A stretch of 64,000 nucleotides of DNA from Anaeramoeba ignava BMAN (taxonomy: Eukaryota; Protista; Anaeramoebae): the NCBI GenBank assembly GCA_028826165.1, contig JAPDFW010000056.1, positions 62,001-126,000 on the forward strand, written 5' to 3'. The translations under genes were made by a program, and so were the position numbers. Shown piece by piece: positions 1 to 64,000 of the stretch. The stretch's first letter is position 1; each line of letters begins with the position of its first letter. The notes under the pieces were generated by a model that was not told where the DNA came from, ran no database searches, and saw nothing but the letters and a program-made list of their open reading frames with translations.

Positions 1-5
1 GGAAG

Positions 6-2116
6 GTTTATTAAATTTTTAATAATTTTATAAATAATTTTAATAATAAATTTTAATAATAATTTTAATAATAATATTTATAAATAATTTAATTTAAATA
101 ATAATTTTATAAATAATAATTTTAATAATAATTTTATTAATAATTTTAATAATAATTTTAATAATAATTTTAATAATAATTTAAATAATAATTTTATTAA
201 TAATTTTATAAATAATTTTATAAATAATTTTAATAATAATTTTAATAATAATTTTATAATAATTTAATAATAATTTTATAAATAATTTTATAAATAATTT
301 TTATTTATAATTTTTAATAATAATTTTAATAATAAATTTTAAATAATAATTTTAATAATAATTTTTTAATAATAATTTTAATAATAATTTTAATAATAAT
401 TTTAATAATAATTTTAAATAATAATTTAAAATAATAATTTTTAATAATAATTTTAATAATAAATTTAATAATAATTTTAATAATAATTTAAATAATAATT
501 TTATTTTAATAATAATTTTAAAATAATAATTTTAATAATAATTTAAAATAATAATTTTAATAATAATTTTTAATAATAATTTTAATAATAATTTTAATAA
601 TAATTTTAATAAATAATTTAAATAATAATTTAAATAATAATTTAAATAATAATTTTAATAATAATTTAAATAATAATTTTAATAATAATTTAATAATAAT
701 TTTAATAATAATTTTAATAATAATTTAAATAATAATTTAAATAATAATTTAAATAATAATTTTAATAATAAATTTTAATAATAATTTTATTAATAATTTT
801 AAATAATAATTTAAATAATAATTTTAATAATATTTTAATAATAATTTTAATAATAATTTAATAATAGATTTTAATAAAATAATTTTAATAATAATTTATT
901 AATAATTTATTAATAATTTTAATAATAATTTATTAATAATTTTAAATAATAATTTATTAATAATTTTAATAATAATTTTAATAATAATTTAATTAATAAT
1001 TTTAATAATAATTTTAATAATAATTTTAATAATAATTTTTAATAATAATTTTAATAATAATTTTATTAATAATTTTAAATAATAATTTTTAATAATAATT
1101 TTAAATAATAATTTTAATAATAATTTAAATAATAATTTTTAAATAATAATTTTTTAATAATAAAATTTAAATAATAAATTTTAATAATAATTTTAATAAT
1201 AATTTAAATAATAATTTTGATAATAATTTTAAATAATAATTTTTAATAATAATTTTAAATAATAATTTTAATATAATAATTTCTAATAATAATTTTATAT
1301 TAATTTTAAATAATAATTTAAAATAATAATTTTAAATAATAATTTTAATAATAATTTTTAATAATAATTTTAATAATAATTTTAATAATAATTTTATTAA
1401 TAATTTTATTAATAATTTTATTAATAATTTTAATAATAATTTTAAATAATAATTTTATTAATAATTTTAATAATAATTTTAAAATAATAATTTTAATAAT
1501 AATTTAAATAATAATTTTAATAATAATTTAAATAATAATTTTAATAATAATTTTAATAATAATTTAATAAATAATTTAAATAATAATTTTAATAATAATT
1601 TTAAATAATAATTTTAATAATAATTTAAATAATAATTTAAAATAATAATTTTAATAATAATTTTAATAATAATTTTTAATAATAATTTTAATAATAATTT
1701 ATAAATAATTTTAATAATAATTTTAAATAATAATTTAAATAATAATTTTAATAATAATTTTTAATAATAATTTTAATAATAATTTTAATAATAATTTTAA
1801 TAATAATTTAAATAATAATTTAAATAATAATTTTATAATAATTTAAATAATAATTTTAATAATAATTTTAATAATAATTTAAATAATAATTTTAATAATA
1901 ATTTTAATAATAATTTAAATAATAATTTTAATAATAATTTTAATAATAATTTAAATAATAATTTTAATAATAATTTTAATAATAATTTTAATAATAATTT
2001 AAATAATAATTTTAATAATAATTTTAATAATAATTTTAATAATAATTTAAATAATAATTTTGATAATAATTTAATAATAATTTAATAATAATTTAATAAT
2101 AATTTTATTTAATAAG
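6..2116 (+). repeat. 2.1 kb SYS1 intron made almost entirely of a ~12 bp AATAATAATTTT tandem repeat
   Basis: GGAAG|GTTT donor at 6, AAG acceptor at 2116, degenerate tandem unit throughout. Confidence 0.8.
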
Positions 2117-2687
2117 ATGGATGATTTTGGATTAACTTGGTTCTTTATTCATTTCATTATTGTATCAGCACGAACAGGGGAATTTCCACAAACAGGAGCA
2201 TGGTGGTTTTCATGCTTAATATCAATAGTTATAATGATTCTTCTTTCTGAACAAATGAGGTTTATTTTTTTTTTGTTAAAAAATTTTAAAACAAATTTAA
2301 TTATTTTTTTTTTCAAAAACAAAAATTAGTTTAACATTTAATTCTATGTCTTATTCTTTACCTGAATCTCAAGTTAAACCTGTTAAAAAACCTTCATCAA
2401 ATAAAAATAATTCAAATGAAATTAAAAATGAAATTAAAAATGAAATCAAAAATGAAAATAAAAATGAAATTAAAAATGAAAATAATTCAAATGAAAATAA
2501 AAATGAAATTGAATTAAAAACAGAAGATAATGATTTTTTTGATGATGATTCTTTTCAAGAATTTGATCTTAATTTTGAAGAAAAAAATAATCAAATTGAA
2601 AAAAAAGATAATTCTTTAAATTTTCGAGATTTTGTTGAAATTAATTTAGATAAAACAACTCCTTCTGATCAAAATAAAAATTTTTAA
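2117..2687 (+). CDS. SYS1: SYS1-family Golgi membrane protein, 3' exons only (2117-2259 and 2330-2687); 5' part lies outside the window
   Basis: Translation DDFGLTWFFIHFIIV..GEFPQTGAWW..IVIMILLSEQM matches the SYS1 pattern DF.xT.hfhH...FP....WW......M..l.E. GT..AG intron 2260-2329 joins in frame to the acidic tail ORF 2346-2687. Confidence 0.75.
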
Positions 2688-2746
2688 AAAATTGAATTAA
2701 ATTTATTTTTTCATTTTTCATTTTTTTCATTTTTTTATTTATAAAA

Positions 2747-3787
2747 ATGATTTCAATTCAAAAAATGTTAAATGCACTTGGATTTATTTCAGAAGAAAAA
2801 CTTGATTTATCAAGTATAAAAAATAAATTTTTAATTAAAATTGGATTTTTAAATTAAATTAAATTAAATTTTAAATTAAATTAAATTTTAAAAAAAAGAT
2901 TATCAACAAGTTTTCCAAATTATTTATTTGATTGAAACAGAAAAAATTCAACAAATTCCAGAAATAGAATTAATTCAATTCAAAAACAATTTGGAAAATA
3001 AATTAGAAAATAAAAAAATACTTGAAAATTATTTAAAAAAATTAAATTGTCCAAATTTCACAATTGAATTGATTTTTAAAGAAAACAAAATAAACAATCA
3101 AATTTTATTATATTGGATTTTATCTTATTCAATTTCTCAAGAATATAAATCAAAAAGTAGATAATATAAAAATTTTAATTTAAATCAAACGATATAATTA
3201 TTTAATTTAAAATCTTTTCTTTCTTTCTTTTTTTTTATAAAGTTAATAATGAAACTAATTCAAATTCTCAAGAAATGCAAATTGAATTCAATCAAAATCA
3301 ATTAAAAAATCAAAATAATATTAATGATTCTCAATTCTATCAAAAAATCAATCAATTATTTTTCATTCCAAAAATTCAACATTTTACTGATAAAATCTCA
3401 AATTTACAAGCAATTCGAAATTTAATTCAATCAACTTTTCTTTTTTTTGAAGAACAAAAAGCAATTCAATCACAAAATAACAAAAATATTCAAAATATAA
3501 ACCTTTTACCAGAAACAGAAATCAAAAGAAGAAGAACCAAAAATACTTCTCAAAACAACAAAATCCAAAAAGACAAAAAATCTTATGAAAAAATTAAAAT
3601 TGAATCAATTTCTCTTGGATTTGAAATCCAAAACAAAAAAATTTCTCAAGCACTTAAAATTGCTCGATTACTTTTTTTACAAGATCTTCGCAATTTACAA
3701 ACACTCTCAAATCATTTAATTTCATCTTGTCAGGAATTGACAACAAATGTTGTTTTAAATCATAAAATAGGAAAAGTTGGATTTTGA
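2747..3787 (+). CDS. RTRAF: RTRAF/CGI-99 (C14orf166) tRNA ligase complex subunit; exons 2747-2813, 2899-3156, 3243-3787
   Basis: Motifs ENYLKKLNCP, LGFEIQ..ISQALKIARLLFLQDLRNLQT and C-terminal NHKIGKVGF match the family as recalled (EKYLRDVNCP, LGFDTG..RLLHIEELRELQT, DHRLGKVGR). Both introns restore frame. Confidence 0.88.
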
Positions 3788-4008
3788 TCCAAAAAATTTT
3801 AAATAATAAAAAAATTTTTTAAATATTTTATCATTTTATTTTTTTCTTTTGGTTTTATTTTACCGAAAGTTGTATTAACAAAAAAAAATTTTGAAACTTA
3901 AAACTGGTCACATTGAATTGAATAGAAGAATTTAGTTAATTTTCTTTTTGTTTTTTGTTTTTTTTTAAATGAATTTTTAAGAATTTTTAAGAATTTTTTT
4001 TTTTGCTT

Positions 4009-5412
4009 TTAAAATATTGTGCATTTTTTATCTTTCTTTGTTTGAGTTAATGCTTGAGTTGTTGCTCGATTTTTGATACGGGATTTTCTAACTTCTCTTA
4101 CTATTTGCTCAAAAGCTTCACGAACGTTAACATTATTCTTTGCAGAACTAATAAATATTATGAAGAAAAAAAAAGGTGAAAAAAATTTTTTTTAATAAAA
4201 AGAAAACGGAATTTTAAGGAAAAATATCAGAATACGTTTCAATATAAGTGCTTGAATATTTTTGTGCAAGATCTTTTCCTTCTTCTGTTGAAACTGTTCG
4301 AGCTTCTTGAAGATCTAAAAAAAAAATTTTTTAATCAATTTTTTTTAATCAATTTTTAATCAATTTTTTTTTGCTTTTTTTGCTTTTTCAATAAAATATC
4401 AAAATTTACCTGTTTTATTAGCAACAGTCACAGCAGGAACCTGTAAGTGATTTAATTTTTGAGCTCTTTGAATTGCCTCATGAAGGTTTTTTGATTCAAT
4501 AAAACTTGATCTAGAAATGACTGAAAAAACCAACAAAAAACCTTCTCCCAATTTAATATACTTTTTATCAAAAAAGATCGATTTATGGAACAATAATTGA
4601 ATAATAATTTATTAAGAATCAAGTATTCCGTTATTTTTACAATTTGGAAAACCGATCGAGATCATATATAAAAAATTAAAATGATTGATTTTTTGTGATC
4701 AAAAAGATCAAATTTTGAAAAAAAAAAAAATTTTTCGATTTTGATTTTTTTTTGTGTTAATAAATTATATTTATTTAGTTTAAATTATTCCGTTAAAAAG
4801 ATTTACTTTGTCTCTAACCGAACGATATTCTTCTTGTCCAGCAGTATCAATAATTTCTAATTTACAAGGAATATCATCAACTTTCAGAGTTTTTTCATAT
4901 GTTTCAGCTTTTTTTATTTTTTTTAAAAAAATTAAAAATTAAAAATAAAATTAAAATTTAAAATTAAAATTAAAATTAAAATTAAAAAGGAAAAAAATTC
5001 CAAAAAAAAAACCAATTAAAAAATTAATTAAAAAACAAATTAAATTTTTATTTTAAATTTTAATTTTTAATTTTAATTTTTAATTACCAATTGTTGGATC
5101 ATAATCTTCAAGGAATTTCTCTTGAATAAACATAGAAACCATACATGATTTTCCAACTATTTTTTTTTAAAATTATAAATTGAAAACAAATAGAAATGAA
5201 TTATTTATTAAATTTTTCATTTTTAAATTAATGGAGAACAAATTAAGAAACAAATTTTTAAAATTAATCATTTGATCTTTTTTTTTTTATTTATTTTCGT
5301 TTTTATTTTATTTGTAATTATTTTGGCATTAATTTGACAGTTATTTATCAAGTTTATAAATACCTGAACCACCTCCAATTAACACAATTTTCATTTGCTC
5401 AGAATCTGACAT
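4009..5412 (-). CDS. Ras-family small GTPase, 6 coding exons
   Basis: Spliced translation has GGGSVGKS, YDPTIAETY, DTAGQEEY, NKTD, ETSAK and CaaX box CTIF*. Confidence 0.92.
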
Positions 5413-5643
5413 TGAAATAAATTGAATAAAAAAAAAATAAATGAATAAAAAAAAATGAAAAAAAAAATAATTAAAAAAGGGAAAAAAACAAAAAGGAGAA
5501 AAAAAAATTCTTTTATTTTTTGTTTTTATTTGTGATTTGAATCTTAAAAAAAAAAGTAAGTAAATCAATTAGAAAAAAAAAAATAGGAATTTAAAATTCA
5601 AATGAAAAATTAGTTCTTGTATAGAATTGAATGCAAGAAACAA

Positions 5644-5644
<1 letters not shown>

Positions 5645-5697
<53 letters not shown>
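5645..5697. repeat. (TTA)n microsatellite
   Basis: Perfect trinucleotide run between Ras and Rab11. Confidence 0.9.
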
Positions 5698-5782
5698 TTT
5701 TTGGAAATCGGGAAAATTAACTTTTAATTTTTAATTTTAATTTTTAATTTTAAATTTTAAAATTATTATTATAAAAATTTTT

Positions 5783-8261
5783 TTAGCAACAACCCTTCTT
5801 TTTAATTGGAGTATCAGGTTCTTTTTGTATAACAACTTGTGTTCCTCCACTTGTTTGAATACTTTGTTTAATTTGTTTTTCTTCATCATCAGGTTTTTTC
5901 ATCATTAATTTATAAATGTCTAATTTTTCCAAAAATTTTAAATTATAAATTATTTTCCAATCTTTTCTTTTTAAATATTTATTTTTATACCATTAAGAAT
6001 TGTTTGGAATGCGAGTTCAACATTTGTTGAATCAAGTGCTGAAGTTTCAATAAACAAAAGTTTATGATCTTCTGAGAATTTACGAGCCTTTTTTTTTTTA
6101 TATATAAATTTTAATTTTCAAAATGAATTTTAATTTTAATTTTGATTTTAATTTTAATTTTAATTTTAATTTTATAAATGAATTTTAATTTTAATTTTAA
6201 TTTTATAAATGAATTTTAATTTTAATTTTAATTTTAATTTTAATTTTTAATTTTAATTTTAATTTTAATTTTAATTTTAATTTTATAAATGAATTTTAAT
6301 TTTAATTTTAATTTTAATTTTAATTTTAATTTTAATTTTAATTTTAATTTTAATTTTAATTTTAATTTTAATTTTAATTTTAATTTTAATTTCAATTTTA
6401 ATTTTAATTTTTTTATAAATGAATTAAATTTTAATTTTAATTTTTTAATTTTATAAATGAATTTTAATTTTAATTTTAATTTTTGATTTTAATTTTATAA
6501 ATTTGAATTTTAATTTTAATTTTATAAATGAATTTTAATTTTATAAATGAATTTTAATTTTAATTTTGATTTTAATTTTATAAATGAATTTTAATTTTAA
6601 TTTTAATTTTAATTTTATAAATGAATTTTAATTTTAATTTTATAAATGAATTTTAATTTTATAAATGAATTTTATAAATGAATTTAATTTTATTTTTAAT
6701 TTATAAAAGAAAAACTACTTGTTCAGTTGGAACAGATCTAAGATGTCTTAAATCAATTTTATTTCCAACAAGCATAATAACAATATTGGAATCAGCATTA
6801 TCTCGTAATTCTTGAAGCCATCTTTCAAGATTCTCAAAAGAAGGATGTTTTGTAATATCATAAATTAATAAGGCACCAACTGCTCCTCGATAATAACTAT
6901 TAATTTTGAGTTTTTAATTTTGAATTTTTAATTTTGAATTTTGAATTTTGAATTTTGAATTTTGAATTTTTAATTTTTAATTTTGAATTTTTAATTTTTA
7001 ATTTTGAATTTTTAATTTTTAATTTTTAATTTTTAATTTTTAATTTTTAATTTTTATAGAGAAAATATACGCTGAAGTAATTGCTCTATATCTTTCTTGT
7101 CCAGCAGTATCCTATTTTAAATTTTAATTTTAATTTTAATTTTAATTTATAAATAAATTTTAATTTTAATTTTAATTTTAATTTTAATTTTAATTTTAAT
7201 TTTAATTTTAATTTTAATTTTAAAAATGAATTTTAAATCTAAATTTAAATCTAAATTTAATTTTAAAAATGAATTTTAATTTTAATTTTAATTTAATTTT
7301 AATTTTAAAAATGAAATTTAATTTTAATTTTAATTCTAATTTTAATTTATAAATAAATTTGAATTTTAATTTTAATTTTAATTTATAAATGAATTTTAAT
7401 TTTAATTTTAATTTTAATTTTAAATCTAAATTTAATTTTAATTTTAATTTTAAATCTAAATTTAAATTTTAATTTTAATTTTAATTTTAATTTTAATTAT
7501 AATTTTAATTTTAATTTTAATTTTAATTTTAATTATAATTTTAATTTATAAATGAATTTAAATTTTAATTTATAAATGAATTTGAATTTGATTAAAAAAA
7601 AAAGAGAAATTCAAACCCAAATTTGAGCTTTCACAGTTTTTCCATCAATTTGAATAGCTTTAGTTGCAAATTCAACACCGATTGTACTTTTACTTTCAAG
7701 ATTAAACTCATTTCTAAAATAAAAAATAAAATAAAAAATAAATTAAAAAGGAAAAAAAAAATAGGAAAAAAAATACTAAATTTACCTGCAAAATCGTGAC
7801 AAAAGATTTGATTTTCCAACACCACTATCACCTTAAAATAATTAAAATAATTAAAGTAAATAAAATAATTAAATTAATTAAAGTAATTAAAAGTAATTAA
7901 AATAATTAAAATAATTAAAATAATTGAAATAATTGAAATAATTAAAATAATTAAAATAATTAAAATAATTAAAATAATTAAAATAATTAAAATAATTAAA
8001 ATAATTAAAATAATTAAAATAATTAAAATAATTAAATTAATTGAAATAATTGTTTTTATTTAATTTTTGATATTTTCAATTCGTTGTTTTTTTGTTGATT
8101 TTAAATTTAAATTGAAAATAAATATAAATACCGATCAAAACAATTTTGAATAAGTAATCATAATCATCTTGAAGATCCACTGTCTAAAATTTATTATAAA
8201 ATTTAAATTAAGACTTAAGAAAAAAAAATTATTTATTTGATAAAATAATTTTAAATACCAT
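5783..8261 (-). CDS. RAB11: Rab11 (copy A, canonical), 8 coding exons
   Basis: [102 protein letters not shown]. Confidence 0.96.
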
Positions 8262-8524
8262 TTTTGTTTTTTAATTTAAACTTAAAATTTGAAAAGAAAA
8301 AAAGAAAAAAAATGAAAAAAAAAAATGAAAAAAAAATGAAAATAAAAAAAAACGTTTTTCTTATTTTTTTTTAACAAAGTAAATTAATTTTTAATAATAA
8401 AAAGAAAGAGGAAAATGATTGATTTAGATTTAAATAAAAAAAAAAAAGAAAAGAAAAGAATAAATTTGAATAAATTTGTTTTATAAATTGATTTCAAAAA
8501 TAATAATTATATTTTTCATATTTT

Positions 8525-10256
8525 TCAACAACATTTTTTCTTTTTTTCAAATTGCGAATCTAAAAAAAGGGTTTCTCTTCTAACTGGCAATTTAGGTTTG
8601 ATAGTAACATTATAAATTTCTAAAAAACAATCAAAAATTTTTTTTAATAAGAAAATATTTTTATCCGAAAATTTTTTTATAAGAAAATATTTTTTTACTA
8701 TTCATTAATTTTGAGAAAGTTTCTTCAACATTTGTTCCATCTTTTGCTGATGTTTCCATAAATAAAATATCATGTTCTTTTGCAAATTTTTCAGCCTTAA
8801 ATTGAAAAAATAAAATAAAATTTTTAAATAAAGAAAATAAAATGAAAAATAAAATAAAAATAAAAACATCTTCTTGTAAAATTTTTCGATCATTTTCTAA
8901 ATCACATTTATTCCCTATTATCATAATAATAGAATTATCTTCTGCTTGTGATTTAAATTCTTGATACCAATCTCCTAATCTTCTGAAACTTAATGGATTA
9001 GTAATATCATAAACAATAAAAGCACCAACTGAACCACGATAATAACTAAATAAATTTAAAATTCATTTATAAAATTAAAATTAAATTTAAAATTCATTTA
9101 TAAAATTAAAATTAAAATTAAAATTAAAATTCATTTATAAAATTAAAATTGAAATTAAAATTAAAATTAAAATAAAAAATTAAAAATAAAAAATAAATTT
9201 AGATTTAAAATTAAAAATTAAAATTAAAATTCATTTTGAAATTAAAATTTAAATCAAAATCAAAATTAAAATCAAAATTAAAATTAAAATTAAAATTAAA
9301 ACTAAAATTAAAATTAAAATTCATTTTGAAATTAAAATTAATATTAAAATTTAAATTCATTTTAAAATTAATATTAAATTTAAATTTAAAATCAAAATTA
9401 AAATCAAAATTAAAATTAAAATCAAAATTAAAATTAAAATTCATTTTGAAAACTAAAATTAAAATTAAATCCAAAATTAAAATTAAAATTAAAATTAAAA
9501 TTAATATTAAATTTAAATTTAAAATTAATCTATAAATACGCCTGTGTTACTGAACGAAATCTTTCTTGGCCTGCTGTGTCCTAAAATATTTGAAAAAATA
9601 AAAATATAAAAATATAAAAATATAAAATAATTTTTAATTTAAATAATTTTCTTTCTTTAATTCAATTTCAAACCCAAATTTGTGCTTTAATTCTTTGTTC
9701 ATTTATTTCAACAATTTTAGATCCAAATTCAACTCCTATTGTAGGCATTGAATCAGGTGCAAATTCATTTCTATATTTTTTTTTCAAAATTTTATAAATA
9801 AAAAATAAAAAATAAAAAATAAAAAATAATCAGTTAAAAACTTACTCACAAAATCTGGTTAAAAGATTAGTTTTTCCGACAGAACTATCACCTAAATATT
9901 ATATCATTAAATATTTTATTATTTAAATAAGTATTTTTTTATTTAATATTTTCTTATTTTTAAATTAAACTAAAAATTGTTTCATTTTTTTTGGATTTTA
10001 AAATAAATACCAATTAATACTATTTTTACAACATGAGTTGGTTCTTCTTGATCACTTTCATTTTCCTAAAAAGATTTATAAAGTAAAATATTGTAAAAAT
10101 ATTTTCATTTTTTATTTTTATTTTTATTTTTATTTTTATTTTTATTTTTATTTTTATTTTTATTTCCATTTTATTTTTTATTTTTATTTTTATTTTAATT
10201 TTAATTTTTATTTTTATTTTTACATCACTATCTGATTGTTGTTGTTTTCGACTCAT
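8525..10256 (-). CDS. Rab11-like paralogue B
   Basis: 8 exons; [37 protein letters not shown]. Confidence 0.9.
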
Positions 10257-10362
10257 TATTTAAAAAAAAATTGAAAGAAAAAAAATGAAAAAATGAAAAA
10301 AATGAAAAAAAATTTGGATTATTTTTTTGTTTTTTTTATTTAAAAAATCATTAACAAAATTT

Positions 10363-12038
10363 TCAACAACAACCTTTTTTTTGTTTTTGATAATGTGGAT
10401 TTATTATTTTCAATGGATCATCTTCATATTTCTTTTTTGCCAAAACATTATAAATTTCTAATCAAAAAAATTAAATCAAAAAAATTAAATCAAAAAAATT
10501 AAATTAAAAAAATTAAATCAAAAAAATTAAATTAAAAAAATTACCTTCTATTAATGTTCTAAAAGCATATTCAACATTTGTTCCATCTTTTGCTGATGTT
10601 TCAATGAATGAAAGTCCATTTTCTTTTGCAAAATTTTCACCCTTAATTTATAATTAATTTAATGAAAAAAGAAAAATTTTTTCGAAATTAAAAAAAAAGT
10701 GGAACAAAAAAATAATAAAATAAAAAATAAACCATTTCTTTTGAAATTTCTCTTTCTTTTTCTAAATCACATTTATTTCCAATTATCATTGGAATAGCAT
10801 TTAATTCTGATTGTTCTTTGAATTCTCTAACCCAATCATCTAATCTTTCAAAACTTTCTGAATTAGTAATATCATAAACAATAAAAGCACCAATAGAACT
10901 ACGATAATAACTAAAAAATAAGAAATTGAAAATTTTTAATTTAATTCAATTTAAATTTTTGATTTGAATTGATTTAAATTGAAATGATTTAAATTGAAAT
11001 TGAATTTAAATTGAATTTGAATTTGAATTTGAATTTAAATTTGAATTTGAATTTGAATTTGAATTGAATTGAATTTGAATTTGGATTTAATTTGAATTTG
11101 AATTTGAATTGAATTTAAATTGATTTGATTTGAATTGATTTGAATTGAATTTTTAATTTGAATATTTAATTTGAATTTTTAATTTGAATTGATTTGAATT
11201 TAAATTTGAATTTAATTTAATTTGAATTTGAATTTAATTTGATTTAATTTGATTTAATTTGATTTTAATTTGAATTTTTAATTTGAATTTTTAATTTGAA
11301 TTTTTAATTTGAATTTTTAATTTGAATTTCAAATTGGAAATTTTTTTTCCGATTTCCCATTTTTTTAAATTTTATAAAAATTAATCTATAAATACACTTG
11401 TGTTACTGAACGAAATCTTTCTTGGCCTGCTGTGTCCTAAAATATTTGAAAAAATAAAAATATAAAAATATAAAAATATAAAATAATTTTTAATTTAAAT
11501 AATTTTCTTTCTTTAATTCAATTTCAAACCCAAATTTGTGCTTTAATTATTTGTTCATTTATTTCAACAATTTTAGATCCAAATTCAACTCCTATTGTAG
11601 GCATTGAATCAGATGTAAATTCATTTCTATATTTTTTTTTCAAAATTTTATAAATAAAAAATAAAAATAAAAAAATAAAAAATAATCAGTTAAAAACTTA
11701 CTCACAAAATCTGGTTAAAAGATTAGTTTTTCCAACAGAACTATCACCTAAATATTATATCATTAAATATTATATTATTTAAATAAGTATTTTTTTATTT
11801 AATATTTTATTATTTTTAAATTAAATTAAAAATTGTTTCATTTTTTTTTGGATTTTAAAATAAATACCAATTAATACTATTTTTACAACATGAGTTGGTT
11901 CTTCTTGATTTATTCCATTTCGCTAAAAATATTTATAAAGTAAAATATTGTAAAAATATTTTCATTTTTGATTATTTTTTTCTTAAATAGTTTCATTTAA
12001 TTTTAATTTACCCTTTTATTATTTTGTTTTCGATTCAT
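10363..12038 (-). CDS. Rab11-like paralogue C
   Basis: 8 exons; exons 2-5 nearly identical to B; GNKCD, ETSAK, GCC*. Confidence 0.9.
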
Positions 12039-12137
12039 TAATTATTTAAAAGATTAAAAACAAAAAAAAATGAAAATAAAAAATGGAAAAAAAAAATGGA
12101 ATATTTTTATTCTTTTTCTTTTAAAAAAAAAATAAAT

Positions 12138-14756
12138 TCAACAACATTTATCTTCACTTTTTTTTGAATTAGAATTAAGAATAATAGTATCTTTTAGATT
12201 ATTTTGGTTTTTTTTAGAAGCAACAATTTCTAAAATTTCAAATCAAAATCAAAATTAAATCAAAATTAAATCAAATTAAATCAAATTAAATCAAATCAAA
12301 TCAAAATTAAATCAAAATTAAATCAAATCAAAATCAAAATTAAATCAAAATTAAATCAAAATCAAATCAAATCAAAATCAAATCAAATCAAAATTAAATC
12401 AAAATTAAATCAAAATCAAATCAAATCAAAATCAAATCAAATCAAAATTAAATCAAAATTAAATCAAATCAAATCAAAATTAAATCAAAATTAAATCAAA
12501 ATTAAAATCAAAATTAAATCAAAATTAAATCAAAATTAAATCAAAATTAAATCAAAATTAAATCAAAATTAAATCAAATTAAATCAAAATTAAATCAAAA
12601 TTAAATCAAAATTAAATCAAATCAAAATTAAATCAAAATTAAATCAAAATTAAATCAAAATCAAATCAAAATTAAATCAAAATTAAATCAAAATTAAAAT
12701 TAAATCAAAATTAAATCAAAATTAAATCAAATCAAAATTAAATCAAATCAAAATCAAATCAAAATCAAATCAAATCAAAATCAAATCAAAATCAAATTAA
12801 ATCAAAATTAAATCAAAATTAAAATTAAATCAAAATTAAATCAAAATTAAATCAAAATTAAATCAAAATTAAATCAAAATTAAATCAAAATTAAATCAAA
12901 ATCAAATCAAAATTAAATCAAAATTAAATCAAAATTAAATCAAAATTAAATCAAAATTAAATCAAAATTAAATCAAAATTAAATCAAAATTAAATCAAAA
13001 TTAAATCAAAATTAAATCAAAATTAAATCAAAATTAAATCAAAATTAAATCAAAATTAAATCAAAATTAAATCAAAATTAAATCAAAATTAAATCAAAAT
13101 TAAATCAAAATTAAATCAAAATTAAATCAAAATTAAATCAAATCAAATCAAATCAAATCAAAATTAAATCAAAATCAAAATTAAATCAAATTAAATCAAA
13201 TCAAAAAAAATTAAATCAAAATTAAATCAAAATTAAATCAAAATTAAATCAAAATTAAATCAAAATTAAATCAAAATTAAATCAAAATTAAATCAAAATT
13301 AAATCAAATCAAAATTAAATCAAAATCAAATTTAAATCAAATTAAATTAAATTAAATTAAATTAAATCAAATTTAAATCAAATTAAATTAAATTAAATCA
13401 AAATTAAATCAAAATCAAATCAAAATTAAATCGAAATTAAATCAAAATTAAATCAAAATTAAATCAATAAATACGCTCTATTAATGTTCTAAAAGCCTTT
13501 TCAACATTTGTTCCATCTTTTGCTGATGTTTCCATGAATAAAACTTTATTTTCTTTTGCAAAATTTTCACCCTTAATTTATAATTAATTTTATAAAAAAA
13601 ATTTTCGAAATTAAAAAAAAAGTGGAACAAAAAATGGAACAAAAAATGGAACAAAAAATAATAAATAAATAAACCTTTTCTTTTGAAATTTTTCTTTTAT
13701 CTTCTAAATCACATTTATTTCCAATTATCATAAACATTGCATTTGTTTGCTCTTGTGATTTAAGTTCTTTAACCCAATAATCTAATTTATTGAAACTAGT
13801 TTGACTAGTAATATCATAAACAATAAAAATTAAAACAAATTAAATAAAAGTGCCATCTGAACCTCGATAAAAACTAAATAAATCAAATCAAATCAAATCA
13901 AAATTAAATCAAAATTAAATCAAAATTAAATCAAATCAAATCAAAATTAAATCAAAATTAAATCAAAATTAAATCAAAATTAAATCAAAATTAAATCAAA
14001 ATTAAATCAAATTAAAAAATTAAATCAAATTAAATCAAATTAAATCAAATTAAATTAAATTAAATCAAAATTAAATCAAATCAAAATTAAATCAAAATTA
14101 AATTAAATTGATTTCGAATTAAATCAAAAATTCAAATTAAATACCTTTTAGTTATTGACCGAAATCTTTCTTGGCCTGCTGTGTCCTAAAATATTCAAAA
14201 AATAAAACAAAATGAAAATTTTAATCCAAATTTTGGATTGATTTTTATGTTTTTGTTTTTATTTTGTTTTTGTTTTTGTTTTTCATCAATTACCCAAATT
14301 AGTAGTTTTACTTTTTTATCATTAACTTCAACTATTTTTGTTTTAAATGAAGCTCCTAATGTAATTTCCGAATTTTCAAAAAATTTATCACTTTTTAAAC
14401 GGAAAATATTACAAGATAATAATTGTTATTTTTATTATTAAATTTGGAATTTAAAAAAGGAAAAAAACTTACTCACAAAATTTAGTTAAAATATTTGTTT
14501 TTCCAACAGAACTGTGTCCTAAATATTATTAATATTAAATTTAGTAATGAATACATTTTTAAATTTAATAATAATAGTAATAATAATGATAATATCTACC
14601 AATTAGAATAATTTTAAGTGTCAAATCATATTCAGTTTTAGAATTATCAATTTTCTGAAAAAGGAAAAAATTAATTAATTAATTAATTTATCAATAAACG
14701 AATTGTTTTTTTTTTCTATTATTATTTTATCAATAATTTACTTCAAATGATTCCAT
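12138..14756 (-). pseudogene. Rab paralogue D with an in-frame stop
   Basis: All 8 exons present ([26 protein letters not shown]), but a 21-nt insertion in exon 6 puts TAA in frame at 13842-13840. Confidence 0.75.
12240..13465. repeat. AAATCAAAATT 11-mer tandem repeat filling the last intron of copy D
   Basis: About 1.2 kb of near-perfect tandem units. Confidence 0.92.
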
Positions 14757-15024
14757 TATTTCTTGTTGTTTTTTAAAAAAATTGTTTTATTTCTTGTTGT
14801 AAATAAAAATAAAAATAAAATGAAAAAATGAAAAAAAATATTTTTTCCTTTTTTTGATCCACTTTATTTTCATTTTGATTTTGATTGTAATTTTCATTTT
14901 CATTTTCATTTTCATTGTAATTTTCATTGTGATTTTCATTTTAATTTAGATTTTTATTTTCATTTTGATTTTAATTTTCATTTTGATTTTAATTTTCATT
15001 TTAATTTTCATTGTAATTTCGAAT

Positions 15025-15823
15025 TTAACAACAACCAGACTTTGTTTTTCGATTTGAATTTGGATTTTGATTTTGATTTGGACCACTGAGGATGATACTA
15101 TTTGTTAAATTATTTTTTTTTTGGGAAACACTCAAAATTTCTATTAAAAAATTAAAATCAAAATTAAATTAAAAATCAAAATTAAAATCAAAATCAAAAC
15201 CAAAATCAAAATACCTTTTGTTAATACTTCGAATGCTTCTTCAATATTTGTTCCATCTTTTGCTGATGTTTCCATGAATAAAACATCATTTTCTTTTGCA
15301 AATTTTTCACCCTTAATTTATAATTAATTTTATAAAAAAAATTTTCGAAATTAAAAAAAAAGTGGAACAAAAAATGGAACAAAAATAATAAATAAACAAA
15401 CAAACCTTTTCTTTTGAAATTTTTCTTTTATCTTCTAAATCACATTTATTTCCAATTATCATAAACATTGCATTTGCTTGCTCTTGTGATTTAAGTTCTT
15501 TAATCCAGTAATCTAATTTATTAAAACTTTCTGGATTAGTAATATCATAAACAATAAAAACACCATTCGAACTCCGATAATAACTGAATGAATAAATTAA
15601 TATAAAATAAATTAATATAAAATCAATCAATCAATCAATCAATATAAAATCAATAAATCAATATAAAAATAAATCAATAAAAAATCAATATAAAATCAAT
15701 AAATCAATATAAAATAAATCAATCTAAAATCTCAATCAATATAAATCAATAAATCAATAAATCAATAAATCAATAAATCAATAAATCAATAAATCAATAA
15801 ATCAATAAATCAATATATCAATA

Positions 15824-15858
<35 letters not shown>

Positions 15859-16940
15859 AAATCAATAAATCAATAAATCAATATATCAATATAAAATCAA
15901 TAAATCAATCAATAAATATAATCAATATAAAATCAATATAAAAATCAATAAATATAAAATAAATCAATAAATCAATAAATCAATAAATCAATAAATCAAT
16001 AAATCAATAAATCAATAAATCAATAAATAAAATAAATAAATCAATAAATCAATATCAATCAATATAAAATCAAATAAAATCAATAAATCAATAAATCAAT
16101 AAATCAATAAATCAATAAATCAATAAATCAATAAATCAATAAATCAATAAATCAATAAATCAATATATCAATATATCAATATATCAATATAAAATCAATC
16201 AATATAAAATCAATATAAAATCAATCAATATTAAATCAATAATAAATCAATGATAAATCAATGTAAAATAAATATAAAATGAAATACAGTTTAGTCATTG
16301 ATTGATATCTTTCTTGACCTGCTGTATCCTAAAATAAACAAAATCAATAACAATTTTTTTAATAAAAATCCAAATTTTGAATTGATTATTTTTATTTTGT
16401 ATTTTTTACCCAAATTCGTAGTTCCACTTTTTTATCATTAATTTCAACTATTTGTGTTTTATATTCAACACCGATTGTAATTTGGAAATTTTCAGAAAAT
16501 TGATTACTTTTTAAATAATAGAATAATAGAATAATATTATTATTAATTTGGAATTAAATTGGAATTTAAAAAAGGAAAAAAAACTTACTCACAAAATTTA
16601 GTTAAAATATTTGTTTTTCCAACACCAGTGTGTCCTAAATATTATTAGTAATATTGATAATAATAATATTGTTATTATTTTTGTTTTGGAATTTAAAAAT
16701 AATATTTAGAATAATAAAATATTTACCAATTAAAATAAGTTTAAAATTAAAATCACAAGGAGTTGCAGAAAAATCAATTTTCTATAAAAAAAAGAAACAA
16801 GATTAATTAAAAATTAAAAGTAATTTTATTTTGGAAATTAAATTTTTAAATAAGTAAATTATTTTTATTTTTCAATTTTCTAATTTTCTAATTTTCTGAT
16901 TTTTATTTTATTAATAAATTACTTTAAATGATTCTATCAT
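15025..16940 (-). CDS. Rab paralogue E
   Basis: [37 protein letters not shown]. Confidence 0.9.
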
Positions 16941-17125
16941 TTCTTTTTATTTTTTTAAAATGAAAAAAATGAAAAAAATGAAAAATGAAAAAATGATTTT
17001 CCTTTTTTTTTTGTTGTTGTTCCACTTTATTTTTAGATTTGAATTTAAATTTGGATTTGATAAATAATAAATTCAACAAACTTATTTTTATTTTAATTTA
17101 AATTTGAATTTGGTTTGATTTGAAT

Positions 17126-18033
17126 TTAACAACAACCAGCTTTTGTTTTTCGATTTAAATTTGGAGAACTAATGATAATACTATCTGTTTGAGTATTTTC
17201 TTTCTTTTTTTCAAAATTATTCAAAATTTCTATTAAAAAATTAAATTTAGAATTAAAATCAAAATTAAATTTAGAATTAAAATTAAAATCAAAATTAAAT
17301 TAAAAATCAAAATTAAAATTAAATCAAAATTAAAATCAAAACCAAAATTAAAATACCTTTTGTTAATGCTTCAAATGCCTCTTCAATATTTGTTCCTTCT
17401 TTTGCTGATGTTTCCATGAATAAAACATCATTTTTGTTTGCAAATTTTCACCCTTAATTTATAATTAATTTTATGAAAAAAATTTTCGAAATTAAAAAAA
17501 AAAGTGGAACAAAAAATGGAACAAAAAATAATAAATAAACAAACCTTTTCTTTTGAAATTTTTCTTTTATCTTCCAAATCACATTTATTTCCAAGTATCA
17601 TAAGCATTGCATTTGTTTGCTCTTGTGATTTAAGATCTTTAATCCAGTAATCTAATTTATTAAAACTTTCTGGATTAGTAATATCATAAACAATAAAAAC
17701 ACCATCAGAATTCCGATAAAAACTAAATCAATCAATCAATAAATAAATCAATATAAATCAATCAATAAAAAATCAATTAATATAAAATAAATCAATATAA
17801 AATCAATAAATCAATATTAAATCAATAAATCAATATTAAATCAATAAATCAATATTAAATCAATAAATCAATATTAAATCAATAAATCAATATTAAATCA
17901 ATAAATCAATAAATCAATATATCAATAAATCAATCAATATAAAATCAATATAAAATCAATAAATCAATATTAAATCAATAAATCAATAAATCAATAAATC
18001 AATATTAAATCAATGTAAATCAATAAATCAATA

Positions 18034-18064
<31 letters not shown>

Positions 18065-18200
18065 ATTAAATCAGTGTAAAATAAATCAATATTAAATCAA
18101 TAAATTAAATATATCAATAAATATAAAATCAATATCAAATCAATATAAAATCAATAAATCAATATATCAATATATCAATCAATATATCAATAAATAAATA

Positions 18201-18231
<31 letters not shown>

Positions 18232-19051
18232 AAATCAATAAATCAATAAATCAATAAATCAATAAATCAATATTAAATCAATGTAAATCAATAAATCAAT
18301 AAATCAATAAATCAATAAATCAATAAATCAATAAATCAATAAATCAATCAATATTAAATCAATAATAAATCAATAATAAATCAATGTAAAATAAATATAA
18401 AATGAAATACAGTTTAGTCATTGATTGATATCTTTCTTGACCTGCTGTATCCTAAAATAAACAAAATCAATAACAATTTTTTTAATCGAAATCCAAATTT
18501 TGAATTGATTATTTTTATTTTGTATTTTTTACCCAAATTTGTAATTTAATTTTCTTATTATTAATTTCAACTATTTGTGTTTTATATTCAACACCGATTG
18601 TAGTTTGGGAATTTTCAGAAAATTGATTACTTTTTAAATAATAGAATAATAGAATAATATTATTATTAATTTGGAATTAAATTGGAATTTAAAAAAGGAA
18701 AAAAACTTACTCACAAAATTTAGTTAAAATATTTGTTTTTCCAACAGCACCACGTCCTAAATATTATTAGTAATATTGATATTATTAATATTATTATTTT
18801 TGTTTTGAATTTAAAAATAATATTTAGAATAATAAAATATCTACCAATTAAAATAAGTTTAAAATTAAAATCACAAGGAGTTTCAGAAAAATCAATTTTC
18901 TATAAAAAAAAAAGAAACAAGATTAATTAAAAATTAAAAGTAATTTTATTTTGGAAATTAAATTTTTAAATAAGTAAATTATTTTTATTTTTTATTTTTC
19001 AATTTTCTGATTTTTATTTTATTAATAAATTACTTTAAATGATTCCATCAT
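17126..19051 (-). pseudogene. Rab paralogue F; 1-nt deletion at the start of exon 7 (real frameshift or assembly error)
   Basis: [27 protein letters not shown]. At 17442-17448 the + strand reads gcaaattttcaccc, one base shorter than E (gcaaatttttcaccc). Confidence 0.55.
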
Positions 19052-19281
19052 TTCTTTTTATTTTTTTAAAATGAAAAAAAAGGAAAAAAAATGAAAAATG
19101 AAAAAATGATTTTCCTTTTTTTTTTGTTGTTCCGATTTATTTTTGGAATTTGTTTTAAAATGGAATTTATATAATAATTTGAAAAACCAAAAATCAAAAA
19201 CCAAAAATCAAAAATCAAAAATCAAAAATCAAAAATCAAAAATCAAAAACCAAAAATCAAAAATCAAAAATCAAAATAAAT

Positions 19282-21022
19282 TCAGCAACATTTTTTTTTG
19301 CGAGGCTGATTTAAATGAGTTTTAGGATTAAGCACAATACTATCTGTTTGAGTATTTTCTTTGTTTTGTAAGGCTTTTAAAATTTCTATTAAAAATTAAA
19401 ATCAGAATCAAAATCAAAATTAAATTCAAAATCAAAATCAAAATTAAATTCAAAATAAAAACCAAAATTAAATTTAAAATACCTTTTGTTAATGCTTCAA
19501 ATGCCTTTTCAATATTTGTTCCTTCTTTTGCTGAAGTTTCCAAAAATGAAATCCTTTTTGCTTTTGCAAATTTTTCACCCTTAATTTATAAATAATTTTA
19601 TAAAAAAAATTTTTAAAATTAAAAAAAAAGTGGAACAAAAAAATAACAAAAATAACAAATAAATAAGCAAACCTGTTCTTTTGAAATTTGTCTTTTATCT
19701 TCCAAATCACATTTATTTCCAAGTATCATAAACTTTGGGTTTATTTGTTCTTGTTCTTTAATTTCTTGAATCCAATAGTCTAATTTATCAAAACTTTCTG
19801 GATTAGTAATATCATAAACAACAAAAGCAGCATCTGCACGGCGATAATAACTGAATAAATATCAAAATATCAAAATATCAAAATATCAAAATATCAATAT
19901 ATCAATATATCAATATATCAATAAATCAATAAATCAATAAATCAATAAATCAATATAAAATCAATAAATAAATATATAAATATAAAATCAATATAAAATC
20001 AATAAATCAATATATCAATAAATCAATAAATCAATAAATAAATAAATAAATAAATCAATAAATCAATAAATCAATAAATCAATATATAAATCAATAAATC
20101 AATAAATCAATAAAATCAATATATCAATAAATAAATCAATATATCAATAAATAAATCAATATATAATCAATATATCAATATAAAATCAATATATCAATAT
20201 TAAATCAATAAATCAATAAATCAATATATCAATATAAAATCAATAAATCAATAAATCAATAAATCAATAAATCAATAAATCAATAAATCAATAAATCAAT
20301 AAAATCAATAAATCAATAAATCAATATAAAATAAATATAAAATCAAGTACGCTTTAGTTATTGAATGAAATCTTTCTTGACCTGCTGTATCCTAAAATAT
20401 CCAAAAATAAACAAAAATAAACAAAATCAATAACAATTTTTTTAATCAAAATCCAAATTTTGAATTGATTATTTTTATTTTGTATTTTTTACCCAAATTT
20501 GTAATTTAATTTTCTTATCATTAATTTCAACTATTTGTGTTTTATATTCAACAGCAATTGTAGATGTTGAATTGAAAGAAAAATGATCACTTTTTAAATA
20601 GTATAATAATATAAATATTATTATTATTATTATTATTATTTTGGAATTAAATTTGGAATTTAAAAAAGGAAAAAAAACTTACTCACAAAATTTAGTTAAA
20701 ATATTTGTTTTTCCAACAGAACTGTGTCCTAAATATTATTAGTGATATTGATATTAATAATTATTATTATTTTTGTTTTGAAATTTAAAAATAATATTTA
20801 GAATAATAAAATATTTACCAATTAAAACAATTTTAAAACTTAAATCACAAGGAGTTTCAGAAAAATCAATTTTCTATAAAAAAAAGAAACAAGATTAATT
20901 AAAAATTAAAAGTAATTTTATTTTGGAAATTAAATTTTTAAATAAGTAAATTATTTTTATTTTTCAATTTTTCTAATTTTCTGATTTTTATTTTATTAAT
21001 AAATTACTTTAAATGATTCCAT
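19282..21022 (-). CDS. Rab paralogue G
   Basis: [38 protein letters not shown]. Confidence 0.88.
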
Positions 21023-21212
21023 TATTTCTTTTTATTTTTTTAAAATTAAAAAAAAGGAAAAAAATGAAAAATGAAAAAATGATTTTCCTTTTTTTTTTGT
21101 TGTTCCGATTTATTTTTGGAATTTGTTTTAAAATGGAATTTATATAATAATTTGAAAAATCAAAAATCAAAAATCAAAAATCAAAAACCAAAAACCAAAA
21201 ATCAAAATAAAT

Positions 21213-23101
21213 TCAGCAACATTTTTTTTTGCGAGGCTGATTTAAATGAGTTTTAGGATTAAGCACAATACTATCTGTTTGAGTATTGTTGTTCTTTTTT
21301 TGAGAAAGGTTTAACAACTCTATTAAAAATTAAAAATTAAAATCAAAATCAAAATTAAAATCAAAATCAAAATTAAATTCAAAATCAAAATTAAAATTAA
21401 AATTAAAATACCTTTTGTTAATATTTCGAATGCCTTTTCAATATTTGTTCCATCTTTTGCTGAAGTTTCCAAAAATGAGACTTTATTTTCTTTTGCAAAT
21501 TTTTGACCCTTAATTAATAATTAATTTTATGAAAACAAAGAAATTTTCAAAATTAAAAAAAAAGTGGAACAAAAAAATAACAAATAAATAACAAATAAAT
21601 AAACCTTTTCTTTTGGGACTATTCTTTCTTTTTCTAAATCAAATTTATTTCCAAGTATCATAAACTTTGCATCTGTTTGTTCTTGTTCTTTAAGTTCTTT
21701 AATCCAATATTCTAATCTATTAAAACTTTCTTCACTAGTAATATCATAAACAATAAAAGCACCATCAGAAGTTCGATAAAAACTAAATCAATAAATAAAT
21801 ATAAAATCAATATATAAATAAATCAATAAATATAAAATCAATCAATATAAAATCAATCAATATAAAATCAATCAATATAAAATCAATAAATAAATAAATA
21901 AATAAATCAATAAATCAATAAATCAATAAATCAATAAATATAAAATCAATCAATAAATCAATAAATAAATAAATCAATAAATCAATAAATCAATAATAAA
22001 TCAATAAATCAATAAATAAATCAATAAATAAATCAATAAATAAATCAATAAATAAATAAATCAATAAATCAATAAATCAATAAATCAATAAATCAATAAA
22101 TCAATAAATAAATCAATATAAAATAAATAAATCAATATAAAATCAATAAATCAATATAAAATCAATAATAAATCAATCAATATAGAATCAATAAATAAAT
22201 AAATAAATAAATCAATAAATCAATAAATCAATAAATCAATAAATCAATATAAAATCAATAAATAAATAAATAAATCAATATATAAATAAATCAATAAATA
22301 AATCAATAAATAAATAAATCAATAAATCAATATATAAATAAATCAATAAATAAATCAATAAATAAATAAATCAATAAATCAATATAAAATCAATCAATAT
22401 AAAATCAATATAAAATCAATAAATAAATCAATATAAAATCAATATAAAATCAAGTACGCTTTAGTTATTGAATGAAATCTTTCTTGACCTGCTGTATCCT
22501 AAAATATTTAAAAGCAAAAACAAAAATAAACAAAAATCAAAACCAATTTTTTTTAATCAAAATCCGAATTTTGAATTGATTATTTTTATTTTTTGATTAT
22601 TTTTATTTTTTGATTATTTTGTATTTTTTACCCAAATTTGTAAATTAATTTTCTTATCATTAATTTCAACTACTTTCGTTTTATATTCAACACCAATTGT
22701 AGATGTTGTGTTTAGAGAAAAATGATCACTTTTTAAATAGAAAATAATATCAATATTATTAATATTAATATTTTGGAATTAATTTATTTTTTCTTTATAA
22801 TTTAAAAAAGGAAAAAAAACTTACTCACAAAATTTAGTTAAAATATTTGTTTTTCCAACAGAACCACTTCCTAAATATTATTAGTGATATCATTAATATT
22901 ATTCTTGTTTTGAAATTTAATATGAAAATTTACCAATTAAAATAATTTTAAACATTAAACCATGTGAAGAAGTTTCAGGATTAGGTTTCTAAAAAAAAGA
23001 AAATTTTTATTTTTATTTTTATTTTTATTTTTATTTTTATTTTTATTTTTTTTTTTTTTCCGGTTTTTTTATTAATAAAAAAATAAAACCTTATATTCCA
23101 T
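21213..23101 (-). CDS. Rab paralogue H
   Basis: [38 protein letters not shown]. Confidence 0.88.
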
Positions 23102-23288
23102 TATTTATTTTTATTTTTAAATTTTTGAAAAAGGAAAAATGAAAAATGAAAAAATGATAAAAATGAAAAAAATGAAAAAAATGATAAAAATGAAAAAATC
23201 GATTTTTTCCCTTTTTTTTTGTTCCACTTTTTTTATTAAAAAAAATAAATTTGAAAAAAAAAATCAATAAATGAAATTAAAAAAAACC

Positions 23289-24622
23289 TTAACAGCATGG
23301 ACGAGGCTTTTTTGGATCAATAATAATTCTTTTAGAAAGTATAATACTATCAATTGGCTTATCGGTTTCATTTTCAAAAGTATTAAAAATTTCTAAATTT
23401 AAAATTAAAATCAAAATCAAAATCAAAAATCAAAATCAAAAATTAAAATTAAAATCAAAATCAAAATCAAAATTAAAATACCTTTTGTTAATATTTCAAA
23501 TGCCTTTTGAATATTTGTTCCATCTTTTGCTGAAGTTTCCATGAATAAAGCTTTATTTTCTTCTGCAAATTTTTGACCCTTAATTGATAAATAATTTTGA
23601 AAAAAATAAAAATTTCAAATTAAAAAAAAGTGGAACAAAAAAAATAATAAATAAAACAAACCATTTCTTTTGAAATTTTTCTTTCTTTTTCTAAATCACA
23701 TTTATTTCCAATTATCATTGGAATTGCATTTTCTTTTGCGTTTTTTTGAAATTCTTCAAACCAAAATTTTAATTTATTAAAACTTTCTTCATTAGTTATA
23801 TCATAAACAATAAAAGCACCAACTGCATCACGATAATGACTAATTAAATAATTTATAAATATTTATCAGTAATTTAATTCAAATAATTTAAATAAAGAAA
23901 AATATAAATACGTTCTGGAAACTGAAAGATATCTTTCTTCACCTGATGTATCCTAAAAAATTCAAAATCAAAAATCAAAATCAAAATCAAAATCAAAATC
24001 AAAATTAAAATGAAAATCAAAATGAAAATCAAAAATCAAAATCAAAATTCAAAATCAAAATCAAAATCAAAATGAAAATGAAAATGAAAATCAAAATGAA
24101 AATCAAAATGTTTTTGAAAATCAAAATCAAAATTAAAATCAAAATTAAAATCAAAATCAAAATTCTTTCCTTTAATTTCAAAAATTCTATAACAAAATCA
24201 ATATCAATTGTAATTTGTGAATTTGGATTAAATTTATTTCTTTTATAAATTAAATTAAAATTAATTTTGGATTAAATTTATTTCTTTTATAAATTAAATT
24301 AAAATTAAATAAAAAAAATAAGAATAAAATTATTGCTTTGGAAATAAAGTTAAAATTTACTTTTGAAATCTACTAATAATATTTGTTTTTCCAGCTGCTC
24401 TATTCCCTGATTATTATTTTATTATTTAATTATTATTCAATTATTGTTTTTCAAATAAATATTTTACCAATTAAAATAACTTTAAATGAACGATCATATT
24501 CTTCATTATCTTTCTAAATATTTTATTTTTGATTTTTATTTAAAAAATAATAATAAATTTTTGTTAATTTAAAATGAAAAAAAGAAATTAATTAATAAAA
24601 AAAATAAAACCTTATATTCCAT
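23289..24622 (-). pseudogene. Rab paralogue I, pseudogene
   Basis: GNRAAGKT, DTSGEERY, PCC*. Exon 4 has a frameshift near 24190 and has lost its 3' end (..QIW) and donor, running into a TTTTGA repeat near 24160. Confidence 0.8.
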
Positions 24623-25004
24623 TATTTATTTTTATTTTTAATTTTTTTGAAATGAAAAAAATGATAAAAATGAAAAAATGAAAAAATCATTTTTTCCCTT
24701 TTTTTTTGTTCCACTTTTTTTATTAAAAAAAAACCTTAACAGCATGAAATATCATTTTGTGAATCAGGATTATTAATAGTAATATTATCTTTCTTTTGTT
24801 TGTTTTCAAAAACATTTAAAATTATAATTAAAATAAAAATTAAAATTAAAATTAAAATTAAAATTATAATTAAAATCAATATAAAAATTAAAATTAAAAT
24901 TAAAATTAAAATTATAATTAAAATCAATATAAAAATTAAAATTAAAATTAAAATTATAATTAAAATCAATATAAAAATTAAAATTAAAATTAAAATTTAA
25001 ATTA

Positions 25005-28000
25005 ACCTTTTTTTTGTCAAAAAATGCCAAATTTTTTAAAATGTTCTTTACTATCGAATTTTGTGAGATTTTTTGTCTTTTTTATTAATGATAATGCTAG
25101 TTTTTGAAATTTAATCAATCTGTCCCAAATTCTTACTTTTTTTCTTCTAATTTATATTTTTTTTTGGAATAAATTTGAATAAGTGAAAAAAAGAAAAAAA
25201 ATATTATATTTGATGAGAAATTATATTTTTTGTGTTTTTTAACTAGATATATTTATTTCATATTTTGAAATATATCCTTCAACTCATCAATCCATAATTT
25301 TATTTTTCATTTTTCATTTTTCATTTTTATTTTTATTTTTATTTTTATTTTTTATTTTTCATTTTATTTTTTATTTTTCATTTTTTATTTTTTAATTTGA
25401 TTTGAACCGACCTTTTGTATCGCTCATTCTTTGAAATACAAAATCTTGCTTGATGATTTGAAAACAATATTCTTCTCATTTGCACACTCAAAAATGTTTA
25501 AATACTTGATTTAAATAAATCAATTTAAATACTTATTAATTCAAATATTCGATTTAAATATTTGAACGATTCACGGCGGTCAGAAATTTGGAGATCTTTG
25601 ACCAAACCAAAACCAAAATATCCTGATTAACCAAAAGATCAATAAAAGGCATAAGTGGGATTTTTATTGAATTTGAATTGATTTTTATTTTGCTTTTTCT
25701 TTTCTTATTTTTCTTATGAATTTCTTTTATTGCTATTTTCAAGATTCATTTCTTCGTGATTTAACAATTTTTTGGAATGAAAATTGTTGTAAGATCAATT
25801 TTTTTCTTTTTCAAAAATAAAAAGATTATGATCCTTGATAACCGAACTTTAAGGGTTTTTATTCATTTAATTTTTTATCAATTTCATGATTTGGAAACTC
25901 GAGATGAATTTCCAATTTTAAGAATTGAGGATTTTTTGAAAAGAGAGAGACCAAATCTTATAAGTGATTCAATAAAAAAGGTTGTTTCTTCACATCCTTG
26001 TTTCAAATTTATTGAAAATGAAAAAATTTTTTGTAGCATTTGTCAAAAAGAATTAATCATAAATTCTCCTTCCAAGTTGACAAGACATTTAAATTCCCAA
26101 AAAAAAAAGAAGCTAAAGAAGCTACTGATAATCAAAATGTTACTCAAAACGAAAATTTAAATCAAATAGATTTGGAAAAAGAAGATCAACAAGATTATAA
26201 AAGTGAAGATCAACAAATTTATCAAGAAAAACAATCTCTCATTCAAATTTTCAAAATTTTCAATCTCAAAAGTATTAATTGACAACAAAAAGAAAAATTT
26301 CATTCATTTCTACAACAGATCTTTGATTAAAAGGATATTTTTCTTAATCTTTTTTTTTTAATTTTCATTTTTCTTTTAAAAAAATATGATACTTATAAGA
26401 CTCGCATTTACTATCGCTGTTCCAATCACAAGGATTCATTTCCTGTCAAAGCGATATTGGAAACTGTTCCAGATAAGCAACTGACTTTCCGAGGAACATA
26501 TTTAAGCAGTTATGAAAAAATGAATTTCCCGAAGAAAGTGTTTAATTTCTGGAAAGAAGTGGAACATTTGGTTCAGGATCCTTTGTTCCAACCTCGGCAA
26601 ATTTATCAAAAAATCGTTGAAAAAAATACCCTTAGATTCTGAAAATGCTTATATGATTCCGAAAAAAAGAGAGATTGACCAAATCATAACTAAAATTCGA
26701 GGAGAAAAGAAAAAGTGGGTGAATAATGAACAGTTCTATTCTTCACAAATTACAAAGAGTGAAGAGTCCTTATTGAGAGTACATTTATCTTTTCCATATA
26801 ATATTTTTATCTGGTTCTCCAAAGCAATGATTCATGAACTTTTTGGAGCAACTCAAATTTTTGTGAATGGAACATTTAAAATTACACCTCATGGATTTGT
26901 ACAAGTAATTATAATCCTTGTGCGCATAGAATCATTGGATAATTATGCTTCTGTTTGTTTTGGGTTAATGCAAACGAAAACTCAAGAAAATTATGCTTAT
27001 CTGTTTCATTTACTCAAATTGTTAATGGGTAATCACGAACCATCTTTCATTACAATTGATTTCGAAATGGCTCAAAAAAAAAGCGCTGGATTTTATTTTT
27101 CCAAATTCTCAATTAGTTGAATGCTATTATCATTTTGGTACTGCCCTGAAAAGAAAGTGAGAAGAGTTAAACTATAAGACACCAAAACAAAAGAAATTGA
27201 AGTGGAAACTGCAAGAATTACGAAAATTGACTAAAGAAGAAATATTCCAAAAAAATGATCCAGCTCAAAAAAGAGTATCCAAATGAATTACCCGGATTAA
27301 CTTATTTTAAAAACACATTTATGGGAAGATTCCCCTGAAGTATGTGGAATTATAAGTATCTGTCGGAGGGAATCAAAAATTCAAATGGGTGCTCTGAAAG
27401 GTACAACCGTACCTTTAAATCCAGATTCCCAAAAGGAAAGGTGCCCTTTGATACATTTTTTCAGGTAATCAAGAATGAAGAAGATTTGTGGATAAAATAC
27501 GTCCTTGCTGAAAAAAGTAAATCGAGTGTATTGACCCAAAAACTGAAAACAACACAAAAAAAATTAAGAGAAATTGAAGAGAAGAAAGATTTATGAACAA
27601 AAAAAATTAGTGCAATTTTGAAAAAGTTAAAAAAAATCAAGAAAGTATGTATCAAAAAAAAAAGAATCAATCATAACAACTAACTTCTGTGAATACTTTA
27701 TTCTCACTTCTGGAAATTTAGATTTAACTCTTTTTTTTGATCACAAATTTATGTTGACTTAATAAATTAAAATTAGATGGTGTACTTCAACATCTTATGA
27801 CAATTGAAAGCGCAAAAGAATGTTTTGAATTTGAGATTCCTTTTCTCTTTGATATCAGATTTGACAGATTTTATACATCTCAAGAGGAGAAACAGTTATT
27901 CGATAATGAATTGGAGATTTCTTATGTTTTGTTTTCATTTCCAATTTTTTTCTCAGTAAAACTCAAATGAAATTGAATTTGGGTTTGAATCCCTGAATCC

Positions 28001-28445
28001 AGAAGATCAAAAAAAAGAAAATAATTTTTCAAATGTTGATTTTTAAAGATTTTCAAGTATATTCAACTTGAAATCGTACTTTTCTTCTTTTTTTTTTCAA
28101 ATAAAACAATAAAAACAACAGTTCCACAAAATTCAAGAAGGTGAAAATTGCTCTTTTTTTTTTGGATAAGAACAAAACAAAATTTCAAATCATTAAAAGC
28201 GATTCACTTTCATTTTTATTGTTTTTTCTTTTTTTTTTGTTTTAGATTTTTATTCAACCCTTTTATCAAAATTCTCATTTTAATCAGAAAAAAAGTGAGT
28301 TCTTATTACACTTTTTGATTCAAGAAGAAAATCAATACAATACATGAAATCCTAAAAAATTTTAGTCTCAAACCTAACGAGAATAAAACGGTGGTAACAA
28401 GAAAACTGATGAAAGTTGCTTATCTTGGAATAATTCTCAAATAAA
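25005..28445 (+). mobile_element. Degenerate Mutator/MULE-type DNA transposon insertion (boundaries approximate)
   Basis: Non-Rab sequence inside copy J containing a transposase remnant; 27612-28445 recurs at ~32268-33105. No TIR or TSD recognised. Confidence 0.7.
25777..27596 (+). pseudogene. Fragmented MULE DDE transposase with N-terminal zinc-finger-like segment
   Basis: Across frames: FCSICQKEL..KLTRHLNS, IFVNGTFK (normally DGTF), GLMQTKTQENY, ITIDFEMA, FPNSQLVECYYHFG (CxxH), NSNGCSERYNRTFK. Confidence 0.85.
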
Positions 28446-29008
28446 AATATTTTTTATAATTCTTACCCAAGTTTGTAATTGAATTTTCTTTCCTTTAATT
28501 TCAAGAATTATATTAGCAAATTCAGCACCAATTATAGTTTTTGAATTTGGGTTAAATTCATTTCTTTTATAAATTTAAAATTAAATTAAATTAAAAAAAA
28601 ATAATAAAATTATTGCTTTGAAAATAAAGTTAAAATTTACTTTTGAAATCTACTAATAATATTTGTTTTTCCAGCTGCTCTATTCCCTGATTATTATTTA
28701 ATTATTCAATCATTATTTAATTATTATTTAATTATTATTTTTCAAATAAATATTTTACCAATTAAAATAACTTTAAATGAATGATCATATTTTTCATTCT
28801 CTTTCTAAATATTTTATTTTTGATTTTTATTTAAAAAATAATAATAAATTTTTATTAATTTAAAATGAAAAAAAATGAAATTAATTAATAAAAAATAAAA
28901 CCTTAGATTCTATTATTTATTTTTTATTTTAATTTTTTTTGAAATGAAAAAAATGAAAAAATGAAAAAATGAAAAAATGAAAATTTTTTTTTAAGATTAA
29001 AAAAAATC

Positions 29009-32000
29009 TTAACAACATGAACTATCATTTTGTGAATCAGGATTATTAATAGTAATATTATCTTTCTTTTGTTCATTTTCAAAAACATTTAAAATTTCTA
29101 TTTAAGAAATTAAAATTAAAATTAAAATTAAAATTAAAATTAAAATTAAAATTAAAATTAAAATCAAAAATACCTTTTGTTAATTCTTCAAATGCCTCTT
29201 GAATATTTGTTCCATCTTTTGCTGAAGTTTCCATAAATAAACCTTTATTTTCTTCTGCGAAATTTTCACCCTTAATTAATAAATAATTTTGAAAAAAATA
29301 AAAATTTCCAAATTAAAAAAAAGTGGAACAAAAAAATAATAAATAAACAAACCATTTCTTTTGAAATTTTTCTTTCTTTTTCTAAATCAAATTTATTTCC
29401 AATTATCATTGGAATTGCATTTTCTTTGGAGAAATTTATAAATTCTTCAAACCAAAAATCTAATTTATTAAAACTTTCTTCATTAGTTATATCATAAATA
29501 ATAAAAGCACCAACTGCATCACGATAATAACTAAATAAACAATTTATAAATATTTATCAGTAACTTGATTCAAATAGTTTAAATAAAGAAAAATATAAAT
29601 ACGATTTTGAAACTGAAAAGTATCTTTCTTCACCTGATGTATCCTAAAAAATCAAAAATAAAATTAAAATTAAAATCAAAAATAAAATTAAAATCAAAAT
29701 CAAAATTATAATTTATTTTTAGATCCTCTAAAACTAATTTACATTTTTTTTTATTTTAGTTAAAATTAAAGGAAGGAATTCAAAAAAAAAGAAGAAGAAA
29801 ACGAAGAATTAAACAAAAAAAATATTAAATTAGAAGAAAAATTGACTAATTCATTGAAGGAAAATTCTGTTTTAAGAATAACTATTGAGGAAATATTAAA
29901 TGAATATAATAAGATCTCTCTTAAAAATTTTCAACTTGATTCCAATCTTCAGATGTTGAAAAAAAGAAATATATATTTAGAAAATGAAAAAAAAAGATTT
30001 TGAAAAAATATTGGTTGAAGAAGAGAAGAAAAAAAAGGAAAAGAAGAGAAGAAAACCCAACAAGAAACAGAATACCAAGAATCAATAGGGAACATTCTAT
30101 GGAAATGTTCCCATTATAGAGAAAAAAGAGAAGAATTTAAATAAAAGTTATTTTGGATTTTGTTTTTATTTATTTAAAATTTTATTTTTTAAAACAAAAA
30201 GAAATATAATCAAAGAAACTTTCTAAGAGACAAAACCAGAAAAAAGTTCAAGAGAAACTATGAAATGAATCTAAAAATGAACCTGAGAAAAGAGATAAAA
30301 CTCAATTCTCAAATATATTCACTCTATAATTCAGATTCTGAACACAACCCAGAATCAGTATCAGAAAAGGAAGAGTCATATAGTGAATCTGAAGAAGAAA
30401 TGAATAACGACTGAGTTTAAGAGGTAAACCATCTTCAAGATCTAAAAATAATCTTTGAGAATTTTCTTGGATTTGATTTTATTTTATTAATTTGCCAGCA
30501 ATGACTGGAAGATTTCTCTGGAGAAATCCCTTCAAATAAAATAAAAATAAAATTTTGTTTCTTATTTTTCATTTTTCATTTTTCATTTTTCATTTTTCAT
30601 TTTTTCTTTTCACAGAATGTGTAATTTTCAAAAAGTTAAAAAAAATCGAGAAAGTATGTATCAAAAAAAAAAGAATAAATCATAACAACTAACTTCTGTG
30701 AATACTTTATTCTCACTTCTGGAAATTTAGATTTAACTCTTTTTTTGATTACAAATTTATGTTGACTTAATAAATTAAAATTAGATAGTGTACTTCAACA
30801 TCTTATGACAATTGAGAGTGCAAAAGAATGTTTTGAATTTGTGGGAAATTTAGTCAATGGAAAGATTGTGGAGGAGGATTTTCTGGAATTTGTTCGAGAA
30901 GAATGTTTCAAATCAATAATGAAAGAGCAAACTATTGAAGGAAGAAATTGGAAAAACGAAAATCTAAATTCAAATCAAAAAAATCGAAAAAGGAAAGAAA
31001 ACGAGCTTACAACATTCAATTTTTCCAATTCTCAAGAAACTAATTTCTCACAACACACGGATATTTCTACTCCTCAAAATCAAAGGGCACTATCTTTTAT
31101 GTCCAATAAGAAAAAATTTAGATAGTAAAATGGGCGGAAATGGGTATTAGAAAGAATATGTGGCATCTTCAAAAGGAAAATCCACTCCCGAAAAGAGAAG
31201 AATCGCTGAAGAATTAGTTGCGAAAAAATCTAAATTCGAACAAGAAAAAAACCAAAAAGCATTTTATTAATGATATCCATGACAAATTGGTCTACTCAAA
31301 TTCTAAAGATACTATTGTGGTATTTTTGAACAAAATCCTGGAACTCTTGAAACTGAAAAGTATCTTTCTTCACCTGATGTATCCTAAAAAAATCAAAATC
31401 AAAATCAAAATTATAATTATAACTATTTTTATTTTAGTTAAAATTAAAGGAAGGAATTCAAAAAAAAAGAAGAAGAAAACGAAGAATTAAACAAAAAAAA
31501 TATTAAATTAGAAGAAAAATTGACTAATTCATTGAAGGAAAATTCTGTTTTAAGAATAACTATTGAGGAAATATTAAATGAATATAATAAGATCTCTCTT
31601 AAAAATTTTCAACTTGATTCCAATCTTCAGATGTTGAAAAAAAGAAATATATATTTAGAAAATGAAAAAAAAAGATTTTGAAAAAACATTGGTTGAAGAA
31701 GAGAAGAAAAAAAGGAAAAGAAGAGAAGAAAACCCAAAAAGAAACAGAATACCAAGAATCAATAGGGAACATTCTATGGAAATGTTCCCATTATAGAGAA
31801 AAAAGAGAAGAATTTAAATAAAAGTTATTTTGGATTTTGTTTTTATTTATTTAAAATTTTATTTTTTAAAACAAAAAGAAATATAATCAAAGAAACTTTC
31901 TAAGAGACAAAACCAGAAAAAAGTTCAAGAGAAACTATGAATTGAATCTAAAAATGAACCTGAGAAAAGAGATAAAACTCAATTCTCAAATCTATTCACT

Positions 32001-33561
32001 CTATAATTCAGATTCTGAACACAACCCAGAATCAGTATCAGAAAAGGAAGAGTCATATAGTGAATCTGAAGAAGAAATGAATAACGACTGAGTTTAAGAG
32101 ATAAACCATCTTCAAGATCTAAAAATAATCTTTGAGAATTTTCTTGGATTTGATTTTATTTTATTAATTTGTCAGCAATGACTGGAAGATTTCTCTGGGG
32201 AAATCCCTTCAAATAAAATAAAAATAAAATTTTATTTTTCATTTTCCATTTTCTTTTTACAGAATGAACAATTTTGAAAAAGTTAAAAAAAATCAAGAAA
32301 GTATGTATCAAAAAAAAAAGAATAAATCATAACAACTAACTTCTGTGAATACTTTATTCTCACTTCTGGAAATTTAGATTTAATTCTTTTTTTTTTGATC
32401 ACAAATTTGTATCGACTTAATAAATTAAAATTAGATGGTGTACTTCAACATCTTATGACAATTGAAAGTGCAAAAGAATGTTTTGAATTTGAGATTCCTT
32501 TTCTCTTTGATATCAGATTTGACAGATTTTATACATCTCAAGAGGAGAAACAGTTATTCGATAATGAATTGGAGATTTCTTATGTTTTGTTTTCATTTCC
32601 AATTTTTTTCTCAGTAAAACTTAAATGAAATTGAATTGGGATTTGAATCCCTGAATCCAGAAGATCAAAAAAAAAAGAAAATAATTTTTCAAATGTTGAT
32701 TTTTAAAGATTTTCAAGTATATTCAACTTGAAATCGTACTTTTCTTCTTTTTTTTTCTTCAAATAAAACAATAAAAACAACAGTTCCACAAAACTCAAGA
32801 AGGTGAAAATTTCTCTTTTTTTTTTTGGATAAGAACAAAACAAGATTTCAAATCATTAAAAACAATTCACTTTCATTTTTATTGTTTTTTTCTTTTTTTT
32901 TGTTTTAGATTTTTATTCAACCCTTTTATCAAAATTCTCATTTTAATCAGAAAAAAAGTGAGTTCTATTACACTTTTTGATTCAAGAAGAAAATCAATAC
33001 AATACATGAAATCCTAAAAAATTTTAGTCTCAAACCTAACGAGAATAAAACGGTGGTAACAAGAAAACTGAATAAAGTTGCTTATCTTAGAATAATTCTC
33101 AAATAAATATTTTTTATAATTCTTACCCAAGTTTGTAATTGAATTTTCTTTCCTTTAATTTCAAGAATTATATTGGCAAATTCAGCACCAATTGTAGTTT
33201 TTGAATTTGAGTTAAATTCATTTCTTTTATAAATTAAAATAAAAAAAAAAATAAAATTATTACTTTGAAAATAAAGTTAAAATTTACTTTTGAAATCTAC
33301 TAATAATATTTGTTTTTCCAGCTGCCTTACTTCCTAATAATTATTTAATTATTCAAATATTATTCAAATATTATTTAATTATTATTTTTCAAATAAATAT
33401 TTTACCAATTAAAATAACTTTAAATGAATGATCATATTTTTCATTTTCTTTCTAAATATTTTATTTTTGATTTTTATTTAAAAAATAATAATAAATTTTT
33501 ATTAATTTAAAACGAAAAAAAAAAGAAATTAATTAATAAAAAATAAAACCTTAGATTCCAT
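29009..33561 (-). CDS. Rab paralogue K; all exons intact but intron 4 expanded to ~3.5 kb by inserted DNA
   Basis: GSKAAGKT, TTIGAEF, DTSGEERY, GNKFD, ETSAK, SSCC*. Exons 5-8 at 29009-29644, exons 1-4 at ~33126-33561. Confidence 0.6.
29712..33105 (+). mobile_element. Transposon-associated insert in intron 4 of K with an internal direct duplication
   Basis: ~29608-30840 repeats at ~31348-32490. The right part matches the right end of the insert in J. Contains broken charged/coiled-coil reading frames. Confidence 0.6.
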
Positions 33562-33671
33562 AATAAATTTTTTTTATTTTTAATTTTTTTTGAAATGAAA
33601 AAAATGAAAAAATGAAAAAATGAAAAAATGAAAAAAATGAAAATTTTTTTTTAAGATTTAAAAAAAAAATC

Positions 33672-35495
33672 TTAACAACATGAACCATCATTTTCTGGTT
33701 TAGTAATTCTGTTAGAAAGTTTAATACTATTAATTTTAGTAACAATTTCATTTTCAAAAACATTTAAAATTGCTAAAATTAAAATTAAAATCAAAATTAA
33801 AATCAAAATTTAAATTTAAATTTAAAATTATAATAAAAATACCTTTTGTTAATGCTTCGAATGCCTCTTGAATATTTGTTCCATCTTTTGCTGAAGTTTC
33901 CATGAATAAACATGTTTTGTCGTTTGCAAAATTTTGACCCTTAATTAATAAATAATTTTGAAAAAAATAAAAATTTTCAAATTAAAAAAAAAAGTGGAAC
34001 AAAAAAATAATAAATAAACAAACCATTTCTTTTGAAATTTTTCTTTGTTTTTCTAAATCACATTTATTTCCAATTATTATTGGAACTGCATTCTCTTGTG
34101 CATTTTTTCGAAATTCTTCAAGCCAAAATTTTAATTTATTAAAACTTTCTTCATTAGTTATATCATAAACAATAAAAGCACCAACTGCATCACGATAATA
34201 ACTAAATAAACAATTTATAAATATTTATCAGTAACTTGATTCTAATAATTAAAATAAAGAAAAATATAAACACATTTTTGAAAATGAAAGATATCTTTCT
34301 TCACCTGCTGTATCCTAAAAAATCAAAAATAAAATTAAATTTAAATTTAAATTAAAATTAAAATTAAAATTAAAATTAAAATCAAAATCAAAATTAAAAT
34401 TAAAATCAATATTAAAATTAAAATCAATATCAAAATTAAAATTAAAATCAAAATCAATATCAATATCAATTTCAATATCAATATCAATATCAATATCAAT
34501 ATCAAAATCAATATCAATATCAATATCAATATCAATATCAATATCAATATCAATATCAATATCAAAATAAATATCAAAATAAAAATCAATATCAATATCA
34601 AAATCAATATCAATATCAATATCAATATCAATATCAATATCAATATCAATATCAATATCAATATCAATATCAATATCAATATCAATATCAATATCAATAT
34701 CAATATCAATATCAATATCAATATCAATATCAATATCAATATCAATATCAATATCAATATCAATATCAAAATCAAAATCAATATCAAAATCAAAATCAAT
34801 ATCAATATCAATATCAATATCAATATCAATATCAATATCAATATCAATATCAATATCAATATCAATATCAATATCAATATCAATATCAAAATCAATATCA
34901 ATATCAATATCAATATCAATATCAATATCAATATCAAAATAAATATCAAAATCAAAATTAAAATCAAAATCAAAATCAAAATTAATATTAAATCAAAATT
35001 AAAATCAAAATTAATATCAATATCAAAATTAAAATTAAAATCAAAATATTTTTTATAATTCTTACCCAAATTTTTAGTTGAAATTTCTTTCCTTTAATTT
35101 CAAAAATTCTACTAACAAAATCAGCACCAATTGTAGCTTTTAAATTTGGATTAAATTCATTTCTTTTATAAATTAAATTAAAATAAAAAAATAAGAATAA
35201 AATTATTGCTTTGGAAATAAAGTTAAAATTTACTTTTGAAATCTATTGAGAATATTTGTTTTTCCAACAGCACTATTTCCTAAATATTATTCAATTATTT
35301 AATTATTATTTAATTATTATTTTTGAAATAAATATTTTACCAATTAAAATAACTTTAAATGAACGATCATATTTTTCATTCTCTTTCTAAATATTTTATT
35401 TTTGATTTTTATTTAAAAAATAATAATAAATTTTTATTAATTTAAAACGAAAAAAAATGAAATTAATTAATAAAAAATAAAACCTTAGATTCCAT
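33672..35495 (-). CDS. Rab paralogue L
   Basis: GNSAVGKT, ATIGADF, DTAGEERY, GNKCD, ETSAK, GSCC*. Confidence 0.88.
34345..35040. repeat. (AATATC)n hexamer tract in intron 4 of L; the same unit fills intron 4 of M at 36440-36890
   Basis: Long near-perfect hexamer run; source of the spurious poly-IL and poly-DI ORFs. Confidence 0.92.
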
Positions 35496-35623
35496 AATAA
35501 ATTTTTTTTTATTTTTAATTTTTTTTGAAATGAAAAAAATGAAAAAAATGGAAAAATGAAAAAAATGAAAAAAATGAAAATTTTTTTTTATTCCACTTTT
35601 TTTTAAGATTTAAAAAAAAAATC

Positions 35624-37329
35624 TTAACAACATGAACGACGCTTTTCTGAATGAGGATTATTAATATTAATATTATCTTTCTTTTGTTGTTTGTTTTCAA
35701 AAACATTTAAAATTTCTATTTAAAAAATTAAAATTAAAATTTAAATTAAAATTAAAATTAAAATTAAAATTAAAATTAAAAATAAAAATAAAAATAAAAT
35801 TAAAATTAAAATTATAATTAAAATTAAAATTAAAATTATAATTAAAATTATAATTAAAATTAAATTTAAAATTAAAATTAAAATTAAAATTAAAATTAAA
35901 ATTAAAATTAAAATTAAAATTAAAATTAAAATTACCTGTTGCTAACATTTGGAATACTTCTTCAATATTTGTTCCATCTTTTGCTGAAGTTTCCATGAAT
36001 AAAGCTTTATTTTTTTTTGCAAATTTTTCACCCTTAATTAATAAATAATTTTATAAAAAAAAAAATATAAATAAAATAAAAAGTGGAACAAAAAAATAAA
36101 TTAAAAAAAAGTGGAACAAAAAAATAAAAAATAAACAAACCTTTTCTTTTGGAATTTTTCTATCTTTTTCTAAATCACATTTATTTCCAATTATCATTGG
36201 AACTGCACTTTCTTGTGCATTTTTTTGAAATTCTACAATCCAATTTTCTAATTCATTAAAACTGTCTTCATTAGTTATATCATAAACAATAAAAGCACCA
36301 TTTGAACCACGATAATAACTAATTATATTTAATTTATAAAAATTTTTTTGATAAATGTGATTTAATTTATTAAAATATAAAAAAATATAAATACGATTGA
36401 GTTATTGAACGAAAAATTTCTTGACCTGCTGTATCCTAAAAAATTAAAATTAAAAATTCAAAATCAAAATTAAAATTAAAATCAAAATTAAAATTAATAT
36501 CAATATCAATATCAAAATCAAAATCAATATCAATATCAATATCAATATCAATATCAATATCAATATCAATATCAATATCAATATCAATATCAAAATCAAA
36601 ATTAAAATTAAAATTAAAATCAAAATTAAAATTAATATCAATATCAATATCAAAATCAAAATCAATATCAATATCAATATCAATATCAATATCAATATCA
36701 ATATCAAAATCAAAATCAATATCAAAATCAATATCAAAATCAATATCAAAATCAATATCAATATCAATATCAAAATTAAAATCAATATCAATATCAAAAT
36801 TAAAATCAATATCAATATCAATATCAATATTAATATCAATATCAATATCAATATTAATATCAAAATTCAAAATCAAAATTAAAATTAAAATCAAAATATT
36901 TTTTATAATTCTTACCCAAACTTTTAATTGAATTTTCTTTCCTTTAATTTCAAGAATTCTACTACCAAATTCAACACCAATTGTAGTTTGTGTATTTAAA
37001 CTAAATTCATTTCTTTTATAAATTAAAATTAAAATAAAAAAATAAGAATAAAATTATTGCTTTGGAAATAAAGTTAAAATTTACTTGTGAAATCTACTGA
37101 GAATATTTGTTTTTCCAACAGCACTATTTCCTAAATATTATTCAATTATTTAATTATTATTTAAATTTTATTTTTTTTTTAAATAAATATTTTACCAATT
37201 AAAATAGCTTTAAATGGATAATCAAAATGTTCCTATATTTTATTTTATATTTTAATTTAAAAATAATAATAAATTTAATAATAATAAATTTTAATAAAAA
37301 ATTGAAATAATCAAAACCTCAAATTCCAT
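35624..37329 (-). CDS. Rab paralogue M
   Basis: GNSAVGKT, TTIGVEF, DTAGQEIF, GNKCD, ETSAK, RSCC*. Confidence 0.88.
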
Positions 37330-37467
37330 TTTAAAATTTTATGTATTTTTGAAAGAGAAAAAAAAATGAAGAAAAAAGGAAAAAAATGAAAAAGGAAAAA
37401 AATGAAAAAATGAAAAAAAGGAAAATTTTTTTTTATTCCACTTTTTTTTAAGATTTAAAAAAAAATC

Positions 37468-37950
37468 TTAACAACATGAACGACGCTTTTCTGAATGAGG
37501 ATTATTAATATTAATATTATCTTTCTTTTGTTGTTTGTTTTCAAAAACATTTAAAATTTCTATTTAAAAAATTAAAATTAAAATTATAATTAAAATTAAA
37601 ATTAAAATTAAAATTAAAATTAAAATTAAAATTAAAATTAAAATTTAAAATTAAAATTAAAATCAAAAATACCTGTTGCTAACATTTGGAATACCTCTTC
37701 AATATTTTTTCCATCTTTTGCTGAAGTTTCCATGAATAAAGCTTTATTTTTTTTTGCAAATTTTTCACCCTTAATTAATAAATAATTTTATAAAAAAAAA
37801 ATATAAATAAAATAAAAAGTGGAACAAAAAAATAAATTAAAAAAAAGTGGAATAAAAAAATAATAACTAATATTTAATTTATAAAAATTTTTTGATAAAT
37901 GTGATCAATCTCAAAAAAAATTTGAATTATTTTGAAACCTTTTTCTCCAT
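37468..37950 (-). pseudogene. Rab remnant N: exon 1 (MEKK) plus exons 7-8 nearly identical to M; exons 2-6 missing
   Basis: 37420-37860 duplicates 35575-36125, then a fragment of intron 5, then ATGGAGAAAAAG|GT at 37950. Confidence 0.85.
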
Positions 37951-38051
37951 TTCTTTTTTTTTTTAAAGTATTTATTTAATTAATTAAATTATTTAATTTG
38001 AAAGAAAAATGAAAAATGAAATTTTCAAAAAAAATAAATATTTTTTATTTT

Positions 38052-39806
38052 TCAACAACATTTCTTTTTTTTTGATGGTTTCCTTAAATTAATTGTTGAG
38101 ATATCGTTGTTATTTTCATAATTATTATAAGCATCTAAATTAACAAAAAAAAAATCAATCAAAAAATTTTTCAATTAAATTTAAATTAAAAAATACCAGT
38201 TATTAATGTTTTAAAAGCTTTATCAACATTTGTTCCATCTTTTGCTGAAGTTTCCATAAACAAAATATTATTTTTTTTTGCGAACTTCTCACCCTTTTTA
38301 AATTTTAATTAAAAAATTAAATTAAAAGAAAAAGTGGAACAAAAATCAAAAAATCAAAAAATCAAAAAAAACCTTTTCTTTTGGAACTTTTCTAAGTTTT
38401 GCCAAATCAGATTTATTTCCAATTAGCATAGTAACAATATTTTTCTTTACTTTATCTCTGAGTTCTTTAATCCAGTATTTAATTTGTTTGAAACTTTCTT
38501 TGTTAGTGATATCATAAACAATAAAAGCGCCATATGAACCACGATAATAACTAAATATTTGAATATAAATATTTGAATATAAATATTTGAATATAAATAT
38601 TTGAATATAAATATTTGAATATAAATATTTGAATATAAATATTTGAATATAAATATTTGAATATAAATATTTGAATATAAATATTTGAATATAAATATTT
38701 GGATATAAATATAATAAATATTTTAATATAAATATTTGAATATAAATATTTGAATATAAATATTTGGATATAAATATAATAAATATTTTTAAATATAAAT
38801 ATTTGAATAATAAATATTTGAATATAAATATAAATATTTGAATATAAATATTCAAATATAAATATTTGGATAAATATTTAAATATAAATATTTAAAATGA
38901 ATAAAATAAATAAAATAAATATTTAAAATGAATATAAATATTTGGATATAAATATTTGGATATAAATATTTGAATATAAATATTTGAATATAAATATTTA
39001 AATATTTAAATATAATAAATATTTAAATATAAATATTTGAATATAAATATTTAAATAATATTTGAATAATATTTGGATATAAATATTTGGATATAAATAA
39101 TATAAATATTTGAATATAAATATTTAAATAATATAAATATTTGAATATAAATATTTAAAAGAATATTTGAATATAAATATAAAAAATGAATATAAATATT
39201 TAAATAATATAAATATTTGAATAAATTTAAATACACTTGAGTCACCGAACGAAATCTTTCTTGACCTGCTGTATCCTTTTATAATAATGATATTATATTT
39301 AATACATTCTTTAAAAGAAGTATTAAAATTATTTAAATCCTTACCCAAATTTGTACTTTGACTTTTTTATCATGAATTTGTAATATTTTTGATTCAAATT
39401 CAACACCGATTGTAGCTTTTGTATCTGATGTGAAAGTTTTACTTTATTAAACAAAATTATTTTTTTTTCCGATTTTTAAATTCATTTTGAAAATCAATTT
39501 ATTTTTTTTAAAAATCAGGAAAAAAAAATTTTTACTTGCAATATTGAGTTAAAAGATTTGTTTTCCCAACATAACTATTGCCTAAATGAGTGTATAAATA
39601 AATTACTATCTTTTTATAATTATTATCTAAAATAATTATTTACCAATTAAAACAATTTTAAATATACAATCATATTCTTCTTCTTTGTCTAAAGAATTTT
39701 GCTAAAAATAAAATTTATTAATAATTTAATAAAGAAATTTATCAAGAAATTTAATAAAGGAATTTAAAAAGAAATTTAATAAGAAAATATAAACCCGTTT
39801 TTCCAT
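38052..39806 (-). CDS. Rab paralogue O
   Basis: [37 protein letters not shown]. Intron 5 is filled by an AATATAAATATTTG 14-mer (38552-39230). Confidence 0.9.
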
Positions 39807-39907
39807 CTTATTATTTATAATTTTTGTTGAATAAAAGAAAAAAAAAAAGAAAGAAAAGAAAAATGATTTTTTTTATTAAAAATTTGAACAAAAATCATTT
39901 TTCATTT

Positions 39908-41363
39908 TTAACAACATTTTCCTTCTGTTGTCTTTTCTTCTTTATAATTATATAAATTAATAGGAGGTGGTGTTAATTTTTTTTTGGAAAAAACATTATA
40001 AATCTCTAAATAAATCAAATATAAAATTAAAATTAAAATTAAAAATTTAAAATAAAATAAAAATACCAGTTATTAATGTTTCAAAAGCTTTATGAACATT
40101 TGTTCCATCTTTTGCTGAAGTTTCCATAAACAAAAAATTCTTTTCTGCTGCGAATTTTTGACCCTTTTTAAATTCAAAAAAAAAAAATTAAATTCAAAAA
40201 AAAAAAAGTGGAACAAAAAATTTAATAAAAAAATAAACCTTTTCTTTTGAGATTTTTCGTTTATCACTTAAATCAGATTTATTTCCAATTATCATAATAA
40301 CGACATTTTGATCTGTTTGATCTTTAAAGTCATTAATCCAGTATTCTAATTTTTCGAAACTTTCTTCATCAGCGATATCATAAACAATAAAAGCGCCATA
40401 TGAACCACGATAATAACTAAATATTTAAAAGAATATTTAAATAAAATAAATATTTAAATATTTAGATAAAATAATAAATATTTAAATAAAATAAATAATT
40501 AAATATTTGGATAATAAATAAAATAAATATTTAAATATTTGGATAAAATAAATATTTGGATAATATAGATAATAAATATTTAAATAAAATAATAAATATT
40601 TAAATATTTAAATATTTGGATAAAATAATAAATATTTGGATAAAATAATAAATATTTAAATAAAATAAATATTTGGATAATAAATATTTAAATATTTGGA
40701 TAATATAAATAATAAATATTTGGATAATATAGATAATAAATATTTAAATAAAATAAATATAAATACGCTCTAGTCACAGATCGAAATCTTTCTTGACCTG
40801 CTGTATCCTTTTATAAGAATAAGATTATACTTAATAATTAATACTTAATATTTTTTTTTAAAAGAAGATTCAAAAGTATTCAATTCCTTACCCAAATTTG
40901 TAATTGAATTGTTTCATTGTTTATTTTAAATACCTTTGAACTAAATTCAACTCCAATTGTAGATGTTGATTCTGTTGTAAAAGTATTACTTTATTAAACA
41001 ATAAAATTTTTCCGATTTAAGAAAAAACAAACAAAAAAAGGAAATTTTTTATAAACAAAAATTTTTTACTATCGATATCGAGTTAAAAGGTTTGTTTTCC
41101 CAACATGAGTATTACCTAAATAAATAATTAAATAAATCAATAATTAATTAATTAATTAAATCAATAAATCAATAAATCAATAATTAAATCATTTACCAAT
41201 TAAAACAACTTTAAATACATGAGAATAAAGTGATAATTCATTATCTAAATTTCTTTCCTAAAAAAAAAAGAAATAAGAAAATTGTGTGTATTTTGTTTCC
41301 TTTAAGTAAATGATGCTTAGTTTTAAAAAAAATGTAAATTAAATTGAAAACCTTTTGTTGCAT
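39908..41363 (-). CDS. Rab paralogue P
   Basis: [37 protein letters not shown]. Confidence 0.9.
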
Positions 41364-41560
41364 ATTGATAAGAATTTTTCTTGAATAAAAAAAAAAATGA
41401 TTTCTTCTTTTTCATTTTAAAAATTATTTTTATAACAAATATCAAAAAAAAATATAAAAATTTTAATTTTAATTTTAATTTTAATTTTAATAATAATTAT
41501 AATTATAATAAATCCAAAAAAAATTTTTTAATTTGAGTTTTTTTTTCCGAATTTGAAAAA

Positions 41561-44051
41561 TTAACACCAACGACGTTTTTTTTTTGGTTTTTTTGAGTTT
41601 TTTAGAATAACTTTATGCTTTTGTTTTTGTTTTTGTTTTTGTTGTTCTTGTTCTTTTTCTTGTTGAAGATCCTCTTTTTGTTGAATAAAAGCATTATGAA
41701 CCTCTAAAAATCAATAACAACAATAAGAATAATAAGAATAAGAATAAGAATAATAATAATAAGAATAAGAATAAGAATAAGAATAATAAAATACCAGCTA
41801 TCATTGTTTGAAAAGCATTTTGAATATTTGTTCCATCTTTTGCTGAAGTTTCTAAAAATAAAAGATTATTTTCTTTTGCAAAATTTTCACCCTATTCAAT
41901 ATTAAATATTAAATATTAAGTATTAAATATTAAACATTAAATATTAAACATTAAATATTAAATATTAAATATTAAATATTAAATATAAAAAAGATTAAAT
42001 ATTAAAATTAAAATATTAAATATTAAATATTAAATAAAATTAAAATTAAATATTAAATATTAAATATTAAAGATTAAATATTAAATATTAAATATTAAAG
42101 ATTAAATATTAAAGATTAAATATTAAAGATTAAATATTAAATATTAAATATTAAATATTAAAGATTATTAAATATTAAATATTAAATATTAAATATTAAA
42201 TATTAAAGATTAATTATTAAATATTAAACCATTTCTTTTGAAACTTGTCGAGTTTGTTCTAAATCACATTTATTTCCAAGTATCATAACAATAGCATTTT
42301 CTTTGGCACTTTCTCTGAAATTTTTTATTGATTCTCAAATATTAAAAAAAAATTTTTTCAAAAACTTTTTCAAACTTGTTGTATCACAAAAACAATAAAT
42401 TAAATATTTTATTAAAACTGAACATTAAACGAAAATTAAAGCTATTTATTTATAAATATTATATTTAGATATTTAGATATTTAGATATTTAGATATTTAG
42501 ATATTTAGATATTTAGATATTTAGATATTTAGACAATTTAAATATTTATTAAAGGATATTTAAATATAAAATTATTAAATATCAAATATTTATTGAAAAA
42601 TATTAAATATTATTTATAAATATTATTAAATATTTTAGATATTTAAAGGATATTTAAATATTAAATAGAAAATATTTAATATAAATTTAGGATGTTTGGG
42701 AAATATTAAAAGATTAAATTTAAATATTAAATATTTAGGATATTTGGGATATTTTTAAATATTAAAATTAATATTAAACAAAATATTAAATAAAAATATT
42801 AAAGATTAAAATTTAGATATTTTTTTTAGATATAAAATTAAATATTAAATATTAAAGGATTATTTATTAAATATTAAATATTAAATATTAAATATTAAAT
42901 ATTAAATATGTTTAAAGGATTAAATATTAAATTTTGATTAAATATTAAATATAGATTAATTAAATATTTAAATATAGATATTTATAAATATAAATATTTA
43001 AATATTAAATAAATATTATATTTAAATATTAAAGATTAAATATTTAAATGATAAATAAGGATATTAAAGATTAAATATTATATTTATTATATTAAATAAA
43101 TATTATATTTAAATTAATATTCTTTAGGATATTTTATAAATATTAAAATATTTAGATATTTTTGAAATAAATATTATATTTAGATATTATTTTATAAAAT
43201 TTTATATTTAGATATTATTTAGATATTTAGATATTTAGGATATTTAGATAAATGAAATTATATTATTTATGTTTTAGATATTTAGGATATTTTTAGGATA
43301 TTTAGATATTTAGATATTTAGGATATTTAGATATTTAGATATTTTAGATATTTATTTATATTTTTTAGATATTTATTTAAATATTTATAAATATATTTGG
43401 ATAAACTACTTTTGAGTAAGTGCTTTCTGAAATCTTTCTTGACCAGCAGTATCCTAAAAAAATTTTTTAAAAAAGATAAACAAAAATATTTTTCATTACA
43501 AATTAATTAATTACCCAAATTTGAGCAGAAATAAATTTCCCATCAAACTGAACTTCTTTTGTTTTAAAATCAACACCAATAGTTGGTTTTATATTGAAAT
43601 TAAAATTTTTGCTTTAAAGAAAGATAAAATTATTATTTTTAAAACTTTAAGAAACTTTTGTTTTAAAATCAACACCAATAGTTGGTTTTATATTGAAATT
43701 AAAATTTTTGCTTTAAAGAAAGATAAAATTATTATTTTTAAAACTTTAAGAAAAGTAAGTAAAACTTACTCACAAAAACGAAGTAAAATATTTGTTTTTC
43801 CAACAGCATGAGAACCTATTAAAAATTGAAGGTTTAAAGCCTTTTATTTAAGTTTATTTTATTTAATTTAATTTTTAATTTTTAATTTTGTTTACCAATC
43901 ATAACAAATTTAAATGCTAATCTTCTTTCTGTTTCTTTCTTTTAAATAAATTTGTTAGAAATTAGAAATTAGAAATTATTAATTTATTAATTTATTAATT
44001 TATTAAATTCTGTTTTTATTTGTGTATTTTATTTTTTACAACTTCTGCCAT
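41561..44051 (-). pseudogene. Rab paralogue Q; 5' half of exon 6 scrambled (pseudogene or poor consensus)
   Basis: [39 protein letters not shown]. 42320-42440 has no open frame; 99-bp duplication over the exon 4 acceptor. Confidence 0.6.
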
Positions 44052-44204
44052 ATTTTATATTTTATATTTTAAATTTTTGGAAAAGAAAAAAAATGAAATT
44101 TTGGAAAAGAGAATTTATTGATCAAAAATATTCAATAAAAAAGAAAAAAAGAAAAAAGTTTTTTGATATTTTGAAAATAAATTAAATTTAAATTCAAATT
44201 AAAA

Positions 44205-45829
44205 TTAACAACATTTCTTAGATTTTTTAATTGAATTATTAAGATTAATTGAAGGTGTTTGTGATTTATTTAAATTTATGTTTGTTTTTATGTTTTTAAA
44301 AGGTTCTTCTTTTAAATCAAGAATTTCTAAAAATCAAAAAATTAAAAGAAAATATCAATTTAAATTAATAAATAAATAAATAATAAATAAATAAATAAAA
44401 TACTTCTAAGAAGACTATAAAAGGAATCATTAACATTTTCTCCAGTTTTTGCAGAAGTTTCCATAAATAAAAGGTTATTTTCTTTTGAGAATTGGTGACC
44501 CTTTAAAAGTAGAACAATAATAATTAAAATAAAATTAAAATTAAAATTAAAATTAAAATAATAACTTGTTCTAATGAAACTTGTCTTTTTTCTTCCAAAT
44601 CAATTTTATTTCCAATAGCCATAATTGCAATATCAGGTAAAGTTTTTCTTAATGATTGAAGCCAATTTTTTGCTTTTTCTATAGAGTTTAAATGTGTGAT
44701 ATCATAAACAAGAAAAGCTCCATGTGAATTACGATAAGATCTAGAAAGATAAATTAAATTAAAAATGAAATTACAAATGAATTTTTAGATTTAAATATAT
44801 ATTTTAGATTTAAATATTTATTTTAAATTTAAATATTTATTTTAAATTTAAATATTTATTTTGGATTTAAATATTTATTTTTGATTTAAATATTTATTTT
44901 TGATTTAAATATTTATTTTTGATTTAAATATTTATTTTGGATTTAAATATTTATTTTGGATTTAAATATTTATTTTGGATTTAAATATTTATTTTAAATT
45001 TAAATATTTATTTTGGATTTAAATATTTATTTTTGATTTAAATATTTATTTTTGATTTAAATATTTATTTTGGATTTAAATATTTATTTTGGATTTAAAT
45101 ATTTATTTTGGATTTAAATATTTATTTTGGATTTAAATATTTATTTTGGATTTAAATATTTATTTTGGATTTAAATATTTATTTTGGATTTAAATATTTA
45201 TTTTTAGATTTAAATATTTATTTTGGATTTAATAAATATATTTGGTTTTGTGTTTTAATATAAACAATTCTGCTACTGAGCGATATCTTTCTTGACCAGC
45301 AGTATCCTAAAAAATTGATATAAAATATTTTTCATAAATTAAATTTAATTGAACATTTTTTTTGGAAAGAAAAATAACCCAAATTTCAACACGGAACTTA
45401 TTTCCATTCAATTCAATAGATTTTGATTTAAAATCAACACCAATAGTTGCATTTGGTGATTCATTAAAAGTATTTCTAAATAATAAATAAAAGAATAAAT
45501 AAAAGAGTAAAAAAATTAAGGGATAAATAAAAGAATAATAAATAAAAGGGGATTATATTTTTACTCGCAAACACGAAGTATAAATTGGGTTTTTCCAACA
45601 TTAGTTTCTCCTAAAAAAATATTATTTTGGATTAAATAGAATTTTTATTATTTTATTTATTTTGATTAAATAAAAAAATTTACCAACAATAACAATTTTT
45701 ACTCGAGTTTCTTTTTCTCCATTATCATTTACCTTTATGAAAAAAAAAAAGAGGAAAATTAAATTTTTGATGATTTGAAAAAAAAAGAAAATAAAGAGAA
45801 AATTAATTTACAAATGAATTAAAATCCAT
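44205..45829 (-). CDS. Rab paralogue R (most divergent)
   Basis: [36 protein letters not shown]; same 7 intron positions. A 19-mer AAATATTTATTTTGGATTT repeat fills intron 5 (44790-45235). Confidence 0.88.
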
Positions 45830-46315
45830 TAATTTTAAAAATTTTTATTTTTTGAAAAAGCAAAAAAAAATGAATTTTGAAAATTTAGAAAAAAAAAATT
45901 GGAATTTTAATTTTGAATTTAATTTTAATTTTAATTTTAATTTTGATTTTAATTTTGATTTTGATTTTGATTTTGATTTTAATTTTAATTTTGATTTTTA
46001 ATTTTGATTTTGATTTTGATTTTGATTTTGATTTTGATTTTGATTTTGATTTTGATTTTAATTTTAATTTTGATTTTGATTTTAATTTTAATTTTAATTT
46101 TCATTTTTCATTTTTTATTTTGATTTCGATTTTAATTTTAATTTTAATTTTAATTTTTGATTTTAATATAAATTATAAATGAATTTTGATTTTGATTTTG
46201 ATTTTAATTTTGATTTTCATTTTAAATTTAATTTGAATTTTAATTTTAATTTTGATTTTAATTTTCATTTTTGATTTTGATTTTCATTTTTCATTTTTTA
46301 AATTTTTTTGTTTAA

Positions 46316-48367
46316 ATGCACAGAACTAGAAGACGATTACTCCTTCATCCAGATGCAATTCTAGCAATGCATCACTTTAGATTTCGCAACCGAATGGATC
46401 GTTCAGGTTACAAAATAGTTTTTGCAATAACAGTTCTTGCAATAGGATTTCTTTGTGGAATTGGATTGATTTTCTTCTTCTCTTTGCACTCAAATTTTGT
46501 GCACACACCAGAAACAACAGGATGTTTATCAGGAATGGAACCAGAAGTGCAACAAAAATTGCGCGAAGCTGACATAATCCGTTTAACAATTTCAAAACCA
46601 CCAAAATCAAAAAATCAAAATATATCAAAAAATCAAAATTATTCAATAAAATCAAAAAATCCAATTTTCTCATATGAATACTCAATTTCAACATATAATA
46701 ACTCAAATGAACAAATAAAAACAACAAAATATCCAAATAATCAGTCTTATGAATTTTTATTAGATGTAATTAATTATATAGAAGAAAATGATTATTTAGT
46801 TCAAATTTACCATAATTTGCTTGAAATTGTTCTTTTTATAAGCGAATCAGTTGATATTTCAAATATTTCAAATAATATTTCAAATAATTTACTTCTGTTT
46901 ATAAATAGTTCAGTTAATAATTCAAATATTTCGGAAATTTCCAAAAATTTAGTTCTTTTTATAAATAATTCAAATATCATTTCAAATATTTTCAAAAATT
47001 TAGTTCTTTTTATAAATAATTCAAATATGATTCCAAATATTTCGAAAAATACAAATAATAACGAAATGGAAATATCTAAAATATTCACATCATCGTTTCA
47101 AATACTTCATTACTTTGCCAAATATCTCAACACACGCTTTGATATCTTTCCCGAATACAAAACAAAAAACGTTTCTTATGAAGAAACATTATTTGGGTCA
47201 TTGAGAAACAGAATCTATCACAAATTCAACAACAACTCGTTTGCGTGGAAATTAATAAGAGAATATGATAAACTCAAAAGCACGAAAAAAAACGAGATAA
47301 CGGACAAAAAGGAAAATAACAGAAAATTGACTGTTTCAAATACTTCAATTTTTGGGGAATTAAAAAACCCATTTCGATATTTGATGGGGATATTTGGGGA
47401 GCTTAAAAACAGGGTAATCGAGGTTTTTGCTGTGCGACCTAGTGAGTATGTGTTCTCAAAAACAAACGGATTATTTTATGTTCCTGAAAGTCAATTTGCA
47501 AGTCACAATATCAATTTCTACGAGCTTGAAATCCCGCACAATCACAGCTGCCTTGTGCAATTTGATATACCGGTTCTGCTTGTGAAGTTTGTTTTTGAGA
47601 AGCCGATCATCATCAACAGTTTCCAAAGCTTTTTCCAAGGCTCAGGATATATTTGGAATCGGAACCTAATTTTGGATCTTTCTCAACCAACACCGCAAAT
47701 AAAGAAAACGCGAGCAGAATCGCAAGAATCAGCCAATGTTCCAAAACAAAAAACACCGTCTGTTTTCAAAGCTTTTACCAAGTCGTTATTTATGATTCTT
47801 GTGATTCCTTCAATAACATCGATTTTCATCCAAGAAATGTTGATTCCATCGCTCATAAGATCTTTTATGGAGGAGCTTTCGTTGATCCCAAGAAGGGCGT
47901 ACTCGTCGCACATCTTGTCGATACGAGGACTACTTTTCAGTTTCATGTTAAGTGCAACTCTTGTTATCATAATCGACTTCACTAACGATTTCATTTTGAG
48001 CTCGGTGATATCATTAAGTTCTTGGGGAACTGAAATTTATGTGATTATTTTTATCCGTAACAAGACAAGCATGAAAATTTTCTCTATTTTGAGTCTTACA
48101 ATACACTTTGCTTTCTATTTTTATATCAACATGTTCCCTTTTGGTTTCACTTATTTGCTTGGTATTAATTGTTTTGGACTTCAGTTTTTTTTGATGGTTA
48201 TTTTGTTTTATAAATTCGAACTTCCTGAACGTCAAAATAACGTTTTTTCACCAATAAGAAGAACTTATTTTTCAGTTCCTCCTGCTCCTTTAGATTCTGA
48301 TTCTATTAATTTACTTGAAAATATAAATACCAATTTAGAAATTAGGGTTGATGAAGATGAAAGATGA
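46316..48367 (+). CDS. Membralin (TMEM259)-like membrane protein, single exon, 683 aa
   Basis: N-terminal TM then LHSNFV..TGCL, luminal EYVFSKTNGLF..HNI..LEI..HSCL..GSGYIWN, then several TMs ending HFAFYFY..FPFGFTYL; matches the membralin layout as recalled. Confidence 0.72.
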   Translation: MHRTRRRLLLHPDAILAMHHFRFRNRMDRSGYKIVFAITVLAIGFLCGIGLIFFFSLHSNFVHTPETTGCLSGMEPEVQQKLREADIIRLTISKPPKSKNQNISKNQNYSIKSKNPIFSYEYSISTYNNSNEQIKTTKYPNNQSYEFLLDVINYIEENDYLVQIYHNLLEIVLFISESVDISNISNNISNNLLLFINSSVNNSNISEISKNLVLFINNSNIISNIFKNLVLFINNSNMIPNISKNTNNNEMEISKIFTSSFQILHYFAKYLNTRFDIFPEYKTKNVSYEETLFGSLRNRIYHKFNNNSFAWKLIREYDKLKSTKKNEITDKKENNRKLTVSNTSIFGELKNPFRYLMGIFGELKNRVIEVFAVRPSEYVFSKTNGLFYVPESQFASHNINFYELEIPHNHSCLVQFDIPVLLVKFVFEKPIIINSFQSFFQGSGYIWNRNLILDLSQPTPQIKKTRAESQESANVPKQKTPSVFKAFTKSLFMILVIPSITSIFIQEMLIPSLIRSFMEELSLIPRRAYSSHILSIRGLLFSFMLSATLVIIIDFTNDFILSSVISLSSWGTEIYVIIFIRNKTSMKIFSILSLTIHFAFYFYINMFPFGFTYLLGINCFGLQFFLMVILFYKFELPERQNNVFSPIRRTYFSVPPAPLDSDSINLLENINTNLEIRVDEDER

Positions 48368-48568
48368 GAAAAAAATCCAAAAACAAGAAAAAGACAAACA
48401 AAACAAACAAAACAGATTTTATTTTATTTTAAAATTCCAATTAAAATTATTATTTAAAATTTAATTATTTTTATTTCAAATAAAAGATTTTTTTTTTTTT
48501 TTTTTTTTTGCTTTTTATTTTTTTTTTTTTTTGAAATTTTTTTTAATTAAAAAAAAAAAAATAATAAA

Positions 48569-51500
48569 ATGACTTCTGATGATTTATATGCAGGAATGAC
48601 TGCGTTACATCATGCAGCTAAAAGAGGAAATGAAGAGTGGCTTGAAGAACTTTTAACAAAAGGTGGAGATGATATCAATTCTCAGAGATGATTTTGGTTT
48701 AACTCCTCTTCATTGGGCTGCTTATGGTGGTCATACAGGTTGTGTTTGGCTTCTTGTAAATTATTTTATAATCAAATTTACAATCATTTCTAAACCATTT
48801 CTATAAATATATTTACAAACCATTTCTAAACCATTTCTATAAATATATTTATAAACAAATTTATAATTAAATTTATAAACAAATTTATAAACAAATTTAT
48901 TAACAAATTTATAATTAAATTTATAATTAAATTTATTAACAAATTTATAATCAAATTTATAATTAAATTTATAATTATATTTATAATTAAATTTATAATT
49001 ATATTTATAATCAAATTTATAATTAAATTTATAAACAAATTTATAATTAAATTTATAAAACAAATTTATAATTAAATTTATAAACAAATTTATAATTAAA
49101 TTTATAAAACAAATTTATAATTAAATTTATAAACAAATTTATAAACAAATTTATAAACAAATTTATAATTAAATTTATAAACAAATTTATAATTAAATTT
49201 ATTAACAAATTTATAAGTAAATTTATAATTAAATTTATAAATATATTTAAAACAAATTTATAAACAAATTTATAATTAAATTTATAATTAAATTTATAAA
49301 CAAATTTATTAACAAATTTATAATTAAATTTATGATTAAATTTATAATTAAATTTATAAACAAATTTATAATTAAATTTATAAACAAATTTATAATTAAA
49401 TTTATAATTAAATTTATAACAAATTTATAATTAAATTTATAATTAAATTTATAATTAAATTTATAATTAAATTTATAATTAAATTTATAATTAAATTTAT
49501 AAATATATTTATAAACAAATTTATAAACAAATTTATAAACAAATTTATAAACAAATTTATAAACAAATTTATAAACAAATTTATAAACAAATTTATTAAC
49601 AAATTTATAAACAAATTTATAAACAAATTTATAAACAAATTTATAAACAAATTTATAATTAAATTTATAAACAAATTTATAATTAAATTTATAAACAAAT
49701 TTATAATTAAATTTATAAACAAATTTATAATTAAATTTATAAACAAATTTATAATTATATTTATAATCAAATTTATAAACAAATTTATAATTAAATTTAT
49801 AATTATATTTATAATTATATTTATAATCAAATTTATAATTATATTTATAAACAAATTTATAATTAAATTTATAAACAAATTTATAATTATATCTATAATC
49901 AAATTTATAATTAAATTTATAATTAAATTTATAATTAAATTTATAATTAAATTTATAATTAAATTTATAATTAAATTTATAATTAAATTTATAATTAAAT
50001 TTATAATCAAATTTATAATTAAATTTATAATTAAATTTATAATCAAATTTATAATTAAATTTATAATTAAATTTATAATTAAATTTATAATTAAATTTAT
50101 AATTAAATTTATAATTAAATTTATAATTAAATTTATAAACAAATTTATAATTATATTTATAATTAAATTTATATTTAAATTTATAAAACAAATTTATTAA
50201 CAAATTTATAATTAAATTTATAATTATATTTATAAACAAATTTATAAACAAATTTATAATTAAATTTATAATTAAATTTATATCAAAATTTTATATCAAA
50301 ATTTATATCAAAATTTATATCAAAATTTATATCAAAATTTATAATCAAAATTTATAAACAAATTTATAATTAAATTTATAATTATATTTATAATTATATT
50401 TATAATTAATTTATTAACAAATTTATAATTAAATTTATAATTAAATTTATAATCAAATTTATAAACAAATTTATAATTATATTTATAATTAAATTTATAA
50501 ACAAATTTATAAACAAATTTATTAACAAATTTATAAACAAATTTATAAACAAATTTATAATTAAATTTATAATTAATTTATTAACAAATTTATAAACAAA
50601 TTTATAATTAAATTTATAAACAAATTTATAATTATATTTATAATTAAATTTATAATTAAATTTATAATCAAATTTATATTTAAATTTATAATCAAATTTA
50701 TAATTAAATTTATTAACAAAAATTATTATTAAATTTATAAACAAATTTATTAACAAATTCATAAAACAAATTCATAATTAAATTTATAATTAAATTTATA
50801 AACAAATTTATAATTAAATTTATAATTAAATTTATAAAACAAATTTATAAACAAATTTATAAACAAATTTATAATTATATTTATAATTATATTTAAAACA
50901 AATTTATAAACAAATTTATAATCAAATTTATAATTAAATTTATAAACAAATTTATAAACAAATTTATAAACAAATTTATAAACAAATTTATAAACAAATT
51001 TATAAACAAATTTATAATTAAATTTATAATTAAATTTATTAACAAATTTATAAACAAATTTATAAACAAATTTATAAACAAATTTATAAACAAATTTATA
51101 AACAAATTTATAAACAAATTTATAAACAAATTTATAAACAAATTTATAAACAAATTTATAAACAAATTTATAAACAAATTTATAATCAAATTTATAATTA
51201 TATTTAAAAACAAATTTATAAACAAATTTATTAACAAATTTATAAACAAATTTATAAACAAATTTATAAACAAATTTATAAACAAATTTATAAACAAATT
51301 TATTATTAAATTTATTAACAAATTTATAATTAAATTTATAAACAAATTTATAATCAAATTTATAATTAAATTTATAATTATATTTATAATTAAATTTATA
51401 AACAAATTTATAAACAAATTTATTAACAAATTTATAAACAAATTTATAAACAAATTTATAATTAAATTTATAATTAATTTATTAACAAATTTATAAACAA

Positions 51501-52803
51501 ATTTATAATTAAATTTATAAAACAAATTTATAATTATATTTATAATTAAATTTATAATTAAATTTATAATCAAATTTATATTTAAATTTATAATCAAATT
51601 TATAATTAAATTTATTAACAAAATTATTATTATTAAATTTATAAACAAATTTATTAACAAATTCATAAACAAATTCATAATTAAATTTATAATTAAATTT
51701 ATAAACAAATTTATAAACAAATTTATAATTAAATTTATAAACAAATTTATAAACAAATTTATAAACAAATTTATAATTATATTTATAATTATATTTAAAA
51801 CAAATTTATAAACAAATTTATATAAACAAATTTATAAACAAATTTATAATTAAATTTATTAACAAATTTATAAACAAATTTATAATTAAATTTATAAACA
51901 AATTTATAATTAAATTTATAATTAAATTTATAAACAAACTTATAATTAAATTTATAATTAAATTTATAATCAAATCTATAATTAAATTTATATCAAAATT
52001 TATAATTAAATTTATAATTAAATTTTATAATTTAAATTTATAATTAAATTTACAAAACAAATTTATTAACAAATTTATAATTATATCTATAATTAAATTT
52101 ATAATTATATTTTATAATTAAATTTATAATTATATTTATAATTAAATTTATAATTAAATTTATATCAAAATTTATAATTAAATCTATAATAATTAAATTT
52201 ATATCAAAATTTATAATTAAATTTATAATTAAATTTATAATTAAATTTATAATTAAATTTATAATTAAATTTATAATTAAATTTATAATTAAATTTATAA
52301 TTAAATTTATAATTAAATTTATAATTAAATTTATAATTAAATTTATAATTAAATTTATAATTATATTTATAATTAAATTTATATCAAAATTTATAATTAA
52401 ATCTATAATTAAATTTATATCAAAATTTATATCAAAATTTATAATTAAATTTATATGTAAATTGCTTTGTTATTTAGCTTGATAAAGGAGCAGACATTTA
52501 TGCAAGGTAATTAAAAATAAAATTATATCTTATATCTTATATCAATTAATAATTTAATTTAATTTAATTTAATTTAATCACAAAAGAGCAAAAAATGGAG
52601 ATACTGCTCTTCATAAAGCTGCTTGGAGAGGTAATAAAGCTACAGTTCAACACCTTTTAGAATGGGGAGCAGATGTCACAGTAAAAAATGATGAAAGTAA
52701 AATACCAATGGATTTAGCAAGAGAAACAGAAATAGCTGCAATGCTACAGCCAGAAATGCCTGATGATGGAGACTCTGATGATGATGCTGAATTGAGTGAT
52801 TAA
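48569..52803 (+). CDS. Small ankyrin-repeat protein, OSTF1-like without SH3; exons 48569-48755, 52478-52506, 52587-52803; apparent +1 frameshift near 48680
   Basis: GMTALHHAAKRGNEEWL, GLTPLHWAAYGGH, GDTALHKAAWRG and an acidic tail. As assembled the first frame stops at TGA 48689. Confidence 0.75.
48756..52477 (+). repeat. 3.7 kb intron made of 12-mer variants ATAATTAAATTT / ATAAACAAATTT
   Basis: GT at 48756, TAG at 52477; hundreds of 12-bp units; source of the spurious INLF/FVYK ORFs. Confidence 0.9.
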
Positions 52804-53149
52804 CTTCTTCTTTAAATACCAAAAATATCAAAAACCTCCTTTTTTTCTTTTTCTTTTTTTTTTGACTTTTGATTTTGTTGGTTTCTTTCTTTAATGTTTC
52901 TTTTCATTTAATTCTCTTCATCCATTTATTTTCTCTCAAAATTAATTTTAATTTCAATTTTAATTTCAATTTCAAAACAAATCAATGAAACATTTCTCAA
53001 ATTTTTTTTTCTTTAAAAAAAATACAAACAAAACAAACACAAAAATTTTATAATAATACTAAAAATTTCCAAAAACAAGAAAGAAAAGAATTTTTTTCTA
53101 TTGATTTTATTTTATTGATTTTTATTTTATTGATTTTTATTTTATTGAA

Positions 53150-55107
53150 TTAATTAAGATGAATACTTGTTGAAATATTTTTTCTAATTCCACTTTGTTC
53201 ACCAAAATAAGTTCTTCCTTTTTGTTCACGCATTGGTTTAACTTGGCCTTTTCGACTTTTAATTGCTTTATTATACCTTAATTTTTGTCTTACTCTTGGA
53301 TTTCTTTTCATTCTTCTGTTTTTTGTTTTTCTTAATTGAGCATAAGATTTGTTTTTTTCAATATGATAAGGAATAGCTCTTTTTTCTCCATCTTCAACAA
53401 CCTCTTCAGGCAAAGGAACTCTTCCTGTTTTTTTTCTTTTCAGATTTTCTCTTGATTTTTGTTTTTGTGTTTTAATTTGTCCCGAATTTTCTTGATTTAA
53501 AATATTATCATTTTCTTCCTTTTCCAAAAGTTGATTTTGTTTAGCAATAGTTTTTTCATCATTTTGAACACGTTTCTTTGACTTCATAACAATGGCATCG
53601 TCTCCTCCTCTTTCTCTTGTTTTCATTTTCTGTGTGATTTTATTGAGATGATTTTCTAGTGTTTTCTTTTTGATGAGATTCTGGATGTTTTCTTGTTGAT
53701 TTGATTTATTCTTAAGTGATTCAAATGGTATAAAATTGGAAAACTTATCCATTTTTGTGATATTTTCAATTTCTTGCTTTTTTTGTTTGTGATCCTTTTT
53801 GCTGATTTCGGGAATTTTATAGAAATCATTTTCTGTGAAATCATCTGAATATTCTTCAAATTGAATTGATTTTTTGTTTTGATTTTTTTGGTTTTTTTGA
53901 TTTTTTTGATTTTTTGGAGAATTTTCTTCTTTGATTTTTGATTTTAAAGATTTTATTGGTTCTTTTTTGATTGAATTTTTTGGTTTTGGAACTTCCATAT
54001 CTTGATAAAGCATTTGTATTTTTGGATTAAAATTAATTTCAATTTCTTCCATTTTTTGGATCATTTGTTGTTGAGTAATAATTTGTTGAATTACAGGATG
54101 TTTTTTAACTTGAATTTTTTGAGCTTTTAATAATAAAAAGAATGAGATATTAACGCAGTAATTTAATAGAAGAGCTAATTTTTTGAATTTTTTAATTTAA
54201 TTTTTTGAATTGAATTTTTTAATTTGATTTTTTAAATTGATTTGATTTAAATTGATTTTTTTAGATTACTATATTTTGTTTTAAGAAAATCAATCAAAAT
54301 ATTCGATTCAAAATCACTATTCTTTTTATCATCACTCAATCCAAGTTTTTTAAATAAAGGTTCAATTTGCAATTTAATTTCATCAAATCGAGTCTTCAAT
54401 TCATGAATAAGATCCAATAACTCAGGAGATTCATTAATCAAAATTTCAATTTTTTTATCTTTGGATAAATTTTCAACATTCCTTTCAATTCTCTCAACAT
54501 TAATATTATCTAAATCAATATCCTCCAAATTTTTATCAAGCATTTCAAGAAGAAAACGGTCATTATCACTTTTAATTGGAATATTGCTATTGATTTTATT
54601 TTGCTCATTATTTTTTTGGGTATTTTCATCCAAATACCACTGCTCCAAAAAAAAATCCTTGTCTTGGAATTGCTGTAAGCGTTTTTTCTGGAGCTTATCA
54701 ACCTCAAATTCTTCTGTGATTTGACCTCTATTGATTTTATAAATATTATCATCAGCTTCATAATAAAATTTCTGTTTATTTGATCCCCAACCTCCAATTT
54801 CATCAATTGATTTCTCAGTTTTTTTTTTATTTTCGTTTTGATTTTCATCTCCATTTTCAAAATCATCGTCTTCATCTTCATAATCCTTTTCTGAATCAAA
54901 ATATTCAATTGATTCTTGATTGTCAGAAATTTCTGATGAAAGATCAAGTTCAAAAACTTCATCTTCTTCATCGTTTTGATTTTTACTTGAATTTCCTAAG
55001 TTTTGATCATCATCTAAAGAAACAAAATCTCTTTGTTCATAAAAATCATCAATTTCATCTTTAGGAAGTGAATCAAAATTGTTTTTATTTTTATTATTTT
55101 TATTCAT
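53150..55107 (-). CDS. UTP3: SAS10/UTP3 SSU processome component; 2 exons (intron ~54176-54268)
   Basis: Acidic N-terminus with WGSNKQKFY, ESPELLDLI, LLNYCVNISFL, and Sas10 C-terminal domain RNPRVRQKLRYNKA..KGQV..YFGEQSGIRKN. Confidence 0.92.
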
Positions 55108-55197
55108 AATAAAAAAAATGAAAAAAATGAAAAAAATTTTTTTTAATTTTTTTTTTCTTTCATTTTTTTTTTCTTCTTTTTTTTTAAAATAATAAAA
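55108..55197. promoter_or_regulatory. Putative 90-bp bidirectional promoter between UTP3 and the kinase
   Basis: Divergent ATGs 90 bp apart with TTTCATTTT elements on each strand. Confidence 0.55.
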
Positions 55198-58100
55198 ATG
55201 GAAACTAAAAAATATCCAACAAATTTTCAGTCATATAAACTTTTAACAGAAATTGGATTTGGAGGAACTGCAACTGTTTGTATTCCGAATAAAATAACAA
55301 AAACAAATAATAAACTTATTATGAAGAAAACTATTTATTTTTTTGGCAAAAGGTATGGAAAGCATTATGTATCCCATTTGAAGAAAACGTTGCAATTAAA
55401 ATTATAGATTTAGAATTAATTCATTTTTCTGTTGAAAAATTATGGAAAGAAATTCAATACTGGAAACTTTCTGTGCATGAAAATATAGTTACATTTTATT
55501 GCTCGTTTGTTCATGAAACAACAATTTGGTTAGTTATGGAATTTATTGAAGAAGGTAAAAAAAAATTTTTTTTATCATTTCAAATTTATTTTTTTTTAAA
55601 TCATCAAGATTTTAAATTAAAATTTAAATTCAAATTCAGAATTCAAATTAAAATTCATTTATAAATTCATTTATAAAATATAAATTAAAATTAAAATTAA
55701 ATTAAAATATAAATTCATTTATAAAATTAAAATTTAAAATTAAAATTAAAATCAAAATTAAAATTAAAATTAAAATTAAAATCAAAATTAAAATTAAAAT
55801 TAAAATTCATTTAAAAATTTAAATAAAATTAAAATCAAAATAAAAATTAAAATTAAAATTAAAATTAAAATTAAAAATTTATAAAAAAATTAAATTAAAA
55901 TTAAAAATCAAAATCAAAATTAAAATTAAAATTAAAATCAAAAAATTTATAAAATTAAAATTAAAATTTTCAAAATTAAAATTAAAAATTAAAATCAAAT
56001 TTAAATTAAAATTAAAATTAAAATTAAAATTAAAATTTAAATTAAAATCAAAATTAAAATTAAAAATTAAAATTAAAATTAAAATCAAATTTATAAAAAA
56101 TTAAAATTAAAATTATTTATAAAAATTAAAATTCATTTATAAAATTAAAAAATTAAAATTAAATTTAAAATAAAAATTAAAAATAAAATTAAAATTAAAA
56201 TTAAAAATCAAAAAATCAAAATCAAAAAAATTAAAATTAAAATTAAAAATTAAAATTAAAAATTAAAATTAAAATCAAAAATTATAAAATTAAAATTAAA
56301 ATCAAAATTAAAATCAAAATTAAACTAAAAATTAAAATTTAAATCAAAATTAAAATTAAAATTAAAATTCATTTATAAAATCAAAATTAAAATTCATTTA
56401 TAAAATTAAAATTAAAATCAAAATTAAAATTCATTTATAAAATTAAAATTAAAATTCAATAGGAAGTTGCCAAGCAATTCTTAGAGACTACTTCCCAAAT
56501 GGTATAGAAGATGAACAAATAATTGCTACAATTTTAAAAGAAACTTTAAAAGGTATTACATATTTGCATGAAAATGGACAAATTCATCGAGATATAAAAG
56601 CAAGCAATCTTTTAATCAAATCAAATGGACAAATTAAAATTGCTGATTTTGGTGTTGCTGGTACCTTGTTTGAAAAGGGAAAGCTTACCCAAGATCGAAG
56701 AACTTTTGTAGGAACACCTTGTTGGATGAGTCCAGAAGTTATTATGGGTCTTCAAGGAGGAAAAGGTTATAATGAAAAAATTGATATTTGGTCTTTGGGT
56801 ATTACTGCTCTTGAATTAGCTTATGGAAAGCCTCCCTTTTCTGAACATTCTTCAATGAAGGTTTATATTATTTAAATTATTTTATTTGATTTATTTAAAA
56901 TATTTAATTTGATTTGATTTAATTTTTAATTTGATTTAATTTAATTTAATTTAATTTAATTTGATTTAATTTAATTCAATTTAAATTATTTGATTTAATT
57001 TAATTTGATTGATTTAATTTGATTTAATTTGATTTAATTTGAATTATTTTGATTTAATTTAATTTAATTTAATTTAATTTGATTTAATTTAATTCAATTT
57101 AAATTATTTGATTTAATTAAATTTATTTGATTTAATTTGATTTAATTTGATTTAATTTGAATTATTTTGATTTAATTTAATTTGATTTAATTTAAATTAT
57201 TTTTGAAAATATTTAATTTAATTTAATTTGATTTGATTTTAATTTAATTTAATTTGATTTAATTTAATTTGATTTAATTTAATTTGATTTAATTTAATTT
57301 AATTTAATTTAATTTAATTTAATTTAATTTAATTTAATTTAATTTAATTTAATTTAATTTAATTTAATTTAATTTAAATTGATTTAAATTGATTTGATTT
57401 GATTTGATTTAAAATTGATTTAATTTGATTTAATTTAATTTGATTTAATTTAATTTAATTTAATTTAATTTAATTTGATTTAATTTAATTTAATTTATTT
57501 TAATTTGATTTAATTTGATTTGATTTAATTTAATTTGATTTAATTTAATTTAATTTAATTTAATTTAATTTAATTTAATTTAATTTAATTTAATTTGATT
57601 TAATTTGATTTAATTTGATTTGATTTAATTTGATTTAAATTGATTTAATTTGATTTAAATTGATTTGATTTAATTTATTTAAATTGATTTGATTTAATTT
57701 AATTTGATTTAATTTGATTTAATTTATTTAAATTGATTTAATTTGATTTAATTTAATTTAATTTAATTTAATTTAATTTAATTTGATTAATTTGATTTGA
57801 TTTAATTTAAATTGATTTGATTTAATTTGATTTAATTTGATTTGATTTGATTTGATTAATTTGATTTGATTTAATTTAATTTGATTTAATTTAATTTAAT
57901 TTAATTTAATTTAATTTGATTTAATTTAATTTAATTTGATTTAATTTGATTTAAATTGATTTGATTTGATTTAATTTAATTTAATTTAATTTAAATTATT
58001 TGATTTAATTTAATGTGATTTAGGTTTTATTAATGATTCTTGATAGTCCATCTCCAACTTTATCAGAAAAATTCTCAAAACCTTTCCAAAATTTCGTTAA

Positions 58101-58740
58101 AGTTTGCTTATACAAAGATCCAGAAAAAAGACCTTCTGCACAAAAATTATTAAAACATAAATTTTTAAAAAATGCAACAAAACCTGAATATCTTGTAACA
58201 ACTTTATTAAAAAATATAAAACCAGTTGAAGAAAGAGTCGCAAAAAGCAAAAAACATCGAGAAGAAAGAATGAAAAAAAATGAATTTGTTGATTGGGAAG
58301 AACTACAAAATTCAATTGATGATTTAAATGAAATTTCAAATCAACCAAATAAAAAAAATAAATCAAATCAATCAAATCAAGAAATTTCTTCAAATAAGGA
58401 AAACTCTACTAAAATGCCACGTTCAGGCCCAATATCTATTCCCAAACAAAGGATAAAATCAGTAAAATCTGAACAATCAAATAACTCAAAAAAAAACTTG
58501 ATGAATAGATCATCTCCAATAAAAAATATTCAAAGTTTTCAAAATTCTCAAAATTCTCAAAATATTCAAAATTCTCAAAATAATCAAAATAATCAAAATT
58601 CACCAAATTCACAAAATATTCAAAATATTCAAAATACTTCAAAATCTTTGCTTGTAACTAGTCAATCTCCTCAAAGAAGAGTTTATAAAATTACAAAACT
58701 TCCAAGTGAAAAAAAACCAGATTCTTCAAAAGATGTTTAA
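55198..58740 (+). CDS. STE20-family Ser/Thr kinase, OSR1/SPAK (Fray)-like; exons 55198-55275, 55353-55554, 56463-56860, 58024-58740
   Basis: [77 protein letters not shown]. Confidence 0.92.
55555..58023. repeat. Kinase introns filled with AAAATT/AAAATC (55555-56462) and ATTTA/ATTTG (56861-58023) repeats
   Basis: Direct inspection. Confidence 0.85.
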
Positions 58741-59031
58741 AATCAAAATTGATATTCAAACAATCTTATTTCAAAAATTTTTATTTCAAAAATTTTTTAT
58801 TTCAAAAATTTGAAAGGAAAAAATATTTTTTGTTTTTTGTTCTTTTTTTTTTTAAGGAAAAATCGTTTTGATTGTTTGTTTTTTTTTTACAAAAAGATAA
58901 TTAAAAAAAAAATCGAATTTTAATTTCATTTTTTCATTTTTTCATTTTTTCATTTTCTTATTTTTTTCAAATTATTTCAAATTATTTTATTTCATCTTAT
59001 TTTTTATTTCATCTTATTTTTTAAAAAAAAA

Positions 59032-62000
59032 ATGCAAAAAATTGAAACAATATCACTTTCTATTGAAGAACAAAATGATGCAATTTTAATAATATTTCAT
59101 CATAATTCCACAAAAATATTTGCAACAACAAACTTTTCGTTACAATTTAGATGGACAAACATATTAAAACAATACGTTAATCGATCAAAATTCAAAACTT
59201 TTGATCTTGAAAAAAATCCTGAAATAATTTTTTTTCATGTGTATCAAAACATTCCGAATATATTTATATCAACAGCACCAGATATTCTAGATATAGGACC
59301 TATAATGCAAGAATTTACAAAGTTTTTGACATTAGAAACACTTATTCAAAGTGAAGAACGTGTGAGAAAAATCGAAGCATTTAATGCGTTGAACCAAACA
59401 AGTGTAAGCATTGTTCCTTTAAAATTGATTTGTAATGCTGTCGTTCGTAGAGGTAGTTTATCTTGTTTTGCTGGTCTTAATAATAATCCTCAATTGCCTT
59501 GTGTCTTTGGTTTTAGAGGAAATAATTTTTCTTTAGAAGCTTCTGGTGAATGTTTATTTGAGAAAAGTTTATCAGATTTACAAGTAAATATTTATTTCAA
59601 TTCAATTTATTTCAATTTAATTTAATTTAATTCAATTCAATTCAATTCAATTTATTTTATTTCAATATTTAATTCAATTTAATTTATTTGAATTTAATTC
59701 AATATTTAATTCAATTTAATTCAATATTTAATTCAATTTAATTTAATTTAATTCAATTCAATTCAATATTCAATTCATTATTCAATTTAATTTATTTCAA
59801 TTTATTTTTATTTAATTTATTTCAATATTCAATTTATTTCAATATTTATTTCAATTCAATTTAATTTAATTTATTTCAATATTTATTTTAATATTTAATT
59901 CAATTTATTTCAATTTATTTCAATATTTATTTCAATATTTATTTCAATATTTATTTTAATATTTAATTTATTTCAATATTTAATTTATTTTATTTCAATA
60001 TTTATTTCAATTTATTTTAATTTATTTTAATTTAATTTATTTCAATTCAATTTAATTTATTTCAATTTAATTCAATTTATTTCAATTTATTTCAATATTT
60101 TATTCAATTTTAATATTTAATTCATTTCAATATTTAATTCATTTTAATTTATTTAATTCAATATTTAATTTATTTAATTTAATATTTTATTCAATTTATT
60201 TCAATATTTAATTTATTTCAATATTCAATTTATTTCAATTCAATTTAATTTTATTTTATTTTAATTTAATTTATTTCAATTTATTTCAATTTATTTCAAT
60301 TCAATTCAATTTATTTTAATTTATTTTTAATTCAATTTATTTCAATTTATTTTTATTTCAATTTAATATTTAATTTATTTTAATTTATTTCAATTTATTT
60401 CAATATTTTATTCAATTTAATTTAATTTTTAATTTAATTTAATTCAATATTTAATTTATTTCAATTCAATTTAATATTTAATTCAATATTTAATTTATTT
60501 TATTTCAATTCAATTTATTTCAATTTATTTCAATTCAATTTATTTTTATTTTTAATTTATTTTAATTCAATTTATTTTATTTTTAATTTAATTTAATTTA
60601 ATTTATTTCAATTTAATTCAATATTTATTTTAATTTTTAATTCAATTTATTTCAATTTATTTCAATATTTATTTTAATTTTTAATTTATTTCAATTTTAA
60701 TTTAATATTTAATTCAATATTTAATTTAATTTATTTAATTCAATATTTAATTTAATTTATTTAATTCAATATTTAATTTAATTTTTAATTTAATTTAATT
60801 CAATTTAATTTAATATTCAATTTAATTTAATATTTATTTCAATATTTAATTCATTATTCAATTTAATTTATTTTAATATTTAATTCAATTCAATTTAATT
60901 TATTTAATTCAATATTTAATTTATTTAATTCAATATTTATTTTAATATTTAATTCAATTTAATTCAATTTATTTTTAATATTTAATTCAATTTAATTCAA
61001 TTTATTTCAATATTTAATTCAATTCATTTAATTTATTTCAATTCATTTTAATTCAATTCATTTAATTTAATTCAATTTAATTTAATTCAATTTAATTCAT
61101 TCAATTTATTTCAATTCAATTTAATTCAATATTTTATTTAATTTATTTCAATTTATTTCAATATTTATTTCAATATTTAATTTAATTTATTTTAATTCAA
61201 TTTATTTCAATTCAATTTAATTTAATTCATTTCAATTTATTTCAATTTAATTTATTTCAATTTAATTTATTTCAATTTAATTTAATTCAATATTTAATTT
61301 AATTTAATTCATTTCAATATTTAATTTTTATTAGATCGTAATACGACAAAGAAAACAAGAAGCCCTTATTAAACTCAAACAAGAGGAAGAATCATGGCGA
61401 GTTGATATGCACACAAACGCAGTAGCTTTGATATGGAGAGAAATAGTAAACCAAATAAAAGCATTGGAAACAGAAATCAAATTCGACCCGAAAATGGAAC
61501 TTAAAATAATCCCAAATATATATACAAAAACAGAAAATTTTGTTGAAATCAACGAATTTGCACCAAATCAAACACAAATTAAAACGGATCTTTTTGACGA
61601 AAATAACGGAATAATTCCAATTATAAGTTTCATGAAAAATCGGATCTTTTCGGGACAAATTGAGATCACATTACAGAAAGTGAAGATCACAGTTTACTCA
61701 AAAGGATCTGCAGAAAAACGACAAGAACGGATTGTGAAGGTCAGATTGGCAATGAACAAACACAACCGAAGACTCTTCCAGATCCTTATACCTGGACAAG
61801 GAACACATACATTTTACGTCACTAATGAAGAAAACGTTGAAATTTTACTGTCACTTTTTGAGACGGCAAAAAAACTTGTTAAAAGAATGCCATCTGTGAG
61901 GAACCTCAGCTCAATACACGCGCTGGACTCTCTTGAGACAATGCGGTCGACTCTTTCGTTGCCTGATCTTATGCTTTCACAAAGAAAAAATTCACAACAA

Positions 62001-64000
62001 GAAACAAGACTGTATTCAACTATAAATTTCCAAGTTTCAAGAAAACTTATACCCAAAATAAAAAGACACTTCGCAACGGGTCGCGCTGATTTCGCAGTGC
62101 TTATTGAGCACGAAAACGAGTTCTGTCCCGGATTGTTGAAGTTGCACAAAAACTTCTTGGAAATCACAATATATGGGAAAAAGGAATCACAAAAATTTTT
62201 ATATTTGGAAATTGCAAGAATAAAAAAGGAAGACGACCCAGTGGTTGATACAAAGATTGCGATTGAAATGCAGAATCGCAGCGCAGTTCGTCTTCAGACA
62301 CAATCCCTGAGGAAAATGATAGAGGTTGTAAATTCACTTGAGATGTTCAAGTGGTATTTTGGGACTGATCCCGAAAATATCGCGATCCACGGCGAAATCA
62401 TCGGGACGCAACTTGAAATTGAGGCTATTGCTGAGCGCGTTGCCGAGAAGAAATACGCAACGTTTTTTGTCTCTTATGCTCAGCAATCAACTGCCAAAGA
62501 GAGAGCTATTCTCCGAATTGCATACTCTTCCTTGTCGTTGGTCAGCGCAGTCACATTCCACACAGTCATATCATTGACACCCCATAGTCCATCCCAAATC
62601 TCCATTAGTTTCTCAGAAGAATCTTCCGTTGTTCTTTATACTTCAACAAGCGCAAAGTATCAACCGTTGACAATTTTTTGCAATTCAAAATCACAAAAAA
62701 ATTTGATTGAAATTTGTTATCAAAAACTTGTCGCAATTCCCCAGGACAAAAAGGATCTCGCAACCCCTGCAAACATCCAGACGCGCAGATCTCTTTCCTT
62801 GGTGAATCAATCACTTGGGCATCAATCGACGCCCAGAAAATCAACATTTACTACGCCATCATTATTATCCAATTCGTCGCCAATTCCGGCAGAAATCATA
62901 CGTTATGTTGAATTTTCTCGCACATTCTCTCCAGTCGTCATCCAATCTCAATCCCATCTCGCCCTTTTCAACGAGGCTCTTCTCGACTCAGAATTCACCA
63001 CCTTCAGCGCAGATACTCTTGTATTAATACAGAACTCGCTTGCAAATTTAATCGACCAAAATAACTCCAAATCAAATGATTTAATTGTTAAAATAAAAGT
63101 AAATTTAATCGGCAAAGAAACAATCTCCTGCATCGCTGTTCTTGACAAAAAAAGCATTCTTTTCCATGAGGAGTTACTGAGCCAAATTGTGTTATTCCAG
63201 GCATCCTTGCCTTCTTCTGATTTGCGAGTGCTGTTGGATATTCGCAATCCACAAAGATTTGCAATTTTTTCAACAAAAAAAAAATTATTAATTTTCGAAA
63301 CACAAACTTCACAAGAAAGAGATATTCTCTCTAATATCATACTTCTGTTTGCGAGCGGATCATCGTTGATATCAGATCAACCAACAAACGATTCGCCGCA
63401 GCAGATGATCAAAATCCTGACTCCGTTGGCTGAAGAAATGCAGTTCAATCGGGAGAACCAAAAATCACGCAGCATTTTTTCAATAACAAAAGAGCACGCA
63501 ACTCCACCCACTCTCATCGCATCTCATCCTGTTCTTCTTGTGAACTCTTTCGGACAACGCGCAGAACATGCCACTATCATACTCGAACCCGAATATTTTA
63601 TGATCGAGCGTAAATCAACACGAAAAACAATAAGAAGAAAATACAGTCTATTTTCCAAACTCTTTCTTCTTGATCCTTTCCGCACACGGTTTTATATTGA
63701 TGATCTGCATCACATCGTGCTCGAATTCGCAGATCCCCAACGAAGATTAGGTTTTCTTTCCGATTTCTATTCTCATCGCGAAAAATATCTTTCTAGTTCA
63801 TTTCCCTTTATAGATCAAACACCATTGATTTTTAATTGTCAATTAAAAGTGAACAATCTCGAAAAACAAGCAACACTTTCTCTTCGATTCGACCGAATAG
63901 AATTCAACATCCTCGACTCATCATCTCCTTTCCATCCTCTTCGTTTCTCTTCTTCGCCATCTGTGTCTCGCAAGAATTCAATTTTGCGATCTGACCAATT
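59032..64000 (+). CDS. Large uncharacterised protein, possibly tandem PH-like domains; exon 59032-59583, intron 59584-61334, exon 61335 to beyond the window end
   Basis: CAA|GTAA donor and TTAG|ATC acceptor keep phase 0. The second exon read open in the segments I translated; the ORF track lists nothing in that frame, consistent with no stop before the window end. Confidence 0.75.
59584..61334. repeat. Low-complexity ATTTA/ATTCA intron
   Basis: 1.75 kb with almost no G on the + strand. Confidence 0.85.

Follow-up and report, generated by a model that had tools for sequence, protein, structure and literature searches.

A tandem array of 18 Rab loci in Anaeramoeba ignava, probably derived from a Rab11-type gene

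Eukaryotic cells mark their membrane compartments with Rab GTPases, a family that usually evolves slowly and is readily classified. In Anaeramoeba ignava, 18 Rab loci lie in tandem, and they are probably a species-specific family that arose from an intron-rich Rab11-type gene by repeated unequal crossing-over, adjoining a canonical Rab11 gene. The array occupies positions 5783-45829 of the window, by which we mean the whole analysed stretch of 64,000 nucleotides. The loci, lettered A to R, were located by a motif scan and a custom spliced aligner, and the spliced models bear out the same-strand Rab array of 18 loci that had been proposed in a sequence-only reading of this DNA; the strand itself has been corrected, and is minus for all genes. 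The array corresponds to contig C57 and to GenBank M0811_05448 to about 05469, and the annotation in public records agrees with it in gene content and gene order. Twelve loci are intact (A, B, C, E, G, H, K, L, M, O, P and R) and six are broken (D, F, I, J, N and Q), and copies in every state from intact through slightly damaged to wrecked are intermixed, much as the earlier reading had described. Mosaic and offset duplications are also present.

All intact copies have eight exons with GT-AG in every intron, encode 199-216 aa and end in CC, so that the eight-exon structure suggested for complete copies is found in all 12 spliced models. The core exons measure 46, 97, 41, 178 and 97 nt, the fourth size being 175 in R. 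Copy A (5783..8261; GenBank M0811_05448) is the canonical Rab11, of eight exons and 216 aa, with a first exon that is the ATG alone and a protein ending in GCC. Seven spliced models are exactly identical to GenBank A. ignava proteins, namely those of B (8525..10256; 213 aa; P0001), C (10363..12038; 211 aa; P0003), E (15025..16940; 215 aa; P0002), H (21213..23101; 210 aa; P0033), L (33672..35495; 205 aa, with WDTAGEE as its G3 motif; P0006), M (35624..37329; 199 aa; P0004) and P (39908..41363; 209 aa; P0007). Also intact are G (19282..21022; 210 aa) and R (44205..45829; 214 aa), which has an exon 6 of 175 nt and is the most divergent member. The exons of K (29009..33561; 201 aa) are intact around an intron 4 of 3483 nt (29644-33126), and O (38052..39806) is intact by a canonical GT-AG model of 203 aa; the GenBank model for O, P0008, is spliced in another way and is without beta1 and beta3.

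The broken loci are damaged in different ways. D (12138..14756) is a pseudogene whose exon 6 is interrupted near 13830 by a 21-nt insertion that brings in a TAA in frame, a region passed over by the GenBank model P0088, and its intron 7 consists of 1.2 kb of an 11-mer repeat. The sole lesion of F (17126..19051) is a 1-nt deletion at about 17445, in the A-run with which exon 7 begins; apart from the missing A the frame is open and has the CC end, and F is a recently formed pseudogene or else an error of the assembly. I (23289..24622) is a pseudogene in which exon 4 (24283-24194) is partly duplicated and frameshifted and has lost its 3' end and donor, and GenBank M0811_05456 (P0005) passes over this damaged exon. 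Of N (37468..37772) nothing but exons 7-8 is left, and this remnant is 96% identical to M. Q (41561..44051) is a pseudogene with two stops and a frameshift in exon 6 and a perfect 99-bp duplication at 43556-43753 that contains part of exon 4; it ends in ...RRWC, and is the one exception, as had been noted before, to the CC and stop found in 17 of the 18 loci.

The remaining broken locus, J (24736..28913), is a wreck whose start ATG has become ATA and whose exons 5-7 have given way to an insert of about 3.5 kb, leaving exons 1-4 (28913-28467) and exon 8 (24792-24736). Inside it, on the plus strand, lies a degenerate remnant of a MULE-like transposase in three ORF pieces (25777..27596). The insert matches the Pfam MULE family PF10551 with E=2e-5 and 25.3 bits, under the curated cut-off of 27.6, and has a weak zf-BED match; other contigs have ORFs of 486-748 aa to which its own are 34-40% identical, and no DNA-level copies of it were found elsewhere in the genome. 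Judged from these matches, it appears to be an old, degenerate MULE-like element. K carries a related insert of 3.5 kb confined to intron 4, which contains 836-bp direct repeats (98% identical) and sequence 92-96% identical to the insert in J. The earlier description of copies broken by transposons holds for J only; the exons of K are intact despite the related insert.

The units of the array are 73-96% identical, most of them 73-90%, with no pair above 96%. B and C are 94.6% identical in their 5' halves and about 76% in their 3' halves, a stretch of 2.1 kb running from J into K matches the stretch from K into L at 92%, and the duplications are mosaic, with boundaries out of register with the gene borders. 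Such mosaic and offset units, together with the lost genes, are consistent with unequal crossing-over accompanied by gene loss. Of birth-and-death evolution, which the sequence-only reading had claimed, we see the tandem paralogues, the interspersed pseudogenes and the mosaic and offset duplications, and one-to-one orthologues in A. flamelloides were not found. That reading had also raised the question of assembly duplicates, which the units, at 73-96% identity, are therefore not. A wider version of this objection, that the array is wholly or partly an artefact of expanded or mis-joined repeats and that the single-base lesions are sequencing errors, could point to introns packed with microsatellites and to the one base in an A-run that breaks F, but we find it extremely improbable in view of the low identity of the units, the structural nature of the lesions in D, I, J, N and Q, and the agreement in gene set and order with the public annotation.

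The motifs G1-G5 (GxxxxGK[ST], WDTxGxE, GNKxDL and ETSA[KL]) are present in 12 of 12 intact copies, and the GenBank proteins identical to our models have a precomputed match to Pfam Ras (PF00071). The RabF motifs, reportedly IGVDF, KLQIW, RFRSIT, YYRGA and LVYDIT according to Pereira-Leal and Seabra in 2000, can be read by eye in the alignment, without a profile, as TIGVEF/TIGAEF, K.QIW, RFRS[IV]T, YYR[GSD]. and F[IV]VYDIT. The fast-changing residues are those of the switch, the interswitch, alpha3/alpha4 and the tail. Where canonical Rab11 has GDSGVGKS, the P-loop of B-R is G-x-x-x-x-GKT, with residues before GKT that vary by copy, and in K and L the catalytic Gln is replaced by Glu. A is a member of Rab11 / Ypt31-32 / RABA. 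B-R are only 41-51% identical to A, with which they have the exon-intron structure, the RabF motifs and the CC end in common.

That A is a canonical Rab11 is supported by its exon 6, which scores 99 bits to PDB Rab11A against 62 for the next family, and a published orthogroup table groups M0811_05448 with HsaRab11a/b (PMC11550330). The origin of B-R is best seen in their introns. The six G-domain introns of A and of B-R lie at 18/1, 33/2, 66/0, 79/2, 139/0 and 171/1 (residue of A/phase), and the same six are present in dispersed Rab11-like genes on C59:527k and C49, and a subset of them on C24, C106, C131, C99 and C115. None of the six is shared by the Rab1-like genes and the C82 array (33/0, 49/0, 65/0, 141/0), the Rab-BTB arrays (71/1, 79/1) or the Rab8/35-like genes (65/0, 69/1, 141/0). 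A Rab2, Rab4 or Rab14 of A. ignava itself was looked for in the intron comparison and not found, and the Rab2 of the sister species A. flamelloides, used instead, has introns at 47/1, 66/0, 164/0 and 187/0 and shares one of the six. From these positions and phases we infer that B-R descend from a Rab11-type gene, where the protein trees fail to place the group.

An origin of B-R in another subfamily, Rab8/10 or Rab2-like, that merely came to adjoin Rab11 is in our opinion very unlikely, even if the proteins give it some ground. Six array members (B, E, H, L, M and P) were compared with PDB as whole proteins, and the Rab11 family is the top match of four of them by 10-27 bits: B (Rab11 189 bits, Rab14 179), L (Ypt31 173, Rab8A 163), M (Rab11A 189, Rab2A 176.5) and P (Rab11A/B 201, Rab2A 175). 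The other two go elsewhere, E to Rab8A (183 bits, Rab11 164) and H to Rab10 (185 bits, Rab11 171), and C and E stand in a Rab22-labelled group of the published table. In a protein tree built on a small and biased reference set, the Rab11 clade includes A, B-P are grouped separately with weak support (73/99) and the long branch of R lies apart from them, and AU tests on the same set reject neither the union of the array with Rab11 (p=0.24) nor that with Rab2/4 (p=0.21). Against this stand all six intron positions and phases, as in the Rab11 paralogues, of which the other subfamilies compared have at most one, as well as the four top matches to Rab11. The earlier claim of a lineage-specific locus derived from Rab11 is consequently upheld by the introns, and by an identity of at most 50% to anything outside, while B-R do not fall within the Rab11 clade of the tree.

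Large sets of species-specific, hard-to-classify Rab paralogues occur in phagotrophic protists such as Trichomonas, Entamoeba and the ciliates, and Elias et al. are said to have described lineage-specific Rab expansions in other protists in 2012. The array resembles those of Trichomonas, Entamoeba and ciliates in its many species-specific Rabs of difficult classification. For the A. ignava array itself, to which our comparison is confined, the origin can be traced through six introns, a third of the loci are dead or dying, and young pairs differ more in exons than in introns. Nothing outside the array exceeds 50% identity in a database that includes the A. flamelloides proteomes, the best A. 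flamelloides match being 50% identical. Of the 17 array genes that it lists besides A, the orthogroup table leaves 13 UNCLASSIFIED, labels three as Rab22 and puts one in an Anaeramoeba-only group; 16 have no A. flamelloides partner, and the orthogroup of M (05463) contains six A. flamelloides genes, at low identity (PMC11550330). The same study (Jerlstrom-Hultqvist et al. 2024, Nat Commun) counted almost 400 Rabs in A. flamelloides, found 75-80% of Anaeramoeba Rabs unclassifiable and named Rab11 as one of the expanded families (PMC11550330). The Rab expansion is therefore already published; the tandem layout, of which the main text and supplements of that study make no mention, the Rab11 origin and the unusually fast protein change are new, and neither the pseudogenes, the mosaics nor the exon-over-intron divergence are part of that account. 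Contrary to what the earlier reading had supposed, the arrangement is not exceptional in A. ignava, whose genome has many tandem small-GTPase arrays. The Rab1-like array on C82 and the Rab-BTB arrays on C59 and C81 are also same-strand and tandem, with 10-30 diverged copies, and differ in their parent subfamilies and intron positions, whereas the array described here is tied to Rab11.

Young pairs have diverged more in their exons than in their short introns: 0.075 against 0.018 for E-F, 0.154 against 0.043 for E-G (0.182 against 0.043 in a codon alignment) and 0.123 against 0.040 for K-L (0.133 against 0.040). Synonymous differences in the exons likewise exceed the intron divergence. This fits either weak constraint or diversifying change. 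NG86 gives omega values of 0.6-2.2; maximum likelihood gives 0.2-0.86, and the exon excess could therefore stem from a higher mutability of G/C sites or from short exon conversion tracts and not from selection.

The copies might be redundant duplicates under relaxed constraint, a decaying heap with no specialised function that drifts neutrally with the aid of the extreme AT mutation bias, but we regard this as rather unlikely. Six of 18 loci are already broken, the ML omega rises to 0.86, synonymous differences in exons are greater than the intron divergence, and the only transcript for the array is EukProt P0009, 99% identical to K and with intron 4 spliced out; EukProt has no protein identical, or at least 90% identical, to B, C, E, H, I, L, M, O or P. 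On the other hand, 12 frames are open though 8-9% of random substitutions create a stop, so that a frame would stay open through 50 changes with a probability of about 0.01, and the intact copies show no variation in the GTP-binding motifs, the RabF motifs or the CC end. At the first and second codon positions, polarised changes show no bias towards A/T either, AT-to-GC being at least as frequent as GC-to-AT in eight of ten lineages. The fast protein change may reflect diversifying selection and not relaxed constraint alone.

The origin that we favour is the tandem multiplication of a Rab11-type gene. Repeated unequal crossing-over would have turned the intron-rich gene into tandem copies, which would then have been gained, recombined into mosaics and lost, leaving 12 intact and six broken. 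The copies retain the Rab core (P-loop GKT, WDTxGxE, GNKxDL and ETSAK, together with the RabF motifs and the CC end for prenylation), and, going by sequence, the products of the intact copies would be switches bound to membranes, working in Rab11-like pathways of recycling or exocytosis with partner preferences that have diverged. A further step, which we put forward tentatively and think rather unlikely, is that the locus generates diversity, with open, GTP-competent copies whose partner surfaces diverge under positive selection or through exon-limited exchange; it would then show the pattern of immune or surface gene families. Anaeramoeba has intracellular and symbiosome bacteria whose relatives target host Rabs, and conflict or negotiation with them is a possible driver of the diversification.

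Retained introns can assign orphan Rabs to the subfamily they came from, here Rab11, in cases that protein trees do not resolve, and the tandem duplication of genes that turn over rapidly made at least part of the Anaeramoeba Rab expansion. If the excess of exon over intron change does reflect selection, the array would offer an uncommon example of a core trafficking switch that evolves in the manner of a repertoire gene, in an organism that houses bacteria within an elaborate membrane system.

The 18 Rab loci, named A to R, lie between positions 5783 and 45829 of the window, which is extremely AT-rich (G+C about 15%). A scan for GTPase motifs found G1, G4 and G5 motifs and CC-stop ends regularly spaced on the minus strand from 5.8 to 45.7 kb. 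All loci were modelled with our own protein-to-genome aligner using phased GT-AG introns, copy A having first been read by eye. Twelve of them (A, B, C, E, G, H, K, L, M, O, P and R) gave clean models of 8 exons with GT-AG at all introns, coding for 199-216 residues without an internal stop and with a CC end. The core exons measure 46, 97, 41, 178 and 97 nt, with 175 replacing 178 in R, and exon 1 is very short: in A it is nothing but the ATG, and in the other copies it holds 4-11 codons.

The remaining six loci, also on the minus strand, are damaged. Exon 6 of D has gained 21 nt that include a TAA in frame, and the sole lesion of F, damaged in the assembly as read, is one A missing from the A-run that starts exon 7. 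Exon 4 of I is partly duplicated and frameshifted, and its 3' end and donor are lost. J has ATA in place of ATG and keeps exons 1-4 and 8, with about 3.5 kb of foreign sequence replacing exons 5-7, and of N exons 7-8 alone remain. In Q, exon 6 is interrupted by two stops and a frameshift, a perfect 99-bp duplication takes in part of exon 4, and the protein ends in WC. The locus was thus described correctly by the sequence-only reading, which had a row of same-strand copies, intact and broken; the strand is the minus strand.

For B, C, E, H, L, M and P our models agree residue for residue with GenBank entries of A. ignava, seven in all. These entries came up when B was queried from exon 6 through the in-frame intron into exon 7, a stretch free of stops. 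A dictyostelid origin, conceivable from the G+C of 15%, is rejected on these exact matches. Database queries were single exons, this one stretch, or database proteins identical to our models, while the joined models were used locally only. For D and I the GenBank models avoid the lesion by splicing past it. For O (38052-39806, minus strand) the GenBank model is a 191-aa 'raba4d-like' protein that lacks beta1 and the last part of beta3, and a canonical GT-AG model of 8 exons yields an intact Rab of 203 aa; the public annotation of O is likely mis-spliced. A ciliate genetic code was considered and rejected, since TAA and TGA end genes and intronless GTPases have no in-frame TAA.

Nearly every gene of the array has an intron of 0.35-1.3 kb filled with microsatellite, in most cases intron 5 and in K-M intron 4 (examples at 6107-7571, 9051-9528, 12246-13467, 15587-16262, 34381-35044 and 44783-45232). 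The repeat unit varies between copies, with 6-, 7-, 8-, 11-, 12-, 14- and 19-mers. The catalytic Gln of WDTAGQE is Glu in K (29603-29643), L (34274-34314) and I (23912-23952), which read WDTSGEE or WDTAGEE, and the same change is found in a dispersed Rab11-like gene on contig C49 (L003). Going by the motif, this suggests that GTP hydrolysis may be altered in these four genes.

When compared with each other the array units are 73-96% identical, which excludes that the array is a duplication made by the assembly. B and C share 94.6% identity over the 5' 650 nt including introns, against about 76% in the 3' half. At 92%, a 2.1 kb block reaching from the J insert across J exons 1-4 into K exons 5-8 corresponds to one that reaches from the insert in the K intron across K exons 1-4 into L exons 5-8. 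The stretch from L into M matches that from M into N at 87%, and N is 96% identical to M. Unequal crossing-over yields just this combination of duplicated units that do not coincide with the genes, hybrids of two genes, and copies cut short. The birth-and-death turnover that had been proposed is borne out by such mosaics, hybrids and truncated copies among the intact ones. The insert in J encodes a degenerate MULE-like transposase with a Pfam match below the cut-off, and relatives with long frames and 34-40% identity exist elsewhere. We found no DNA-level copies of the insert elsewhere in the genome, which means that it is old and speaks against a recently active transposon. Intron 4 of K, 3483 nt long, holds sequence related to the J insert, and the exons of K are intact.

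The assignment of A (M0811_05448) to Rab11 is well founded. Its exon 6 scores 99 bits against human Rab11A and 62 against the next family, Rab2, the orthogroup table of Jerlstrom-Hultqvist et al. 2024 (Nat Commun, PMC11550330) groups it with human Rab11a/b, and in a maximum likelihood tree of 49 sequences it joins the Rab11 clade, as do Rab11-like genes dispersed over the A. ignava genome. The origin of B-R, which the sequence-only reading also derived from Rab11, is harder to read from the proteins. We compared B, L, M, P, E and H with Rab families of solved structure. The best family is Rab11 for B (189 bits, Rab14 179), Ypt31 for L (173, Rab8A 163), Rab11A for M (189, Rab2A 176.5) and Rab11A/B for P (201, Rab2A 175), whereas E is closest to Rab8A (183, Rab11 at 164) and H to Rab10 (185, Rab11 171). 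In the tree B-P form a separate group with weak support, and the branch of R is long. AU tests reject neither B-R as one clade (p=0.31), nor B-R with Rab11 (p=0.24), nor B-R with Rab2/4 (p=0.21), and with all three p values above 0.2 protein phylogeny is uninformative as an arbiter. The array proteins classify poorly by similarity, as is evident from the spread of their automatic GenBank names (rab-8b, rab-10, rab-11a, rab-11c, raba5, raba4d-like, rab-37 and "ras and EF-hand domain"), and PMC11550330 met the same trouble.

What decides between these possibilities is gene structure. A and every member of the array have introns at 18/1, 33/2, 66/0, 79/2, 139/0 and 171/1 (residue/phase, A numbering). 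Among 20 other Rab loci of the A. ignava genome that we fetched and modelled, all six are also found in the Rab11-like genes C59:527k and C49, and four or five of the six in those on C24, C106, C131, C99 and C115. A Rab1-like gene on C130 has introns at 21/1, 33/0, 49/0, 65/0 and 82/2, a GTPase array on C82 at 33/0, 49/0, 65/0 and 141/0, the Rab-BTB arrays on C59 and C81 at 71/1 and 79/1, and a Rab8/35-like group at 65/0, 69/1 and 141/0. For Rab2 the comparison uses two genes of A. flamelloides (47/1, 66/0, 164/0 and about 187/0), which have one position in common with the array, and Rab2, Rab4 and Rab14 of A. ignava are outside it; an exon-wise search of the A. ignava genome gave no clear Rab2 orthologue, and the protein search gave that of A. 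flamelloides only. Six identical positions and phases, common among the genes compared only to those of Rab11 type, point to descent from a Rab11-type gene. This is the best explanation we can give for B-R on their gene structure, and it does not single out A as the parent. The proposed Rab11 origin of B-R is therefore upheld by six of six introns, while similarity is mixed, with E and H best matching Rab8A and Rab10, and the tree cannot decide.

The claim that the repertoire is lineage-specific also holds. With M as query the best matches are its array neighbours at 54-66% identity, and everything else in the searched protein database, which includes the A. flamelloides proteomes, is at most 50% identical; the same is true for B. 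Most array genes were left unclassified in PMC11550330, 13 of them listed as UNCLASSIFIED in the orthogroup table, where C, E and one more array gene are grouped with human Rab22 without any A. flamelloides member and M is placed in an Anaeramoeba-only orthogroup.

The intact copies are clearly maintained. Under the AT-weighted spectrum 8-9% of single substitutions make a stop, so that an open frame is unlikely to survive 50 substitutions (probability about 0.01), and the G motifs are invariant in the intact copies. Their proteins nevertheless evolve quickly. For young pairs omega is 0.6-2.2 by NG86 and 0.2-0.86 by maximum likelihood corrected for codon bias. Four-fold sites differ by 0-8% in the seven youngest pairs, and amino-acid-changing versus synonymous codons range from 20:6 to 49:3 among 152 core codons. 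When exons were compared with the short introns of the same genes, intron indels left out, exon divergence exceeded that of introns in E-F (7.5% vs 1.8%, odds ratio 4.4), E-G (15.4% vs 4.3%, 4.0), K-L (12.3% vs 4.0%, 3.3) and I-K (12.5% vs 5.1%, 2.6), with p at most 5e-5 for each of these pairs. The excess is absent in D-E and D-F and, in the codon-alignment version, in K-M and O-P. When changes at codon positions 1 and 2 are polarised, they show no bias towards A/T, which would argue against simple decay, with the reservation that parsimony can inflate AT-to-GC counts. The differences cluster, e.g. between E and F in variable P-loop residues and the beta2-beta3 hairpin, and a tally of the E-F exon differences that are common with other copies gave no decision on gene conversion. 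The exon excess could come from diversifying selection, from micro-conversion limited to exons or from a higher mutability of G/C sites, and our data cannot separate the three. As to expression, the EukProt transcript P0009 (201 aa) matches K at 99% identity, with the 3.5 kb intron spliced out. Public sequencing data include DNA runs from the source sample and a single possible RNA run. The database held no transcriptome-derived protein at least 90% identical to B, C, E, H, I, L, M, O or P, which is a weak negative.

Directly downstream of A, and outside the Rab array, is a Ras/Rap-type small GTPase gene (4235-5391, minus strand; YDPTIAETY, IIDTAGQEEY), with introns at 22/1, 46/1, 80/0 and 127/1 that are unlike those of the array. 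An intronless ORF of 683 aa (46316-48367, plus strand) has hydrophobic stretches, a G+C of 0.28 that is higher than its surroundings, and no Pfam match. Beyond the far side of the array lies a gene with a Sas10 C-terminal domain (53150-55107, minus strand; E=1e-15), and this gene and the ORFs beyond show that the array ends at R. Simple repeats on the kilobase scale fill 1-2000 and 48700-51800, with a G+C of 0.4% and about 5%. The A. ignava genome as a whole has more than 1000 candidate matches to the Ras superfamily and many tandem arrays. Further dense arrays of small GTPases are found at C82:184-216 kb (L013, L014), C59:155-168 kb (L015), C81:344-352 kb (L016), C101:161-179 kb, C60:775-794 kb and C61:204-235 kb. 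The one on C82 is Rab1-like with an intron pattern of its own, in those on C59 and C81 a long C-terminal frame follows the Rab domain, and several of the others are intronless. In the Rab8/35-like group (L008, L010, L012, L019, L020) a 13-nt exon encodes only the W-D-T-A of the G3 motif.

The huge Rab complement of Anaeramoeba, with Rab11 among the expanded families, is known, and a possible link to the symbiosome has been discussed (PMC11550330); neither the text nor the supplements of that paper mention a tandem arrangement of Rabs. The array is a well-documented example of this known expansion, to which we add the tandem birth-and-death layout, the Rab11 assignment by intron positions and exons that diverge faster than introns. 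A 2026 preprint describes a Legionellales symbiont in A. pumila whose candidate effectors include proteins with GTPase-like domains. While itself no evidence, the preprint suggests that a link between the array and bacteria may be worth asking about.
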